A stretch of 64,000 nt of DNA from IMG/VR virus record IMGVR_UViG_3300009681_000519; one strand, given 5' to 3'. Every line of letters begins with the position of its first letter. The first letter of the stretch is position 1. Source of the DNA: an uncultured virus (IMG/VR IMGVR_UViG_3300009681_000519). Its lineage: Duplodnaviria > Heunggongvirae > Uroviricota > Caudoviricetes. Under the pieces are notes generated by a model that saw nothing but the letters and a program-made list of their open reading frames with translations, did not search any database and was not told the origin of the DNA. The position numbers were made by a program, and so were the translations under genes. This document shows, one piece after another, positions 1-64,000 of this stretch.

Positions 1-680
1 ACCACATACGAGATTCCTGGTTTTACCGCGGTTTGGTTATTGTGTATCACCTGAATCTCCGTGGAGAAGGGTGGTTTTTTCACCTGAACGATCGCCATCA
101 GTAGCAGGTTTTTTCGTATTTCTTCCCTCTTCTCGTCGGAAAGCGGAAAGTCCCAAAAAAAGGTATGGGTGATGGCAGTCGTATCTTCCAGTCCGGAGTC
201 CAGAAGAATCGGGAACCAATTGTTCCTGGACAAAAAATCCGACAACAATGCGTCGTTTGAGAGAGTTTGCGATCGACACAGCAAACCAATATAGGTCTCG
301 CGCGAAACCAACGCTTTCAACACATCCAGGTCATAGCCTTGCTCTAAATCGACGATAGGGAAGATGCCCCCGATCAAAAGGCCTTTGGCGATGCATTTCA
401 GCGCCTCGGCGGTTAGGTACGGAGAAGAAGAGAGATAGCGCCCGTCGCCAGCGGTGGCTTTCGTAGCCGGTTTCGTCCGCCCGATGATCGCTCCGCTGAC
501 TCCCAGTGCTTTCGCTTTGGCGGCCAAAACGTATCCGTATTCTTCCAACAAAGAAAGATATCCTACGGACCCCAAAGAGAAGAAGGTGACCCCTTCGAAG
601 ACTTCCGTGGGCTCTATCGAAAGAATTTTATAAACGGGATCCCCCTGAATCTCGATCGTTTCGTAGGCGCCCGCTTCCAT
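1..680 (-). CDS. Partial CDS running off the left edge; degenerate glycoside hydrolase family 3-like protein (start uncertain)
   Basis: Manual translation gives an open frame (…EEYGYVLAAKAKALGVSGAIIG…DGRYLSSSPYLTAEALKCIAKGLLIGGIFP…) resembling the GH3 N-terminal barrel without the KHF motif. Not in the ORF track because there is no stop in the window. Confidence 0.45.
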   Translation of the reverse strand, partial: MEAGAYETIEIQGDPVYKILSIEPTEVFEGVTFFSLGSVGYLSLLEEYGYVLAAKAKALGVSGAIIGRTKPATKATAGDGRYLSSSPYLTAEALKCIAKGLLIGGIFPIVDLEQGYDLDVLKALVSRETYIGLLCRSQTLSNDALLSDFLSRNNWFPILLDSGLEDTTAITHTFFWDFPLSDEKREEIRKNLLLMAIVQVKKPPFSTEIQVIHNNQTAVKPGISYV

Positions 681-1500
681 CGGGGAAAAAATCAGGAAAA
701 GCGTGAACCAAAGCCCAAAAAGCCCCCTCCCGGTTATTGTCCGGAGCGATCCAGGCCGCCCGATCCTTGAGAGCACGTTGCGCGTTGCCCATAGCAATCG
801 GATACCCTACCACCTCAAACCCGAAAGAATCGTTTTCGCCATCCCCTAGCATGACTGTCTTTTCGAGCGAAAAGTTCAATTTTAGCGCTATTTCGCGTAT
901 CGCGACCCCTTTGTTCGTTCCTGCCGGTACAAAATCCAAATAGGTCTCGAAGGATTTGAAGACGTTCGCACCCGCTATCTTACCTGCGAAAGCGCTTTGC
1001 AACCGATCGACGCGGTCTGGCGTATCGATCGCCAGGATCTTCACCGGTTCGACCCTGGTTTCTTCTGCCGTTCGTTCCAAATCCTCTTGAACAGCGACGT
1101 CCACACCGGAATGAAGGGCGTAAAGCTCGGCCCACTTAGCGGGCGGAGAGGAGAAGATACGCTCGTTCCAGTAGTATTGCCGATAGCTGCCCGCCTTCTT
1201 CAAAGCGTTCAGAATCTCTAAAGAAGTTTCAAAAGAGAACCGCCTAGAGTAAAAGGGATCCTTCTCTCCCGCCAAGTGGATTTGGCCGCCGTTGTAAGAA
1301 ATCATATGAAAGTGGCGTTCGAAGTGCCGTTCCACCCATCTTTTCATAGACAGGTACATCCTGCCTGAACAGAGAACCAGGGTCACGCCGTTGTCGGCGA
1401 GGGTTTGTATCGCCGCTTTGGTCCGGTCGGAAAGGCGCAGCCGGTCGTCTATCAGGGTGCCGTCGATGTCCAATATCGCCGCTTCGTACCTGACACTCAG
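628..1500 (-). CDS. Cof-type HAD-IIB family hydrolase (start codon uncertain, near the dxs stop)
   Basis: Motifs DIDGTL, CSGR, NKG and GDGEND…AMGNA. Confidence 0.9.
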   Translation of the reverse strand: MSVRYEAAILDIDGTLIDDRLRLSDRTKAAIQTLADNGVTLVLCSGRMYLSMKRWVERHFERHFHMISYNGGQIHLAGEKDPFYSRRFSFETSLEILNALKKAGSYRQYYWNERIFSSPPAKWAELYALHSGVDVAVQEDLERTAEETRVEPVKILAIDTPDRVDRLQSAFAGKIAGANVFKSFETYLDFVPAGTNKGVAIREIALKLNFSLEKTVMLGDGENDSFGFEVVGYPIAMGNAQRALKDRAAWIAPDNNREGAFWALVHAFPDFFPDGSGRLRNDRDSGGSRL

Positions 1501-3488
1501 CGCCGATCCCCCCAAAGGCCCGCCAAAGAACCCGACGGGTCTGTGTCCATTTTCTTCGAAAACACTCGAAATTGTGCGGCCAATCCATCGACGTCTAAGC
1601 CATAGCGACGGTATAGATGTTCGTTTTTCCCGTGTTCGATAAAAGCGTCCGGAAGTCCGATGTTGAGGAAGCCTTCGATCCGGTCTCCATAACGGCGCAA
1701 GAGCTCCAGGGTCAAATACTGTCCGAACCCCCCCACGGTCGTCCCCTCTTCGATGGTCACCACCCGTTTTGAAGAGGACGAAGAAAAGAAGAGGTCGATG
1801 GTCTCCCAATCCAGCGGTTTCGCGCGTATGGCGTCTATCACACGGTAGGAGGTCCCCAGCGCGGGAGCCGCAGCGATGGCCGTTTGCGTGATCGCACCCG
1901 TCGAAAAAAGCAAGGTCTCCGGCGTTCTTCCCTCCTGATCTGAGTCGAGCTGTTGCGCAACCGTTCCCCATCGAAGGACATCGTCGGTTTCGAGCTCCTC
2001 GATCCAGTCCCGCACGTGTTCTTCGGTTAACTCCTCGGCTTTTTTGGGGTATCGGATGAAGACGGGACCTTCCGAGGGCCACCGGTCAGTCACAATGCAT
2101 TTCAATACCGAAACGAGTTCACGTATGCTCCTCGGATTGTAGATCGTGGCGCCCGGTAAGGTCAACAGAAAACTCAAATCGAAAACCCCGTGATGGGTCG
2201 GGCCATCGTCGCCGACCAACCCTGCGCGATCCACGCAAAAGACGGCCCCTACCCTTTGCAATGCGATATCATGCACCAAAGCGTCATAGGCGCGTTGCAA
2301 AAAGGTCGAATAGACGGCGAAGACCGGATGCCAGCCTTTCAGCGCGAAGACACCAGTGAATAAGGTCGAGAAGGATTCGGTGATCCCGAGATCGAAAAAG
2401 CGATCCGGATACCGTTCACGAAAGGGAGACAGCCCCGTCCCGTCCGCCATCGCCGAGGTGACCGCGATCACCTTCGGGTCTCGGGCGGCTAACGCAGTGA
2501 GCGTCATTCCGAAAGCCTGACTAAAGGAAATCGTCTTCGAAGAGGCCACGAGCGTCCCGTCATCCAGGTGGAAGGGCCCGACCCCGTGGTACCGTGTCGG
2601 TTGAGACTCCGACCAGCCCTTTCCCTTTCCCTTTTGCGTGATCACGTGAATGATGGCCGGCTTCTTGAAATCGGTCTTCAAATTGTAGAAGACGCGTGAC
2701 AACAGGTCGATGTCGTGCCCGTCTACCGGGCCGATATATTTGAACCCCATCGCTTCGAACAGGTTCTGCGGCACGAGGTAAGACTTCATGCTATCGCGTA
2801 TCCTTTCTAAAATCGTTTCGAAAGGCTCCAGCCCGGTATTGGTCAGAAAACTCTTTATCTTCTGTTTCACCGTCGCGTACTTGGGGTTGGTCCGTAAAAG
2901 CGAAAAGCTACGCGCGAAGCTGCCAACGTTTTCGCCGATTGACATCCCGTTGTCGTTGATGACCACCCTCAGATAGGAGTTCAGATTCGACGCTTGGTTG
3001 AGCGCCTCTAACGCGCAACCGTTCGTCAAGGCGCCATCCCTTAACACCACGACCACATTGCCTTCTCGTTTTTCTTTCCGTAATACTTGCTCAAATCCCA
3101 ACCCCGCCCCGACTCCCGTTCCCACGTGACCGGCTCCGTAACTGTCATACGGAGACTCGAAGCGAGAGGTGAACCCGCTGATCCCCCCCATTTGCCGTAA
3201 GGTGTCGAACCTTTCGGCGCGCCCGGTGATCAGTTTGTGCGTGTAGGCCTGATGGCCCGTATCCCAAACGAGTATGTCTTCTTCCGGAAAATCGAATTGC
3301 CGGTAGAGCGCTAAGGTCAGTTCAACGGTTCCGAGATTTGAGGAGAGATGCCCGCCGTTTTTCGAGACCACTTCGAAAATGCGAGACCGAACCTCTGACG
3401 CGAGTTGTTCGAGTTCAGAGGACGAAGCCGTCTTTATCCGTGGTATCAGGTTCGACGAGTTCGTTAGGAAGCTCTCCATCTTTTTCAC
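1497..3488 (-). CDS. dxs: 1-deoxy-D-xylulose-5-phosphate synthase
   Basis: GGHLSSNLG, WDTGHQAYTHK, NDNGMSI, YSTFLQRAYD, DRAGLVGDDGPTHHG; typical xseA-xseB-dxs context. Confidence 0.96.
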   Translation of the reverse strand: MKKMESFLTNSSNLIPRIKTASSSELEQLASEVRSRIFEVVSKNGGHLSSNLGTVELTLALYRQFDFPEEDILVWDTGHQAYTHKLITGRAERFDTLRQMGGISGFTSRFESPYDSYGAGHVGTGVGAGLGFEQVLRKEKREGNVVVVLRDGALTNGCALEALNQASNLNSYLRVVINDNGMSIGENVGSFARSFSLLRTNPKYATVKQKIKSFLTNTGLEPFETILERIRDSMKSYLVPQNLFEAMGFKYIGPVDGHDIDLLSRVFYNLKTDFKKPAIIHVITQKGKGKGWSESQPTRYHGVGPFHLDDGTLVASSKTISFSQAFGMTLTALAARDPKVIAVTSAMADGTGLSPFRERYPDRFFDLGITESFSTLFTGVFALKGWHPVFAVYSTFLQRAYDALVHDIALQRVGAVFCVDRAGLVGDDGPTHHGVFDLSFLLTLPGATIYNPRSIRELVSVLKCIVTDRWPSEGPVFIRYPKKAEELTEEHVRDWIEELETDDVLRWGTVAQQLDSDQEGRTPETLLFSTGAITQTAIAAAPALGTSYRVIDAIRAKPLDWETIDLFFSSSSSKRVVTIEEGTTVGGFGQYLTLELLRRYGDRIEGFLNIGLPDAFIEHGKNEHLYRRYGLDVDGLAAQFRVFSKKMDTDPSGSLAGLWGDRR

Positions 3489-3696
3489 CCTCCAGCTCTC
3501 TCATCATTTCGGTCACTTTGACCTTGGCGTCGCGAAGGAGACCGGAGGCTTTCTGATAGAGTCCCACGGCTTCCTTAAATTTCGCCAAAACCGTATCCAA
3601 AGGTTCCTTTCCCGACTCCAACTCGTCGATCAAGGTCTCTATTTTCGTGAATATCTCTTCGATGCTCTGTGTGTCCGTTTCGTTCTCGTTTTTCAT
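3415..3696 (-). CDS. xseB: Exodeoxyribonuclease VII small subunit
   Basis: IEEIFTKIETLIDELESGKEPLD…FKEAVGL pattern; directly downstream of xseA. Confidence 0.9.
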   Translation of the reverse strand: MKNENETDTQSIEEIFTKIETLIDELESGKEPLDTVLAKFKEAVGLYQKASGLLRDAKVKVTEMMRELEGEKDGELPNELVEPDTTDKDGFVL

Positions 3697-3698
3697 CG

Positions 3699-4976
3699 TT
3701 ATTCCGCTCCTGATGGGTTCGTTCTTTTCGTAATAGCCTCTAGGGTTCCGTCTTTGAGCCTGACCGTAAACGGGTCGTTTTCACCGAATTTTACCACGGA
3801 AGAGACGATTTTTCCATCCACCTCGATCCAGGCGTAGCCTCGATGAAGGACGAGGCTCGGATCGAATCCCTTGACAATGCGGTAGAGCGCGTCCAACCGC
3901 GTCCCGATATCCTCGAGCCGCCGTACGGGCGACACGGAAAGGATACGGCGAAAATGGTCCTCCAGAGTGCGATCTATGGCTTGGCCTATGCTCTTCCCTG
4001 CAGAGGCCAAGCGGTGTCGTATCCGCCGCGCATTTTGCATTTCACGCAAAAGGGTTTGGTCCGGCCGGTAAAATCGCAGCAAACGGGCGAAACTCCGCGC
4101 CTTTTCCTCGATTCGATGGATGTGAAGGAGTAAGGACCGACGCGCATGATCCACCTTCTGCCGGTAATGTTCCATCGACGCGCGCAGGTCCGGGGACGCT
4201 TGCATAGCCGCGGCGGTCGGGGTGGAAGCGATGACGTCCGCCGCGTATTCCGAGAGCGTATGGTCGATCTCATGGCCAACGCCCACAATGATCGGTTTGC
4301 CGCATCCCCTCACCGCGCGAACGACAACCTCTTCGTTGAAGGCCCATAGGTCCTCGATGGAACCCCCTCCCCTGGCGAGGATCACCACGTCTGCCTCGCT
4401 CTGGGACGCCTGGCGCAGGGCTCGCACGATCTCCATTTTTGCGATCTCTCCTTGAACGCCCGTGTGAAACAACAGGATTTCGGCCACTGGGTAGCGCTTT
4501 TGCAGCGTTTTCTCGATGTCGGCGAAGGCGGCGGAACTCCGTGAGGCGACGACCCCGATCCTACGCGGAAAACGCGGAAGCTGTCTCTTTTCTTCGGGGG
4601 GCTTGGGGATGACTCCCTCCCGGTTAAGTCGCGTTTTCAGTTCTTCAAACCGGAGCTGGAGCAACCCCGCTGCGCTTTGTAACCGTATCGTCCGAACATA
4701 GAACTGTAGCTCTCCCCGCTCGGCGTATATCTTGAACTGCCCCGTCGCATCCACCACATTTCCTTCGGCGATCTTGCCCGCCAAAGACGGGGGTACAGAG
4801 AAATATACGGATTTGATCAGCCCGCCGGGGTCTTTCAAGGAAAAATAGGCGTGGCCGCGAACGACCTTCCAGCCGGAGACCTCTCCACGTACCGTTAGCG
4901 AACCCTGTAACACCTCGTCTCTCGCTAAAGCCAACTGCAAGATCATCAAACACTGGCCGACGCTGTAGACATCCAT
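3699..4976 (-). CDS. xseA: Exodeoxyribonuclease VII large subunit
   Basis: GEVSG…GHAYFSLKD OB fold, ARGGGSIEDLWAFN, GVGHEID, TPTAAA. Confidence 0.96.
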   Translation of the reverse strand: MDVYSVGQCLMILQLALARDEVLQGSLTVRGEVSGWKVVRGHAYFSLKDPGGLIKSVYFSVPPSLAGKIAEGNVVDATGQFKIYAERGELQFYVRTIRLQSAAGLLQLRFEELKTRLNREGVIPKPPEEKRQLPRFPRRIGVVASRSSAAFADIEKTLQKRYPVAEILLFHTGVQGEIAKMEIVRALRQASQSEADVVILARGGGSIEDLWAFNEEVVVRAVRGCGKPIIVGVGHEIDHTLSEYAADVIASTPTAAAMQASPDLRASMEHYRQKVDHARRSLLLHIHRIEEKARSFARLLRFYRPDQTLLREMQNARRIRHRLASAGKSIGQAIDRTLEDHFRRILSVSPVRRLEDIGTRLDALYRIVKGFDPSLVLHRGYAWIEVDGKIVSSVVKFGENDPFTVRLKDGTLEAITKRTNPSGAE

Positions 4977-5042
4977 AGGCTTGACATACCCCCATCCGGT
5001 ATATTATAATAGGGCGAAAAGACAAAAAAAGGAGTGACACAG

Positions 5043-5282
5043 ATGGATAAATCCATAACCGTTTATTCGACCCCGTTGTGCCCTTATTGTGTAATGGCAA
5101 AGAAATTCCTTAAAGAGGCCGGGTACGCGTTCAAAGACATCGACGTTTCCCGTGACGCCAATGCTGCCGAGCGAATGGTTCGAAAGTCCGGCCAGCGCGG
5201 AGTCCCAGTTTTAGAAATCGGGTCGGAAGTGATCGTCGGCTTCGACAAGGCCCGCATTAAAAGAGCCTTGGGTATCCTCTGA
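5043..5282 (+). CDS. Glutaredoxin-like protein (NrdH/YruB type)
   Basis: CPYC active site, GQRGVP, IVGFD; AAGGAG RBS upstream of ATG 5043. Confidence 0.9.
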   Translation: MDKSITVYSTPLCPYCVMAKKFLKEAGYAFKDIDVSRDANAAERMVRKSGQRGVPVLEIGSEVIVGFDKARIKRALGIL

Positions 5283-5299
5283 AGCGTCGTCCCGGCAGA

Positions 5300-7090
5300 T
5301 TATTCTCGTTTGGCCGCCATATCGTTATAGGCGGTCGTAACCAGTTCGGTAAAGCTTAAAGAACCTTCCAGGCAATCGGCGATCCCGTACTCGAAATCCC
5401 ATTGGCCGGGATGGACGTCTTTTGGAAGGGCTTGCATCATCAATTCTTTCAGTTTTTCCATTTTTTTCCTGCTGTCGTTCTTAACGATTTCCTGGAAGAA
5501 GATCAAAAATCGATCACCCGAATAGTGCCCGGCCAAATCTCCCGACCGGATATTCTCTCGTATGACTTTGGACACGGTTGCGAGGAAACGATTGGAGGTG
5601 TTCAGTCCGTACCGCTCGTTGATGATCCGGAAGTTACGAAGATTCGTCATCGCCAAAGAACAGCATCGTCTGTACCGTTGCGCTTTGTCCAGCTCGACCT
5701 GGACGAGCCGAGAGAAGTGCTCGAATCGATACAAGCCGGTAAAGGGGTCCAATTGCGTCTCGCGCTTAAGCTGGAATAATATGGCGGTGGTATACAAGAA
5801 GGTGAGCAACACCTCTTGTTTGATCGAAAAATCGCGTTCGGTGCACTCCTTCGAGGGTTCTAACAACACGCGGATACGGTTGTGTCCCTGCTCTATCGAA
5901 AACTCCTCAGACCCATTTTCGGGTATCGATATAGTCCCCTTTTGAAAGGCGATCTCATCGTTCAAGTACACAACCGCCTTTTCCACGGCCTGATCTGTCG
6001 AGAGGATCACGTTCGTGACCAAATCGATGGCTCGGGGGAAGGTGAAGTCTTCGGAAAAGGCGAACTTCTGCAGTAGCCTATTTACGGAAGAGACGCTTTG
6101 ATAGCTATCCCGTATGGATTCACTCAGGAGGGCGGATTTCCGAGTCAAACGGTCTATCTCTTTTTCGTATTCCGCGTTTTCGGAAACGATTTCTCGTATT
6201 TTCTCTCGAAGCTCCGTAGCGGGATCGTTCGGGCCGTAACGAGCGGCGGCGCCCTGGCCGAAAGCCCGCCGGTCCATTTCTTGAGACAACCTCCGAAAAG
6301 CGCTCGCTTGCTCTCTTTGTAGTCGTTTTATATGATGGCTCACGCCCCAGAGCACGATAAGTCCACCCAAAAACGGTATGATCGCCGTGAGGAACAGGAA
6401 AGGTATCGTTCGGTAAAAGGGCAACAGACGGGTCAAAGTCAAATTGGAGAAAGACGCGGAGCTGTAGAAGTAGTGTTCTCCTAAATACTTAACCATCACG
6501 GACCCCATCGATCGGTAGGTGGCAGGATCCGCAGAGTTTACCTCTTCGATGCCTTTCGCGTCAAAGTAAAAACCGTTCCCGTTCCGATCCGCGACGAACC
6601 CGCTCTCTACCGGAGGAAGCAGGGACTTCAAGCGGGTCAGCCATTCTTCGGCGAGGAAGGCGAAAACGGTGAGGGTTTCTCCCTCGGCAAGCGCATAGTA
6701 GAAATAGAGAGGTCCTTGGGGGGGTTTGCGCACAAAATCGGAGAGACAAGGATTCGCGTTTTTTGTGAGGAGCTTGATTTTGTCGTAGTTCTCCGGAGGG
6801 ATGAAGGGCCCGTCCACCGTTTGGTCCACGCTTGATGAAACCAAAGACCCCTTTTCATCCCACTTCCAGTATGCGTACGATCGCGGCGCCCTGTGCGGGT
6901 CTTGATCGGTCCTCTCTTTGAGGAGACTGTCGAAGGTAAGAGGAAAGGCGCTCACGATAGACAGCGTCCGGGCTTTCATCAACCCCGAATAATAGGAGCC
7001 GAAAAAGAAGCCGAGTATGACCAAAAAGGCGCAGTACAGGATCGTCCACCACAGCACGAAACGCTTCAATGCTACGGTCTTCGTTTTCAA
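5300..7090 (-). CDS. Membrane-anchored protein with degenerate GGDEF domain
   Basis: Two TM segments; C-terminal DPFTGL…INERYG…DLAGHYSGDRF (SGDRF replaces GGDEF, so probably inactive); GGGAGG RBS before TTG 7090. Confidence 0.8.
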   Translation of the reverse strand: MKTKTVALKRFVLWWTILYCAFLVILGFFFGSYYSGLMKARTLSIVSAFPLTFDSLLKERTDQDPHRAPRSYAYWKWDEKGSLVSSSVDQTVDGPFIPPENYDKIKLLTKNANPCLSDFVRKPPQGPLYFYYALAEGETLTVFAFLAEEWLTRLKSLLPPVESGFVADRNGNGFYFDAKGIEEVNSADPATYRSMGSVMVKYLGEHYFYSSASFSNLTLTRLLPFYRTIPFLFLTAIIPFLGGLIVLWGVSHHIKRLQREQASAFRRLSQEMDRRAFGQGAAARYGPNDPATELREKIREIVSENAEYEKEIDRLTRKSALLSESIRDSYQSVSSVNRLLQKFAFSEDFTFPRAIDLVTNVILSTDQAVEKAVVYLNDEIAFQKGTISIPENGSEEFSIEQGHNRIRVLLEPSKECTERDFSIKQEVLLTFLYTTAILFQLKRETQLDPFTGLYRFEHFSRLVQVELDKAQRYRRCCSLAMTNLRNFRIINERYGLNTSNRFLATVSKVIRENIRSGDLAGHYSGDRFLIFFQEIVKNDSRKKMEKLKELMMQALPKDVHPGQWDFEYGIADCLEGSLSFTELVTTAYNDMAAKRE

Positions 7091-7625
7091 GGGCACCCCT
7101 CCCAACCCTGCGTTATCGGGTCGTAACGTTTTTTTAATAGACTCCCACTGGCGGTGTATTCCCACAACGTCCACACCGCCTCCGATTGAGCGTTTCGCTG
7201 TTCCTGCGGAAGGAGTGAGATGGCGCGGGCGGATCGGGAGAACCAGTCGGCGGAAGGCTTCACCCCGCTCTGACCCTTATCGGAAAAAACCGCTTTCGAG
7301 GCCTCTACCACGTAGGTCACCCAAGGATAAACCGGCTCTGCCCATGAATACGCGGCTTCCGTTCCGAGCGAGGGTTTAAGGAGGAAACGGATACCGGCCA
7401 ACGTACGCGTATCCGTGTAGAAGGTATCGACCGGAATGCTCCAGGGTCCGAGGATGACGCGATCGAATTGCGAGAACTCCCAAGCTCGCGCGATCTGTGT
7501 GACCCACTCCGGCTCACACAGGAATAGAAAGAGTGCGTCGGACGACGAAGGTGGAGTGGGGGCACTCACACCGTCGAGCGACCATTTCACGGCTTCTTCG
7601 ACCGGAACCCATTGAAAGTCCACAC
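7087..7625 (-). pseudogene. 5'-truncated bacterial CDS cut at the junction with the high-GC phage segment
   Basis: Host-like coding frame (…DFQWVPVEEAVKWSLDG…) continues upstream only into off-frame phage sequence. Confidence 0.6.
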
Positions 7626-7886
7626 CGACCGACGGCGGGCGACACCGATATGCGTCGGCCCGGCGATGAACCACGACGACTCGGGCGGGCTCGCGGCTTC
7701 GAGGTCGGCAAGGAACCGCAACGCTGTGGCGCGCACGGTGCGGCGTTCGGCGAGCACGAGCGACAACGTGAGCCGCACGATGTTGTCGCTCGGCGGTTCG
7801 TGCGTGTTGACCCATGCGCAGGGAATGTTCGGTCGTTCGGTGTTCTTCGGTGTCGTCATGTCGGGTTCTCCTTGCAACGGCATCAT
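7587..7886 (-). CDS. Hypothetical phage protein, 3' end fused across the junction
   Basis: ATG overlaps the upstream stop; the frame terminates only inside the low-GC segment. Confidence 0.4.
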   Translation of the reverse strand: MMPLQGEPDMTTPKNTERPNIPCAWVNTHEPPSDNIVRLTLSLVLAERRTVRATALRFLADLEAASPPESSWFIAGPTHIGVARRRSVWTFNGFRSKKP

Positions 7887-8452
7887 GCCGCCTTCGCCTC
7901 GATGATGCGGGCAGTCTTCGTGCCGACGCACAGCACACCGGGGTACACCCGCACGAGCACGGCCCACAGCTTCCCGCGGTCGGCGACCGGCACCCGGCGC
8001 ACCTTCGCCTTGCCGTCCCACCGCCACCAGTTCGCGTGGGCCGCCTTGTTCCACTCGTCGTTGAACGGAGCCGCGACGAGCAGCATCCCGTCGGCCTCGG
8101 TCACGATGACCGCCCCGAACTGCGCCGCGATCGTCGTTGCGAGCTTCCGGTAGCCGAGCGCGTGGATGCACGCGACGAACCGCGGCACGTCGTCGCTCGA
8201 CCGGTTGCACGCGATGCGGTGCACGAGCTTGTTCGCCCATGCATGCGGGTCGGTCGGCCACGCGCCTTCGAGTTCAAGCCGCGCAACCGCGGCCCAATCG
8301 GGTGCCGCCTGCGCCTCGCCGAACCCGTGCTTCTTGCGGCAGTCGGGGCCGATGCCCGCCTCGACCGACACGGCGTCGAGCAGCGGGCGGCCGCAGCAGC
8401 AGCAATGGGTCGCGAGCATCGTCGTCGCGGGTGCGTTCTCGTAGTCGCTCAT
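7883..8452 (-). CDS. DUF6011-like zinc-finger protein
   Basis: CCCCGRPLLDAVSVEAGIGPDC matches the CxxCGRxLxDxxSxxxGIGPxC pattern; AAAGGAA RBS. Confidence 0.7.
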   Translation of the reverse strand: MSDYENAPATTMLATHCCCCGRPLLDAVSVEAGIGPDCRKKHGFGEAQAAPDWAAVARLELEGAWPTDPHAWANKLVHRIACNRSSDDVPRFVACIHALGYRKLATTIAAQFGAVIVTEADGMLLVAAPFNDEWNKAAHANWWRWDGKAKVRRVPVADRGKLWAVLVRVYPGVLCVGTKTARIIEAKAA

Positions 8453-8592
8453 CGTCGGGGTTCCTTTCGTCGGGGTCGTCGGTGCGTCGGGCAATGCGGC
8501 TGCCCGCACTGATCAGAGGCGAAAGTTCTATGCCGACGCGGCACGCCGGGCAAACTTTCGTGTGATAGGGTGCGATACCAAGGAGGCCCCAC

Positions 8593-9522
8593 ATGGTCAT
8601 CAAGCGAAACGTCACGATGAACGGTACAACGAAGGCGGTGCACCTCGGATGGGAACGGCAGATGCCCGACCCGCGCGATGAACACTACCGGTTGAAGCTG
8701 CACCGGGCGATGCTCGCCGCGTCGCAACCGCGGTTCGACAACCGCGAGATCTGCTCGCCGGTCGAGGACCAAGCCGACCTCGGGTCGTGCACCGCGAACG
8801 CCTTTGCTGCCCTCATCGAAGCGAACGAGCTTCGGGGCGGAACGCCGATGCTCGCCGGGCCGTCGGTGTCGGTCAGCACGCCGACCATGACGACCGACGG
8901 TTCGATCGTGTTCACGACAACCGTCAAGCCGTCGGCCGCACCCGCACGAACCCTCGTCGACGTGTCGCGGCTGCTGCACTATTACGCCACCCGCCGGTTG
9001 ATGGGCACGACCGGGCAGGATTCCGGCGCATCCTTCCGCAACACGATCCGAGCCGGTGTCGTGTACGGGGTCGCCGACGAGAAGCTGTGGCCCTACAACC
9101 CGGCGCAGTTCACCGTCAACCCGCCCGATGCGGTGTGGATCGAAGCCGCCCGGCACAAGGTCACGAGCTACCACGCCATCGCGAACGCCGACCTCGAAAC
9201 GATGAAGGCGACGCTGTGTTCGCGGTTCCTCGTCGGGTTCGGGTTCGCCGTGTACGATGCGATGCTGTCGGCCGATGTCGCGTCGAAAGGCATCCTGTGC
9301 CGACCCGCGGCCGGGGAGCAGTTGCAGGGCGGGCACGCCGTCGCCCTCGTCGGGTACGATGACGCAATGCCGATGCCCGACGGGTCACGGGGGGCGTTCC
9401 TCGTGCGCAACTCATGGGGGCCGAAGTGGGGCCTCGGCGGGTACTTCTGGATGGCCTACAACTACGTCGCCGACCCGCGGCTCGCCGCTGACTTCTGGGT
9501 CGTGCAGTCCTCCCCGCTCTGA
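8593..9522 (+). CDS. Papain-like C1A cysteine peptidase
   Basis: DQADLGSCTA (catalytic Cys), GGHAVALVGY (His), VRNSWG (Asn); AAGGAGG RBS. Confidence 0.92.
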   Translation: MVIKRNVTMNGTTKAVHLGWERQMPDPRDEHYRLKLHRAMLAASQPRFDNREICSPVEDQADLGSCTANAFAALIEANELRGGTPMLAGPSVSVSTPTMTTDGSIVFTTTVKPSAAPARTLVDVSRLLHYYATRRLMGTTGQDSGASFRNTIRAGVVYGVADEKLWPYNPAQFTVNPPDAVWIEAARHKVTSYHAIANADLETMKATLCSRFLVGFGFAVYDAMLSADVASKGILCRPAAGEQLQGGHAVALVGYDDAMPMPDGSRGAFLVRNSWGPKWGLGGYFWMAYNYVADPRLAADFWVVQSSPL

Positions 9523-9728
9523 ACCGACACGACCTCGTTCTTGCCGCCGAGCATGCACGCCCAGCACACGTGCTTCGCATCGCACGCCTCCCGATGCGCG
9601 TCGAGCGCGGCACCGACGACACCGGTGCCGGGGCAATGGTTCTCCTCGATGTCGAACTGCACGTCGTAGTCAACGTCGTCGGGCACCTCGACCTCGATCG
9701 TGTAGCTGCACCGCACCTTGACCTTCAT
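9462..9728 (-). CDS. Hypothetical Cys-containing phage protein
   Basis: MKVKVRCSY…; start overlaps upstream stop; GC3-biased codons. Confidence 0.5.
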   Translation of the reverse strand: MKVKVRCSYTIEVEVPDDVDYDVQFDIEENHCPGTGVVGAALDAHREACDAKHVCWACMLGGKNEVVSVQSGEDCTTQKSAASRGSAT

Positions 9729-10057
9729 CGCCGCCCCGGTGGCTTCAACGGCAGGTTGCGCAACACCGCCGGGGTCTCGACCTCGCGACCCCGCGGCACG
9801 ACACCGCGCGACACGAGGTTCGTCGTGCGCGGGTCGACGATGCCCTCCCGGTCGGCGATCGTTCGCACCCACTCGCGTTGCCGTTCGGTGAGCGGCCGCT
9901 TCCGCTGCGTCACCTGTTCGAGCATGTCGTTGAACGCCGCCGACGTGTCATCGTCGATAGCGGGGTCGTCCAACACGGCACGCAACAGGTCGGCATCGGC
10001 CGCCGCATCGTCGCCCTGCCGGGAATCGTCAAGCACGTCGCCAATCGCGGATCGCAT
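9725..10057 (-). CDS. Hypothetical phage protein
   Basis: GAGG RBS; GC3-biased ORF. Confidence 0.55.
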   Translation of the reverse strand: MRSAIGDVLDDSRQGDDAAADADLLRAVLDDPAIDDDTSAAFNDMLEQVTQRKRPLTERQREWVRTIADREGIVDPRTTNLVSRGVVPRGREVETPAVLRNLPLKPPGRR

Positions 10058-10087
10058 CGTAACCTCACGAAACGCAAAGGGAATCGG

Positions 10088-10612
10088 TCAACCGCAGCAG
10101 TACCACTCAACCCCGCCCTGCACGATGCCCGTTGACTTGCACCCGAGGCACCCTTGGTTCGGCATCGTGCCGGGCATCTGCCCCCACAACCGACCCGGTG
10201 CGTTGCACAGCTCACCCGACGCCGCATCGTCGTCATGCCGCACGCACGAACATGCCTTGCCGTTCGCGTTCACAATCGAACAGGTGCCGCGTTCGCACGG
10301 CACGCCGTCGCACGCCGTCGCACCGCACTCGTTCACGACCGACCCCGAGCATTGCCGCACCGGGTCGCCGGTGCACAACGGCATCGCGCACGCCGCGTCG
10401 ACCGGCGGTGCAACCGGCGCATCGGGGCCGGGCGTCTCATCAGCTACGTCGGGCGTCTCAGCGTCGGGGCCGAACGTCTCGTCGCCGGGTGGGTTCGTCT
10501 CATCAACGGCCGCGTCGATGACGATGCCCGACGCACCGAACAATCGCGCCTCATCCGACCCGCCGCATGCGACGAGCACAACCGCGCACAGCATCCACAA
10601 CCACCGGTTCAT
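10088..10612 (-). CDS. Cys-rich lipoprotein (myxobacterial style)
   Basis: Signal peptide with lipobox LVA-C (MNRWLWMLCAVVLVACGGS), DA/PD-rich linker, C-terminal domain with about 12 Cys. Confidence 0.75.
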   Translation of the reverse strand: MNRWLWMLCAVVLVACGGSDEARLFGASGIVIDAAVDETNPPGDETFGPDAETPDVADETPGPDAPVAPPVDAACAMPLCTGDPVRQCSGSVVNECGATACDGVPCERGTCSIVNANGKACSCVRHDDDAASGELCNAPGRLWGQMPGTMPNQGCLGCKSTGIVQGGVEWYCCG

Positions 10613-10809
10613 CGGTTCGCCCCTTTCGTTGCCATGACCTGCACCCCGTAGCCCGTCTCCGTTTCCTCGACGACGAACCACACCCGCGTGCCGTCGTCGA
10701 GCACGAACACCGGTTCGGTCGACGTGCCGCCGCGGCCGTTGTCGAACGGGTTGAGGTGCACCTCGACAATCGTTCGCCCTCGCAGTTGGCACAAGCTCAT
10801 CGTCGGCAT
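10609..10809 (-). CDS. Hypothetical phage protein (putative leaderless)
   Basis: MPTMSLCQLRGRTIVEV…; CATGAT-N6-ATG upstream. Confidence 0.55.
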   Translation of the reverse strand: MPTMSLCQLRGRTIVEVHLNPFDNGRGGTSTEPVFVLDDGTRVWFVVEETETGYGVQVMATKGANR

Positions 10810-10832
10810 GCCCGCATCATGCCGCGGCCACG

Positions 10833-12569
10833 TCAACGCGCCATGATGTCGGCGACCGACAACCCGCCCGGCACCGCACCCGCCTCGTCGCCCTCGCCGT
10901 CGGCAACGCCGACCCGCGCGACGGAACCGAACCCGCACTCGCGCGCTTCCTCGCGGGCGAACCAGCACGCCATGAGCACGTCCTCCGTGTGCGCGGGGGG
11001 CGGCTTGTAGTACAGCATCGCGTCGATCCATTCCTGTACCGGCTCGGGGCAGTTGCCCGACGGATCGTTCGGAATGAGCCACGCCCCGTTCTCGATCTCG
11101 ACGAACAAGGCCTCGACCCCGTGCTCCGGGTGCACCTTGTTCCGGCCCGTCGTGTGCGCCCGCACAAGCAACGCCGCGTTCTGGTCCAACGCGAACTGGA
11201 TCAGGAACTCCTGCGCGGCATTGTTCTCGACCCGCGCGATCGAATTGAACCGGCGGGTCTTGTCGGCCAACCGGCGCACAATCTCGGGGCCGGTCCACCG
11301 GCCCGACTCGATGTCGAGCGGCACCCGCACCCCGTTCGGCATCACACGGAACGTGAAGAACGACGTTCGCGCGTGCTCGTCGGTCTGACCGACCGCGAGG
11401 TCAACCCCGGTGAACGTCGCATCCTCGCCGTCGTACTTCGGCACCAACCCGAACACCCCGGCCTCGCGTGCGCGGGCCTTGCACCGTTCGATCCATTCGC
11501 GCTTGCATCGGGCGTCCTCATCCGACCGCGGCCGAATCTTGTATAGCTGCGCGTACTCGAACGCGGGCATCGAGGACTTGATCTCGGCAAGCACGTCGGC
11601 CGAGAACCGGGTCGGCCACAACGGCACCGTCTCGTCGGCGTCAAACTCACCAACGTCGTGCGCCGCAAGCCGGTACACCTCGCCCGGCTTGCGCGACGGC
11701 CGAATGTCCGGAGTGTCCCATCCGGGATCGGCGTTCGCCACCTCGATGTCACCCTCCGCGGTCATCGTCAACGTCGGCCACCCCGACGCCTCAAGCGCAT
11801 ACGTCAGGTCGTCGGGGTGCCATGCGGTGTTCGTCACGACAATCTTCGACCCGCGCACGTCACGACGCGATAGCACCGTCGTGTCGAACCACCGCTTGAC
11901 CGCACGGCGGCCGTGCGGCGTTCGCGTGTTCTCCTCATCGAGAATGTCGTCGACGAGAATCCACGACAACCGCGACCCCGGCAACGCTCCACCGTACCCG
12001 ACGGCGCACAACGACGGGTCGCGGATTCCGGCCGGGCGGGCAACGCACAGCTTCACCTGCGTCCACGGGTCGTGCACGTTGGTCGACGGCCGCAGCTCGG
12101 GAAACACTAACCGCAGCTCGGGGAACTGGTCGGGCTTGCCGATGTAGTCGCGCACGATGCCGACGACCTTCGACGCCTGCTCCTGCGTCGCGGAGATGAC
12201 CGCCCCGCGGGCCGTGTTGTCCTGACCCAACAACTGCATCGACAACGCCGACATGCAGTACGTCTTCGAAAACCCAGGCGGCATCCGCACTACGCACCGA
12301 TCATGATGCGACACGAACGAAAACAGCACCCGTTGATGCGGAGTCGCTTTGATGCGCCGTCGCTCGCCGTGCTCCTCACGCATCACGAACGAAAAAAACG
12401 ACGACGGGTCGCGTCGCCCTTCCGCCGCGCGGCGCAACAGGCCCGCCAACAACAACTGGTCCCGCTCCTCAAGCCCGACGTGCACCGACCCCGCATCGGC
12501 CGGGGCCGCATCGTCGGCATCGGGCATCGCCGCGTCGGTGTCGTGTTCCGGGTGTCGCAATCGCCGCAT
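10833..12569 (-). CDS. terL: Terminase large subunit
   Basis: TPHQ Q-motif, MPPGFSKT Walker A-like, ILVDDILD Walker B, GVDLA RNase H-like nuclease motif, ENNAAQ, terminal DVLMA. Confidence 0.9.
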   Translation of the reverse strand: MRRLRHPEHDTDAAMPDADDAAPADAGSVHVGLEERDQLLLAGLLRRAAEGRRDPSSFFSFVMREEHGERRRIKATPHQRVLFSFVSHHDRCVVRMPPGFSKTYCMSALSMQLLGQDNTARGAVISATQEQASKVVGIVRDYIGKPDQFPELRLVFPELRPSTNVHDPWTQVKLCVARPAGIRDPSLCAVGYGGALPGSRLSWILVDDILDEENTRTPHGRRAVKRWFDTTVLSRRDVRGSKIVVTNTAWHPDDLTYALEASGWPTLTMTAEGDIEVANADPGWDTPDIRPSRKPGEVYRLAAHDVGEFDADETVPLWPTRFSADVLAEIKSSMPAFEYAQLYKIRPRSDEDARCKREWIERCKARAREAGVFGLVPKYDGEDATFTGVDLAVGQTDEHARTSFFTFRVMPNGVRVPLDIESGRWTGPEIVRRLADKTRRFNSIARVENNAAQEFLIQFALDQNAALLVRAHTTGRNKVHPEHGVEALFVEIENGAWLIPNDPSGNCPEPVQEWIDAMLYYKPPPAHTEDVLMACWFAREEARECGFGSVARVGVADGEGDEAGAVPGGLSVADIMAR

Positions 12570-12592
12570 GCGTCAACGATACCACACCCGCG

Positions 12593-12612
12593 TCGGATGA
12601 TCGATCAGCCGT
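12593..12612. repeat. Variant (18/20) of the dispersed 20-bp palindrome
   Basis: TCGGATGATCGATCAGCCGT, upstream of terL. Confidence 0.7.
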
Positions 12613-12877
12613 CGCGCCACAACCGACGCACCCGGCCGAACGCACGACCCGTCAACACCTCGTCATCAACCGTCACCTCGACAAGCGGCGAACTCGCCGG
12701 GTCGCCGTCCAGCTCGCCCGACGTGCACCACGCATCCGGCTCGCCGTGCGCGCATTGATTGCACAACGACACGACCCCGCGACACCGCGCCTCCTCAACC
12801 GCCGCGTCAATCCCGTCGGCCTCGACCTCCGTGTGCATCGAGATCGTCACGTTCGTCACGAACACGTACTTCGACAC
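12605..12877 (-). CDS. Hypothetical phage protein
   Basis: GGAGG RBS before GTG; MSKYVFVTNV…CNQC. Confidence 0.6.
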   Translation of the reverse strand: MSKYVFVTNVTISMHTEVEADGIDAAVEEARCRGVVSLCNQCAHGEPDAWCTSGELDGDPASSPLVEVTVDDEVLTGRAFGRVRRLWRDG

Positions 12878-12896
12878 CGCCGTCACCTCCGCACCA

Positions 12897-12922
12897 AGCA
12901 TCATGCCGCGCGGCATGATGCT
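12897..12922. promoter_or_regulatory. Back-to-back pair of GCGGCATGAT motifs forming a perfect 26-bp palindrome between divergent genes
   Basis: AGCATCATGCCGC|GCGGCATGATGCT lies between the 12877(-) and 12944(+) starts. Confidence 0.75.
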
Positions 12923-12943
12923 CGCACACCGAAAGGAGTCCCA

Positions 12944-13288
12944 ATGTCGCACGGCCCAACCAAACCGAACCTCATCGCCCGCGTCGCCGAACTCGAACAG
13001 GACATCGCCGCCGTCACCCGCGCTCACGTCGCCGCCGAAGCGCGCCTCGCTGAGGTCGAAGCGCTGCTCATCCAAGCCAACGACCGCATCAACACCCTGC
13101 TCGCCGACCGCGAACACGCCGAACGGCTCGCCTCAGACCTCACACGGCAACGTGACACCGCCACCACAACCGCCGCACAACGCCAACTCACCATCGACGA
13201 CCTCAACTCGCGCCTGCACCACGCACTGTCCGCGATCCACGACCTCGCCCGAACAGCCGACCCGTACCCGCGCTCACCAACTACCTGA
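12944..13288 (+). CDS. Small coiled-coil protein
   Basis: AAAGGAG RBS; heptad-rich sequence. Confidence 0.7.
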   Translation: MSHGPTKPNLIARVAELEQDIAAVTRAHVAAEARLAEVEALLIQANDRINTLLADREHAERLASDLTRQRDTATTTAAQRQLTIDDLNSRLHHALSAIHDLARTADPYPRSPTT

Positions 13289-13681
13289 CCCCGCATCGCC
13301 CCGTAGCCCGCGGCCCCCTCGCCCCGCATCGCACGCACACCGCCCGGCATCGTCGTTGCCCCGTCGCCGCATCGTCGCCGCATCGTTGGAGCCCCGTAAC
13401 GGTGCGCCTGAAGCACCGTTTCCAGTTGCAGCAGTACTGCACCTGAGAGGCCAGAATCGAGTTGCACAGTGTCGGTGGCCCTGCCTGCCTCTGGCCCCCC
13501 CTCCCCCCTTCCCCACCCCCGGCCCCCTCGACTCCCCAGGAACGCCGCCCCCCTCACTCACCGCGAACACCCCCAACGTCGTGCGGGGGGCTCCCCCCAT
13601 CCGTGACACGGGGGGCGTGCCCTCGTCGACGGGCGGGGTCGAGGGGTCGATGCAGGGGGGCGGGGTGTTCGGGTCGGGGCG

Positions 13682-13701
13682 ACGGATGATCGATCATCCG
13701 T
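13682..13701. repeat. Dispersed 20-bp palindrome, copy 1
   Basis: ACGGATGATCGATCATCCGT, intergenic. Confidence 0.95.
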
Positions 13702-13846
13702 GGGGGTGGGTGACGAGGGTCGTCACGATGCGAACGGCGGGGAGGTGACTCTCGCGCGTGCTTGACAGGTGCGTCGGAATGCACCCCGCATCCGGGGCGA
13801 GGCAACCATCGGGGCGGTCGGGGTCGTCACGATGGGGTGGGCGCGG

Positions 13847-14527
13847 TCACGAGGGACGGCGCGATGGGTCGTCGGTCGGTGCGTCGATGACCGTGCGGGT
13901 CGGTGCCGGGGCGAGCAGCGCGGCCGCCCGTGCCCGTGCACTCAGTTCGAGCTGTTCGGTCACGATGTCGTCAATGGCGTCGGTGTCGAGGTGTTGCACG
14001 ACCGCGACGAGCGCCTCGCGCACCGACACCGTGCCCGTGATGTTGATGCCGACCGGCTCGATGGTGCCGACGACCCGCGCGAGGAGCTGTTCGTGCCGGG
14101 CGATGGCTCCCCATGGCTTGCGCTCCTGCGCTCGCATCCTCACGAGGTCGGATTGCAACCGCGCTACCTGCTCGGACTTGTACCGCCCGCGGTCGGCCTC
14201 GAATTGCTCGGCTCGCTCGGCCTTCACCTTGCGCACGAGTTCGTCAACGAGGTCGGCACGCATGTCGAACCGCTCCGCGCATGCCCGCCGGATGGTCGCC
14301 GCGTCGGCTCCGCTGTTGAGCAACTGGTAGACCAGCGCCCGGCGTTGCTCCCGCTCCTCGGGCGTCGGCAATCGTGCACGCACCCCGGCGACCTCGGCTT
14401 CGGTGCCTCGCGCCGGGCCGGTTCGTGACCATCGCTCCCGGCCTTCGAGGCCCGGCGTCGACCGGTTCGGGCGGGTCGGGGCGGGTGCGGGGGGGCGGGC
14501 GGGCGAGGGCTTGCTGGGCCGATCCAT
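13847..14527 (-). CDS. Putative terminase small subunit / HTH protein
   Basis: HTH-like N-terminal part, helical core, upstream of terL; C-terminal INITGTVSV. Confidence 0.5.
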   Translation of the reverse strand: MDRPSKPSPARPPAPAPTRPNRSTPGLEGRERWSRTGPARGTEAEVAGVRARLPTPEEREQRRALVYQLLNSGADAATIRRACAERFDMRADLVDELVRKVKAERAEQFEADRGRYKSEQVARLQSDLVRMRAQERKPWGAIARHEQLLARVVGTIEPVGINITGTVSVREALVAVVQHLDTDAIDDIVTEQLELSARARAAALLAPAPTRTVIDAPTDDPSRRPS

Positions 14528-14531
14528 CACC

Positions 14532-15914
14532 TCAATGTGGCATAGCGACCCCTTCGGCACAACGGCATGTTCGGGTGTCGCCCATTGCAGCGGCGTGTTC
14601 GGTGTTGGTTCGCGGCCCTCTCGGTGCGATGTCGTGTTCGGGTGTCGTCGAGACGCGGCCGCATCCGGTGCACACGAACTGCCGCTTGCCCGACGGGGAG
14701 GTGGCTCGGATGAGCGCCCACCGCCCGTCGCCGCGGCCGTGCTCGGCCATGATGGCGAGCATATGGTCGGCTTCCGTGTAGTCCGACCGCCGTTCCTCGG
14801 GCGGCAGCTTGTTGAACGGCGTCGATGCCTGCCGACGCCACCGGGTCGTGAGATCCGACGGGATGATCGTGCACCCGGCGTCGGGCGTCGACTTGTCGAA
14901 CAGGTATCGCATCCACCCCGACCACGCCTCGTGGGCGTACTCCGCGAGCTTGTCGCGCACCGCCTGCGGCACCGTCGCCGCCCCGAGAGCTTCGATGCCC
15001 CGTTCGAGGTCGGCGAGCGGTGCGGCCGGGCCGTCGGCCCTCACCTCGAACGTGATGCACCGCCGGTCGATCTCGATGCGCTTGATGGGCACCGTGCCGT
15101 CGCCGGATGCGAGCACCGCAAGGGCGACCGCCTGCCCGGTGCGCTTCGCCACGTCGGCTCGGGTGCCCGCGTGCCACCACGAGGGCCGGATGCTGTGCTC
15201 GGCCCACTTGGTCGGGCGGGTCACGGCCTCGTAGGCTTCGAGGGTCATCGGCGGTTCGCCGATACGCCGCGAGTAGGCAACGTGGTGCTCGTAGGCCCGC
15301 ACGAGGTCGGGGTCGGGGCTGTCGGCAACCGGCGGGTCGCGCGGGTCGTAGTTGACGGATGATCGATCATCCGTGTGGGGGGCGGTCGGCGGGTTCGGGT
15401 CGGCGGGCACGACACCCGCCCCGTGCGGGGTGTGGTCCCGGCAGTCGCCGAGAAGGTTCGTGCGCCCCTTGTCGCACCGGGGCGGGTCGCCGAACTTCGC
15501 ACCGGCCCGAAGGTGCTGACACAGCGGGCATTGCTGCGGGTGCAACCGGGCGTTCGACAGGGCCGCATCGACGGCCCACCGCGCCCACGATTGCTCGTCG
15601 CGGGCCTTCATCCGTGCCTCACGGATGGCGACCGCCTGCTCGAACGTCGCGGCACCGGGCTCTTGCAGCAGCGTCGCCGGGGTCGCTTCCTGTTTCGGCT
15701 CCTCGTTTGAGGGCGGTGGCGGCGCATCCGAACCGGGGCCGCACACGTCAACTGGCATCGGTCTGAGTCTCACTTCGGTCCTCCCTTCGCTTTCACGGGC
15801 TGCGCGCCTGCACTTTCGCCCATCAGGTCGGTCGTGGTCGCGCATGAAGGCGTTGTAGTCCCGCATCCACGTGCGAACGCCGCAGAACCGGCATTGCAAT
15901 CGGTCGTCGCCCAT
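14532..15914 (-). CDS. Mosaic hypothetical protein with several Cys motifs
   Basis: AGGAGG RBS; CxxC motifs at three places; contains the TDDRSSV palindrome. Confidence 0.5.
   Translation of the reverse strand: MGDDRLQCRFCGVRTWMRDYNAFMRDHDRPDGRKCRRAARESEGRTEVRLRPMPVDVCGPGSDAPPPPSNEEPKQEATPATLLQEPGAATFEQAVAIREARMKARDEQSWARWAVDAALSNARLHPQQCPLCQHLRAGAKFGDPPRCDKGRTNLLGDCRDHTPHGAGVVPADPNPPTAPHTDDRSSVNYDPRDPPVADSPDPDLVRAYEHHVAYSRRIGEPPMTLEAYEAVTRPTKWAEHSIRPSWWHAGTRADVAKRTGQAVALAVLASGDGTVPIKRIEIDRRCITFEVRADGPAAPLADLERGIEALGAATVPQAVRDKLAEYAHEAWSGWMRYLFDKSTPDAGCTIIPSDLTTRWRRQASTPFNKLPPEERRSDYTEADHMLAIMAEHGRGDGRWALIRATSPSGKRQFVCTGCGRVSTTPEHDIAPRGPRTNTEHAAAMGDTRTCRCAEGVAMPH
15355..15374. repeat. Dispersed 20-bp palindrome, copy 2 (intragenic)
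   Basis: Exact copy; encodes TDDRSSV. Confidence 0.95.
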
Positions 15915-15923
15915 CGCTGCCTC

Positions 15924-16130
15924 CTACACGAACGAGAGCACCCGCACGACACGGGAGCCGGGCTCGACCCCGGCGTGGCTGTCAAACTCGGCGAGGTCGC
16001 CGTCGGGGTACTGCTCGGCCTCGACGAGCACCGGTGTCACCCGGCGGTAGGAATGATCGGCCGCGGGCACGACGAGGATTGCGTGACCGGGCGTGTTGGC
16101 GAGGAACTTGATGAGCTGTTCGGCGGTCAT
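15924..16130 (-). CDS. Hypothetical phage protein (putative leaderless)
   Basis: MTAEQLIKFL…; CATGAT-N6-ATG. Confidence 0.6.
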   Translation of the reverse strand: MTAEQLIKFLANTPGHAILVVPAADHSYRRVTPVLVEAEQYPDGDLAEFDSHAGVEPGSRVVRVLSFV

Positions 16131-16153
16131 GGCGGCATCATGCCGCGGGAGGG

Positions 16154-16726
16154 TCAGCGAACCCGCACGAGGTACGGCAGGCCGCCGAAGTCGGGGCCGT
16201 CGACGATCTCCCACCGCTTCCAGCAGGGCATCGCCGCGGCGGGGTTGCGCCGCACGAAGACGGCCGCCTCGTAGGCGTCGACCGCCTCGAACACGGTCCA
16301 ACCGGTCGTGCCGAACGGTTCGAGGCGGAACGGCACCTTGGTCACAGGGGTGGGGGTCTTCGTCGAGGGGTTCGTCGGGTTGACCGGAAACGGTTGCACG
16401 CCGCGTGCCGTCAGCCGTTGGCGGCAACGAACGCATCGCGCACCCGGCGGGCTTCGTCGGCCGTCGCGAACAGGCGGTCGGTCAGGCCCTTCTGCTGCCG
16501 GAAGTTGCGCGACACGATGCCGTACTCGGCATCGTCGACCTCGGGGTTGTGGCCGGGAATCGACACGACGACCCACTCGGCCGTCGTGCTCACCCGACGC
16601 CGGGTCGTACACGAACCCGGCACCGCACCGTTCGCACCGGCACACCTCGACCCGGTGCATGTCGTGGCCGTGTGCATCGGCCTTCGCCATCAGGAACCCA
16701 AGTTCGACTGTCGACCGATTGCTCAT
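16154..16726 (-). CDS. Region of small hypothetical ORFs (possibly 2-3 overlapping or frameshifted genes)
   Basis: CATGAT-N6-ATG at 16726; coding bias switches to the 16411-16677 frame in the middle. Confidence 0.35.
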   Translation of the reverse strand: MSNRSTVELGFLMAKADAHGHDMHRVEVCRCERCGAGFVYDPASGEHDGRVGRRVDSRPQPRGRRCRVRHRVAQLPAAEGPDRPPVRDGRRSPPGARCVRCRQRLTARGVQPFPVNPTNPSTKTPTPVTKVPFRLEPFGTTGWTVFEAVDAYEAAVFVRRNPAAAMPCWKRWEIVDGPDFGGLPYLVRVR

Positions 16727-16959
16727 GGCGGCATCATGCCGCGGCCGTCACGTTCGGTCGAACAGCTCCCACTTCGCCCGTTCGAGCGCCCCGACCAGTG
16801 CATCGGTCGACCGATGCGCGCTCGCCACGATCTCGACCTTGCCGCCGGTGTACCCGAGCACGACAACGGTGGTCCACCCGTTCGCCTCGCACCGCTTCAA
16901 CGCCTCGCGCAGCATCGCGAGCGCGTCATCGTGTCCGGCCCCGTCAATCGGCACGACGT

Positions 16960-17574
16960 TCATCTCGCGGCCCACGTCGGCAACCTCCCCTTCCAATCCG
17001 CGTGCACCACGTCAACGTCGACCCGGATGCCCGCCACGAGGATGTTCGGCGGGTAGAGCTGCGTCATGCAGAACCCGCAGTTGGCCGGTTCCGGCACCCG
17101 CGAACACGATCGCCAGTACCGCACGACCTTGAGCTTCCACAGCGCGTCGGCATCGAGGCCGCCCGGTTGCGCCCCGACATACAGGCCGGGCTGATACCCC
17201 GCGGCCGCGACCTTCGCGGCCCACTCGTTCACCCACGCCGCGGTGTCGGCCGCCGGTCCTGCGCACCCTTCGAGGTCGAGCCACACCGTCACGCCCGGCG
17301 GCAGCCCGACCCGCGCGAGTTCGAGCACCGTCTTGTCGCCGTCCTGCCGCCCGAGGTCGGCCGACGGCACCCATCCCGGCTTGCGCGAGTACGTGACCGG
17401 CATGACCGCGAGCCCGGCCGCGAGCAACACCGCCCGTTCCTCCGAGGTCAACCCGCCCAAGTACCGCACCGCGAACGTGTACCCGAGCGCCGCCAGGGCC
17501 TTCGCCTGTTGCGCGTTCAACCGCAACACGGTGTCGATGCCGAACGCCGGGAACGATGCTTGGTTCGCCTTCAT
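16960..17574 (-). CDS. DUF1906 / GH25-like glycoside hydrolase (candidate endolysin)
   Basis: GIDT…GYTFAVRYL…LTSEE…GRQDG…VWLDLE…GYQPGLY…VDVD pattern; TAGACT-N7-ATG. Confidence 0.8.
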   Translation of the reverse strand: MKANQASFPAFGIDTVLRLNAQQAKALAALGYTFAVRYLGGLTSEERAVLLAAGLAVMPVTYSRKPGWVPSADLGRQDGDKTVLELARVGLPPGVTVWLDLEGCAGPAADTAAWVNEWAAKVAAAGYQPGLYVGAQPGGLDADALWKLKVVRYWRSCSRVPEPANCGFCMTQLYPPNILVAGIRVDVDVVHADWKGRLPTWAAR

Positions 17575-17584
17575 GCCGGGCAGT

Positions 17585-17815
17585 CTACCGCTTCGCCGCG
17601 ACGAGCGCACACGTCAACGGGTGCACCGGTTGCAGCACCGGCAGGGCCGCATACTTTGCCGCCTTGTCGGCATCGCACGTCTCGTACTCGATGACACGGC
17701 CGCCGACCGTTCGCGGTTCGTACCACGCCCCCCTGGTGTACTCAGCGACGATCTCGCCGGTGCGGCGGTACACGGTCGACCCGACCCGCACGAGGTCACT
17801 CGGTGTCGGCTTCAT
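17585..17815 (-). CDS. Hypothetical phage protein
   Basis: GC3-biased ORF in operon. Confidence 0.45.
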   Translation of the reverse strand: MKPTPSDLVRVGSTVYRRTGEIVAEYTRGAWYEPRTVGGRVIEYETCDADKAAKYAALPVLQPVHPLTCALVAAKR

Positions 17816-18075
17816 ACATGAGCCCTTCCCACTTCGCCCGCGTGAGCGTCGGCACTTGCTCCCGCGCGAACGTGAAGATCTGCTCGTAGGTCATGCCGCA
17901 CCGGTCGCGCAAGATGTCGGCGCAACGCCCCGCCATCGTCGTTGAACTTGCCGGTGGCAACGTCGACCGCGTGCGCGATGCCGCCGCGTGTGAACGTCGT
18001 GTTGAACAGCCGGTCGTACTCGGCAAGGAACCCCGGCGTCTCGATCGTCACCTTCACGACCTCGGTGAACGTCAC
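17796..18075 (-). CDS. Hypothetical protein with apparent frameshift near 17930
   Basis: Codon bias moves from the 17812-18075 frame to the 17796-18026 frame at a GGGG run. Confidence 0.4.
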
Positions 18076-18461
18076 GGCACGAACTCCTTGGGCGGGCGTG
18101 CCCGGTCACGGATCGCCTGGAACACGTCGACCCATTCGGCGTCAGTGAGCGTCGCACTGCCCCGTTCGAGCGCCGACAGGTCGACCGCACTGAGGCCGAG
18201 CATCGCCGCCGTCTCCCGCAGCCCCAATCCGGCGAGCACCCGCAAGTGCCGCAACGCCTCGCCACACGGGCTCGTCGGGTACACGTCGACCGACACGGGC
18301 CGGAAGTCGCCGCGCATCTCGCCCGTCGTCTTGTCGTGCCAGTCGACGAACGCATGCGTCTCGCGCTTGCCGAGCGACGGCACCGGCCGCGGGTTCACCT
18401 TCCGTCGTGCCTCCTCGCCGTTGACCGTGAACGTCACAAAGTCCCGTGTTCCCATCGTCAT
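18072..18461 (-). CDS. XRE-family HTH transcriptional regulator
   Basis: ALRHLRVLAGLGLRETAAMLGLSAVDLSALERG; AAAGGAG RBS. Confidence 0.8.
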   Translation of the reverse strand: MTMGTRDFVTFTVNGEEARRKVNPRPVPSLGKRETHAFVDWHDKTTGEMRGDFRPVSVDVYPTSPCGEALRHLRVLAGLGLRETAAMLGLSAVDLSALERGSATLTDAEWVDVFQAIRDRARPPKEFVP

Positions 18462-18469
18462 GTCTCCTT

Positions 18470-19024
18470 TCAATCGGCACCGCCCTCCTCACCATAGGGG
18501 GCGGAATGAACCGAGGTCAACGTGTCGAGCGCCCGGCGCAACGTGTCGACCTCCTGCTGCTTCGCCCGCGCGTGAAGCACGAGCGCGAGGATTGCATCGC
18601 GTGCGACCGCGTACAACCTCGCCGTCTCGCGCGCCTTCGGCCCGTTGCCGGTGAACGCCGTCACGACCGTCGTGCCCTCGCGCGGCTCGAAGAACACGAA
18701 CTGGCACGGCTCCGTCGACTGCGCGAGCATGCGCGCGAACAGCCCGACCGCCGCATCACACGAGTCGACACCCGGCGAACCGAACGCCCCGCACTCGTTG
18801 CCCGGCGATGCCTCGACCGCGATGCCCGCGAGCATGTCGAGCTGCCCAGTCGTGAGCACGTCCTCCAACTTCGGTGCACCGGCACCGACCGCCCGCGCTT
18901 CGCGTTCGTCGGGGTGTTGCCACTTCGGAATCCTGATCTGCCCGCGGTCGGCCATCTGCCCGACCTCCGTCACCATCGGCCCGTCGTCGGCCGACGGCCC
19001 GACCCGTACCTCATGCACCTTCAT
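18470..19024 (-). CDS. Hypothetical phage protein
   Basis: GAGGAGG RBS; MKVHEVRV…. Confidence 0.6.
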   Translation of the reverse strand: MKVHEVRVGPSADDGPMVTEVGQMADRGQIRIPKWQHPDEREARAVGAGAPKLEDVLTTGQLDMLAGIAVEASPGNECGAFGSPGVDSCDAAVGLFARMLAQSTEPCQFVFFEPREGTTVVTAFTGNGPKARETARLYAVARDAILALVLHARAKQQEVDTLRRALDTLTSVHSAPYGEEGGAD

Positions 19025-19442
19025 CGTCGTCCTCCTCTCGCGGTTCTTCCCAAGGCCACGCCCACTCACCCGCATCGAACCCGTGCGGCACACCCCGAAC
19101 GATCCCTACCGTGCCGGGCCGCAGGTCGCCGTTGGCGAGGTCGGCCGCCGAAGTCGGTGGCACGCTCGCCGTCGGCATCGTCGCGATGTCTACGACCATC
19201 AAGGGCCGCGTCTGCCCGTCGCCCGTGCCGATGATGACCCCTGCGAGGTTCCCGCGCATCGTGTGCATCACAACGGTGTCGCCGACCGTCGGCACCCGCG
19301 GCCGGTTCTCACACGGGAACAGCAGAAGGCACCCGCACCGCGGGCACGTCGGCGCATCGTGTTCGAGGTCGCCGATGATGCCGTCGCCGTCGTCAGGCCC
19401 ACTTTTCGCCGGTGGAACCGGTATGGTGTTCTCGTCGCTCAT
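19011..19442 (-). CDS. Hypothetical phage protein
   Basis: AAGGAG RBS; CPRC motif. Confidence 0.55.
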   Translation of the reverse strand: MSDENTIPVPPAKSGPDDGDGIIGDLEHDAPTCPRCGCLLLFPCENRPRVPTVGDTVVMHTMRGNLAGVIIGTGDGQTRPLMVVDIATMPTASVPPTSAADLANGDLRPGTVGIVRGVPHGFDAGEWAWPWEEPREEDDDEGA

Positions 19443-19610
19443 GCCTCGTCTCCTTCACGTCGAACCACGTCGCCACGTTGCACGCACGGCACCGGCCGAC
19501 GTGTTGACCGTGCCGCGGCGGGTAGGCGCTCAACCCGAGGTCGACAAGCGGCCCACCGTACCGGAAGCACCGCGCATCGACCACCCGTTCGTAGGTAGGG
19601 AATCCGATCA

Positions 19611-20270
19611 TCACAGCACCCGAAACTCGCGCCGGTGAGGCGCGCCCAAGTCCCACACGAACCACGCGACCGGTCGCTTCCCGCTGCTGCCCTCCTTGCC
19701 GAACGCAGGCCGTCGGCGCAACGGGTAGCAACTGCACGGCCATCGGTCGTGCAACCGTGCCGCGCGGTCGACCCCGGCCGCAAAGTCGAGCGGCAGCAAC
19801 AGCGCGACAACCCCGGCCGGGCTCGCGACACGGATCGCCTGCTCGATGAACTCAAGCCCGGTCGTGCGCCGCGGCTTCGTGTAGGGCGGGTTGCCCATCA
19901 CGAGCACCGCCCGACGATCGACCGACCCCGCCGCGGCCCATGCCCCGACGAGCTTGCCCACGTCGGGGTCAAGCCAGTCGCCGGTCACGTTCACGTGGGG
20001 CACGTCAAGATCGGCGTCGAACCGCCGGGCGCACTCGCGCGACCGGCCGGGATGCAACTCGACCGCGCATGCCATGAACATCGGCAACCGCGCCTTGTGC
20101 AACGTCAACGTGACATTGCCGATGCCCGCACCGGGGTCGACGACGCACCACCCGTTCGTCGGCTTCTCGGCGATCGGTGCGACGCACGGCAACACCGCCT
20201 CGACGGCCCATGCTGGCGTCACCCAGTTGTCCAGCGGGCCGCCCTGTTCGTTCGTGTCATCGGTCATCAT
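19611..20270 (-). CDS. Amino (probably N6-adenine) DNA methyltransferase
   Basis: WVTP, VDPGAGIG SAM-binding motif, GNPPY catalytic motif, WFVW terminus. Confidence 0.85.
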   Translation of the reverse strand: MMTDDTNEQGGPLDNWVTPAWAVEAVLPCVAPIAEKPTNGWCVVDPGAGIGNVTLTLHKARLPMFMACAVELHPGRSRECARRFDADLDVPHVNVTGDWLDPDVGKLVGAWAAAGSVDRRAVLVMGNPPYTKPRRTTGLEFIEQAIRVASPAGVVALLLPLDFAAGVDRAARLHDRWPCSCYPLRRRPAFGKEGSSGKRPVAWFVWDLGAPHRREFRVL

Positions 20271-20464
20271 GGTCGGCATCATGCCGCAGTTGCTCCTCGC
20301 GGTGCGCTTCCCATGCGCCCCGCAACGTGTCGAACTCCCCCCACTCACCGGTGGTGACTGCCGCAACGAACGCCCGTTCGAGCTTCCGCCTGACCATCAA
20401 CGCATCGTCACAGCACACCCCGTCGACCCACCGGCAGCCGCACGGCGGGCGGTACACAACCGCC

Positions 20465-20818
20465 TCATCGCTTTTCGAGCGCCGCCACGACAGGCCGGAT
20501 GCGCGCTCGCTGGTATTCGGTAAGTCCCGGCGTGGCGAGTGTCATGCGAAGGAACACGACATAGCCGTGCCCCATCGACGAGTATGCCGCCAACGCCGCC
20601 CGTGCCTCGTCGATGGCTTGCTGCCGCACCTTGTCGGGCATCGACCCCGGCCATCGTTCCGAATCGGCACACCCCTCCTCCCACGACCAGAACGACTCCT
20701 GCCGTGCCCGGCGCATCGCCGCCTCGCCGTCGTGAATCGCCCGCGCGAGCGCCTCAACCTCCTCCGACGTGAACACCGCCGGTGGGCGCACGTCATCCTC
20801 GTCCAGTTCGAGCCCCAT
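20465..20818 (-). CDS. Hypothetical phage protein
   Basis: GGGAGG RBS; GC3-biased ORF. Confidence 0.5.
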   Translation of the reverse strand: MGLELDEDDVRPPAVFTSEEVEALARAIHDGEAAMRRARQESFWSWEEGCADSERWPGSMPDKVRQQAIDEARAALAAYSSMGHGYVVFLRMTLATPGLTEYQRARIRPVVAALEKR

Positions 20819-21086
20819 CGGTGCCTCCCTTCAGTTCGATGCGCGGCATCAAGGCGCGGAACGAACGGGCCGCCGACACCAACTGCTTGACCCCCATGAG
20901 CGTCACCCGCAGTTCCGCCCGTCGCGCGTTGTCGATTGGCTTGCCGTCGTCGTCGGCGGTGGTGGCCGCCAACAGCAGTTCGAGCTTGTCGGCCTGCACT
21001 GCAATCGCGTCGAGGTCGACGCTGGTGATGAGCCCGGCCGCGGCACCGAGCCGCACGAGTGCTTCGTTGTATTCGGTCGGTGTCAT
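20793..21086 (-). CDS. Hypothetical phage protein
   Basis: GAGG RBS; MTPTEYNEAL…. Confidence 0.55.
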   Translation of the reverse strand: MTPTEYNEALVRLGAAAGLITSVDLDAIAVQADKLELLLAATTADDDGKPIDNARRAELRVTLMGVKQLVSAARSFRALMPRIELKGGTDGARTGRG

Positions 21087-21090
21087 GTCG

Positions 21091-23064
21091 TCATCCTCGC
21101 AGGAACACCCGCACGTCGTCCAGGTTGCGCGTACACCGCACCCCGCCGAGCGACTTGATGAACTGCCGCCCATAGGCCTTTTCGTGCACCCGCCGGTCGA
21201 GGCACACGACCACGCCCCGGTCGGTCGTCGACCGAATGAGGCGGCCGAACCCCTGCCGGAACGCGATGAGTGCCCGCGGCAACGACCACTTCTGGAACCA
21301 CCCCTTCGGGTCGCGTTCGGCGACCGCATCGAGCACCGGGTCTTCCGGGGTGGCGAACGGCAACCGGTCGATGATGAGGCACGACAACGCCTCGCCGGGT
21401 ACGTCGATGCCCTCCCAGAACGATTCGGTTCCGAGCAGCACCGACGACACGTCGCGGCGGAACTCCTCGACGAGCGCGGTGCGCGACCCCTCCCCCTGCA
21501 CGAGCACCCGGTACTTCGATGCGATGCCGTTCGACCGCAACCGTTCGGCCGCGAGGTTGAGGTTGCGGTAGGACGTGAACAGCCCGAGCGTGCGGCCTTC
21601 CGCCAACTCGACCGTGCGCAACACCGCGTTCGCCATCTCCTCACGGAACGCCGGATCGTTCGGGTCGGGCATCGTCGCCGGTACGATGAACAGGGCTTGC
21701 CGGGCCATGTCGAACGGGCTGGGCACGACGACCTCGGCCGATTCGTCAACCCCGAGGTCGATGGCGACGTGCTCGAAGTCACCCGCGACCGTCGTCATCG
21801 TCGCCGACATCGCCGTCACGCTCGCGGCCTTGCCGAACAGCCCGGCCCGAAGGTCGTCGGCGACATCGATCGGCTTGATGCACACGGCCGCCCGCGGCCC
21901 ACCCCGGCCGCCCGGTGACTCCTCGATGAAGTACACCTCGCCGTCGGGGTTCGCCATGTCGGAGGCACGCGATAAGCACGCCGCGTGTTCGTTCGCCCGG
22001 CGTGCGATGTTGCGGAACGCCGCCCGGTCGCCGCCGTCGAACGAGGCATCGTCGCCGAGCGCGATGAACTGCTTGCCGAGCCGTTGCAACGACCCGGCCA
22101 ACGTCGAGGCGTTGATCTCGCCCGGCCGCCGCAGCCGCACCCGGTAGTCCTTCGACCGCTTGTAGGCGAGCATCCGAGCGAAGAAGATGCCCGCCTCATC
22201 CTCGACCGCGACGAGCGCCCGTTCGACATCGCCCGGCACGCCGTCGACCTGTGCATCGCGCATCGTTCGCATCGCGTCGTTGACCAGCCGACGGCACGCC
22301 GCCTCGCTCGTCTTGAGCCCGAAGAAGTCGCGGGCGATGTCGGCCGCCCGATGCCCCTCGTCGAGTACCGCCGCGTCGTACACCGGCAGCACCCCGACCG
22401 AATCGTCTGTCTCGCCGCGCACCGACATGTCGGCGAACAGAAGGTGGTAGTTCGCCACGACGACGTTCGCCAACGCCGCGGCCGCCTTCGCCCGTTGCAC
22501 GAAGCACTCGTCGCGCCTCGGGCACCGCGACCCCTTGCACTGGTCCGACCCCACCGACAGCTCCCCCCACAACCGATACACCGGCACCTCGGGCAGTTCC
22601 GACACGTCACCGGTCGCCGTCGTGCGCGCCCATCCGAGCAGCCGGTCGAACGCCGACGCATCGTCGGGTGCCATCTTGCCCAGCGCCTCGTCGGCGTGGT
22701 CGAGCCGGTCGAGGCACACGTAGTTCGACCGCCCCTTGGCGAGCGCAAACTCGAACGGGAACGGCAACACCCGCTTGAGGAACGGGAGGTCTTTGCCCAC
22801 GAGCTGTTCCTGCAACGCGATGTTCGCCGTCGCGATGACGACCCGCGTTCGCATGCCGCGGGTCGTGTGCCACGCCGCGGGCACCGCGTAGGCCATCGAC
22901 TTGCCCGTGCCCGTCGGTGCCTCGGCGAGCAGATGCTTGCCGTCGCGCAACGCCGCGTCGACGGCTTCGGACAACTCGATCTGCCCTGCTCGCGGTTCGT
23001 ACCGGGGCAGGCTGCGCGCGAGCACCCCGCCCGCACCGAACACGTCCTTGATGTAGTCGCTCAT
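21091..23064 (-). CDS. dinG: DinG/YoaA-family Fe-S helicase
   Basis: EAPTGTGKS, KGRSNYVC and CKGSRCPRRDEC (Fe-S Cys), DEGH, SAT, EGIDVPG, QGFGRLIR. Confidence 0.93.
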   Translation of the reverse strand: MSDYIKDVFGAGGVLARSLPRYEPRAGQIELSEAVDAALRDGKHLLAEAPTGTGKSMAYAVPAAWHTTRGMRTRVVIATANIALQEQLVGKDLPFLKRVLPFPFEFALAKGRSNYVCLDRLDHADEALGKMAPDDASAFDRLLGWARTTATGDVSELPEVPVYRLWGELSVGSDQCKGSRCPRRDECFVQRAKAAAALANVVVANYHLLFADMSVRGETDDSVGVLPVYDAAVLDEGHRAADIARDFFGLKTSEAACRRLVNDAMRTMRDAQVDGVPGDVERALVAVEDEAGIFFARMLAYKRSKDYRVRLRRPGEINASTLAGSLQRLGKQFIALGDDASFDGGDRAAFRNIARRANEHAACLSRASDMANPDGEVYFIEESPGGRGGPRAAVCIKPIDVADDLRAGLFGKAASVTAMSATMTTVAGDFEHVAIDLGVDESAEVVVPSPFDMARQALFIVPATMPDPNDPAFREEMANAVLRTVELAEGRTLGLFTSYRNLNLAAERLRSNGIASKYRVLVQGEGSRTALVEEFRRDVSSVLLGTESFWEGIDVPGEALSCLIIDRLPFATPEDPVLDAVAERDPKGWFQKWSLPRALIAFRQGFGRLIRSTTDRGVVVCLDRRVHEKAYGRQFIKSLGGVRCTRNLDDVRVFLRG

Positions 23065-23086
23065 AGGGGATTCCTCCGACACCACG

Positions 23087-23106
23087 ACGGATGATCGATC
23101 ATCCGT
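23087..23106. repeat. Dispersed 20-bp palindrome, copy 3
   Basis: Exact copy between the CATGAT motif and the dinG RBS. Confidence 0.95.
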
Positions 23107-23137
23107 GCCGGGTCGCGGTCATCATGCCGCGCGAGCG

Positions 23138-23635
23138 TCAGTTGAGGATGCGGGTCGAACCCGGAAGGAGATGGCGCAGCAGGTCGAGGTCGCCGTTGTA
23201 CGTTGTCGCCGCGAACGAACCGACGGTCGGGGTGCCGTCGTGTTCCTCGATGATGGCGACGTAGGTCTCCGGTTGCCGCCCGGCGACCTCCACGATGAAC
23301 ATGACGACCGGCCGCACACCGATCTCGGCGATGTTCGCCTGCCCCGGTAGCATGAGCACCGACCACACCGCTTGCACGCGGTCGGCGAACTCGCGCAACG
23401 AATCGGCGAGGCGTTCCCGCGGCGCACCGCGCACCGGTGCCTCGATGTCGACGGCAATCGTGTCGTGCCGCGGGCGTTGCGTCACCGGGTCGCGCCTCAC
23501 GCCGAAGAACGCGAACGAGGTCGGCATCGACCGCACCCGCAACTGGTCGTCGAGCGCCCGGCGTGCCCGGTGCAATGCCTCGGAGGCCTCGGCCAAGGCG
23601 GGTGTTCCGATGAGGCCAAGTGGGTCGCGGTTCAT
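23138..23635 (-). CDS. Hypothetical phage protein
   Basis: GAGGAG RBS; start overlaps upstream stop. Confidence 0.55.
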   Translation of the reverse strand: MNRDPLGLIGTPALAEASEALHRARRALDDQLRVRSMPTSFAFFGVRRDPVTQRPRHDTIAVDIEAPVRGAPRERLADSLREFADRVQAVWSVLMLPGQANIAEIGVRPVVMFIVEVAGRQPETYVAIIEEHDGTPTVGSFAATTYNGDLDLLRHLLPGSTRILN

Positions 23636-23916
23636 CGGGTCGGCACTCCTCGGCGCAACGACCCCGGCCGCACGATGCGCGGTGCATCAAGCGGGTCGCG
23701 ATGAGCGTGCGCCTTCGCGAAGTTGTTGATGTGGTTGCGCACGAGCCCCGACGTGCACTGCACTTGCCACGTCGCACCGCACTGCTCGCACTTGATCTCG
23801 ACCTTCTGAGGTTCGGGTAACCGCGTGTCGGGGTCGAACGTGCGGCGGGTGAACCGGCCGAGCACGTGCTTCGCCCAATCGGGCCGCCACTCCTCCCACA
23901 CCGGTTCGTCAGCCAT
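23632..23916 (-). CDS. Small zinc-finger protein
   Basis: CEQC…FAKAHAH; AAGGAG RBS. Confidence 0.6.
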   Translation of the reverse strand: MADEPVWEEWRPDWAKHVLGRFTRRTFDPDTRLPEPQKVEIKCEQCGATWQVQCTSGLVRNHINNFAKAHAHRDPLDAPRIVRPGSLRRGVPTR

Positions 23917-24232
23917 CGCTCGTCTCCTTCGCCATCGAATCTACCGCCGAACGAAACGCCGCAACAGCGCGCAGGAACCGGTCGGCCGCGGCCGAATCAC
24001 GGAACTGCGTGGCGTCATCGCCGAACGCATCGGCGAGCGCGCACGCCGCGGGTATGAGTTCCCGTTCGGCCGCCTTGATGGCGGGATGCGGGTTCATCGA
24101 CGACCGCATCTGCTCGGTGAGCTGCCGAATCGCCGCATCCTTCATGCTGAGTTGGTTGAGTAGGTCGGCGACCGCACCCGAGTAGAAGTCGACGACCGCC
24201 ACGACTGCGTTACTTGCCTTGGCTGCGTTCAT
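23909..24232 (-). CDS. Hypothetical phage protein (putative leaderless)
   Basis: CATGAT-N7-ATG; MNAAKAS…. Confidence 0.55.
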   Translation of the reverse strand: MNAAKASNAVVAVVDFYSGAVADLLNQLSMKDAAIRQLTEQMRSSMNPHPAIKAAERELIPAACALADAFGDDATQFRDSAAADRFLRAVAAFRSAVDSMAKETSDG

Positions 24233-24857
24233 GCCCGGCATCATGCCGCGGGGGGCGGGTTCGGAAGTGGCGCGGCCCCACCGTCGGCACCGCATCAATG
24301 CCCACCTTGCGGGCCAACGTCTCGAACCCCGCGTTGATGCGGTCGGCCGCCGGGCACGACCGCGCCTTGCACCCGGCATAGGTGCGGAACATCGTGGCCG
24401 GGGTCGCGTTGCGCGAGAAGTGCGTCAGCCACCGCAACGCGAGCTTCGTTGCGAGCCGGTTGTCGGTGCAGATCTCCTCGCGGGTGTGCCCGGCCCATGC
24501 CCGGCCGACCATGAGCTGGTACATCGAGATCGACCGGCCGCCGTCACACCACCCCGACCCATCCGTCAACGCCGCATCGCACAGCGAGCAGTCTTGAATG
24601 TTGGCGCGCAACCCGCTCTCGTGATGCGCGACCGCGAGAAGCGCGATGGCCGACGCCTCCTTCGCCGCCGGGCCGTCGAACGGCAATCGGGTCGCGTGGT
24701 CGACGGCATCAACGATGTCGTGGGCGATGCCGCACAACCGGGCCGTCGGTTCCGTCGCGCACACGGCGTCGATGTCGACACCGGCCTGCTGGACGACCGT
24801 CGCCGGTTGCTTCGTCAGTTGCAGCATGAGCACAAGTAGTGTGGTGAACGTGTCCAT
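24210..24857 (-). CDS. Lysozyme-fold / lytic transglycosylase-like protein
   Basis: LLAVAHHESG (catalytic Glu-Ser), DGGRSISMYQL, hydrophobic N-terminus. Confidence 0.65.
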   Translation of the reverse strand: MDTFTTLLVLMLQLTKQPATVVQQAGVDIDAVCATEPTARLCGIAHDIVDAVDHATRLPFDGPAAKEASAIALLAVAHHESGLRANIQDCSLCDAALTDGSGWCDGGRSISMYQLMVGRAWAGHTREEICTDNRLATKLALRWLTHFSRNATPATMFRTYAGCKARSCPAADRINAGFETLARKVGIDAVPTVGPRHFRTRPPRHDAGHERSQGK

Positions 24858-24878
24858 GCCCGCGTTGTAGCACAGGCC

Positions 24879-25346
24879 TCAGCGTTCCCGTGCATCGGGG
24901 GGCGTGTCGTCCGTCACGATGACGACCCGATGGGTGCCCATGATCTCGCCGAGCCGGTCGACGAACTCGGCCCTGTCCTCGGGCGGAACACCGGCGAGTG
25001 GGTCGGTCGGGTCGACGCCCCGTTCGAGCATGGCGCGCAGCACCGGGTCGTCGTCGGCGACCGTCCACCCGTTCGCCTCATCATCGGCGATGCGGTCGGG
25101 GTCGTGCGGGTCCTTGTTCGCGAGGTCGCGCTCCCGCCACTCGATGCCGCGGTCGAACCCCGCACGGTAGGACGCCTCGCCGTGTTGCATCGCGAACTCG
25201 ACCCAATCGGCGACCGATGCCGACGGGTGCATCGCGCGGAACACCAACACCTCGTCGCGCAACCGTGGCGGCGGTTGCGGCCCCTCATAGAACACCCCGG
25301 CGAGCCGTTCGAGCGTGTCGCGCACGAACCGGGCGACCGCGTTCAC
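24879..25346 (-). CDS. Hypothetical phage protein
   Basis: GGAGG RBS before GTG overlapping the MTase stop. Confidence 0.55.
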   Translation of the reverse strand: MNAVARFVRDTLERLAGVFYEGPQPPPRLRDEVLVFRAMHPSASVADWVEFAMQHGEASYRAGFDRGIEWRERDLANKDPHDPDRIADDEANGWTVADDDPVLRAMLERGVDPTDPLAGVPPEDRAEFVDRLGEIMGTHRVVIVTDDTPPDARER

Positions 25347-25924
25347 TGCCCGACCTCCAACCGAATCGTCGACTCCACTTCGTTCCCCCATCGGTCCCAT
25401 CCGGGGCGCACCCGCCGGGCGAACAACTCGATGCGCGGTGGCGGCCCGACCTGTTCGGCGAGCACGACGAACAGCGACGGCTTGGTGCTGTGGTTCGACC
25501 GCGGGTACAGGTGCAACGTCGGCAACGCAACCGACGGCCGCGGGGGGCGTCCTCGCACCGCGAACACGATGTGCTCAGTCGCACCCCGGAACCAGTGGCC
25601 GGTCTTCATCGACGGCTCGTCGCGGTCGGCCTTCACCTTCCCCCACGTCAAGATGGTATTCGGCCGGAACCCCCACCCGACCGCCAGTTCGTGCGCCTCG
25701 ACCATGAAGGCGTTGGTGGTCCACAGGAACAGCACGGCATCGGGTGCGGCAATCTGCCCGACCGGCAACCGCCGAAGCTCGTCGACCGACATCGGCGGGT
25801 AGTGGTTGGCGATCCCTACCTGCACGATCTTCTTGCCCGGCCGACCCCGACCCGCATTGCCGGTCGGGCCGCCCTCGTCGTTGTACGGCCATGGCGGGTC
25901 GACGATGATCGTGCCGTAGTTCAA
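25343..25924 (-). CDS. MT-A70 family adenine methyltransferase
   Basis: IIVDPPW, HYPPMS, LFLWTTN, GHWFRGATEH, HSTKP, IELFAR, WGNE. Confidence 0.92.
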   Translation of the reverse strand: MNYGTIIVDPPWPYNDEGGPTGNAGRGRPGKKIVQVGIANHYPPMSVDELRRLPVGQIAAPDAVLFLWTTNAFMVEAHELAVGWGFRPNTILTWGKVKADRDEPSMKTGHWFRGATEHIVFAVRGRPPRPSVALPTLHLYPRSNHSTKPSLFVVLAEQVGPPPRIELFARRVRPGWDRWGNEVESTIRLEVGQ

Positions 25925-26607
25925 TGCTCGACCTCGACCGCCTTGCTGCGCGCCTTCTTGCGCTGTGTTGGGGTCGCCGTGCGTTCGAGTAGCTCGCGCA
26001 CGATCGTGCCCGACTTCTTGTTGAGCCGTTGCGAGGCCTCGGCGAGCAACCCCTTGACCGCATCGCGTTCGGTCACGGAATCGAACGCAAGCGACAACGT
26101 GACCGACTTGGCGAACGCCGACCCGCCGTCGTCGCCGTCGATGTTCGTCGGCACCGTGAGCAGGCGCGTCAACTCCACGTCGCTGAAGCCGGTCGCGAGC
26201 CGTTCACCGTCGGTGAGCGCCGCGTCGGTGTTCACGCCCACGAGCAGCTTGCGCAGCATGTCATCGTCGAACGTGCCCTCGGTGTTGTTGAGCGCGACGT
26301 TGAGGATGCGGGCACGCCGTTCGTCAATGTCGAGCACGACCGCCGGGATTGCCATCTCGCGTGCCGCATCGCCCGCGATGACCGCGAGCGCCCGATGCCG
26401 TTGATGCCCGCCGATGATGTTCATGCCGCGCTTCTGCACGACGATGGGTTCGACGAACCCGTTGACCCGGATCGACTGCACGAGTGCCGCGAACTTCGCC
26501 GCCGTGATGCGCCGCGGGTTGTACGCCGACGGGTTCACGTCACCGTGCTTGACCATCGTGACCGGATGCACCCGCACCACGCCGCCATTGCCCTTCGCTC
26601 CTGCCAT
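25921..26607 (-). CDS. ParB/Srx N-terminal domain protein
   Basis: YNPR…SIRVNGFVEPIVV…IIGGHQR…LNVALN. Confidence 0.88.
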   Translation of the reverse strand: MAGAKGNGGVVRVHPVTMVKHGDVNPSAYNPRRITAAKFAALVQSIRVNGFVEPIVVQKRGMNIIGGHQRHRALAVIAGDAAREMAIPAVVLDIDERRARILNVALNNTEGTFDDDMLRKLLVGVNTDAALTDGERLATGFSDVELTRLLTVPTNIDGDDGGSAFAKSVTLSLAFDSVTERDAVKGLLAEASQRLNKKSGTIVRELLERTATPTQRKKARSKAVEVEH

Positions 26608-26613
26608 GCGAAC

Positions 26614-27234
26614 CTACCCTGCGGCCTTGCGCAGCCGCTCGCGTTCCATCCACCGTCGCCGGAACGTCTCCGACGACTGCCACAACCGCCCCTCGACACC
26701 GAGGAACGTCACCGGGTCGACAGCGAGCAGCCGATCGTGCGTGTACCCCGATGGCACCACCTCGGCAACGTCGACCCCGGCAAGGTCATCGGTGCCCCAC
26801 ACGAAGTCGGGGAACGGCAGCCCGAGCTGTTCAACGAGCCCGGCACGCACGAGCACGATCCATGGGGGAATCTTGCGCGGCTCGCCGAACCGTTCGGGCG
26901 GGTCGGCGTTGCGCCGCATCCACAGCATCGGCTCGGCCCCGAGTTCGACGGCCTGCCCGACGGCCTGCCGCCACCATCCCCACACCGGGCACGGTCGGCC
27001 GAGCACGAAGTTGCGCGGCGACCACGCCTCGCGCCGCTTGCTCTCGACCGTGAACGGGAACGTCTCGGAGGTCGTCATCACGTCGCCCGACATGCGGAAC
27101 CCACGCCGCACGTCGGGCGTCGACCACCCGCCCGACTGCGGGGTGCGAACGAACTGCGCCGCGGGGTCGCACCGCTGCCACCATGCTTGCAGCATGCGGG
27201 CGACTTCTCGTTCGGCGACCTTTCCCTTGCTCAC
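26614..27234 (-). CDS. Holliday junction resolvase-like PD-(D/E)xK nuclease
   Basis: SKGKVAEREVA…RTPQSGG…GDV…VESKR. Confidence 0.8.
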   Translation of the reverse strand: MSKGKVAEREVARMLQAWWQRCDPAAQFVRTPQSGGWSTPDVRRGFRMSGDVMTTSETFPFTVESKRREAWSPRNFVLGRPCPVWGWWRQAVGQAVELGAEPMLWMRRNADPPERFGEPRKIPPWIVLVRAGLVEQLGLPFPDFVWGTDDLAGVDVAEVVPSGYTHDRLLAVDPVTFLGVEGRLWQSSETFRRRWMERERLRKAAG

Positions 27235-27248
27235 AGCCCAATCCTACG

Positions 27249-29222
27249 TCACGAGACGACCGGGTGCGAGCCCGCGGCGTCGGCAACGACAACGACCCGG
27301 CCCGGCATCGCGTCCATGATGCCCCGGTCGTGCGCCACGACCATTGCCTGCGCGAACCCGTACCGGCCGCGCAACAACGTGGCAAGGTGCGTCGCGAGCG
27401 CCCGCTTGTTCGTCGGGTCGAGCGCCCCGAACGGTTCGTCGATGAACGCCGCCGACCACGCCGCACCCCGCCGGGCACGCAGCCACGCACCGGCCGCGAG
27501 CTGGATGACGACCCCGGCCAAGTCCTCGGCCGCACCCGACACGTCGCTGAGGTTCACCTCGATGCGTTCGATCGACTTCGGGCCTCGGGTCGTTCCGCAC
27601 CGACCGCACGTCTTCGCTGCCTTGCCGCGCGGGAACGGCGTGCCGCACACCGAACAGTCGTCGGCGAGGTCGCGGCCCTCGTGCGACCACGTGATGTCGA
27701 CCCGCAGATCGATGCCCGCCTCGGCCAGCGAGTCGTTCGCCATGTCGGCAATGCTCGCGAGCGCACCCTCGGCGATGCGTCGTTGCGCCCCGTTCTTGCC
27801 GAGGATGACGACCGCCCGTTGCAACGATGCGATCCGTCGCCGCACGTCGGCGAGCCGTTCGGCGCACTTGTCGACGCCCGCGAACTCCCGGTCGACCATG
27901 CCCGACACCCGGTCAATCTCGCGGGCATCGGCCTCGGCCTTCTGATACGCCTCCCACGCCTCGGCCGCCTCGCGTTCGAGGTCGGTCGGGTCGGGCGGTG
28001 CACCGTCGCGGGCGATGCGATCCTTCGCCGCCCGGTAGGATTCGGCCTGCTTGAGCAGCGCGGCCTGTTGCGCGATGCGCCCCTGCGCCTCACGCTGCTC
28101 GTCGGTCGCGATGCGCAACCGGTCGAGCGCCGCGGTGTGGGTCGCCCGTGCCGCGTTCAACGCCGCCCGCGCTTCAGCGAGCAACTTCGCGTTCCGACCC
28201 GATGCAAGGTTCATCGCGTCCTTGTCGGGGCAGACGTGCCCGTCAACCGGGCATCGGCCGTCGAACGCCCCGCACGCCAGCCGTTCGGTGTCGCGCACCC
28301 GCGTCGTTGCGGCTTGCACCGCCGCGTTCGCGTTGGATGCCGTCGCACGTTCCTGCTCAACCGTCGCGGTTGCTGCCGTCAGGGCGGCCGCCAGTGCGGT
28401 CGGGTCGCCGACCATGTTCGCTTGCTTGGTGAGGCGGTCGAACATCGCCGCATCGGCCGCCGCGTGCCGCCACTCGGCGATGCGGTCGACTTCCCCCTTG
28501 TGCGCCTCGGCCCGCTTCCGTGCCGCATCGGCCTGCCGCCGGGCCTCGGCGTTCAACATGCCCATCTCGACGTTCGCTTCGTCGCGCGTCGGGTCGCCGA
28601 CCTCATCGAAGTACCGCCCGAGCAGCTCGCGCACCATGTCGGCGTGCGCCTTGCCCTCGGCCGCGATACCGCCCTCCGATTCAAGGCACCGGTTGAGCAT
28701 CGCCCGCACAGACCGTTCGGCCCGCTGCAACGGTTCGAGCTGCAACCACCCGGCGATGACCTTCATGCGGTCGGCCGGTTGTGTCGTCACGAACCGGGCG
28801 ATCTGCTTCTGCGGAAAGAAGCACGTCGCCGTGAAGTCGGTGTCGGTGAGCCCGACCCGTTCCTCGATGATGCGTTGCGCATCGTCACCGAACGCCTTGG
28901 TGCCGTCGGGTAGCACAACGCCAAGCCGCGTTGCCTTCCCGCGCTCGCGTCGGCGTTCGATCGTCGTGCCGTCGCTGAGACGCAGCCCAACACCGCCCTC
29001 GGGCTCGTCGCGAGTGATCCACCCGTCCTCGACCGGGGCCGGATGCCTGCCGAACAAAGCAAACCGCACCGCGTTCAACAGCGTGGTCTTGCCGAGCCAG
29101 TTCGATCGGTCCTCGTCGGCGTGATGCCGCGCCACGATCCCGTACACCGTCGGGGCCAACGTCAACCGATGTTCGCCGCGGTATCGCAACCAGTTGAACA
29201 GCCGAATCTCCTCGACGTGCAT
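27249..29222 (-). CDS. sbcC: SbcC/Rad50-like SMC ATPase
   Basis: NWLGKTT Walker A, Q-loop FFPQ, coiled coils with CPVDGHVC hook, FIDEPFGALD, VVAH. Confidence 0.88.
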   Translation of the reverse strand: MHVEEIRLFNWLRYRGEHRLTLAPTVYGIVARHHADEDRSNWLGKTTLLNAVRFALFGRHPAPVEDGWITRDEPEGGVGLRLSDGTTIERRRERGKATRLGVVLPDGTKAFGDDAQRIIEERVGLTDTDFTATCFFPQKQIARFVTTQPADRMKVIAGWLQLEPLQRAERSVRAMLNRCLESEGGIAAEGKAHADMVRELLGRYFDEVGDPTRDEANVEMGMLNAEARRQADAARKRAEAHKGEVDRIAEWRHAAADAAMFDRLTKQANMVGDPTALAAALTAATATVEQERATASNANAAVQAATTRVRDTERLACGAFDGRCPVDGHVCPDKDAMNLASGRNAKLLAEARAALNAARATHTAALDRLRIATDEQREAQGRIAQQAALLKQAESYRAAKDRIARDGAPPDPTDLEREAAEAWEAYQKAEADAREIDRVSGMVDREFAGVDKCAERLADVRRRIASLQRAVVILGKNGAQRRIAEGALASIADMANDSLAEAGIDLRVDITWSHEGRDLADDCSVCGTPFPRGKAAKTCGRCGTTRGPKSIERIEVNLSDVSGAAEDLAGVVIQLAAGAWLRARRGAAWSAAFIDEPFGALDPTNKRALATHLATLLRGRYGFAQAMVVAHDRGIMDAMPGRVVVVADAAGSHPVVS

Positions 29223-29224
29223 GG

Positions 29225-29689
29225 TCACAAGCCCTCCGCTGTCAATGCCTCGTCGACGACGGCACGCAACTGCTCGCGCTCCGCATCGTCGACCCGCGCC
29301 TCGTTCACCATCTGCATGACGACCTCGCGCACCGGTGCCGCCGACGCCGCCGGGGTCATCGCCGCCCGCGGCACGACCGCACCGCCCGCGACCCGCGGCA
29401 CGACCCGCACCGCCGCGGCACCCGCCGTCTCGAACGCACCCCGCACCGTCGCGATGAGCACGTCGGTCGCGTCGGCAGGCGGGATGAGCCGCACGATCGC
29501 GCCGCGCGCCACTTGCGCGTCGATTCCACCGCCGACCCACACCTCGGCCGACGGTTCGACCGTCACGACCAGTCGGGAGTCGACCGTCACCCCGACAACC
29601 CCGCCGACGGATGATCGATCATCCGTCACGGCCGCCGTCGATGCCGCCGCGGTCTGCGCCGCAGCTTCGCTTCGGAGCTTGCGCGTCAT
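29225..29689 (-). CDS. Protein resembling the C-terminal (capping/Rad50-binding) part of SbcD
   Basis: Lies between sbcD and sbcC; IVRL…GAAAVRVVP…REQLRAVVDEAL; GGAGG RBS. Confidence 0.55.
   Translation of the reverse strand: MTRKLRSEAAAQTAAASTAAVTDDRSSVGGVVGVTVDSRLVVTVEPSAEVWVGGGIDAQVARGAIVRLIPPADATDVLIATVRGAFETAGAAAVRVVPRVAGGAVVPRAAMTPAASAAPVREVVMQMVNEARVDDAEREQLRAVVDEALTAEGL
29607..29626. repeat. Dispersed 20-bp palindrome, copy 4 (intragenic)
   Basis: Exact copy; TDDRSSV. Confidence 0.95.
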
Positions 29690-29691
29690 CG

Positions 29692-30432
29692 TCACACCTC
29701 CACCACCAAGTAGCCGGGCGAGTTGTGCTCCTCGCCGAACGTGAGCCGCGCGAGCGACCCCGGAACGTGCACACCGTCGAACACCTGTCGCCGGTGGTAG
29801 TGCCCGTTGCACACGACCGCATCGGGCCACCGCTCGCGGATTGCCGCGACCGGGAGGAACACGTCACGGCCCCGTGGCATGTCGGTCGTCTCGCTGCCCG
29901 GCCCGATGCCCTCGATGTTCAAGTGGCCCACCACGAGGTCGATCGGGCGGATCACACCGCCGGGGTTCGGGTCGAGCGACCGCACGAACGTGAGCGGGTC
30001 GTAGGGGTGTGACCGGGGCGTGAACGGTAGCGCGAGGATCGCCTTGTTGCCGAACACCTCGACCTCCGGTTCGGTGTAGACCTTCACGCCCTGCTTCGCC
30101 CCGCGCGGCAATGCGACCCCGAACGCATGCACGGCCGACAACGACGACGACCCCGAGCCGTCCTCCACTACGTCGTGGTTGCCGACCAGCCATCGGGTCG
30201 CGATACCGGCGCAGAACCACAGGTGCGTCGCGACCCACATGGCGACCGATACCGCCTGATGGGCGCGCACCGCGTCGGGGTCGGTGAGGTCGCCGAGGAA
30301 CATGACCATCTCGGCCCCCTCGCGCTTCGCCGCGTCGACGATGACCTGCACTGCCGCGAACACGTCGGCGAACCGCGGCAACCCGCCGGTCGCCCAATCA
30401 AGATGCCAGTCCGATGTCACGATGATCTTCAC
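29692..30432 (-). CDS. sbcD: SbcD/Mre11-like metallophosphoesterase nuclease
   Basis: SDWH, GDLTD, GNHD, GHYH, PGS…FGE; AGGAGG RBS. Confidence 0.88.
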   Translation of the reverse strand: MKIIVTSDWHLDWATGGLPRFADVFAAVQVIVDAAKREGAEMVMFLGDLTDPDAVRAHQAVSVAMWVATHLWFCAGIATRWLVGNHDVVEDGSGSSSLSAVHAFGVALPRGAKQGVKVYTEPEVEVFGNKAILALPFTPRSHPYDPLTFVRSLDPNPGGVIRPIDLVVGHLNIEGIGPGSETTDMPRGRDVFLPVAAIRERWPDAVVCNGHYHRRQVFDGVHVPGSLARLTFGEEHNSPGYLVVEV

Positions 30433-30508
30433 GTTGCACCTCCTGATAGGCCGAAGCGGGCACCGGCCTCCTGCTCCGGTGCCCGCCCCGGTTGGGCCGT
30501 TGCCCGTA

Positions 30509-31711
30509 TCATTCCGCGGTCGGCTTGATGGGCGAGGAAAGGTCGACCTCATACTTCGCCCGCACGGCCGATTCGAGTTCGGCGCACAACGCCGGTTCGT
30601 CGTGCAGCTTGCGCACGGCCGCGTTGAGGCCGTTTCCGAGCCGCCGCTTGCCCCAACTGATCCACGACCCGGTGAGCGTCACAACCTCGTAGTCGAGCGC
30701 CGATTCGATGATGTCGCGCGGCCGGTCGAACCCCTCGGGTACGAGCACACCGTTGCTGGTGTGAAACGCCGCGCGGGGTCGCCGCTGGTCCTTGCCGCCG
30801 ACCTTCGTCTTGCGCACCTCGACCAAGTGTCGTTCGCCCGTGATGCGCGAGTCCTTGTCGCCCTCGCGCACCCATCCGGCCCGAACGATGCGAACCACAA
30901 GCGACGAGTCGTAGTACACCGCCCGACCACCGCCGACCTTGATGCCCTCGTCGAACATGCCCGCATCGGGGTCGTCAGTCTCGCGGGCGACCGCGACCAT
31001 CGCCGTGCCCGTCTGCGCGAGCATCGGCACGAGTTCGTCGAGCCACGCCGCGTTCAATGCCGCCTTGTGCTGCGCGGCACGACCGCCGAGCCCGTCGACG
31101 CCGCGTTGCCCCTTGCGCTTGCGCTTGTCGCCGCCGTCGGATTCTTCGGCCGCCGCTTCGGCGATGAGCCGCGCGAGCAACTTCTTCGGCACGAGCTTGC
31201 GCAGGCTGTCGACGACGATGAGGCCCGACGTGTCGGCGGGTAGGTGCCCCTTCGCCTTCGCGTCGCCGAGCACGTCGCAGAACTCGCGCACGGCGTCGAC
31301 CGTTTCCTCGTAGGTCCGCGGCCGCAACGCACGGAACCCCGGATGCGTCGCGAACTCGGCCATGAGCTTCTGAACCCACGTCTCCGGGGTCGTGTACTCG
31401 GCGTCGACGTAGTTGTAGAAGTGCCCGCGTTGCAGGAAGGACAACCCGAGCCCGTGAAGGAACACGGTCTTGCCCTCGCTCGACGGGCCGTGCACGAGCG
31501 CGAACCGTTCGATCGGCCACCCGCCCACGCGGGTCACGGCGTCGACCTGTGGAAAGATGGTCGGCACCGCCCGCACCCGCGTGAGGACTTCGGCCGCTGG
31601 TCGCCACGAGCTGAACCGTTCGGCGACCGCGGCCATCGCGTCGAGTTGTTCCCGGTTCGCCGCGAACGAATCGGCCGCGGTCGATGCCGGTTGCTTCACC
31701 CGTCGGGTCAT
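30509..31711 (-). CDS. recA: RecA/UvsX-like recombinase
   Basis: GGWP…GPSSEGKT, VDAE, IVVDS, GGGRAVYYDSS, KTKV. Confidence 0.9.
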   Translation of the reverse strand: MTRRVKQPASTAADSFAANREQLDAMAAVAERFSSWRPAAEVLTRVRAVPTIFPQVDAVTRVGGWPIERFALVHGPSSEGKTVFLHGLGLSFLQRGHFYNYVDAEYTTPETWVQKLMAEFATHPGFRALRPRTYEETVDAVREFCDVLGDAKAKGHLPADTSGLIVVDSLRKLVPKKLLARLIAEAAAEESDGGDKRKRKGQRGVDGLGGRAAQHKAALNAAWLDELVPMLAQTGTAMVAVARETDDPDAGMFDEGIKVGGGRAVYYDSSLVVRIVRAGWVREGDKDSRITGERHLVEVRKTKVGGKDQRRPRAAFHTSNGVLVPEGFDRPRDIIESALDYEVVTLTGSWISWGKRRLGNGLNAAVRKLHDEPALCAELESAVRAKYEVDLSSPIKPTAE

Positions 31712-33240
31712 CGGCTCCCCCACGGCAGCTTGTCATCGCTCGCCGCCTTCATTCCGATCGCCTTGCGCTGCGTCGGGGCAGCCGCGGGTGCGGGTGCGGG
31801 TGCGGCCGCGCCACCGGCGGAACGCGAACGCCTCGCCGGGGCGGGTGCCGCCGCGGGCGTCGGATTCACGGGCTGCCACGTCTCGGTGTCGTGAATCGTC
31901 GCGCACTTCGGGCAGATCGTGCGGTTCCCCTCACCGTTTGCCGGGGTCTGCACCCCGCAAGCCGCACACGGCCGCGTTTCGAGCCGCCCGTCTTCGCTGT
32001 AGGTGGACTTGCACTTCGGGCACTCCGCATCGGTCGCCCGAAGCTGGTCGAACCCGCAATGGTCACACGCGAACAGCTCCTCGTTCGCCGCGGGCGGTGC
32101 AGGGGGCGGTGCCTTCGGGGCGATCTTCGGCTTCGATGACACCTCGGGCGTGCGACCGGGCTTCGTCGCCGCCGGGGTCGTCGGTTCGTTCCATGATGGT
32201 GGGAAGTCATCCTCCTTCTTGTCGACCGCGGCACCCGGTTCGGCATTGCCGAAGCCGTCGGCGTCGTCGATGCCCGCACGCCGTTCGGCCTCGCCGAAGA
32301 TGTCGTCCCACGGCAGGTCGACGAGCGCGGCCTTTTCCATGTCGGCACGCAACGCCTTGATGTTGCCGGGCCGTGCGTGCGCGGCGAGATCGGGCGGTTC
32401 CTCGTCGACAATGAGCGCCCGAATCTCATCGGTCAGCGGCACCGACGACATCGGCACGACCCGATACCGCTTCTCGAACATCTCCTGCTCCCGGTACTCC
32501 CACAGGAACGGGTACGGGTTGCGCAGCGGGTTGCCCTTGAGCCGCCCGTCCTCGCCGCCGCCAAGCTCGTCGATCTTGTCGCGGATCGCCCGTTTCATCG
32601 CGTTGCCAAGGGCCTCGGCTTCGTCGGTCAACTGCACGCCGTTCTCGGGGTGGGCGTTGTCGACGACGACGAACGTGTACTGGCACCGGGCAATCGCGTT
32701 CTCGCGCCACGCCTCCGACGCCTTGATGCCCGCCCGGCGCATCTCGCCCTTCTGCGCCGGGGTCAAGTCCTTCGCCGCGAAGGCGTTGTAGAGGCCACCG
32801 GCCGTGATGATGTACTCGTGCTCGTCGTTGTCGCCCGTGAACTTGAACACCGGCTCGACCCACGACAGCTCGCCGGTCGCGACCGCCGACCGGATGATCT
32901 CGATCGTCTTGCACAGCGGGCACACCTCGGGCGGGTACTCGCGCACGTCGTTCTCGTCACGGAACCGCTGCTTGCGCAGGATGAGTTCGCGCTCGTGGCA
33001 CACCCACTGCCCGCCCCACACCTCCCGGCGGGTGTCGCCGGTGTCCTTGTCCTGCCGCACGACGATGCGCGGCCAGTTGTGCACCCACCGGGCAACGAAC
33101 CCCGCCTGGGTGTGCAGCCAGACCGTTATCTTCGGCGGGTCCTTCTTGCGCCAGTTGCCGAGGAAGTTCGAGCGCCCGCCACCGCCCGTGCTGTGGTCGA
33201 GGAACTCGTCGATGCTCATGCCTACCTTCGATGCTGCCAT
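31708..33240 (-). CDS. Putative ssDNA-binding protein (gp32-like) with C-terminal zinc ribbons
   Basis: WVHNW…CPLC, position beside RecA, four C-terminal CxxC motifs, DDKLPW tail. Confidence 0.55.
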   Translation of the reverse strand: MAASKVGMSIDEFLDHSTGGGGRSNFLGNWRKKDPPKITVWLHTQAGFVARWVHNWPRIVVRQDKDTGDTRREVWGGQWVCHERELILRKQRFRDENDVREYPPEVCPLCKTIEIIRSAVATGELSWVEPVFKFTGDNDEHEYIITAGGLYNAFAAKDLTPAQKGEMRRAGIKASEAWRENAIARCQYTFVVVDNAHPENGVQLTDEAEALGNAMKRAIRDKIDELGGGEDGRLKGNPLRNPYPFLWEYREQEMFEKRYRVVPMSSVPLTDEIRALIVDEEPPDLAAHARPGNIKALRADMEKAALVDLPWDDIFGEAERRAGIDDADGFGNAEPGAAVDKKEDDFPPSWNEPTTPAATKPGRTPEVSSKPKIAPKAPPPAPPAANEELFACDHCGFDQLRATDAECPKCKSTYSEDGRLETRPCAACGVQTPANGEGNRTICPKCATIHDTETWQPVNPTPAAAPAPARRSRSAGGAAAPAPAPAAAPTQRKAIGMKAASDDKLPWGSR

Positions 33241-33279
33241 GTTCGTTCGTCCTTTCGTCGTGTCATGTCGTCGGTGAAT

Positions 33280-33301
33280 CCCGGCCCGACCGCGGGCCGG
33301 G
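33280..33301 (-). terminator. GC hairpin after the 33305 gene (possible terminator or processing site)
   Basis: CCCGGCCCG-ACCG-CGGGCCGGG, 9-bp stem; weak U tract. Confidence 0.35.
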
Positions 33302-33304
33302 TCG

Positions 33305-34627
33305 TCAACGCCTCATCGTTTCGAGCATCGCCCGCACGTCGCGGGCACGCTCCTTCCACAGGTCAGCGAGCCGTTCGAGGTGCGACACCATGCGGCGGGC
33401 CTTCGCCCGGCGTTCTTCGAGGGTGCGCCACTCGTCGGGGAACAGGGCCGCGATGCGCGATTCGACATCGGCGTCAGTGATCTGCTTCTTGCGTTCGCCG
33501 CGTTCCTTCTCGGCTTCGAGCGCCTGGGTCGCCTGCGTCCGCATGTCGACCGCGAGCACGATCGCGTCGGCCTCGAACCGGTCGGCCGCGACCTTCGCCG
33601 CGATGAACACCCGATGCGCTTCGCGGGCGTTGTCCTCGCACTTGTCGAGCGCATCGACGATCGTTGCGTAGTCGGCACGATGCGCCGGGCCGGGCAGCTT
33701 GATGTCGCGTTCGAGCTGTTCGTAGGACGCCCACGGGTCGACCGCGAACACCCGTTCGACGATCCGATCGTACCCCGGCCCGAGCACGAGTTCGTCGATG
33801 CTCGCCGCCACCTTCTCGCGCCGCTGCTGGTGCGGCGTCGGCGGTTCGGAATCGGCCTCGGGGAACCGGTCAACGACCACCGGGGTCGACACGGGAGGCG
33901 GTTCCGGGGCCGGGGCGGGTGCCGCGGTCATCGGTTCCGGGGCCGGTGCCGCGGTGGCAGGGGCGGGTGCCAAGGGCAACTCGGTTGTGTCGCTCCGTCG
34001 TGCCGCCGACCGCGACCGCTTCGGTGCCGGTGCCGGGGTCGCCACGGGTTCCGGGGCCGGTGTCGCGGCCGGAGTCGCAGGGGGCGGTTCCGGGGCCGCC
34101 ACGCTCGCGACGATGCCCGCCGTCGGCAACGTCGGCGTCCACGACGGGTTCGCTGCAAGTGCGTTCTCCGTGCACGTCGCACACCGGGCCGCGTCGCGCG
34201 TTCCGAGGTGCTTGTAGCACTCGTTGCAGACCGACATAGCCTTCGGCTTCCACGGATGAACGGGCGGGGTCGGTGCCGCAGCCGCGGGGGGCGGTGCGAC
34301 TGGTGCCGGGGCCGCGGGCTTCGCAAGGTCGGCAAGCGTCATGTGAGGCTTACCCGCCTTCGCGTCTTCGACCGACCTGAAGCAATGCCCGTTCGGGCAC
34401 GTCACACCGCCGGGCACGTACCACTGAGCGAGGCGGCACACCGGGCAAGTCGTGCCCGTGTAGCCCTTCATCGGAAGCGGGGCCGCTGCCGCGGGGGGCG
34501 GTGTTGCCGCCGGTGCAACCGGTGCCGCCGGGGTCGGGGCCGCCGGTGGCGGCAAGAGGTCATCGCCCATCGGAACCGCCGACTGCTTGATGGTACCATC
34601 GCCCTGAAACTCAGCCTTGCGTCGCAT
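33305..34627 (-). CDS. Pro/Ala-rich protein with zinc fingers and a coiled-coil C-terminus (possible UvsY-like mediator)
   Basis: CPVC, CNEC…CATC; C-terminal ITDADVESRI helix; lies between polB and SSB/RecA. Confidence 0.5.
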   Translation of the reverse strand: MRRKAEFQGDGTIKQSAVPMGDDLLPPPAAPTPAAPVAPAATPPPAAAAPLPMKGYTGTTCPVCRLAQWYVPGGVTCPNGHCFRSVEDAKAGKPHMTLADLAKPAAPAPVAPPPAAAAPTPPVHPWKPKAMSVCNECYKHLGTRDAARCATCTENALAANPSWTPTLPTAGIVASVAAPEPPPATPAATPAPEPVATPAPAPKRSRSAARRSDTTELPLAPAPATAAPAPEPMTAAPAPAPEPPPVSTPVVVDRFPEADSEPPTPHQQRREKVAASIDELVLGPGYDRIVERVFAVDPWASYEQLERDIKLPGPAHRADYATIVDALDKCEDNAREAHRVFIAAKVAADRFEADAIVLAVDMRTQATQALEAEKERGERKKQITDADVESRIAALFPDEWRTLEERRAKARRMVSHLERLADLWKERARDVRAMLETMRR

Positions 34628-34726
34628 CGTTTACCTCGTCGTCTGCCGGGATGTCATCGGCAGGCGCATCATGCCGCGAAACGTCGAACAGCAACTCGAC
34701 TTGCGCCGTCACTTGGGCAACGACAA

Positions 34727-37075
34727 CTAAGCCTTCGGTGCCCGCACCTTCGGGGGGCGTGCGCGCTCCCATTGCCGCCAGTCCGTCGTCGGATATGCCG
34801 CCGCGAGCAACCGTTCGGTCGGCGGATAGACCATCGTTTCCCACACGTAGAACCGGTCGACGTTGCCGGTCCAATCGGAGGCCGGGGCGACGGTCATCTC
34901 CTCGCCGTCGACGACGTAGTACTCGATCTTGACGCCCTCGCCGACATCTTGCCCGCGGGCCTTGAGCAGCCGTGCCACCCGAACGTGCGGCGGTTCGGCC
35001 GCGAAGCTGCCGTCCTTCTTGACCCGCCGCGCGTACTCCGTCAGCGGCTTCGCGAGCCGTTTCGAGATAAGCACGTCGGGCAGTTCGAGCGACCCGTCGA
35101 GCACCCGCGACCGCCATGCTTCGATGACCGGCACGAACGTCGCCGGGTCGGGCGGGTCGGTGCCCGCCATGAGCCGAGCGATGACCTCCCCCTGTAGCTC
35201 GCGCGTGAGCCGCGACACGTCGCCGCGCTTCCACTCCAACCCCTTGACCTCGGGCTTGCTGTCGGCCGATGCCGCCGTGCCCTTGAAGTGGCTATAGCGC
35301 CCGACGTATCGCTTCGCGGTCACCATGACGATGCGGTCGAACCCCTTTTCGTAGGCAAGCTCGACCTCGTTGCGCGCACACCCGCGTTCCTTGAGCAGCC
35401 GCGGGTACAATTCCGCGTTGCACCACCGCACGAACTCGACGAACTGCTCGCGGGTGCACCCCGTCGCGAACAGCGAGTCGGTGTCACCGTAGAACACGTT
35501 GATGCCGCGGCCCTTCGCCGCCTCGATCGTCTCCTTGATGAGCCACACCCCGCACTGGGCCACGGATTCGGCGACCTCGCGCACGTAGAACCGGCTGAAA
35601 GGCGACCCGACAACCCCGTAGAACGAGTTGGCGGCAATCTTGTAGGCCGACGACCGCCGGTCGGCGTCCTTCCACTCGGCCGTGCCGGGCGGGAGCGAGG
35701 CCTTCAGCTTGTTCCAGTGCGACCGCAGCCGCAACATCTCATCGAGGGCTTCGCTGAGGATGCCGCGCGGTTCGTTCACGAACACGCAGTCGGTCAACGC
35801 CGCCCCGCAATGCCCGTCGGGTATCGGAAACGTCTTGAGCGGTAGGTGCGACAGGTACGCCGGGCGGATGTCCGATTCCTTCAACCGCACGTCGGGCCGG
35901 TACGTCTCGGGGCTCATGTTCCACGACAGGATGATCGAAGGGTACAGCCGCGCGAAGTCGGCAACGTGAGCGTCGCGCACGAAGCCGCGCGAGGTCGGCT
36001 CCATGACGAACGCCCCCTCGAACCCGTGCACGCCGGTGAACCCGAACCGGGTCGCGAAGTGCATGCCCCGTTGATGCCCGAGCCGCATGAGGAACGTCTC
36101 GACCTGACCCATCGGCTGCACCCCGAACGTGTCGGGGAAGGTGTGGGTCGCCTCGCACAGCGTCTGGAGCAGTTCGATGTACCCCGTGCGGGCCTCGATC
36201 TGCCGCATCAGGTCGGCGTCAACCGCGCAGTAGTCGAGCAACCGCCCGCGGTTCGTCGACCACAGCTCCCACGATTGCTCACCGGTCACGCCGTCGAGCT
36301 TGCCCGTTCCGAGCACCGCCCGCGCAACGGCATCGAGCGTCATCGACTGCTTCTCCTCGCCCGATTCGGCCGCCGACACGTTCATGCGGCGGAACAAGAG
36401 CAGATGGTCGAGCCACAGCCATCGCCGCGGCTCCCCCTTCAGCCCGCACCGTTCCGACCGGGCGAGGATGATCGGGTAGTCGAACCGGTCGCCGTTCCAC
36501 GCAAGCACTTGGTCGTACCGGCGCAACGCCCGCCACAACGCGAGGAGCAGGTCGCGTTCGGCCGCATCATCATCGGATTCGAGCACCCCGGCCTGCACGT
36601 CGCTACCGTCGCCCTCGCCGACGATCACCCACGCAAGGATGCGCGCCTGCGACTTCTTCGAGAACGGCACCCGGCTGTCGGTCTCGATGTCGAGGTAGCA
36701 CCGCCGGGGCCGGTCGACCTCGATGCCGTTCTCGACGACCCACCGACGCACCGGCGACACGTCGGCCTCGAACGTCGGCACCTTGTACTGCTCCTCGATG
36801 AACCGCGCGGCCCGAACGTGCACCGGGGAATGGTTCGGGTCGGGGCGTTCGTATCGCCACCGCACCCGCACCCACTCCCCCTCGTCGACGATGCCCGTGC
36901 AGTACCGGCTGTCTCGGAACTGCCGCACGATGTCGGGCTTCGCACGCACGTCGGCCGCACGCACGAAGAACGAGTGGTCGGCACGCATCTCGCGCAACGA
37001 CACGCCGTCGCCGTCGTGTTGCACCGCCGTCAACGTGTTGCCTCGCCAGTAGGCGTTCACGAACCGCTCGCCCAT
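34727..37075 (-). CDS. polB: Family B DNA polymerase
   Basis: DIET (ExoI), WNGDRFD (ExoII), YCAVD (ExoIII), DFARLYPSII, KIAANSFYG, YGDTDS, KRY, KGLE. Confidence 0.96.
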   Translation of the reverse strand: MGERFVNAYWRGNTLTAVQHDGDGVSLREMRADHSFFVRAADVRAKPDIVRQFRDSRYCTGIVDEGEWVRVRWRYERPDPNHSPVHVRAARFIEEQYKVPTFEADVSPVRRWVVENGIEVDRPRRCYLDIETDSRVPFSKKSQARILAWVIVGEGDGSDVQAGVLESDDDAAERDLLLALWRALRRYDQVLAWNGDRFDYPIILARSERCGLKGEPRRWLWLDHLLLFRRMNVSAAESGEEKQSMTLDAVARAVLGTGKLDGVTGEQSWELWSTNRGRLLDYCAVDADLMRQIEARTGYIELLQTLCEATHTFPDTFGVQPMGQVETFLMRLGHQRGMHFATRFGFTGVHGFEGAFVMEPTSRGFVRDAHVADFARLYPSIILSWNMSPETYRPDVRLKESDIRPAYLSHLPLKTFPIPDGHCGAALTDCVFVNEPRGILSEALDEMLRLRSHWNKLKASLPPGTAEWKDADRRSSAYKIAANSFYGVVGSPFSRFYVREVAESVAQCGVWLIKETIEAAKGRGINVFYGDTDSLFATGCTREQFVEFVRWCNAELYPRLLKERGCARNEVELAYEKGFDRIVMVTAKRYVGRYSHFKGTAASADSKPEVKGLEWKRGDVSRLTRELQGEVIARLMAGTDPPDPATFVPVIEAWRSRVLDGSLELPDVLISKRLAKPLTEYARRVKKDGSFAAEPPHVRVARLLKARGQDVGEGVKIEYYVVDGEEMTVAPASDWTGNVDRFYVWETMVYPPTERLLAAAYPTTDWRQWERARPPKVRAPKA

Positions 37076-37082
37076 TGTCCCC

Positions 37083-38474
37083 TCACTTCTTCGCCTTGGT
37101 TGCCTCGGTGGTGGGCCGACGGCACTCGACGATGGCGAGCAACCGGCCCTCAGAATCGGTCGTCACAGCGAACCGCATCACGACCCCGTTGAGGGCGACA
37201 ATCTCGCCCCACGGGTCGTCAGCGAGCCGCTTCGCACGCTTCGCCTCACCGGCCTTGTTCGCCGCGGGTCGGGCGAACAGCGGCATCTTCAGGCGCTTCG
37301 TCTCGAACGTCGCCGTGATGATCTCACCGGCCGACTCGCGGGCCTTGATAGACGCGGCGTTCGTCGCCTTCGAGGTGTCCTTCTTGCCCTGCCCCTTCTG
37401 CGGCGGGGTGCCCTCGGCGAGCAACCGCACCCGTTCGGCCACGTCGGAGTAGGGCACCCCGTTGCGCACCTCGGCGAGCAGCTTCTCGCGCGTCGACGGG
37501 TCGAGCCGCAGCATCAACCCGAGCTTCGCGACCCCGATGCGGGCAACGTCGGAGGCCGAGAATGTCGCCGCGACGTTCATCAGCTTGTAGGCGTAGGACG
37601 CCGCCATGCCGAGTTCCGCCTCGCAGAACTGCACGAACCCGCGGTAGACCGGCTGGTCCTTGTCGTCGCGCCGCTGCTTCCACAGGTCGTCGGCGAAGCA
37701 CCGCAACACGGCCTGACCGAGCCGCCAGTAGCACACGACCGCGAGGCGCTTCGCTTCGTGCACCGCCGACACCGCCTCGTCGATGGTGATGTCGGGCTTC
37801 GCGATCTGCCGGGCCTGCACTTCCACGAGGTCGTACACCGTGCGGCCGTCAACCGTCGTCGTCGCCCCGTTCGGCACGAGTTCGGTCGCCGGTGCAACGA
37901 CAACGGGAGGAGCCGCGGGGGGCAGTTCCGGGGCCGGGGCCGGTTCCGGGGCCGGGGCTGCGTTCGTTGCCGCGGCCAAAGCGGCGGCCTTTGCTGCTGC
38001 CGCCTGCGTCTTCGACTTGCCCGCCTTCGGCTTCGGGGCCGGGGCCGCGGCCGTCGCTTCCGGGGCCGGAATCGCCGGGCCTGCCGCACCGTTGCCCTTC
38101 GTCTTCGGGGCGGGTGCCGGGGCCGGGGTCGCCTCCGACCGCTTCTTCGGGGTCGCCGGGGCGGGTGCCGGGGCGGGTGCCGCCGCGGGCGTCGGCTTCG
38201 GGGCCGGGGTCGGGCCGTCGAACCCACCCACCCCGCAGTAAGGGCACACCTCGTCGTCGACGCACGAATCGCCGTGGCAGTTGTCGCAGTCGGCAATCTT
38301 GTTCTTCGGCACGGTCGCACGGATCTTGGCGGCGAGCGCCGTCACCCGTTCGGCCGTCGTCTTGCCGGTCACGTCGACCCCGTAGCGCCCGCAGTAGTCC
38401 GCGAGCACCGCCTCGTCGACGCATGAAAGGTCGACCCCCTGTTGCTTCGTTGTGGTTCCCGTTGTCGTCGTCAT
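37083..38474 (-). CDS. Hypothetical DNA-binding protein (Zn finger, Pro/Ala linker, HTH-like domain)
   Basis: CDNC…CPYC; FVQFCEAELGMAASYAYKLM; AAGGAG RBS. Confidence 0.6.
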   Translation of the reverse strand: MTTTTGTTTKQQGVDLSCVDEAVLADYCGRYGVDVTGKTTAERVTALAAKIRATVPKNKIADCDNCHGDSCVDDEVCPYCGVGGFDGPTPAPKPTPAAAPAPAPAPATPKKRSEATPAPAPAPKTKGNGAAGPAIPAPEATAAAPAPKPKAGKSKTQAAAAKAAALAAATNAAPAPEPAPAPELPPAAPPVVVAPATELVPNGATTTVDGRTVYDLVEVQARQIAKPDITIDEAVSAVHEAKRLAVVCYWRLGQAVLRCFADDLWKQRRDDKDQPVYRGFVQFCEAELGMAASYAYKLMNVAATFSASDVARIGVAKLGLMLRLDPSTREKLLAEVRNGVPYSDVAERVRLLAEGTPPQKGQGKKDTSKATNAASIKARESAGEIITATFETKRLKMPLFARPAANKAGEAKRAKRLADDPWGEIVALNGVVMRFAVTTDSEGRLLAIVECRRPTTEATKAKK

Positions 38475-38494
38475 GTCCTGCTCCTTGTCGTCAA

Positions 38495-39169
38495 TCATTC
38501 CGCAACCTCGTCGGTCAGCATCGAAACAACCCGCGTTGCCGTGCGGGTGACTGCCCGCCGTGCGTCGCGTTCATCCTTGAGCCGCAGCGTCGCCCGCGCG
38601 GTCGGGTTCGAGTACAACGCCCCGGCTGCCGACGCCACGTCGCCGCCGGTCGTAAGCAGTGCTTGCAGGCACACGTTGTCGGTCGGCGGAATCGACGCAA
38701 GCACCCGCCCGAACAGCTCGATGCCCGCGACCGTGAACTCCTGCTCGGCCTCGGTTCGGCCGGTCACGGATGATCGATCATCCGTCGGCTCGATACCGAG
38801 GGCTGTTGCTGTCACTTCGTGCCGACTCGGGGCGTGGTCGTCACGCCGCAACGCCGCCCGCTGGCCGTGCAACCACTTCTTCGCCGACGTGATGGCGGTC
38901 CACAGCACGAACGAACGCAACGACACGCCGCGGGTGTCATCCCACGCCGCGACCGCGCGCCACGCCGCGAGCAACATCTCCTGCCGCACGTCGTCGACAT
39001 CGACCGCCGACGGCACTTGCCACCGCCCGCGTAGGTAGGACGCAAGCCGCGTCCAGTCACCGGCCGTCGACCGGACGAACTGGTCGAACGTCATCTTGCC
39101 GGTGCGCAGGCCGTCCAGTTCGGATTCGAGCGGCGTCGGCCGGGCGTTCGGGTACTTCAACCGGCGCAT
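38495..39169 (-). CDS. Phage-encoded sigma70-family (region 2) factor
   Basis: DVDDVRQEMLLAAWRAVAAWDDTRGVSLRSFVLWTAITSAKKWL matches sigma region 2; GGAAGGGGG RBS. Confidence 0.8.
   Translation of the reverse strand: MRRLKYPNARPTPLESELDGLRTGKMTFDQFVRSTAGDWTRLASYLRGRWQVPSAVDVDDVRQEMLLAAWRAVAAWDDTRGVSLRSFVLWTAITSAKKWLHGQRAALRRDDHAPSRHEVTATALGIEPTDDRSSVTGRTEAEQEFTVAGIELFGRVLASIPPTDNVCLQALLTTGGDVASAAGALYSNPTARATLRLKDERDARRAVTRTATRVVSMLTDEVAE
38766..38785. repeat. Dispersed 20-bp palindrome, copy 5 (in the sigma factor gene)
   Basis: Exact copy; TDDRSSV. Confidence 0.95.
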
Positions 39170-39384
39170 GGCGAGCCCCCCTTCCGTGCCGCGTCGCGGG
39201 CGAGCAGCGCGTCGAGCTTGTCGGCACCACGCAGCATCGCATCGCGCACCGGGGCGTTCGCCTTGAGGTAGGAACCGACCCGCAGCAGCACCACCGCGGT
39301 CGTGAGTCGGGCGACCTCCTCCTCGGTCAACGGTTCGTCGTGTTCGTTCATCGTCGAGTTCTCCTGTTCGTCGTGTTCGTTCAT
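39157..39384 (-). CDS. Small hypothetical protein with duplicated N-terminus/RBS
   Basis: MNEHDEQENSTMNEHDEPL…; AGGAG RBS duplicated. Confidence 0.55.
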   Translation of the reverse strand: MNEHDEQENSTMNEHDEPLTEEEVARLTTAVVLLRVGSYLKANAPVRDAMLRGADKLDALLARDAARKGGSPCAG

Positions 39385-39406
39385 CGTCGAGTTCTCCTGT
39401 TCGTCG
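39333..39406. repeat. 33-bp tandem duplication (2.2 copies) containing RBS and start codon
   Basis: gttcgtcgtgttcgttcatcgtcgagttctcct x2 + gttcgtcg. Confidence 0.9.
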
Positions 39407-39496
39407 GCTTCGTGCGTCGAAGAGGTCGGGGCGACCGGCCCCTTCGACGCACGGCAACCCGCCCCCCTCGGCCGGGTTACCGTGCCGCAGCCCGTA

Positions 39497-41116
39497 TCAC
39501 TCGAACGGGATGTAGGGAAGCGGGGCCGGGGTCGTCGCGCGGCCCTGCGGCCACAGCAGCGCACCGGCCGCCCGCTGAATCTCATCCTCATCCCACGGGG
39601 AGGACTGCGGCTCCTCGTGCGCGAACCGCGTGAAGGCGTTGGCGACCGCCGCGCGGGTCACGATGCCGCGGTCGGTGCCGTCGGGGTTGCGGCGGGCCGA
39701 AGAATCGTCGGCGTCGAACTTCTGCACGAGCGAGGCGATGACATCGGCACGCTTCCGGCCGTTGAGCTTCACCGGCACGAGTTCGCGTTCGATGATGGCG
39801 TTGAACAGGCCGGGCAGGGCCGCCCGAATGTCGACCGCACCCGTGTCGGTCGTCGGCAGTTCGACCTCGGCCGCCTTCGCCGCGCGAGCAAGGGCGTCCT
39901 CGTGGCAGGCGTAGCCCCACTGACGCATGAACGGGCCGATCTTCTCAAGGACCGCATCGAACCCAGCACGGAACCGTTCGGCGAGCACCTCGACCGATCC
40001 GACGTGCCTGATGTTCGCCGTGTACTGCTTCGCCGTGTCGATGACGATGAGGTTGAGGCACAGGTTCTGAAACAGGGCCGCCGACACCCGGATGCTGCCC
40101 GTGCCGTCGTCGGCCGTTTCGACGATGGCGGCCGCCTTGAAGTACTCGCCCGCGACGTACTCCTCGGGCTGCACGTCGGAGTGGAACACGACCTCGAACC
40201 GTGCGCGAGTGCCGTCGTAGGTCACCGTTCCACGGGCGTCGGCCGGGGCCGCGAGGCGCAGAGCTTCGGCGATGCGGTCGACATCGAACGGCGTGTAGGA
40301 GTCCGACACGACCCCGAACGCCTCGACGCCCTTGCGGCCGTCGCGCACCCGCACCCTCGACATCGACACGGCGTCGGTGTGCCTGTCGGGGTTCGTCGCC
40401 GCGTCGGCCGCGTTGTCGGCGTCTTCGACCGTCTGAAGGTCGCGGCAGTGGTGGTTGATGTTGATGGCCCGCAGTTCCGGCTTGCACTTCGCGAGGTAGG
40501 TCGTGCCGCCGACACCGAGCCGATAGGTCAGGCCGTCGAGGCTGCGCCGGGTCATGAGGATGCGCTCGCCGTTCGGCATCACGAGCCGCCCGTCCTTGTC
40601 CATGCGCAGGGCACCCGTCCGCACGTCGACATCGCGCCGGTGTTCGTCGGCGATCTGCCCGATGAAGTCGGTGCAGTACTCGGCGACCGTCGGCTTGGCG
40701 TCGTGCTCGCACCGCGACCGCCGGGCGTTGTCGACGCCGGTGCTGTTGACGCGGGTGCCGCGGGTGAACAGCGGCTGCGCCGGGGCGAACCCGGAAGCGA
40801 TGGCCGTGTCGGTGTCGGTCATCGACCGGGCCTGCCCGACGATGCAGACGCGACCGGCCTCGACCGCGAGCGGGGCCGGGGTGGGGACCGCGATCGTCGC
40901 GACCGGGGCGGGTGCCGGGGCCGCGGCCGGTGCGGGCATCGGGGCCGCGGCCGCGAGCGGCAGCACCTGGGGCACGCCACCGCCGTGCTTCGCGATCAGC
41001 TCCTCGCAGATGCCCTGATACGTGTCGACCGTCGCAAGGCGGGTCTCGCCGTTCAAGGTGACCGAGTGGGTCGGAGTCGCGTTCGTCGTGTTCGAGGTCG
41101 GGGTCGTGTTCATCAT
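39497..41116 (-). CDS. DUF932-like phage protein
   Basis: FGVVSDSYTPFD, TADDGTGSIRV, QNLCLNL, IRHVG pattern; AGGAG RBS. Confidence 0.65.
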   Translation of the reverse strand: MMNTTPTSNTTNATPTHSVTLNGETRLATVDTYQGICEELIAKHGGGVPQVLPLAAAAPMPAPAAAPAPAPVATIAVPTPAPLAVEAGRVCIVGQARSMTDTDTAIASGFAPAQPLFTRGTRVNSTGVDNARRSRCEHDAKPTVAEYCTDFIGQIADEHRRDVDVRTGALRMDKDGRLVMPNGERILMTRRSLDGLTYRLGVGGTTYLAKCKPELRAININHHCRDLQTVEDADNAADAATNPDRHTDAVSMSRVRVRDGRKGVEAFGVVSDSYTPFDVDRIAEALRLAAPADARGTVTYDGTRARFEVVFHSDVQPEEYVAGEYFKAAAIVETADDGTGSIRVSAALFQNLCLNLIVIDTAKQYTANIRHVGSVEVLAERFRAGFDAVLEKIGPFMRQWGYACHEDALARAAKAAEVELPTTDTGAVDIRAALPGLFNAIIERELVPVKLNGRKRADVIASLVQKFDADDSSARRNPDGTDRGIVTRAAVANAFTRFAHEEPQSSPWDEDEIQRAAGALLWPQGRATTPAPLPYIPFE

Positions 41117-41275
41117 CGTCGTGTTCTCCTGTTCGTCGGTTGCGTCGTCGGCATCGGGTGCGTTGCGCGCACCCCGTACACAGATAAGGCGAAAGAACTG
41201 TGCCGACTCACCCAGAAATCGTCATCGGGCCGATCTTTAGTGTGAGCGGGTGCGAGCCTTTTGCAGCACACCTGT

Positions 41276-41554
41276 TCAACGGAGGTTCTTTCGTGTTGCT
41301 GCCAGCCAATCGGGCTCACGTCGCATGTTCCGCTCGACCCACGCGAGGCGGGCCGCGTCGATGACCGGCCACAGGTTAGCGGCCCTCACGATGCGGTACA
41401 ACTGCCACCGCGACAGCCCGACCTCATGCGCGGCCCGGCACACGTTGCCACCCGTCCGGTCAATCGCGTCGATGACCTCGGCGAGGGCGTCGGCACGGTC
41501 CTGCGCATCCCCACGGAAGAACGCCCGGCCGACGACAGTCACCCGGTAGGTCAT
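41276..41554 (-). CDS. Fis-type HTH protein
   Basis: AIDRTGGNVCRAAHEVGLSRWQLYRIV. Confidence 0.75.
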   Translation of the reverse strand: MTYRVTVVGRAFFRGDAQDRADALAEVIDAIDRTGGNVCRAAHEVGLSRWQLYRIVRAANLWPVIDAARLAWVERNMRREPDWLAATRKNLR

Positions 41555-42516
41555 GCACACCCCTCGATTGCCGCCGCGAGCACGTCGACCGGTAGATCGG
41601 CGCAGTCCTTCCCCTCGGGTATCGGCACCCGCACGACCCGCGCCCACCGCCCGAGCGCGGCCTTGAGGTCGGCGAACAGCTTGTTGCCCGCCTTGTCGGG
41701 GTCGGATGCCACGAGCACGTGGGGGAACGTGCTCAGCCGCGCAACATGCCCAGGTTGCAGGTTCGACCCGCGCACCGACCCGAACGGTGGCGGCGTGTTG
41801 AACGCCGGGCACACGTCGATGGCCCGCTCGACCGCCAATCCGTTGATGGCCCCCTCGGTCACGATGACCGTGTGCCGGGCCGCCGGGTCGGGCCACCACT
41901 CCTCGCCGAACACGGCACCCGGCTCGTAGCCGTCGGCCGACGACGGTTCGAGGTATCGCTTCTCGTCGTCGATGAACGTGCGGGCCGTGTACCCGATGAC
42001 CCGATGCCGCGCATCGCGCACCGGAAACACGATACGCCCGCGCAGCTTGCCGTCGACCGCGTACCCGATGCCCCACCGCTCGACCTGCTGCTCCGTGATT
42101 CCGCGGCTCACGATGTACCGCCGGGCCGGTGTCACCCATGCTCCAAGTGGCCCGAACGTGCACCCGGCGGGCAACGTGCACCCACCGACCCGCGAGGGCG
42201 TCGGAACGATCTCGACCCGCATCGGAATGGGGGGCGGGCCGCCGACGAGCCCGTGCGTCTCAAGTATCGCCTGCGCCTCCTTCCACCCGACGCCGAGCTT
42301 GTCAGCCACAAGACCGACCGCGTTGCCCTTCGCCCCGCACCCGAAGCACCGCCACAGCCCGTGTTCGAGGTCGTCGGCGTTGTCGTGGATCTGCCACGAC
42401 GGTTCGCGCTCCTCGTGGAAGGGACAGCACGCCCACCATTCCGACCCGCGGCGTCGACCCTTGATGCCGAGGAACGCGAGCAGCGCGGCAACGTCAACCG
42501 GCCTTCGGCGGGTCAT
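41551..42516 (-). CDS. dnaG: DnaG-like primase (CHC2 zinc finger + TOPRIM)
   Basis: CPFHEEREPS…CFGC, RIVFP, TEGAIN, DPDKAG, KDCAD. Confidence 0.9.
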   Translation of the reverse strand: MTRRRPVDVAALLAFLGIKGRRRGSEWWACCPFHEEREPSWQIHDNADDLEHGLWRCFGCGAKGNAVGLVADKLGVGWKEAQAILETHGLVGGPPPIPMRVEIVPTPSRVGGCTLPAGCTFGPLGAWVTPARRYIVSRGITEQQVERWGIGYAVDGKLRGRIVFPVRDARHRVIGYTARTFIDDEKRYLEPSSADGYEPGAVFGEEWWPDPAARHTVIVTEGAINGLAVERAIDVCPAFNTPPPFGSVRGSNLQPGHVARLSTFPHVLVASDPDKAGNKLFADLKAALGRWARVVRVPIPEGKDCADLPVDVLAAAIEGCA

Positions 42517-42916
42517 CGGCACCGGCCCCCTTCACCACCCCGGTCGGCTCGAAGTCGCCGTCGCGGTCCTCGACCGGCACGAGGTCGCGCGGAATGTCGC
42601 CCGCGGCTTCGGCGATTCGTAGCGACCAGTCCGCATCGCTGTCGCTGAGCCGGTGGGCATGTTCGACCGCCCGCGCGACCGTGAGCCGCCACGCCCGCAC
42701 CAGCAACTCGGTTCGCCCGAGCATAAGCACGGCCCCGATGAGCACGAGCACCCGCTTGTCGAGCTTGACGCGCAGCCCGTCCCATTGCGTGCCCGACCGG
42801 TCGCGCGTCGGGTCGTAGTCGAGCAGCTCATCGCGTAGGTCGAGCAATTCCTTCATCGCCCGGTTGCCGACCGTTCCGGGGAGCATCCCTTGCGTCCTCA
42901 CGTCACCGTTTGCCAC
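42494..42916 (-). CDS. Hypothetical phage protein
   Basis: AAGGGGG RBS before GTG; MANGDVRTQG…. Confidence 0.55.
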   Translation of the reverse strand: MANGDVRTQGMLPGTVGNRAMKELLDLRDELLDYDPTRDRSGTQWDGLRVKLDKRVLVLIGAVLMLGRTELLVRAWRLTVARAVEHAHRLSDSDADWSLRIAEAAGDIPRDLVPVEDRDGDFEPTGVVKGAGADDPPKAG

Positions 42917-44384
42917 GTCGGCCCCCTTTCTTCGGTGCCATCTCGCCGATGAAGTTGTCGACCTCGGCTGTCTGCCCCGGCTGCTGGTAGTCGACCGACC
43001 GCCCGTGCCGAATCGACCCCTCCTCGGGCTTCCAGTCGAACTCGACAGCAAGCGGCCACGGGCCGTGCCGTTGCTTGAGCACGAGCACCGCCAGCGACGT
43101 GTCGGGCACGTTCTTCCACAACGCCGGGCGGTGCACCCCGAGGATCGTGTCGGGCACCTCGACCCACGCACCCGACCCCTTGAGGCCTTCGCGCGTCGGC
43201 TGCTTGTCCTCGCGCTGTTCAACGTCCTTGAGGCGTTGCTGGTGCAACAGGATGCAATGGCACCGCGTTTCCTGCGCGATTGCCTGCTGCCGGTACAACG
43301 CCGCCTCCTCCTCGTCGGGGTCGAATTGCCGCACCGCCCGTCGCCACAGGTCGGCCACGAACACGTCGGCACCGGTGTCGGCAATGTAGGCGTGGATGAG
43401 GTCGAGGTTCTCGTCGTTGATGCCGCGCTTACCCCGCTCCCGGCCGAACGGCAGCTCGAAGAACCGCACCCACTCGGCGAGCCGTTCGGCCTCGCCGACG
43501 ACCGCATCGCGCTCCTCCTGCGTGATGGCCCCTTCGACGAACGCCGCCCGCGACAACCCGAGGGACTGGATCGCCATGAGTTCGAGCGTCATGCGCGACC
43601 CCTGCTCCCATGCCCCGAACAGCACCCGGCGGCCCATGTTCGCCTGCGCGACCGCGATGGCCGTCGTGAACGTCGTCTTGCCACCGCCCGACAGCCCCGT
43701 GATGACCGTGACTTGCCCCGGTGCCGCACCGGGCGTGAGCCGATGCCGCCCCGCGTTCGGGTGCCCGTCCTCGTACACGTCGAGGCCGTCGATGCCGTAG
43801 GGGAAGCACGCCACGCCGGTTCGCCGCCGGTCGATGTCGGCCGCCATCTCCTTGACCAGCTCGCGCGGGTCGCGCAAGTACTTCAACCCGGTCAGCCCGA
43901 ACGATGCCGCGACCTGCCGACCGAGCGCACGCACCCGGTCGGGGTCGGCCGTCGGGTCGCGCAACGCTTCGAGCAACGACCCGACCGGGCCGCGGACCGC
44001 CTCGAGCCGAGTGCGATCCCATTCCAGCATCTCGACATGGTGCTTGAGGTTCGGTGGGCTCGCCGGGCGGGCCTCGACGAGCCGCACGAGGTAGTCGGCA
44101 TCGACCGCACCGCCCGCGAGCTGTTGCACCGTCGCCGGGTCGAACTGCAACTGCCGCCGTTCGAGGTCGGCGATGACGCGCCATGCGTCGGCGTGCCCCT
44201 TGCCGACGAACGCATCGGGCGGGAGCCGCGTCACGAGCCACTTGCGCGCCTTCGGGTCGACGAGCGCCGCGGCAATCACCACCTGTTCGTTCACCGTGTC
44301 GTGGGGGATCTGCAACGCCGGGTCGGCCGCCGTTCGCCTCACGGATGATCGATCATCCGTGCTTGCCTCGCTTCGCCGCCTCAT
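42903..44384 (-). CDS. dnaB: DnaB-like replicative helicase
   Basis: PHDTVNEQVVIAA N-terminus, GLSGGGKTT, HQQR, LKGSGAW, LKQRHGP. Confidence 0.9.
   Translation of the reverse strand: MRRRSEASTDDRSSVRRTAADPALQIPHDTVNEQVVIAAALVDPKARKWLVTRLPPDAFVGKGHADAWRVIADLERRQLQFDPATVQQLAGGAVDADYLVRLVEARPASPPNLKHHVEMLEWDRTRLEAVRGPVGSLLEALRDPTADPDRVRALGRQVAASFGLTGLKYLRDPRELVKEMAADIDRRRTGVACFPYGIDGLDVYEDGHPNAGRHRLTPGAAPGQVTVITGLSGGGKTTFTTAIAVAQANMGRRVLFGAWEQGSRMTLELMAIQSLGLSRAAFVEGAITQEERDAVVGEAERLAEWVRFFELPFGRERGKRGINDENLDLIHAYIADTGADVFVADLWRRAVRQFDPDEEEAALYRQQAIAQETRCHCILLHQQRLKDVEQREDKQPTREGLKGSGAWVEVPDTILGVHRPALWKNVPDTSLAVLVLKQRHGPWPLAVEFDWKPEEGSIRHGRSVDYQQPGQTAEVDNFIGEMAPKKGGRRGKR
44341..44360. repeat. 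Dispersed 20-bp palindrome, copy 6 (5' end of dnaB)
   Basis: Exact copy; TDDRSSV. Confidence 0.95.
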
Positions 44385-44629
44385 TCGTTCACCTCCGTCG
44401 CCGATGCCGACGGCACCCGCGGCAATGTCCGGTCGTAGGGCAACACCCGCAGCGTCGTCTTGATGAGGTCGCGACCGACAAGCTGCGCGAGTTCGATCGT
44501 GCCGCGGGTCGGCGACCGCCACCAACGCCACCACCGCCAGACCTGCCACCACCGCGGTTCATGCACGACGAACAGCTCGCCGCGCGTGCCGCCGAGCACG
44601 AACCCGTCGAGTTGGTGCCGCCGGTTCAT
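44381..44629 (-). CDS. Small Trp/Arg-rich hypothetical protein
   Basis: Start/stop overlaps on both sides; PRWWQVWRWWRWWR. Confidence 0.5.
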   Translation of the reverse strand: MNRRHQLDGFVLGGTRGELFVVHEPRWWQVWRWWRWWRSPTRGTIELAQLVGRDLIKTTLRVLPYDRTLPRVPSASATEVNE

Positions 44630-45096
44630 CGGGCGTGCCCTCGCACGACATCAACGCGGTAGTCGGTGAGCATCGCCTTGCTGCCGAACTGCGCCCGCCA
44701 CGTGAGCCGCCAATCGGTGTCGCGACCGGCCGTCGTCGACCGCTTCACCCGCGCCCACGACCACGCCATGAACTCGACGCACCGCTTCGCGTCGCCGCCG
44801 AACTCCCCCTTGACGAGCCGGTCAGCCGCACCGATTGCCGCGAGCATCGTCTCCTCGGTGAACAGCTCGGCCGGTTCAACGTGGTAGATCTCGGTGTGCA
44901 GCCACACGTAAAGGGCGACGAGGTGCTTGCCCTTCGCCTCGGTCCAGTTCCCGGTACGCCGCATCTCCTCCATCGCCGGGGTCGCGTGCGCGATGATCTC
45001 GCGCGGGGTCGGGTGTCGCCGCTTTGACTTCGGCTTGACCGATGCGACCGCCGCATCGAGCACGTCGGCCGCGTCGGGGTACTTCAATCGCCGCAT
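44626..45096 (-). CDS. Hypothetical protein in the replication cluster
   Basis: MRRLKYPD…; AAGGGGG RBS. Confidence 0.6.
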   Translation of the reverse strand: MRRLKYPDAADVLDAAVASVKPKSKRRHPTPREIIAHATPAMEEMRRTGNWTEAKGKHLVALYVWLHTEIYHVEPAELFTEETMLAAIGAADRLVKGEFGGDAKRCVEFMAWSWARVKRSTTAGRDTDWRLTWRAQFGSKAMLTDYRVDVVRGHAR

Positions 45097-45097
45097 G

Positions 45098-45685
45098 TCA
45101 TCGACCCCCTTTCATCGCCCGTGCGCCGTCGGCCGCCCGGCGCACCCGTTCGAGGTACGCTGGCAGCTTCTCGGCGAAGTCGGCGTCGGCGATGCGTTGC
45201 AGCTTCGCACGCACCCGCAACACCGCCTGCTCGACCGTCTCGCCGGGGCGCAACCGCGTCGTCGCCGTGTACGGGCCGACCTCGAACACGTGGAACTGCA
45301 CCGGCGAGAACCCCTCCTTGCCCCACGTCACCGTCACCGACTCGATGTCGGGGTCGGCCGAATCGGCTCGCGCACGCCGCGCGGCGTCGGCCCGATGCAA
45401 CGCATCGGCGACCTCGGCACACCGGGCGGGCGGTGCCGCGTCGAGGTACTCGGGCGGGGTCGGTGCCGCGTCGAGGTACTCGGGCGGGGTCGGTGCCGCG
45501 TCGAGGTACTCGGGCGGGGTCGGTGCCGCGTTCGCCGCCGGGCCGTTCGGCTCACCGTACCCGTGCCCGTTACAACACGTCCACCCCGACCCCGGAGCGT
45601 GGAACTGAGGCGCACCGCAGTCAGGGCACCGATTCACCCCGCCCGCATCGGTTGTCGTTGCCGCCGCATCGCTTCGCCGCCTCAT
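45098..45685 (-). CDS. Hypothetical protein with zinc ribbon and 10-aa repeats
   Basis: CPDC…CCNGH; (APTPPEYLDA)x3. Confidence 0.6.
   Translation of the reverse strand: MRRRSDAAATTTDAGGVNRCPDCGAPQFHAPGSGWTCCNGHGYGEPNGPAANAAPTPPEYLDAAPTPPEYLDAAPTPPEYLDAAPPARCAEVADALHRADAARRARADSADPDIESVTVTWGKEGFSPVQFHVFEVGPYTATTRLRPGETVEQAVLRVRAKLQRIADADFAEKLPAYLERVRRAADGARAMKGGR
45431..45530. repeat. 30-bp perfect tandem repeat (3.3 copies)
   Basis: cggtgccgcgtcgaggtactcgggcggggt x3 + cggtgccgcg. Confidence 0.95.
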
Positions 45686-47214
45686 CGTTCGACCTCCTTC
45701 AGCCACTCCCGTGCATCAACCCACTCGTCGCCGTCACGCATGACGACCCGCCGATTCCACCGGCATAGATTCCGCAACGGCTCAAGACCGTACACCGCCC
45801 GGTCGAGCAGGTAGTAGATTCGTGCGCCTTGCTTGCCGGTTGCGTCATCGCGTCGGCACAACCGACCCCGCACTTGCTTGAAGAACGAACGGCCGTCGCG
45901 CGAGTTCGCGATCGGCGAGCAGCACACCCCGACCCCGACCGATGGTAGGTCGATGCCCTGCCCGATCGCCTGATAGGTGCCCGCCGCGGCACGCAACGAT
46001 CCGTCGAGCAGCGCGTGCAACGTGCGGTTGTACTCGTCGTCGTCGCCGCCGAGCATGAGCCCGCACCGAACATGGCGTGCCGACAGGTCGGCATCGAGCC
46101 GTCGGCAATGTTCGCGCCGGTGCGACATCATCACGACCTGCTCACCGGCCGCGACCTCCGATGCTGCAAGCTCGACCGATAGCGCAGCACGCCGCGGGTC
46201 GGTCATCATGTCCTCCACGAGCTTGTCGAACGCGAGCAACCGTTCCTTCACGAGCGACTGAGACATCGGCACGTCGTCGTCGCGTGCCCGCTTCTCGGCA
46301 TCGCGCACCCGCGCCTGTAGGTCGTCGTACCAGTCCGACGTGAAGTCGGTCGGCACGACCCGCACCTCGACATCGTGCACGACTCCCTGCGCCACGAGGT
46401 CGTCCTGGTCAATGTCCACCGCGATGTCGCCGAACGCATCGTAGATGAGGAACTGCTTGCGATCCTTGCGCCGTTCGTCGGCCGACACGCCGATGCGATA
46501 CCGGGCGGGCAACCGGTCGATGCACTCGAAGAACGTCGACGCCGCGAACCGCTGAAGCTCGTCGGCGATGACGACCCCGAACGTCGACGCAATGCGCCCG
46601 GTGTGCTTCACGAGCGATTGCTGCATTCCGATCGTGAGCGGCCGAATCCGGTGCGTGCCACCGCCGATGATGCCGACCTCATCCTCGGTGAGCCCCAGTT
46701 CGGCGACCGCCCGGCGCACCCACTGGTCGAGCAACCCGCCGGTCCACACGATGACCAACGTCGGCAAGTCGAGCCGCGATGCGAGCGCGAGCATCGCCGT
46801 CGTCTTGCCCGAACCCGTCGGCGCACGCACGACGCAGTTCTGCACCCGCATCGCCTCCTCGACGATCGTCTCCTGGTAGTCGCGCAACACGACCCGATGC
46901 CGCGGGATGCCCCGTGGTCCATCGCCGTCGATGCGGTTGTCGACGATACGCCGGGCGATGCCGAACTCCTCGAACACCGCACGCAACCGACCGATGCCGC
47001 CGCGCGGGAACGTCATCCACTCGCCGTCGTACCGGCACGACGCGATGGTCTTCGGTTCCCGGTACAACGCCGGGCCTTTCAACCCGAGCCGCTTCAGCTT
47101 CTCGTGCATCGGGTTGTCGTGGGTGAACTCGACCCGCAACCGTTCGACGACCTCGGCCGGGAGGTCGGTCGTGCGAACCCGCAACCGGCTGTCCACTTCG
47201 ATGATGGTCTGCAT
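45682..47214 (-). CDS. Superfamily 2 helicase (UvsW/XPB-like)
   Basis: LRDYQ, APTGSGKT, ADELQ, GVSA, QGIDLP, QVRGRLCR. Confidence 0.9.
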   Translation of the reverse strand: MQTIIEVDSRLRVRTTDLPAEVVERLRVEFTHDNPMHEKLKRLGLKGPALYREPKTIASCRYDGEWMTFPRGGIGRLRAVFEEFGIARRIVDNRIDGDGPRGIPRHRVVLRDYQETIVEEAMRVQNCVVRAPTGSGKTTAMLALASRLDLPTLVIVWTGGLLDQWVRRAVAELGLTEDEVGIIGGGTHRIRPLTIGMQQSLVKHTGRIASTFGVVIADELQRFAASTFFECIDRLPARYRIGVSADERRKDRKQFLIYDAFGDIAVDIDQDDLVAQGVVHDVEVRVVPTDFTSDWYDDLQARVRDAEKRARDDDVPMSQSLVKERLLAFDKLVEDMMTDPRRAALSVELAASEVAAGEQVVMMSHRREHCRRLDADLSARHVRCGLMLGGDDDEYNRTLHALLDGSLRAAAGTYQAIGQGIDLPSVGVGVCCSPIANSRDGRSFFKQVRGRLCRRDDATGKQGARIYYLLDRAVYGLEPLRNLCRWNRRVVMRDGDEWVDAREWLKEVER

Positions 47215-47238
47215 GCCACCCATCATGCCGCGGCTCCC

Positions 47239-47258
47239 ACGGATGATCGATCATCCGT
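47239..47258. repeat. Dispersed 20-bp palindrome, copy 7
   Basis: Exact copy just upstream of the SF2 helicase -10 motif. Confidence 0.95.
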
Positions 47259-47488
47259 CACGGCATGACGGCACGCCTTCGCCCCTCATCAACCCGTCAC
47301 CGGTCGACGCCGCGCACCGCGCGGCGGGCACAATCGCGAGGCCGCAGGCCGAGCGATTGTGCGAGAGATCAAGGGATCTCAGTAACTCCCACCCGCGAAC
47401 CGCCCCCTACCCTACACGTAGCGGTTACGTTGGCGCAAGACTGCCACAACGATTCGATGCGCGGGTCGCGCGGCGGTACACTCGACGC

Positions 47489-48238
47489 ATGACCGACCTA
47501 CTTCGTGTGCACCTCAAGGACCATCCGTGTGCCGACATCCTCGACCCCGACATCGTGCGCGAGGCGATCGTCGCCATCGCCCGGTTCGCGTGCGACGATG
47601 ACCGCGGCCGCGTCAAGGGCGACTACGTGTTCGAGCGCGTCACCGAAGGGCGGCAGTCGTGCTGGGTCGTGAACGGCAAGCAACGGTGCTACTCCGGTTG
47701 TGGCGACCTCGCGCAGTTCGTGCTGTGGCTCGCCGCCGGTGCCGAACGGTACACCGACCCCGCCGTGCGCCGGGCGATGCGGTACACGAACCGCGCGGAG
47801 GCATGGGGGTGGAAGCAGGGGTGGAACATCTCGATGCTCGACGGGTTCGTGCCGTCGGGGTCGAAGTTGCGGCACCGGCCGGGCGACAAGCTCGCCGCGC
47901 GGCCGGGCGATCTGCTGCTCATCGGGGAGGGCGGGCAGGAACACATCATGGTCGTGCGCGACATCGCCGCCGGGCGGCTCACGTCGCTCGACTACGGGCA
48001 GTTCTTCGACGGCAAGCACGGCGGTCGGCAATGCGTGCGGACGCTGCGCAAGGGGCCGGATGGTCGGCTGTGGGCGTTCTCGACGACACCGCCGGGCCGC
48101 CCCATCGTGTGGTCGATCGACACCGGGTCGGTGCTTCGCACCGTGAGCGGCACCGGGGCGTTGTTGCCCGCCGTCGTGCCCGCCCCGTTCGACAAGGGCA
48201 TCGTCGACGACAACCCGTACTTCGACCCCTACCTGTGA
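47489..48238 (+). CDS. Putative NlpC/P60/CHAP-like amidase (candidate endolysin)
   Basis: YSGCGDLA (Cys) … PGDLLLI…EHIMVV (His); TACACT-N6-ATG; close to holin-like genes. Confidence 0.5.
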   Translation: MTDLLRVHLKDHPCADILDPDIVREAIVAIARFACDDDRGRVKGDYVFERVTEGRQSCWVVNGKQRCYSGCGDLAQFVLWLAAGAERYTDPAVRRAMRYTNRAEAWGWKQGWNISMLDGFVPSGSKLRHRPGDKLAARPGDLLLIGEGGQEHIMVVRDIAAGRLTSLDYGQFFDGKHGGRQCVRTLRKGPDGRLWAFSTTPPGRPIVWSIDTGSVLRTVSGTGALLPAVVPAPFDKGIVDDNPYFDPYL

Positions 48239-48239
48239 A

Positions 48240-48740
48240 CTACTCGAACCGCGGCATGGGCTGCCCTTGCGTCGCGAACGCGAGCACGTAGGCACGCGGG
48301 TCGTCAGGGCGGAACCCGCCCGGCATGTCCCACCACACGTTGAGCTGCTGTGCCGCGGTCACGATGTCGAGCGGCACCCGAATGTCGAACGTCCACTCGC
48401 ACAGCAACGCCCCCTCGCCCTTCGTCGCCGAGTGCACCGATGCCCGGTCAACGGTGTCGGTCATCCAGGGGGCGGGCACTTCCCAATCGGCCCGTCGCGC
48501 GGTCACGACCGACGTGAACGGCGGGCCGAGCAGCCGCACCGTCGTCAGGATGCGCAACCGCCGGATGCGCGGCAACACCTCGTCGTCGAACGTGGGGGAC
48601 TCGAACCGGATGCGGCTCGCATCGTAGCCGAGCACCCGCATCGGCACGCCGACCCCGAACCGCTCGACGTTCCACACCGCGTCGCGTGTGAACCGCGCGG
48701 CGGGGAACGTCTTGCTTGACACGATGAGCGGTGCGGGCAT
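48240..48740 (-). CDS. Hypothetical phage protein
   Basis: GC3-biased ORF ending the late operon. Confidence 0.5.
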   Translation of the reverse strand: MPAPLIVSSKTFPAARFTRDAVWNVERFGVGVPMRVLGYDASRIRFESPTFDDEVLPRIRRLRILTTVRLLGPPFTSVVTARRADWEVPAPWMTDTVDRASVHSATKGEGALLCEWTFDIRVPLDIVTAAQQLNVWWDMPGGFRPDDPRAYVLAFATQGQPMPRFE

Positions 48741-48744
48741 CGGG

Positions 48745-49047
48745 TCAAGCCTCGGGGCCGATCGTGCCCGCGAACAGCCGCGTGGGGTTGCCGACGACCG
48801 CCGACATCGTGAGTTCACCCGCTTTGACCGTCTGGTCGGTCAGCTTGTACCACTTGCCGCCGATGCGAACCCAGGGGGCGACCGTCACTTGGTCGAGGGC
48901 TGCGCCATCGAGCCCGAGCCACAACCCGCGCTCCACCGAGGTCGTCATCGGGCCGAACACGTTCTTCCCGTTCGGCGGTGTCGCGTTCGGGTCCGGTTCC
49001 GGCACGGCACCCGCGTCAACAGGGCGTTCCCACTTCTCAGCACTCAT
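48745..49047 (-). CDS. Hypothetical phage protein
   Basis: GAGGAGG RBS. Confidence 0.6.
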   Translation of the reverse strand: MSAEKWERPVDAGAVPEPDPNATPPNGKNVFGPMTTSVERGLWLGLDGAALDQVTVAPWVRIGGKWYKLTDQTVKAGELTMSAVVGNPTRLFAGTIGPEA

Positions 49048-49057
49048 CGCGTCCTCC

Positions 49058-49291
49058 TCACGGGTCGTTGGCGGTCGGCTTCGGTTGGTTCATCAACAGC
49101 GCGGCCGACTTGACCCGCCCGTCCTCGTAGGCCTGCGCTGCGAGCCATGCCGTCACGATCCACTTGATGAAGTCGAGGGCCTGCTCGCCCGCGACCCGTC
49201 CGAGGCCCGCGAGCACGACGATGCCGACGATCGCCAACATCGTGATGAGGGCCTTGCGCGAACCGAACAACTGAGCAATCGAGTCGATCAT
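49058..49291 (-). CDS. Small two-TM protein, holin-like
   Basis: GSRK followed by two hydrophobic helices. Confidence 0.6.
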   Translation of the reverse strand: MIDSIAQLFGSRKALITMLAIVGIVVLAGLGRVAGEQALDFIKWIVTAWLAAQAYEDGRVKSAALLMNQPKPTANDP

Positions 49292-49497
49292 CTGCGGGCC
49301 TTTCGTCGCCAGTGTGCGAGCCCCGCGTCGATGCGGGATTCGACCGCCGCAACACGTTCATCGTGGAGCCGGTCCATCTCGACGAGAGCTGCCCGGTAGT
49401 CGGCCATCGTGCACGGCTTGTCGCCGCATGCACACGGCACCCGCAACGTCGGGCAATCGGTCGCCGGGGTCGGAATCGTGTGGACTGCGTTACTCAT
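49288..49497 (-). CDS. Hypothetical phage protein
   Basis: GGAGG RBS; overlaps neighbours. Confidence 0.5.
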   Translation of the reverse strand: MSNAVHTIPTPATDCPTLRVPCACGDKPCTMADYRAALVEMDRLHDERVAAVESRIDAGLAHWRRKARR

Positions 49498-49738
49498 CGT
49501 GGGTTGACCTCCGCATGAGTAGCTCGGTCAGTGACTCCAGCTTGTCAACCGACCGATGCACTCCCTCCTGCAACTTGAGCGACCGTTCGGTGAAGGCCTT
49601 GGCATCGTCGATGCGGGCCTGATGGGCCTTCTCCAACCGGTCGTGCAATCGGAACACCCAAAGCAAGAGCGCCGCGATGATGACGCCCGGCACCCCGAGC
49701 CCGGTAAGTGCATTGATGACGGCTTGCATCGGTTCCAT
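49490..49738 (-). CDS. Single-TM protein with coiled-coil tail, holin-like
   Basis: LGVPGVIIAALLLWVF followed by a charged helix. Confidence 0.55.
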   Translation of the reverse strand: MEPMQAVINALTGLGVPGVIIAALLLWVFRLHDRLEKAHQARIDDAKAFTERSLKLQEGVHRSVDKLESLTELLMRRSTHDE

Positions 49739-49748
49739 CGTGTCATGC

Positions 49749-51275
49749 TCACGTCCAGCCTACAACCATGTCGAACGCCGCAACCATCGCATCGTTCAAC
49801 ACGACCACGGTATCGGTCACGGCCGCCGACGCAACGTCAATTCGCAACATGCAAGCTCGAAGTTCCTCAAGCTCGGGGTCGGCGATGATGGCGAACGCCC
49901 ACACGGCTCCCCCGGCACGGTCGACGACCAGCGGCCCGACTCGATCCAACCCCGGCACTTCGGCCGCCGTGATGCGGGCGAGCACCGTGCCGTCGGGTGC
50001 GACCTTTGCGATGTAGATCGCTGTCACTTCAAAAGCATAGCGATACCCGGTGAACCACAGGTTGCCGTCCGCATCGGCATCGGCACCGCCCGACCACACC
50101 CCGATGTCGTCGCTCGCGACGATGCGGGTCACCACCATCGTCGACTGGTCGCACCGCAGGATTGCCGATTCCGTGCTCATAGCCCACGGGTCGCCGGGCT
50201 CCTGAATCCACAACGCCGCGTCGGTTCGCGATGTCGTCGCCGCCACCTGGGCTGGCATCCACATCCACTCCCACGCCGACGTGAAGTCGTGCCCGGTCGA
50301 CTCCGCATCCTGCACCAACGCACCAGGGTCGACCCGCACGAACCGGGCCTGCGACGAACCGTTCGCTGGCACGTAAGCGACCGTGAACACCTTGCCACCG
50401 ACAACCGTGCACGTTGTCGGCATCGCCGAGTATTCACCGATCGTGATGGGCACAGCCGCGTTCGGCTCGCCCGTTGTCGGGTCGACCCGTTGCAGCTCAT
50501 AGGTCTCACCCCACGCAATGTTCGTCTTCCACAAGCCACTCGACGTGTCACCGTACTCGACCCCGGCCGCCCCACGGGACTCGGGTGCGAACGGCCCATC
50601 GTCGTAGATGGTGATCGGCCCCATAGCCTCGTCGGCCGGGGTTGCCGCGACGACACCCGTCATGCCCCATCCGGCATCGGTCACCCACACCCGGTCGCCA
50701 TCGAACGCGAGCGCCCAGGGGTTGTTGAAGTATCGGCCGAGCAACGATAGGTCACGCAACGACGCAAGCGACCGCGCCTCGGTGTTGATGGCTCCAAGAT
50801 ACAACCCCAATCCCTCTGGTTCGCCCTTGCCTAGCCGTTCCGGTACACCGTCAGCGATACCGAACGCAGCCAGCACCTTGTCGCCGTTCGGTGTGGCCTT
50901 GATGCGGTCGACGAGCCCGAACATCCTCGACATGGTGAACCACACGAGCCGCGGCACGACCTCCTCACGCGGGTGCAACGGCACCGGCGGAATGGGGTGC
51001 AGCAGCACGTGAGGCATCGGCTCGTTGAAGTCGGGTCGCACCGGTGTCGCAACGCCCGACCGCGGCCACGACCGGGCCGTGATGATGCGGGATGCGTTCG
51101 ACCGCACTTCGGCGTCGGTCGCCCCGATGATGGCGGCGATGCGCGGCACGAGCACGTCGGGCAACCCCTGACGCCCCGAGTCGATGCGGTCGAACACGAA
51201 CGGCGAGATACCCAGCACCTCGGCGACACGTTCGGGCCGCATGCCGTAGGCCGCGAACAGCGACGCAAGGCTCAT
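49749..51275 (-). CDS. N-terminal HTH + beta-propeller protein
   Basis: GMRPERVAEVLGIS…RIDSGR HTH; repeats FDGDRVWVTD, DADGNLWFT, RVDP. Confidence 0.6.
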   Translation of the reverse strand: MSLASLFAAYGMRPERVAEVLGISPFVFDRIDSGRQGLPDVLVPRIAAIIGATDAEVRSNASRIITARSWPRSGVATPVRPDFNEPMPHVLLHPIPPVPLHPREEVVPRLVWFTMSRMFGLVDRIKATPNGDKVLAAFGIADGVPERLGKGEPEGLGLYLGAINTEARSLASLRDLSLLGRYFNNPWALAFDGDRVWVTDAGWGMTGVVAATPADEAMGPITIYDDGPFAPESRGAAGVEYGDTSSGLWKTNIAWGETYELQRVDPTTGEPNAAVPITIGEYSAMPTTCTVVGGKVFTVAYVPANGSSQARFVRVDPGALVQDAESTGHDFTSAWEWMWMPAQVAATTSRTDAALWIQEPGDPWAMSTESAILRCDQSTMVVTRIVASDDIGVWSGGADADADGNLWFTGYRYAFEVTAIYIAKVAPDGTVLARITAAEVPGLDRVGPLVVDRAGGAVWAFAIIADPELEELRACMLRIDVASAAVTDTVVVLNDAMVAAFDMVVGWT

Positions 51276-52894
51276 GGGCCGAGGTCCCACCCGACGACAT
51301 CAAGGCCGCCGTTCACCCGCGTCGCGACACCGGCCGACGGGAAGTAGTTCACCGTCAGGTTGCGGTTGACCGGGGCGATGCCGGGCCACGTCGGAATGAG
51401 CGGCACGTCGACCTCGAACACGTCGGAGTAGATGCCGAAGGCGTCGAACATGCCCGTCTCCTCGCCCGCGTCGATGGCGCACACGTTGTCGGTCGTCACG
51501 CCAAACCGCTTCATGTAGACCTTGCGCGAGAACGAGAACGCCGCACCGGGCGCACCGATGAAGTTGCAGTAGACCTTCAGCCGCACCCGCCGCGCGTTCG
51601 CGGGGTGCGCGAAGTTACCGAACAGGACGTAGGAGTCGGTGTTGATGTTCGTGCCGAACGGGGCGACGAAGATGCCGTTGTTGAGGTCGCCGACGAGAAT
51701 CATGCGTCCGTCGCTCACGGCACCGCGCGGCGCACCACCGCCGTCGCACCACCCCGTCATGACGACACTCGCGTTCTGCGTCGACACCCCGAGGCCGGTC
51801 GAGGTCGGCATCGTGATTGCGAGCAGCGGCGTGCCCGCGTAGTTCGGTGCCACCATCGTCGCGACCGGGATGCCCCGCATCGGGCCGGGCACCCGTCCGA
51901 GCCCAAAGATGCTGTTCTCGGTGTACCGCACCCACCGGGGCAATCCAGCGGGGAAGCAGGCGTAGAGATACCACGGCATCGACGGCACCGGGGCGAATCC
52001 CGGCCCCTGGTTCTCCGGGTTGAGAATGTCGACCCACGGCAGGTCGCCCGACCCCATCGCCGCGGTCGGCGTACCCTTCGCGATCGTGCCCGCGGCCCGG
52101 TAGTAGCCGACGTTGAAGTCCACCGCACCCGACACGTTCAGCTCGACGCCCGGGTTGGTCCATTCGTCGGCGTACACGAGGCACCGTTCGCGCTTCTGAA
52201 GCAGCGACCCGGCATGGAACGGTTGCACCGCGCGGTCGACGATGAGGGGGCGCACGTCCCAGAACGTCACCGTGTCGACGCTCGCGCTGCCCGCCGGAAC
52301 CGATGCGACCGCGAGCGGCAGCCATCCCGTCGTGTTGCCGGGGTAGCCACCGCCCGCCACGCCCGACCGAACGCGATACTGCAACCGGCCCGACACCACC
52401 TTGTCGACAAGGTTCGGTGTGAACAGGCCCGTGGCGGGGTCGAAGATGTCGCGGTTGTCCTGCTCCTCGACCAGTTCGATCGGCTGACACTCGATGACAT
52501 CGATCCGAATCCCGCCACCGCCGTTCGCCGGGATGACGAGCGACCCGATGGCACTGATGCCCGCGTCGAAGATGACCTTGCTCGGGTCGTCGTCGGCGTT
52601 CGGGGTCGCGTCGGGGAAGTAGGCGACCATCTCGCCGGGCGTGATGGTCACCGAATCGGTGCCAATCTGCGGCACGACCATCAACCCGCCGATGACATCG
52701 GCGAGCAGCGGGGCCGTGATGGCTGCCGGTTCGATCGCGTACCCCGCCGACGTGTCAACGATGTACTGGTCGGAGAAGAACCGCCGGTGAAACGCCGACC
52801 GATCTGCCGCGATGAACGCCTGCTCGCGGTTGAAGTCGGTGGAGATCAGCCGTTCCCTCGTGTTGTACTGCATGCGCCTGTGACCGCTCGACAT
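51272..52894 (-). CDS. Putative tail fibre / baseplate-associated protein
   Basis: Follows wedge genes; RERLISTDFN…GGLMV…VTITPG…RIDVIE…PLAVASVP…DVRP resembles a fibre-attachment N-terminus. Confidence 0.55.
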   Translation of the reverse strand: MSSGHRRMQYNTRERLISTDFNREQAFIAADRSAFHRRFFSDQYIVDTSAGYAIEPAAITAPLLADVIGGLMVVPQIGTDSVTITPGEMVAYFPDATPNADDDPSKVIFDAGISAIGSLVIPANGGGGIRIDVIECQPIELVEEQDNRDIFDPATGLFTPNLVDKVVSGRLQYRVRSGVAGGGYPGNTTGWLPLAVASVPAGSASVDTVTFWDVRPLIVDRAVQPFHAGSLLQKRERCLVYADEWTNPGVELNVSGAVDFNVGYYRAAGTIAKGTPTAAMGSGDLPWVDILNPENQGPGFAPVPSMPWYLYACFPAGLPRWVRYTENSIFGLGRVPGPMRGIPVATMVAPNYAGTPLLAITMPTSTGLGVSTQNASVVMTGWCDGGGAPRGAVSDGRMILVGDLNNGIFVAPFGTNINTDSYVLFGNFAHPANARRVRLKVYCNFIGAPGAAFSFSRKVYMKRFGVTTDNVCAIDAGEETGMFDAFGIYSDVFEVDVPLIPTWPGIAPVNRNLTVNYFPSAGVATRVNGGLDVVGWDLGP

Positions 52895-52934
52895 GCGGCA
52901 AGCCTACCACCCGACGGGGCGGGGTGTCAGCCTG

Positions 52935-52954
52935 ACGGATGATCGATCATCCGT
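52935..52954. repeat. Dispersed 20-bp palindrome, copy 8
   Basis: Exact copy, intergenic, 6 bp from the parS-like site. Confidence 0.95.
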
Positions 52955-52960
52955 GGCGGG

Positions 52961-52976
52961 TGTTTCACGTGGAACC
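52961..52976. promoter_or_regulatory. parS-like site
   Basis: TGTTTCACGTGGAACC, 14/16 identical to the chromosomal parS consensus TGTTTCACGTGAAACA; intergenic. Confidence 0.6.
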
Positions 52977-54599
52977 TCAGATGCAGCCGACGTTCTCGAC
53001 GTAGAGATCGAACCCGACACCGGCCGCCCGCGCATCGTCGACCGCGGCCCATACCGTGCGGTAGTAGATGGCCGACATGATTGGGAATCCGTCGAAGAAC
53101 GCGAGGAACGGGGCGCAGTCGAAGGCGTTGGACACCCCCTCGTCGAAGGCACACCCGAAGTCACCGAACGGAATGGGCGGCACGCCGATGAGGAAGAACG
53201 CCCGAAACTCAAGGTAGTCGAGCAGCAGCTTGAACCGGTCGGCCGGGCGGGTGCCGAAGTCGAGGTCGAACGCGAACGCAACCGCGGGGTCGACCGACGA
53301 CGGGTCGCCGTCGAAGAACAGCCCGCGGAACTTCGCCTGCCCGACCTCGCGCAAGCACGCCGACCCGCCGAGCGGCACGAACACCCGGTTGGCGATGCGC
53401 CGGATCGCGTTCGGCGACACCTTGTCGGCGACCGTCGCGACCCGCTTGCGGTAGCTGTCATCGGGTTCGGCCGGTTGCCGGTAGATGCGCCGTTCGTCGC
53501 CAAGCTCGTCGAGCATCGCCGACCGGCCACCGACCGGGTAGTCATCGCTGGCGATCGTGAACCCGAGGTCGGTCGCCCATCCGAGCACGCGCCACCCCGC
53601 ACCGGTCGACCCCGGTGGGGAGTTGTACTGCTCCGCGGTCATGTCGGGCGACTGCTTGACCGCCACGAGCGTCGCCGTCGTGCCCGTGAGCACGCCCTCG
53701 ATCTGCGTCGCCGGTACGAAATCGCCGAACGTGCGGTCGACCACAACGAAGTCGCCGGTGTCCGTCAACCGGCGGAACACGCCGCGAGCAGTCACGCTGA
53801 CACCAGTGCGTTGCACGACTTCCTCGCCGACCTCGAACCCAGTGCCCGCGATGGCGGCGACCTCGAACACGCCCGTGGCGGCGAGCGTCACAACGCCGCC
53901 GTGCACCCCGGCCTGTGGCGGTTCGTACCCGATGACACGCCTCACTTGCCCGGCATTCGCCCCGACCGTCAGTTCGATGTACTGCCCGACGTGTTCGGGC
54001 ACCACCACGTCGGGGTCGGGTCGAACCATGAGCCGATGCCCGGCGATACCGGGCACGACCCGCGCCTTATCGTTCGCGAGCGCGGCCCCGACCTGCACGA
54101 ACTGGTTGATGCTACCCGGTTCGGGCTGGTCGTAGCCGTAGCCCGGCCGGTCGCTCACGAGCCGCAGCTTGAACGGCCCGGCCTCGCCGGGGCCGAACGT
54201 CAATGTCTCGTCAGCCACGAACTGTCGTCCTGTCTGCACGTACTGCGTACCGTTCGGCCCCCAATCGCCCGCGACCTCGGCGATGATGATCTGCCCCTTG
54301 ACGATGGTGATCGGCGTGAGGAACCGAGCCGACCGTTGCACCGTCGCTGTGACCGTTGCCGGGCTCGCACCGCCCGCGGGTTCGTCGGTCTGACCCGACC
54401 ACGGCAGGATATACATTGCCTGCGTGGTCCGTTCGATCATCTCCGACGCCCGCGCGAACTGTGCCGCGGCTTGCTCGTAGGCCTCGAACTGCGTGTCGAC
54501 CCCGGCCGCCTTGCCGTCGATGAACGGCTGCGCGTAACCCACGTCGACAACGGACTGCCACAGCTCGATGAGGTCGTCGAGGGTCAACGCTGCCATCAC
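52977..54599 (-). CDS. Baseplate wedge / tail protein
   Basis: MLDELGDERRIYRQPAEPDDSYRKR (wedge-type motif); directly after baseplate J. Confidence 0.65.
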   Translation of the reverse strand: MMAALTLDDLIELWQSVVDVGYAQPFIDGKAAGVDTQFEAYEQAAAQFARASEMIERTTQAMYILPWSGQTDEPAGGASPATVTATVQRSARFLTPITIVKGQIIIAEVAGDWGPNGTQYVQTGRQFVADETLTFGPGEAGPFKLRLVSDRPGYGYDQPEPGSINQFVQVGAALANDKARVVPGIAGHRLMVRPDPDVVVPEHVGQYIELTVGANAGQVRRVIGYEPPQAGVHGGVVTLAATGVFEVAAIAGTGFEVGEEVVQRTGVSVTARGVFRRLTDTGDFVVVDRTFGDFVPATQIEGVLTGTTATLVAVKQSPDMTAEQYNSPPGSTGAGWRVLGWATDLGFTIASDDYPVGGRSAMLDELGDERRIYRQPAEPDDSYRKRVATVADKVSPNAIRRIANRVFVPLGGSACLREVGQAKFRGLFFDGDPSSVDPAVAFAFDLDFGTRPADRFKLLLDYLEFRAFFLIGVPPIPFGDFGCAFDEGVSNAFDCAPFLAFFDGFPIMSAIYYRTVWAAVDDARAAGVGFDLYVENVGCI

Positions 54600-55704
54600 A
54601 CCACCGTCACGTTGGCAAGGGTCGTGCGCAGGGTCATGCCCGGCGCAGGCACGAGGTCACCGGTCGGGGCAACGACCGCCGATTCGGTCACGATGAGGCC
54701 TTGGTTCTGGAACCGTTGCAGCACGACGTAGATCTGCGCTCGCGATAGGGTCTGGTTGACCGCGAGCGAGTTGATGAACGCCACGACCGCGTTGCGCACG
54801 GCCTCGGTCACGGTCGTCGTGTCGACGTTCGCCGCGAACGTGAGCTTGAGCGCCACGTCGACGATCTGCGGCATCGACAGTGCCGTGATGACCGCGATGC
54901 CGCAGGCCCGATACTCCTCCAACTCTGACCGCACGAACGCCCCGAGCGCGGCCGACGCCACGCCCGACGAGTCGGCGATGTAGAGCTGCACAACGCGAGC
55001 CGGTCGCGACAACGAATCGATCACCTCGTAGGCCCGTGCCGACACGACACCCTTGACCGCGAGCGCCCCGAACTCGATCGCCCCCTTCGTGCCGCGGCGG
55101 GCGGTCTGCCAGAAGCTTCGGATGCGGTTCCGGTAGTCATCATCCTCCTCGACCGGTTCGCCGCCCGCGGTCTTCGCGTCGTTGTTGACCTGCAACGTCG
55201 TGTCGAACAGGGCCGACGGCTTGTCAATCTTGCGGATCTGGTTCGCCCCGACTTGGTACTCCTTGCCCGCGAGTACCGCCCGCACGTCACACGTTGCCTC
55301 CAGCGAGGCGGGTGCGAAGGTCGCCGTCGTCGTCGTCACGTACTCGATGCCGGTGAGCGACACGAGCTTCGTACCGATGGGTACGACCCCGCCACCGCCC
55401 GTGGTCGCGGTGCGGAAGAACCTCACCGACCCGACCGCCGCGGCCGCACCCTTGCGCGGCAGTTGGTACTTGTCGAACCCGTACCGGTCGAGGTCTTCCC
55501 CCTCGGCACCGTTCAACGTGAGCGCCCGAATCCGGTCGACGAGGTGCCGCGCGACCGCGTGCGCCATGTAGGACGCCGACCCGACGAAGATGTTGATGTC
55601 GGAGCCTCGACATCGACTTGCGCGGGGTCGATGCGCTTCGCCCGCGTCGCGACGTATCGCCGACCGATGCGGTAGAAGTCAAACCTCGTGAGAATCTCGG
55701 CCAT
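54596..55704 (-). CDS. Baseplate J-like protein, frameshifted at ~55605
   Basis: AEGEDLD…RKGAAAAVG…GGEPVEEDDDYRNR…RGT. N-terminus in a different frame; adding one G gives …QVDVEGSDINIFVGSASYMAHAV…. Confidence 0.85.
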
Positions 55705-55715
55705 GCGTCACCTCA

Positions 55716-56615
55716 TCACACCGGGCTCGTCGCGTCGAACGGCACGTCGACCGCGACCGGCTTGTTGCTGTACTTGGTCACGGCACGCACTTCGAGCCAG
55801 AACAGGTCGGGGCGGTTGTCGTCGCGTCGGAACCGACACGACACGTCGCGCGTCTCGGGCTCCTGCCGGATCTGCGCTTCGGCATCCGACGTGAGCGCGT
55901 CACGCACGCCGGGCCGCCCGAGCTGCTTCACTTGGTCGGGCAACCCCACCCCGTAGGTCGGCAGCCACGCGAACTTGCCCTTGCGCGTCATGCACCGGCG
56001 GAACACGCGCTTGCGGTAGCTGTCCACGCCGTCGTCGAACGCGAGGTCGCCCTGAGCATCGACCGGGATGGTGCCGAGGATGAGCGAGTCGGTCGTGTTC
56101 GGCAACGGGTCGAGCATGCCCGCGCGGTTCTGCGGGTTAGCGATGTCCTTCGACGACACGATGAGGTCGACCCGCGGTTGCATGAACCCGCGCGACAGCC
56201 CATCGAACAGCCGCGAGGCCGATGCCGGGTCGAGCAGTTGCCCGCCGACCGCACGCAGGCCGTTGCACGCGACCCGATACACCGACGGCCATGGGGAGAA
56301 CGACCGGTCAACCGTCAGGTCGAGCATGGTGCCGCGCGACCCGGCGACCTCGGCGATCTCGACCGCGGCGGGGAACACCGGCCGCGGTTGCGCCCCATCG
56401 GCACCGGTCGAGGTCGGGTCGGTCGTCACCGAGTAGCGTTCGACCGACGCCGCATCGCCGCCTTCGAGCGTGCCCGTGAACAGCGGGGCTGCGTTGAACT
56501 CAAGCCGCACGACGTTCTCGCGCACGGCCATCGCTCGCAGCAGTTGCAACGCAACGATGCCGCCACCCCACGGGATGAGGCCCCACGGACCACCGCCCCA
56601 TCCAGCACCGCTCAC
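55716..56615 (-). CDS. Baseplate wedge protein with C-terminal gp25/gpW-like domain
   Basis: GDLAFDDGVDSYRKRVFRRCMTRKG…PTYGVGL…IRQEP. Confidence 0.7.
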   Translation of the reverse strand: MSGAGWGGGPWGLIPWGGGIVALQLLRAMAVRENVVRLEFNAAPLFTGTLEGGDAASVERYSVTTDPTSTGADGAQPRPVFPAAVEIAEVAGSRGTMLDLTVDRSFSPWPSVYRVACNGLRAVGGQLLDPASASRLFDGLSRGFMQPRVDLIVSSKDIANPQNRAGMLDPLPNTTDSLILGTIPVDAQGDLAFDDGVDSYRKRVFRRCMTRKGKFAWLPTYGVGLPDQVKQLGRPGVRDALTSDAEAQIRQEPETRDVSCRFRRDDNRPDLFWLEVRAVTKYSNKPVAVDVPFDATSPV

Positions 56616-57391
56616 GGCCGCACCCTCACGTCGAACGCGAAGTCATCGTCGGTGAGTACCCCGAACGCATCGACACGTTCGATTCGGAAGCCGTTGACCG
56701 TCTCGTTGTAGACCGTGCACGAGCCGCCCGTGTTGCGGGCCGTCGCCACCACGGCATAGTTCGCGTTGGGCATGGGCGCGAGGAACGCGATGTCGATGAT
56801 GCCCGGCGACACGTAGGTGGCTGCCCCGATGTTGAGCGACGACGCGAGCGAGGCCGGCCCGCCCGGCGGCAGGATGACTCGTCCCCAGGCGGACGATGCA
56901 CCGACGACCCCGCGGCGGATCACCTCGAACCATCGATACCACTCACGCGACCATCCCTCGGTGTTGCCCGTCGGGTCGATGACATCGGGTACGTTGTGCT
57001 CCGTCGTTTCGCCGAACGCAGGAACCCGACGCGGTAGCTGTCCGGGGTCGGACGCGAGCCCCGACCCCGCGTAGAACGTGCTGCGCACAACGTCGTCGGC
57101 CGACGCCCCGAGGCCCGCACCCGAATCGACGGCAAGCTCGACGTGGTACGTGCCCTCGACATCGATCGGGGCGAACAGCGTGCTTGCCGCGGTCGGGGTC
57201 GCGAGCAGCGACGTTGCCCGCACGCCCGCGTTGATATCGATGGGCCGGTGGATGATGCGCCACAGGTAGGCGAAGAACGGGCCGCCGACCGATGAGAGCG
57301 TCACCGGTTGCCCGAGCACGAGGTCTTCCCGCGCGAACCCCGGCACGCCCGGTGGTCGCGTCAACTGGTCGATGGTGATCTGGACGGCCAT
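56612..57391 (-). CDS. Putative virion structural protein
   Basis: In the tail module; PKD-like N-terminus (GTYHVEL); SAWG…PNANYAV C-terminus. Confidence 0.5.
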   Translation of the reverse strand: MAVQITIDQLTRPPGVPGFAREDLVLGQPVTLSSVGGPFFAYLWRIIHRPIDINAGVRATSLLATPTAASTLFAPIDVEGTYHVELAVDSGAGLGASADDVVRSTFYAGSGLASDPGQLPRRVPAFGETTEHNVPDVIDPTGNTEGWSREWYRWFEVIRRGVVGASSAWGRVILPPGGPASLASSLNIGAATYVSPGIIDIAFLAPMPNANYAVVATARNTGGSCTVYNETVNGFRIERVDAFGVLTDDDFAFDVRVRP

Positions 57392-57434
57392 GCAGGCAGT
57401 CTACAGCCGACGGCACCGATGCCGCCACCCCGGC

Positions 57435-57454
57435 ACGGATGATCGATCATCCGT
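57435..57454. repeat. Dispersed 20-bp palindrome, copy 9
   Basis: Exact copy, intergenic in the tail module. Confidence 0.95.
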
Positions 57455-57750
57455 CAGGTGTCGGCGTCGAATGGGTCGGGGTCCGACGTGCCGACACGGC
57501 CACCACCGAACCCGAACTCGGCGTCGATGGGGTTCGACAGGTCGCACTTGAGCCCGAGGAAGAAGCTGAACGTCGGCGGGAACGGAAACGGCGGGAACTT
57601 GAACTTGAAGCTCAGGTTGAAGTTGAACACCGGCGGGAACTGGAACCCGCAGATCGACGCCCCGCTCGGCGATGGCTCGAACGAGAACGACGCATCGACC
57701 GCGGCCTGTGCCGCCGGATCGGGCGCATCGGGGGGAGGCGGGAACCCCAT
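57454..57750 (-). CDS. Small Phe/Pro-rich hypothetical protein
   Basis: GC3-biased ORF; FNFNLSFKFKFPPFPFPP. Confidence 0.55.
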   Translation of the reverse strand: MGFPPPPDAPDPAAQAAVDASFSFEPSPSGASICGFQFPPVFNFNLSFKFKFPPFPFPPTFSFFLGLKCDLSNPIDAEFGFGGGRVGTSDPDPFDADT

Positions 57751-57756
57751 CGCCGG

Positions 57757-58443
57757 TTAGGCCGGGCTGTAAGGGTTGCAGTTCCCAAACCGGACATACA
57801 ACGGCGGGCACAACGGGTTCGTCGCTTGGCACCGGCTCTGCGTCCACGCGAGGCGGGCGCGGGCCGCGGCAACCTGCATCTCCTCCCACGTCACAGCTCC
57901 GCGTGCCCGCATCATGGCAGCCCACTCAGCGAACACCCACGCCGGGTCGCCGAGCGTCATAAACGTCGGGTTGATGACCTCGCATCCGGCGTCGATTGCC
58001 GCCTGCTTCGTCGCGTTGTCGGTTAGATACTCACCGGCCCACAACAGCACGGTCGGCAGTTGCACCCCGCGCATGAGCAACCGGGGTTCGCCTTCGGCAC
58101 CGGGGCCGTGCCCGTACACCACGACATGCACGCACGGTTGAACGATTGGCGGGTGCCCGAACCGAGTGCAGGTCACCGTTCCGCTCACGCCCGCGACCCG
58201 CGCCCACACGTCATCGCCCGCGGCACCCATGAGGAACACCTCGATGTCCTCCCATGGTGCACCCCGACGCCGCATCTTCGTCGCGGTCATCAACGACGGT
58301 CCAAGCGTCGATTCGTCGGCAAGCACGCCGCCCTCAGCCTGCACCGCATAGGCGCGGTCGACCTCGCTGGGTGGGAACACGCTTCCCGGTGCAACCGGGC
58401 CGCCGGGCATCTGCACTTGGTTGAGGAGGACGAGGTTGCTCAT
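57757..58443 (-). CDS. Hypothetical protein with internal domain duplication
   Basis: MRRRGAPWEDI / MRARGAVTWEEM; TAGCCT-N6-ATG. Confidence 0.55.
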   Translation of the reverse strand: MSNLVLLNQVQMPGGPVAPGSVFPPSEVDRAYAVQAEGGVLADESTLGPSLMTATKMRRRGAPWEDIEVFLMGAAGDDVWARVAGVSGTVTCTRFGHPPIVQPCVHVVVYGHGPGAEGEPRLLMRGVQLPTVLLWAGEYLTDNATKQAAIDAGCEVINPTFMTLGDPAWVFAEWAAMMRARGAVTWEEMQVAAARARLAWTQSRCQATNPLCPPLYVRFGNCNPYSPA

Positions 58444-58474
58444 GCCCCGAGGCTACCATGCCCCGGTCGGCAGG

Positions 58475-59536
58475 TCAGCCGATGATGAGGCCGGGGCAAC
58501 CGATGCCGGGCGAGGTTTGCGGGAACGATGACACCTTCGGCAAGCACGCCCCGAACGCCGTCGCAATCGCCGCCATGCTTGCCGTCAACGTATCTGTCAT
58601 CGGGGTCGACTGCGCAATCGGCACCGCGAGCGCGTAGGCCGCATCGGCGAGCGGCAACGCCATCAACGAGGCGAGCGCGGCACCGGTGAGCGGGCCAGGG
58701 TTCGCCGTGTCAATCGCGATGCCAAGCTGCATGAGCATGTGGGCGACGAGGTTGACGACCGATTCGGTCGTCGCCGCGTGTTCCGTCGCCGCGTTGCCCG
58801 ACGTGATGATGTTGAGCGCGTCGGGCACCGACAACGTGTTGTTGCCGACCCCTCCCGTCGCGCTCAGGTTCAACACCGCATCGTCGAGCCGCAGGCTGAT
58901 GCACTTGTCGGTGAAGTTGAGCTGGATGAGTGCCGACCCGTCCTTCGTCGAGATTCCGATGACATCGGAGCCGATCTGGAACCCCGACGAATCGCCGTTC
59001 AACAGCGTCACGGCCCCCTTGCTATCGATGCCGATGAGCGCCCCGGTGAGCGCCGACCGAATCGTGTAGGGGCCTGCGTACTCATGCACGACCGGGGTGC
59101 GGCACCGGCGGAAGCCAAAGGTGTTCGTCGTCGGGTCCTGCCCGGCGATCGAATCCATGGGGAACTTGTCAATCGCGTTGTTGAGCCGACCGATGATGCA
59201 GCAGTCGGCCGTTTCCGCCCCTTCGGGGATTGCGACCAGCACCTCGTCGCCCTTGACGTAGGGGTGGAACTCCCCCTCGCCGTTGCCCGCAACCGACCCC
59301 GCCGTGCGGCAGTACACCGGCACCATCGACGGTTGCAGCATGACCTTGACGAGCGGCCCGTACTGCTCATCGAACACGACCTCGGGTTCGGTGTCGTCCT
59401 GCGTCTGCCCCTCGACGAGCCCGTAGCTGATCCATTGCCGCGGGTCGATACCGGGGAACCGCAACCCTTCGGCGAACGTGCGCAGGTCGAGGTTGAGTCG
59501 GGGCAACGCACCGGGTCGGCGGGGTCGGCGGGCCAT
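58475..59536 (-). CDS. Baseplate central spike (gpV/gp5 OB-fold-like)
   Basis: GEFHPYVKGDEVLVAIPEG…IIGRL followed by beta-repeats. Confidence 0.75.
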   Translation of the reverse strand: MARRPRRPGALPRLNLDLRTFAEGLRFPGIDPRQWISYGLVEGQTQDDTEPEVVFDEQYGPLVKVMLQPSMVPVYCRTAGSVAGNGEGEFHPYVKGDEVLVAIPEGAETADCCIIGRLNNAIDKFPMDSIAGQDPTTNTFGFRRCRTPVVHEYAGPYTIRSALTGALIGIDSKGAVTLLNGDSSGFQIGSDVIGISTKDGSALIQLNFTDKCISLRLDDAVLNLSATGGVGNNTLSVPDALNIITSGNAATEHAATTESVVNLVAHMLMQLGIAIDTANPGPLTGAALASLMALPLADAAYALAVPIAQSTPMTDTLTASMAAIATAFGACLPKVSSFPQTSPGIGCPGLIIG

Positions 59537-59538
59537 GG

Positions 59539-61275
59539 CTACTCGCTCTCCACGTTGACCGTCGTCGGTTGCACGTTCAATGGCGGCGGCTCGATCTGCT
59601 CGCCCGGCGGCAGCACCTTGTCGGCACGAATCTCGATGTAGTTGATGAGTTCGAGGTCGAGCTTCACGCCCTCCTCGTTCGACCAATCCATCTGCATCGA
59701 CCGCAACCGGAACGTCTTGGGCAACCCGATGTTGTTGACCGAATCGCTGTACGTCTTCGCGAACTCGCGCGAGTACCCGATGCGCCGCAGGAACCGTTCG
59801 GCGTCGGTCACGGTTGCGTCCTCGGCCTCGCCGACCGTGAACACCAAGTCGCGGTCGATGCCGACATCAACCGGGTCGCCCGGCTTGAGGTCGAGCAGGT
59901 CGGGGTCGCGGTTGCTGCCGCCGAACGAAGCGAGGTTCTTCGTCGACACCCGCACTTGCACCTCGTTGCGCGACTGCGTTTCGTAGTAGGTCTGCGCGAT
60001 GAGGCGCAACGTCTTTTCGTCCTTCACGCCCTGGATGCGGACCACTTGCCACTTCTCGTCGGTCGCGTTGCCCGGCGGTGCCCGCAACACCCGGTCGCCC
60101 TTGAGCGGGTATCGGGCGACGAGCGTCTTCTTGCGTTCCCCGTTGTAGCACCGCACCTCGATGTTCGTCGGCACTTGCTTCGTGAACCGACGCCGCACCG
60201 ACATCTCGGCGAGGTTGCGCCCGTACACGAGCAGCCGGTTCTTGAGCACCCGCCCCGACGGCAACACCCGCCCCGTGAACGGGTCGTCGGGCCGCGTGCC
60301 GTAGCGGTTCGAGTACTTCGTGTGCGGCGGTTGCACGATGACCGTCACGCCGTCGAAGTAGGCGACATGCCCGACCGCCCCGCACACGTCGACGATGTAG
60401 TCCCACACCGTGAGCTTGCTGTCGCCGCCCCCCTTCGGGGCCGGGCCGAGATTCGGCCGGAACGCCGTCTTGGCGAGGGCATCGCCGAGCACCGGCGGTG
60501 GCGTGCCGACCGGCCGATACTCGACCGCGAGCCCGCGGAACTGCGGGAAGTTCGCGAGGTAGTTTGCAATCGCCTCGTCGAGCGGCTTCTTGCCGTCGAT
60601 GGTCAACGCGGGCGGTGCGGGCTGGTCGACGAGCAGGCGCGAGTTGTCGCTGCACTCCAACCGCACGATCGGTTCGTCCTCGTCGGGGAACTCCGTTTCA
60701 ATGTCGTCGACCCACCCCTGGAACCGAAGGTTGGTTCGCGGCTTCCCGGCCGGGTCGGTGAACGTGTCGGGCACGACGTTCAACGGTTCGCCGCTACCCT
60801 CCGCACCCGATGCACCCGATGGCCGCGATGCACCCGCGAGCCCGCGGCGGAAGTCATCGGCCGTGACCGTGCCGAGGTAGAACTCGATGGCGCACGACCG
60901 GATCGCCCGAGGGTCGAGCGGGAAGTCGGCATAGCGCAGCTCGACCGACAGCTTGTTGCCGTCCCTGATGCCCTGCATGCGCAACGTCGCCGTGACCGGG
61001 ATGATGCCGCCGATCTCGCGCGTGAGGTTGTCGCTGCTCGTCGTCTGCTGCTGCGGCGGGCCGCCGGGCAACGGGCCGCCCTTCGCCTTGAGCTTCCACG
61101 CATTGCCGTCCTTGACGACCGCGAGCGACGGGTCCTGCCCGGCACCGCGCATCGTGAGCGGCTTCTTCGCTGGTGGTGGCGGCAGCAACCGCGACCCGTA
61201 GTCCTCGAACCGAATCGACAACCGGACCTTGGCCGACGGGAAGTAGTTCTGGGGCGGCACTTCGCGGTCGGGCAT
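59539..61275 (-). CDS. Baseplate hub / tail protein (gpD/gp44-like)
   Basis: FQGWVD…LECSD…LTVWDYIVD…LLVYGRN…LKPGD; lies between the LysM tail gene and the spike. Confidence 0.65.
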   Translation of the reverse strand: MPDREVPPQNYFPSAKVRLSIRFEDYGSRLLPPPPAKKPLTMRGAGQDPSLAVVKDGNAWKLKAKGGPLPGGPPQQQTTSSDNLTREIGGIIPVTATLRMQGIRDGNKLSVELRYADFPLDPRAIRSCAIEFYLGTVTADDFRRGLAGASRPSGASGAEGSGEPLNVVPDTFTDPAGKPRTNLRFQGWVDDIETEFPDEDEPIVRLECSDNSRLLVDQPAPPALTIDGKKPLDEAIANYLANFPQFRGLAVEYRPVGTPPPVLGDALAKTAFRPNLGPAPKGGGDSKLTVWDYIVDVCGAVGHVAYFDGVTVIVQPPHTKYSNRYGTRPDDPFTGRVLPSGRVLKNRLLVYGRNLAEMSVRRRFTKQVPTNIEVRCYNGERKKTLVARYPLKGDRVLRAPPGNATDEKWQVVRIQGVKDEKTLRLIAQTYYETQSRNEVQVRVSTKNLASFGGSNRDPDLLDLKPGDPVDVGIDRDLVFTVGEAEDATVTDAERFLRRIGYSREFAKTYSDSVNNIGLPKTFRLRSMQMDWSNEEGVKLDLELINYIEIRADKVLPPGEQIEPPPLNVQPTTVNVESE

Positions 61276-61279
61276 CGGG

Positions 61280-62566
61280 TCACTCCCCCACGAGGTTCTT
61301 GATGGTGGCGAGGTTGGGGATGATGAGCACCGCCCCGACCGGCGGTGCGACCGCGAACGCGACCGGCGTGCGCTTGAGCCCGCCACCGACCGGCACGACC
61401 GGCGGCAGCGAGTTCTTGTTCACCTTTGCGATGGCGTACCCGTAGTCGGGCGTCTGGTAGAACATCATCGAGATCGACGCATAGGTGTCGCCCTTGCGCG
61501 CCACCCATACCCCGATGATGTCGGCGGGTGCCGCGCTCGACTTCGTGCGGCCCGAACCCGTCGGCCGCGATGCGCCCCGGTCGCGCGACCGTTCGAGCAG
61601 CACCACCGCCGAATCGGTCGCCTCGTTCACGTTGTCCTCGGTCGACCCGAAGTAGCTCGTCGTCTGCAACAGGTTCGACACCTTGTTCTGGAGCGCGAGC
61701 GTTTCCGGGGCCGGTTGCGAGATGGCGTCGCAGAACTGCGTGCACACCGCGACCGCGTTCGTCGCCGTGTCGACGCACTCGCCCGCGAGTTCGGCGGTCA
61801 ACCCGCGCATCTTGAGCGCGAGGTCGCCGATGTGCTTCAGCCGGTTCGTGATGGCGTCGCCGAACCGCGTGAACGATTGAAGCATCTTCATCGGGCCGTT
61901 GGCGAAGGCCTCGATGTCGCCGAGCGTGAACGTCGTCGCGGGCGGGTTCTGCGCCCGTTTCGATTGCTTCGCCGACGCTTGGTCGCTGAGGGCCTTCGAC
62001 ACCGCGTCGGCGAACTTCGCCTTTGCGTCGCGCACCGCCGCGTCAACGTCCTCGCCCCGCAGCGCAATCGCCCGTTGCATGACCCGACCGCGCGAGATCC
62101 ACTCGAACTTGATCTGCCATTGAATGTCGTCCATGCGGATATGCTTGAACGTCCACTCAGCGGCCCGGCCCTCGCGCATGATCGACCGCGCATCGTCGTC
62201 GGAACCGGTGGACCACGTGACACGCAACCGCGTGCCCGCGTTGAACAGCACGTCGAGGATCTCGCGCATCGTCGACGCCCGCACGATCGCCTGCTGCGGT
62301 GCACCGGCGGCCGACGTGAACCACGACGGGTCGACGATCATGCGGGTCGTGTTCCACTCACCTTCCCATTCCGACGGCAACTCGATCGGGCCGAGCACCT
62401 GTTGTGTCGCCTCGGCGTTGTTGCCGACGTACCACTTCGTGGACAGCCGCATCTGCGACCCCCAGGCGGCCCCCTGAAACGGCAACGCCGCACCGATGAG
62501 CCCGACCTTGCGCTTGTCGCCCGTCAGCTCCTCGATGACGATTGTGGATGATTGCTGAACCGCCAC
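61280..62566 (-). CDS. Tail tube-initiator-like protein with C-terminal LysM-like domain
   Basis: ATQQVLGP; C-terminal VARKGDTYASIS…YAIAKVN…LIIP. Confidence 0.65.
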   Translation of the reverse strand: MAVQQSSTIVIEELTGDKRKVGLIGAALPFQGAAWGSQMRLSTKWYVGNNAEATQQVLGPIELPSEWEGEWNTTRMIVDPSWFTSAAGAPQQAIVRASTMREILDVLFNAGTRLRVTWSTGSDDDARSIMREGRAAEWTFKHIRMDDIQWQIKFEWISRGRVMQRAIALRGEDVDAAVRDAKAKFADAVSKALSDQASAKQSKRAQNPPATTFTLGDIEAFANGPMKMLQSFTRFGDAITNRLKHIGDLALKMRGLTAELAGECVDTATNAVAVCTQFCDAISQPAPETLALQNKVSNLLQTTSYFGSTEDNVNEATDSAVVLLERSRDRGASRPTGSGRTKSSAAPADIIGVWVARKGDTYASISMMFYQTPDYGYAIAKVNKNSLPPVVPVGGGLKRTPVAFAVAPPVGAVLIIPNLATIKNLVGE

Positions 62567-62616
62567 GCCGACCTCCCGTCGTCAATGCGCGGCCGGGGTC
62601 GTCGGGTAGCAGTCCG

Positions 62617-63600
62617 TCAGTGGCAGCCCTTCGCCCCGGCCATCGTCTTCGTCGCCCACGTCGCAAGGGGCGGCTCGCCCTTTGCGCCCTTGCCGCCCTT
62701 GGCACCCTTGGCTGCCGCGGGCGGTGCGGCCGGGGCCGTTGCGGGTGCGGCGGGTGTCGTGGCACCGGCCGCGGCATCCTCCGGGGTCATCGTCGCAAGC
62801 TGCCCGACCTGCGCAATGGCGTCGGCCAGCATCGACTTGATCTCCTCGATCTGCGCCGCGGCACCGGCCGCAGCCGTGATGTCGTCGTCCTTCTTCGCCT
62901 CCTCGGCCGCTTTCACGATGTCGTCGGCGGTGTCGACCGCCTCCTCGGCCGACGCGAGGATGGCATCGGCCGTCGACGGGTCGTCGAGTTCATCGATCGC
63001 GTCCTGCAACTGCTTGAGCATGTCGGGCAGTTCGTCGGCGCACGCCGTCGCCTGTTCGACGAACTCGGTTGTGCTGTGCAGTTCGGTGCCAGCCGCGGCC
63101 TCGGCCGCCTGCGTCTCGGGCGATTCGGCCGCCTCGTCGGCCGCCGTTTCCACGCCCTCCTCGGGTGGCACCGCCGCATCGGGGCCGGTCGCACCCGTCG
63201 CACCGCATGCCGCCTGCACCGCCGTCGTGCATGCCTCGGCGCATGCGTCGGCGACCTCGGGCGGGCATGATGTCGCGCATGCCGCCTGCACCGCCGTCGC
63301 GCATGCCTCGGCAAGCTGTGCCCGGCACTCCTCCTCGGTCACACCGCCTTCAGCGAGCGAGGTCGCGACATCGTTGCAGGCCGCAACGCATGCGTCGGCG
63401 CATGCCGCCGCGCATGCCTCGGCCGATTCGGGCGGGCAGGCCTGCCCGCATGCGGCCATCACAGCCTCGGTGCATGCCGCCGCGCACTCGGCGCAGACCG
63501 CCTCGACATCGGCACCCGTCAGCATGCCGGTGCCGTCGGCATCGTCGTCGTCCACACCCGGCACCGGACCAACCAAACTCTTGAGCAACGGCATCGGCAT
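62617..63600 (-). CDS. Acidic Cys/Ala-rich helical protein (Csp/DUF326-like CxxxC repeats)
   Basis: 16 Cys in about 100 aa, mostly at CxxxC spacing; own TAGCCT -10 and GAGG RBS. Confidence 0.65.
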   Translation of the reverse strand: MPMPLLKSLVGPVPGVDDDDADGTGMLTGADVEAVCAECAAACTEAVMAACGQACPPESAEACAAACADACVAACNDVATSLAEGGVTEEECRAQLAEACATAVQAACATSCPPEVADACAEACTTAVQAACGATGATGPDAAVPPEEGVETAADEAAESPETQAAEAAAGTELHSTTEFVEQATACADELPDMLKQLQDAIDELDDPSTADAILASAEEAVDTADDIVKAAEEAKKDDDITAAAGAAAQIEEIKSMLADAIAQVGQLATMTPEDAAAGATTPAAPATAPAAPPAAAKGAKGGKGAKGEPPLATWATKTMAGAKGCH

Positions 63601-63665
63601 TGCGCACCTCGTCAGTTCCTTCGGCGAGGCTACCACGCCGCCCCGCGTTCATCCAACCCCGTCGG

Positions 63666-64000
63666 TCACGTACCAAACGGGCTCGTGGTGATGGCCTGCA
63701 ACCGGTTCTCGACAACGCGGGCGATGTCCCGCTCGAACACGATCGCAACCCGGTCGGGGTCCTGGTCCCTGAAGTTTTGCTCGATCTTGAACGTCGCCGA
63801 CCCGATTGACACCTCCGGGGCGGCTGGCTTCCCCTTGTCGCCCTTCGCCTTGTCCTTCGATGCGGCACCCTCAAGCTGCTTCGCGAGTTCGTCGAGTTCG
63901 GCCGACTTGCCCTTGATCATGTTCGCGAGGCTGTCCATCGCGTCACCGGTCAACGAGGTCGAATTGAGGAACGCGGATTGCAGCTCCTTGTTCTTGACCA
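63666..64000 (-). CDS. C-terminus of probable tape measure protein (partial)
   Basis: Open to the window edge; upstream of tube-initiator/hub genes; …KIEQNFRDQDPDRVA…. Confidence 0.5.
   Translation of the reverse strand, partial: VKNKELQSAFLNSTSLTGDAMDSLANMIKGKSAELDELAKQLEGAASKDKAKGDKGKPAAPEVSIGSATFKIEQNFRDQDPDRVAIVFERDIARVVENRLQAITTSPFGT

Follow-up and report, generated by a model that had tools for sequence, protein, structure and literature searches.

A genome-wide array of 20-bp palindromes in an uncultivated wastewater phage and its relatives, with a possible role as operators

Dispersed dyad repeats in phages and plasmids

In plasmid RK2 the palindromic operator of KorB is repeated round the replicon at varied distances from promoters, and the array that we describe here is similar. 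The temperate actinophage phiC31, which has a known repressor gene, carries conserved inverted repeats (CIR) of ~17 bp that are bound by the repressor at many intergenic loci and near early promoters; here the likeness is by description only. With the MotA boxes of phage T4, or with two-part sigma factors, an element near -30 replaces that at -35 and is read by a phage protein together with a modified or partial sigma factor. MotA boxes are asymmetric 9-bp elements placed at a fixed distance.

Two further systems are found in mycobacteriophages. Those of Cluster O (Corndog and its relatives) have 17-bp dyad repeats (PMC4351075; PMC6439249) that are predicted to be the sites of a dimeric protein, their function being given as unknown (PMC4351075). 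The Cluster A phages have stoperators (PMC6550527; PMC9283540), described as 20-30 sites spread genome-wide and lying mostly in short intergenic gaps (PMC6550527). A few of these are within promoters, and the consensus is specific to the genome and varies with the cognate protein (PMC6550527).

The window (i.e. the whole stretch of 64,000 nucleotides that was analysed) is DNA from an uncultivated wastewater phage, and contains nine exact copies of the 20-bp palindrome ACGGATGATCGATCATCCGT (type A) at 13682, 15355, 23087, 29607, 38766, 44341, 47239, 52935 and 57435, together with one copy having two mismatches (18/20), TCGGATGATCGATCAGCCGT, at 12593. Allowing up to three mismatches, a scan gave 10 matches in the window and none in any of 100 shuffled sequences; further intermediate or half-site copies were not found in the window at this threshold. 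These are the positions given in a preliminary description of this DNA. Every copy is located in the phage part, which has 66-70% GC (~68% overall). The arm of 53-57% GC (1 to ~7.6 kb), coding for dxs, xseA, a GGDEF protein and a HAD hydrolase, has none, again as first described.

This array shares with Cluster A the properties noted above. It resembles that of Cluster O in the type of distribution, where dozens of invariant dyad repeats extend over a non-temperate actinophage-type genome, many of them intergenic and around one third within ORFs, with no tie to indel boundaries in the account of these features (PMC4351075). It differs in that the Cluster O sequence, TGTTCGGNNNCCGAACA, has a free 3-bp centre, and the sections describing it present one type and no specificity series. 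By our own count Corndog has 34 copies; a homolog of the candidate binder discussed below was not detected in Corndog (best E 0.02).

Stoperators differ in being 13-bp asymmetric sequences, oriented with transcription and bound by the monomeric immunity repressor of temperate phages (PMC6550527), whereas sites of the window type are 20-bp dyads used either way. A scan of ~290 proteins gave no integrase, parA or repressor module, the sites are symmetric, and an asymmetric variant present in one relative is used both ways. The preliminary description proposed action like that of stoperators (global silencing); an immunity system of this type is not upheld in that form.

Genome-specific versions of the site

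Among 13 related phage contigs we find at least 10 genome-specific versions of the same dyad. The complete 91-kb genome G001 has 17 exact copies and one variant of the site found in the window. Three other types are present in G002, G006, G007, G008 and G009, and six more in G012-G017. There are ~7-18 copies of each type, nearly all exact within a genome, and over whole genomes the spacing is fairly even at ~1 per 5-14 kb. Between genomes both half-sites switch together, and six syntenic positions are occupied by different types in different genomes. The site of G016 has an asymmetric centre, with 11 copies placed one way and 7 the other, although 77 of its 79 called genes are on one strand.

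That relatives have their own versions of the palindrome argues against a sequencing-library adapter or a product of misassembly, a concern raised at the outset that was examined and may be set aside as vanishingly improbable. One sequencing run did yield contigs with short spurious joints between two sites, as a repeat would give. Yet exact copies occupy matching positions in 10 IMG/VR contigs and 14 metagenome stretches, and 20 entries from 16 coded studies hold near-identical DNA to all or part of the window; 18 of the 20 hold at least half of its sampled words, and three are possible sources of the window itself. The long independent contigs X4 and X7 pass through palindromes unchanged. 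An adapter or assembly origin is thus ruled out by independent contigs, studies and relatives.

The perfect identity of the copies might also reflect recent spread of a small mobile or copy-pasted palindrome (REP- or MITE-like, or by gene conversion). This would fit the asymmetric centre of G016, kept in 17 copies in both orientations, the four extra copies of G001 in segments missing from the window, and the single reading frame shared by all copies within ORFs. We think this very improbable. The aligned flanks show neither sequence conservation nor any terminal repeat or target duplication, and the scanned proteins include no transposase or RAYT-like protein. Where the window and G001 differ by indels, the boundaries do not coincide with sites; syntenic sites change type in place, and genomes of host type have no arrays.

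A general switch by adenine methylation at GATC, as first suggested, is unlikely because three of the site types (those of G012, G014 and G016) lack GATC. The earlier idea that the sites bind a dimeric phage protein gains indirect support from comparison of sequences, in that the sites are genome-specific, their half-sites switch together, and they co-occur with a single conserved gene for a putative DNA-binding protein, whose recognition helix varies with the site.

Location of the sites relative to genes and promoters

The sites are strongly enriched in non-coding DNA, usually in the space from a stop codon to the promoter or start that follows. Those not wholly within a called gene number 12/18, 13/18, 9/15, 7/9, 7/8 and 3/3 in one set of genomes and 5/9, 4/8, 7/12, 11/16 and 14/18 in a second, for a chance expectation of 8-24%; the gene calls, including those based on GC3, were made by our own scripts and not by a validated gene finder. 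Intergenic gaps of 40 nt or more have a -10-like hexamer and a leaderless start in 16/45 cases where a site is present, and in 12/124 where it is not (Fisher P = 1.7e-4). In G002 two of the sites are each common to a pair of divergent promoters.

The promoter geometry of the preliminary description was reproduced at five sites. The variant site (12593..12612) contains the stop codon of the upstream gene, and the same variant is found at the same place in G001. It is 11 nt from the -10-like hexamer TATCGT (12576..12581, minus strand), which is itself 6 nt ahead of the terL ATG (12569), placing the centre of the site at ~-33.5; the hexamer probably belongs to a leaderless-type promoter. Between two tail genes the site at 52935..52954 is 22 nt past a stop codon and 28 nt from TAGGCT (52901..52906, minus strand), 6 nt ahead of the ATG at 52894 (centre ~-50.5). 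The first A of the site at 57435..57454 is the final base of the upstream TGA, and 31 nt separate the site from TAGACT (57398..57403, minus strand), with 6 nt to the ATG at 57391 (centre ~-53.5). The site at 47239..47258 lies where the SF2 helicase gene starts, 11 nt upstream of CATGAT (47222-47227); orthologs have syntenic sites of types B and D upstream. Lastly, the site at 23087..23106 is 22 nt upstream of the ATG (23064) of a DinG-type helicase and 14 nt downstream of a CATGAT hexamer inside the motif GCGGCATGATG (23120-23130). The G002 ortholog has a syntenic type B site upstream.

The site at 13682..13701 lies within a 730-bp C-rich stretch (13118-13846) without a confident gene. Four other copies were originally placed inside genes, and this is partly correct. 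That at 38766..38785 is truly within the sigma-like gene, where it encodes TDDRSSV in a linker after region 2 that alignment shows to be variable; the sigma-like genes of G013 and G012 bear their own type of site at the same place. Those at 15355..15374 (ORF 14532-15611/15914, minus strand, read in the frame T-D-D-R-S-S-V) and 29607..29626 (directly past the SbcD-like gene and among the first 30 codons of the ORF that follows, 29225-29689) are in called ORFs, but the flanking parts of these ORFs have no support from homology. The site at 44341..44360 begins 20 nt past the upstream stop codon, and by the GC3-based call is outside the DnaB-like helicase gene to which it had been assigned; its last two bases with the following g supply the GTG start. 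The reported frame is true for every in-ORF copy in G001 (6/6).

Some aspects of the placement count against operators. Around one third of the sites are contained in called ORFs, and the centres, measured from the inferred starts, spread over ~-24 to -54 with no fixed promoter geometry. There are many promoter-like motifs without a site, and for type A just 2 of 11 copies of GCGGCATGATG are near a site. Many sites of types B and D have their centres at ~-25 to -35, followed by a leaderless promoter that has only a -10 element, which is like the arrangement of MotA boxes, but over all types the spread of positions and the many sites lacking a recognisable promoter are not.

The sites might instead act as hairpins in RNA or extruded single-stranded DNA, i.e. 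as factor-dependent terminators or insulators, stabilisers of mRNA 3' ends, or processing sites between genes transcribed in one direction. We consider this unlikely. The RNA of the site can form an 8-bp stem capped by a UCGA loop, 40-nt stretches containing it fold at -14 to -27 kcal/mol, and sites often begin 0-22 nt past a stop codon, seven sharing their first A with TGA. Mid-stem triplets vary in a compensatory manner between genomes. Moreover, unrelated flanking sequences lengthen the stem at 13 of 71 sites compared with 6.6 expected from permuted pairs (P ~0.005), which gives weak support to a hairpin or cruciform. By contrast, variants within a genome are non-compensatory and break the dyad, which argues against pure structure, and structure alone would not require one stem sequence for all copies in a genome. 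The 'loop' of G016 is unlike in its two orientations, and the one transcribed strand contains both. The sites are not followed by a T-tract (longest T-run 2-3), and a terminator scan of 38-58 kb flagged none of the five sites there. Among gaps longer than 150 nt we read the site as nearer the downstream start in 14 and as nearer the upstream stop in 9, and some sites are within essential-looking genes such as the sigma-like gene.

The fairly even spacing, the third of sites in coding DNA and the variable positions relative to promoters would also be accommodated by protein-bound sites for organisation, condensation, segregation, replication priming or packaging of the genome, in the manner of parS/ParB, matS/MatP or SlmA. 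The Cluster O paper came to the same view of its 17-bp dyads (PMC4351075), and the modelled fold of the candidate binder resembles partition-type DNA-binding domains. Nonetheless we regard this too as rather doubtful, since sites for organisation would need neither the non-coding bias nor the promoter-like starts in gaps. In 8/8 genomes a sigma-like gene accompanies that of the candidate binder, no ParA or SMC-loader partner was found, and the ParB N-terminal domain is lacking in the candidate by Pfam.

A candidate binding protein and its possible function

The best candidate for the binder is a putative DNA-binding protein of 471 aa (37083..38498, minus strand). In this protein a zinc ribbon (CxxC...CxxC) at the N-terminus is followed by a linker rich in Pro and Ala, then by a C-terminal domain of 236 aa that contains both a helix-turn-helix (FVQFCEAELG-MA-ASYAYKLMNVA) and a small beta domain. 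The start of its gene overlaps the stop of the sigma-like gene (38495..39169, minus strand; Sigma70 region 2 only) in the sequence ATGA. The pair is syntenic in all eight genomes checked, and present in 9/9 array-bearing genomes that cover the region. The candidate family is absent from nine control loci and from G010, as are the arrays. A site is found inside the operon or within 150 nt upstream of it in 7/8 genomes (0.2-0.4 expected per genome by chance).

The model of the domain (pLDDT 89) matches best, over residues 17-131, a ParB DNA-binding domain with parS (6s6h_B; Z 7.9, rmsd 2.8, 97 residues aligned), followed by Spo0J (1vz0, Z 6.5), KorB (8qa8, Z 5.9), the KorB domain with operator (1r71, Z 5.7), SopB (Z 4.5) and VirB (Z 3.9). 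These are middling values, as Z <8 is common for helical domains by the tool's own warning, and chains of the Rubisco factor Raf1 score like ParB and KorB. Foldseek placed Spo0J-parS (4umk_D) at probability 0.90, with no match at E <=0.001. Pfam gave no match to the C-terminal 236 aa even at E 5, nor to the whole protein at E 0.001.

The network of KorB operators (OB; PMC11790492) would be comparable if the model is correct, with a helix-turn-helix reader of ParB/KorB type. The small second HTH protein in the same genome is a further likeness to RK2. Unlike KorB, the candidate does not have the N-terminal CTPase domain of ParB, by which KorB becomes a sliding clamp, with the zinc ribbon and Pro/Ala linker instead, and its gene stands next to a sigma-like gene, in a phage rather than a plasmid.

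Residue 2 of the recognition helix is Pro only in the three genomes where the centre of the site is not ATCGAT. The rule is true in 9/9 genomes, including the closest relative G012 (51% identity); the sample is these nine genomes, and the helix positions were chosen after inspection. A second pattern, which couples K/R to a GAx triplet, does not hold in G017.

We also considered that the binder could be a second candidate, a 94-aa Fis-type protein (HTH_8; 41276..41560, minus strand), the last gene of the DnaB-primase block, or that it forms a KorA/KorB-style pair with the 471-aa protein, or that a host factor is involved. Taken together these are improbable. In the window and G002 the small HTH gene occupies a syntenic position behind primase, and it is present in G012, G013 and G015 as well. 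The helix ISRRQL of the protein is common to both genomes with GAA-triplet sites, and in G002 the gene is probably driven directly by a site together with a CATAGT promoter. However, it was undetected by tblastn in G014 and G016, and the sites of the window and G013 are the same over the inner 16 bp while the helices differ (SRWQLYRIV and TRRHMYRIV). A host factor is unlikely because the exact type A site occurs only twice, singly, in a search of one genome from each of 185,579 species. Both the 471-aa and the Fis-type protein were already among those proposed for testing. A third, the ParB_N protein at 25921, was not supported as the array binder; it is of the methyltransferase-associated kind and was not found in G002 or G013.

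We put about even weight on the proposal that the palindromes are a dispersed operator network for a dimeric form of the candidate protein (37083-38498), acting on transcription. The effect may be repression, insulation, or recruitment of RNA polymerase together with the sigma-like protein. The 20-bp palindromes would be double-stranded binding sites, each monomer inserting its helix-turn-helix into a major groove, the two grooves being spaced by 11 bp and coinciding with the variable triplets of the site. It counts against this that no base of the 20 bp varies within a genome, not even in the centre, which an HTH dimer should read least.

On this operator proposal each phage of the clade would have its own variant of the protein and its own site sequence, with the modelled zinc-ribbon protein as the most likely reader. 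The sites may then mark the upstream edges of many transcription units, from the stop codon to the next promoter, with one in or directly before the sigma/binder operon itself. Given these locations, binding would most likely control transcription both across the genome and of the regulator.

The array in the phage and its relatives

A pattern search of the window allowing up to three mismatches found nine exact copies of the 20-bp palindrome ACGGATGATCGATCATCCGT and one copy with two mismatches (at 12593), and no other similar sequence; 100 shuffles gave none. This confirms the count of nine exact copies and one variant given in the preliminary description. The palindrome was also said there to be absent from the bacterial arm, and the low-GC arm indeed contains no copy. 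The composition of the window shifts at ~7.6 kb, from 53-57% GC before to 66-70% after. The arm (1-7650, 53-57% GC) carries housekeeping genes of bacterial type (a HAD hydrolase, dxs, xseA and a GGDEF protein), and is joined to a phage of 68% GC. Judged against the nearest relative, G001, the junction lies at ~7618 (corresponding to 21,779 in G001) within a phage gene, without any sign of an integrase, a tRNA or an att-like repeat. The window may be chimeric, or the arm may be an unusual insertion.

Pfam and PHROGs identify the phage part as a tailed phage. The structural genes include terminase, baseplate J protein and tail fibres, while those for replication and recombination encode PolB, DnaB, primase, a UvsX/RecA-like protein, SbcCD, and DinG and SF2 helicases. 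Two DNA methyltransferases, one of them MT-A70, are encoded as well, as are a ParB_N protein and a sigma-like protein that has region 2 alone. The minus strand carries 67 of the 69 genes in the high-GC part, on a GC3-based call made with our own scripts, which are not a validated gene finder. A C-rich segment of 730 bp (13118-13846) that is kept in G001 has no confident gene and contains the palindrome at 13682. ARAGORN placed a 92-nt tRNA-Ala(cgc) at 31443-31534 (minus strand) within the UvsX/RecA-like gene; this is probably a false call.

The palindrome is no adapter or assembly artefact, since independent contigs and many studies contain the sites at matching places. G001 is an IMG/VR contig, 91,125 bp in length with terminal repeats; it is rated 100% complete and is 93-98.5% identical to the phage part of the window. 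It has 17 exact copies of ACGGATGATCGATCATCCGT together with the same variant, and the reversed control gave none. More distant relatives have their own versions. Ten viral contigs have exact copies, in 54 stretches altogether, and 14 metagenome stretches have them too. Sixteen coded studies, in 20 rows, contain the 44-54 kb region of the window whole or in part, and their labels are activated sludge, wastewater, sludge, digester or biofilm; 18 of the rows have at least half of the sampled words of the region, and three are possibly the source of the window DNA itself. Long DNA contigs from two wastewater-type runs cross the sites unchanged. Small shares of the stretch are present in two further runs, tentatively taken as RNA, which gave short contigs only and no transcript starts or ends.

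The array does not have the character of a host or mobile element. REP/MITE-like palindromes are present in many copies on the host chromosome, together with a cognate transposase, and here neither was found. Within a collection of one genome for each of 185,579 prokaryotic species (from which the host may be missing) there were only two occurrences of ACGGATGATCGATCATCCGT, each single, and Pfam scans of the proteins of the window, G001 and the relatives G002 and G006 revealed no transposase or RAYT gene. A reading as cassette or recombination sites was rejected, as the boundaries of insertions and deletions between the window and G001 do not fall at the sites. Among isolated phages, a megablast search with 24 kb gave no match, and tblastn with PolB and TerL gave matches of 27% identity or less.

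The more distant relatives have dispersed palindromes of different sequence. G002 (85.6 kb, 62% GC, PolB 46% identical) has no ACGGATGATCGATCATCCGT and instead has 15 exact copies of ACGCCGGATCGATCCGGCGT. Among the matches listed from degenerate and exact scans, ACGGGAGATCGATCTCCCGT is found in G006, G007 and G011, and ACGTCGGATCGATCCGACGT in G008 and G009. These four types (A to D, in the order ACGGATGATCGATCATCCGT to ACGTCGGATCGATCCGACGT) have the common frame ACG-NNN-GATCGATC-N'N'N'-CGT, in which the inner triplet is altered in both halves, and transcription of the genomes that carry them is essentially one-directional. Literature searches for GATCGATC in phages returned unrelated papers only, and those for palindromic intergenic repeats or leaderless genes in bacteriophage genomes returned nothing relevant.

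Six further genomes (G012-G017; 50-98 kb, 49-68% GC) were recruited by searching viral contigs with a domain of the candidate binding protein discussed below, using a 10-sequence alignment. Each has its own dispersed dyad: ACGGAAACACGTGTTTCCGT in G012 (9 copies), ATGGATGATCGATCATCCAT in G013 (6 copies and 2 variants), ACGTAAACCGCGGTTTACGT in G014 (12 copies), TCGGAAGATCGATCTTCCGA in G015 (14 copies and 2 variants), ACGTCTAACCGGGTAGACGT in G016 (17 copies and 1 variant) and the core GAACATCGATGTTC in G017 (7 copies). Across the clade there are at least ten site types, with about 7-18 sites per genome. At six syntenic positions the site type differs between genomes. The site ahead of a 657-aa tail gene is of type A, B or D, as is the one ahead of the SF2 helicase; ahead of the DinG helicase it is of type A or B, and at the three remaining positions of type B or D. 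It follows that the sites have been switched in place, and in concert. In G006 a replication module in common with the window is combined with a Mu-like head and baseplate module, and sites are present in both. The array is a real, clade-wide system of cis elements with many specificities.

We note some other features of the relatives. Several G015 sites (e.g. at 6521 and 91986) are part of perfect palindromes that extend to as much as 28 bp (CCCTTCGGAAGATCGATCTTCCGAAGGG). In G002 a repeated 20-mer GCGAAGCCAGCCAAGGCCGC (9 copies) is probably not a second cis element but the tandem repeat (PAKAAK...) that encodes the C-terminal end of its homolog of the candidate binder (positions 1-140 of the original contig). 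Intein or homing-endonuclease inserts occur in G002 (L104:9105-11990) and G006 (L256:3961-7587 and L256:10961-13186), affecting the SF2 helicase (intein with HNH) and the RecA-like gene (LAGLIDADG), and none is present in the copies of the window. The PolB of G006 has 1,209 aa, ~400 aa more than its relatives, suggesting an insert that has no Pfam name.

Placement of the sites and the nature of the element

The sites are concentrated outside genes. Those not fully within called genes number 12/18 in G001, and 13/18, 9/15, 7/9, 7/8 and 3/3 in five other genomes, against an expectation of 8-12% (P 1e-3 to 1e-10). Genomes of the G012-G017 group are also enriched (5/9, 4/8, 7/12, 11/16 and 14/18). 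The usual order is stop codon, site, promoter-like element and start codon, and in seven sites the first A is the final base of a TGA stop. Downstream of type B and D sites a -10-like hexamer (CATAGT, TACCCT or TATCCT) begins after 2-12 nt, and a further 6 nt separate it from an ATG or GTG, a leaderless layout that puts the centre of the site at about -25 to -35. For type A sites the distance to the hexamer is either 7-11 nt or 28-31 nt, and the longer gap contains a TTGNNN hexamer. In G002 two sites stand between divergent promoters, and one of these promoters drives a conserved 58-aa gene on the opposite strand. Type C sites precede genes led by a Shine-Dalgarno sequence, or provide the start codon themselves (the variant ...CCCATg giving ATG), so there is no single promoter geometry. 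A reading as ECF promoters (AAC-N17-CGT) was rejected; the AAC flank is found in type C only, at 10 of 24 sites, and is absent from types A and B.

In intergenic gaps of at least 40 nt a promoter-like start is present in 16 of 45 that contain a site, compared with 12 of 124 that do not (Fisher P = 1.7e-4). Promoter motifs also exist without sites, as 5 of the 11 CATAGT modules in G002 have no perfect site, and in the window GCGGCATGATG is near a site in only 2 of its 11 copies. This sequence (0.16 copies expected) occurs in the window at 7881, 10815, 12899, 12910 (plus strand), 16136, 16732, 20277, 23120, 24239, 34667 and 47221, ten of the copies being on the coding strand. In G001 several copies are followed by 5 nt and the ATG of a called gene, and G002 has the analogous CGCGYCATAGTAGGGGCATG in 11 copies. 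GCGGCATGATG looks like a phage-specific, leaderless promoter consisting of a -10 element only (CATGAT).

A perfect palindrome might act through its structure, and an RNA copy of the site would fold into a stem of 8 bp closed by a UCGA loop. Intrinsic terminators have a G+C-rich hairpin followed by a T-tract; here the hairpin is present but the T-tract is absent, the longest run of T in the 12 nt following each of 71 sites being 2-3. A terminator scan of 38-58 kb called none of the five sites there. Moreover, variants within a genome disrupt the dyad without compensation, and the copies in a given genome share one sequence. Together these properties argue against an element recognized by structure alone. 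In the other direction, unrelated flanking sequences extend the dyad by at least 3 bp at 13 of 71 sites, compared with 6.6 in permuted pairs (P ~0.005), a faint sign that the potential for a hairpin, or for the cruciform put forward in the preliminary description, matters. In G016, where the site has an asymmetric centre, 11 copies face one way and 7 the other, in a genome with its genes on one strand. A double-stranded DNA site for a symmetric dimer accounts for this better than a signal in RNA does.

A candidate protein reader

The strongest candidate for a protein that binds the sites is a 471-aa protein encoded at 37083-38498 (minus strand), directly after the sigma-like gene (38495-39169, minus strand), with an ATGA overlap. 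A zinc ribbon (CxxC...CxxC) forms its N-terminus and a 236-aa domain its C-terminus, joined by a Pro/Ala-rich linker. The gene is conserved across types A, B and C, with identities of 34-43%. The family profile matched in all 9 array-bearing genomes that cover the region. G010 and 9 control loci that surround distant PolB genes, which are all without arrays, gave no match. The sigma-like gene is directly upstream of the candidate in 8/8 genomes checked, and in 7 of 8 there is a site in, or within 150 nt upstream of, the operon that they form (chance 0.2-0.4 per genome). The site lies in the sigma linker in the window (read as TDDRSSV), G013 (MDDRSSM) and G012 (TETRVSV), in the linker of the binder itself in G006, and upstream of the sigma-like gene in G002 (12 nt), G016 (24 nt) and G014 (~100 nt).

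Pfam recognizes only region 2 in the sigma-like protein, whose variable C-terminal tail (GGDVASAAGAL...) is shortened in G006. We take it to be perhaps a region-2-only sigma of the T4 gp55 kind. In G017 one open frame of 750 codons (L313:8438-10687) combines the zinc-ribbon/HTH protein with a stretch that weakly resembles the sigma-like protein of G006 (E 0.003); it may be a natural sigma-binder fusion, which a Pfam scan did not confirm. G006 has a second, weaker family member (E 9.6e-20) at L256:793-1419, between DUF932-like and sigma-like genes.

The candidate has no Pfam hit, and a sequence profile search of the PDB gave nothing below E 0.05. A profile search of 1.84 billion metagenome proteins found 1,074 representatives of the family at E <=1e-3, some with SAP, zinc-ribbon or histone-H1-like N-termini, and tblastn of 50,697 deposited phage records found no homolog. 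A structure model of the C-terminal domain made from 3 sequences was unusable (pLDDT 45), but with 82 sequences AlphaFold2 gave a pLDDT of 89.4. Foldseek found nothing in the PDB at E <=0.001, with Spo0J-parS (4umk_D) at probability 0.90 and E 0.5. In VIA-align, which is independent of Foldseek, DNA-binding domains of the ParB family rank high over model residues 17-131: ParB with parS (6s6h_B, Z 7.9), Spo0J (1vz0, Z 6.5), KorB (8qa8, Z 5.9), the KorB domain with operator DNA (1r71, Z 5.7), SopB with DNA (3mky, Z 4.5) and VirB (3vwb, Z 3.9). Raf1 chains score amid these matches and, because values of Z <8 are by the tool's own caution frequent among helical domains, we take the fold as a lead only. 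Neighbours in the ESM Atlas (DUF3102; 'DUF1016/ParB HTH') agree with a ParB-type fold. The C-terminal domain of the candidate may be ParB/KorB-like.

The recognition helix predicted in the window protein is AASYAYKLMN. Its second residue is Pro only in G012, G014 and G016, the three genomes whose sites are without an ATCGAT centre, a rule that applies in 9/9 genomes and is not simply phylogeny, because G012, at 51% identity, encodes the protein most similar to that of the window. At residue 7 the four GAx-triplet genomes have K or R, G017 (R with AAC) being an exception. Since the positions were picked post hoc with n=9, this apparent covariation of site and helix is suggestive only.

Other candidates were also considered. 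A 94-aa Fis-type HTH protein encoded after the primase (41276-41560, minus strand) is kept in the window, G002 (syntenic, 29% identity), G012, G013 and G015, and its helix ISRRQL is common to the two genomes with a GAA triplet; tblastn found no match in G014 or G016. Either this or the 471-aa protein may be the binder, and the two might work as a pair. Two further proteins put forward as binders drop out. The ParB_N protein (25921) is of a methyltransferase-associated kind and was not found in G002 or G013, and the XRE protein (18072) has no tblastn match in G002 or G006-G016. The 471-aa protein is a plausible reader of the array; we infer its binding, oligomeric state and effect on transcription.

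Relation to known systems

We class the array with the dispersed operator arrays of phages and plasmids. Its closest published analogue is the array of invariant, dispersed 17-bp dyads in the virulent Cluster O mycobacteriophages, which has no known function or binder (PMC4351075). The Cluster O repeat TGTTCGGNNNCCGAACA differs in sequence from ACGGATGATCGATCATCCGT and the types of the relatives. We counted 34 copies of its own repeat in Corndog, where an hmmsearch of all six frames with the family profile detected no homolog of the candidate (best E 0.02).

Likeness to the Cluster A stoperators had been proposed, and two traits are kept: many sites per genome (twenty or more there, 7-18 here) and a consensus that varies between relatives along with the binding protein, here with the helix of the candidate. 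However, stoperators are described as asymmetric and oriented (PMC6550527), whereas the present sites are perfect, orientation-free 20-bp palindromes. Stoperator phages are temperate and have an immunity repressor and an integrase or parABS; here Pfam scans of 80 window, 103 G002 and 119 G001 plus G006 proteins found no integrase, ParA or cI-type repressor, although such absence in Pfam is not proof. This is therefore not a strict stoperator system. The KorB/ParB operator networks provide another parallel, having a palindromic operator distributed around the replicon at varied distances from promoters, as here. KorB and ParB have an N-terminal CTPase domain, while the candidate has no ParB_N hit and has a zinc ribbon and linker in its place, so that it is not a KorB-type CTP clamp. 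In ParABS there is a ParA, with parS clustered beside the par genes, whereas no ParA was found here and the sites are genome-wide; this is not ParABS. Nor is the array a general GATC-methylation switch, a possibility raised in the preliminary description, because the site types of G012, G014 and G016 contain no GATC.

It is conceivable, though we consider it unlikely, that the sigma-like protein and the zinc-ribbon/ParB-fold HTH protein make up a two-part, phage-specific device for promoter recognition. The sigma-like protein would read leaderless promoters that have a -10 element only, while a dimer of the HTH protein would take the place of sigma region 4 and recognize the 20-bp dyad, an upstream element that could be moved and would work in both directions. 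The array would then define the transcription units of the phage, and each lineage would have re-coded a private 'address' by altering protein and sites together.

What this clade offers is a natural specificity series, of at least ten types on a common 20-bp frame with switching at syntenic positions, and a concrete, previously unannotated candidate protein that has no Pfam family and is paired with a sigma-like gene. Together these make the open question directly testable, and orthogonal pairs of site and protein could serve as tools. If confirmed, the candidate would represent a new class of ParB/KorB-fold regulator without a CTPase domain, and the clade would be an example of a genome-wide set of operators and its reader shifting specificity together.
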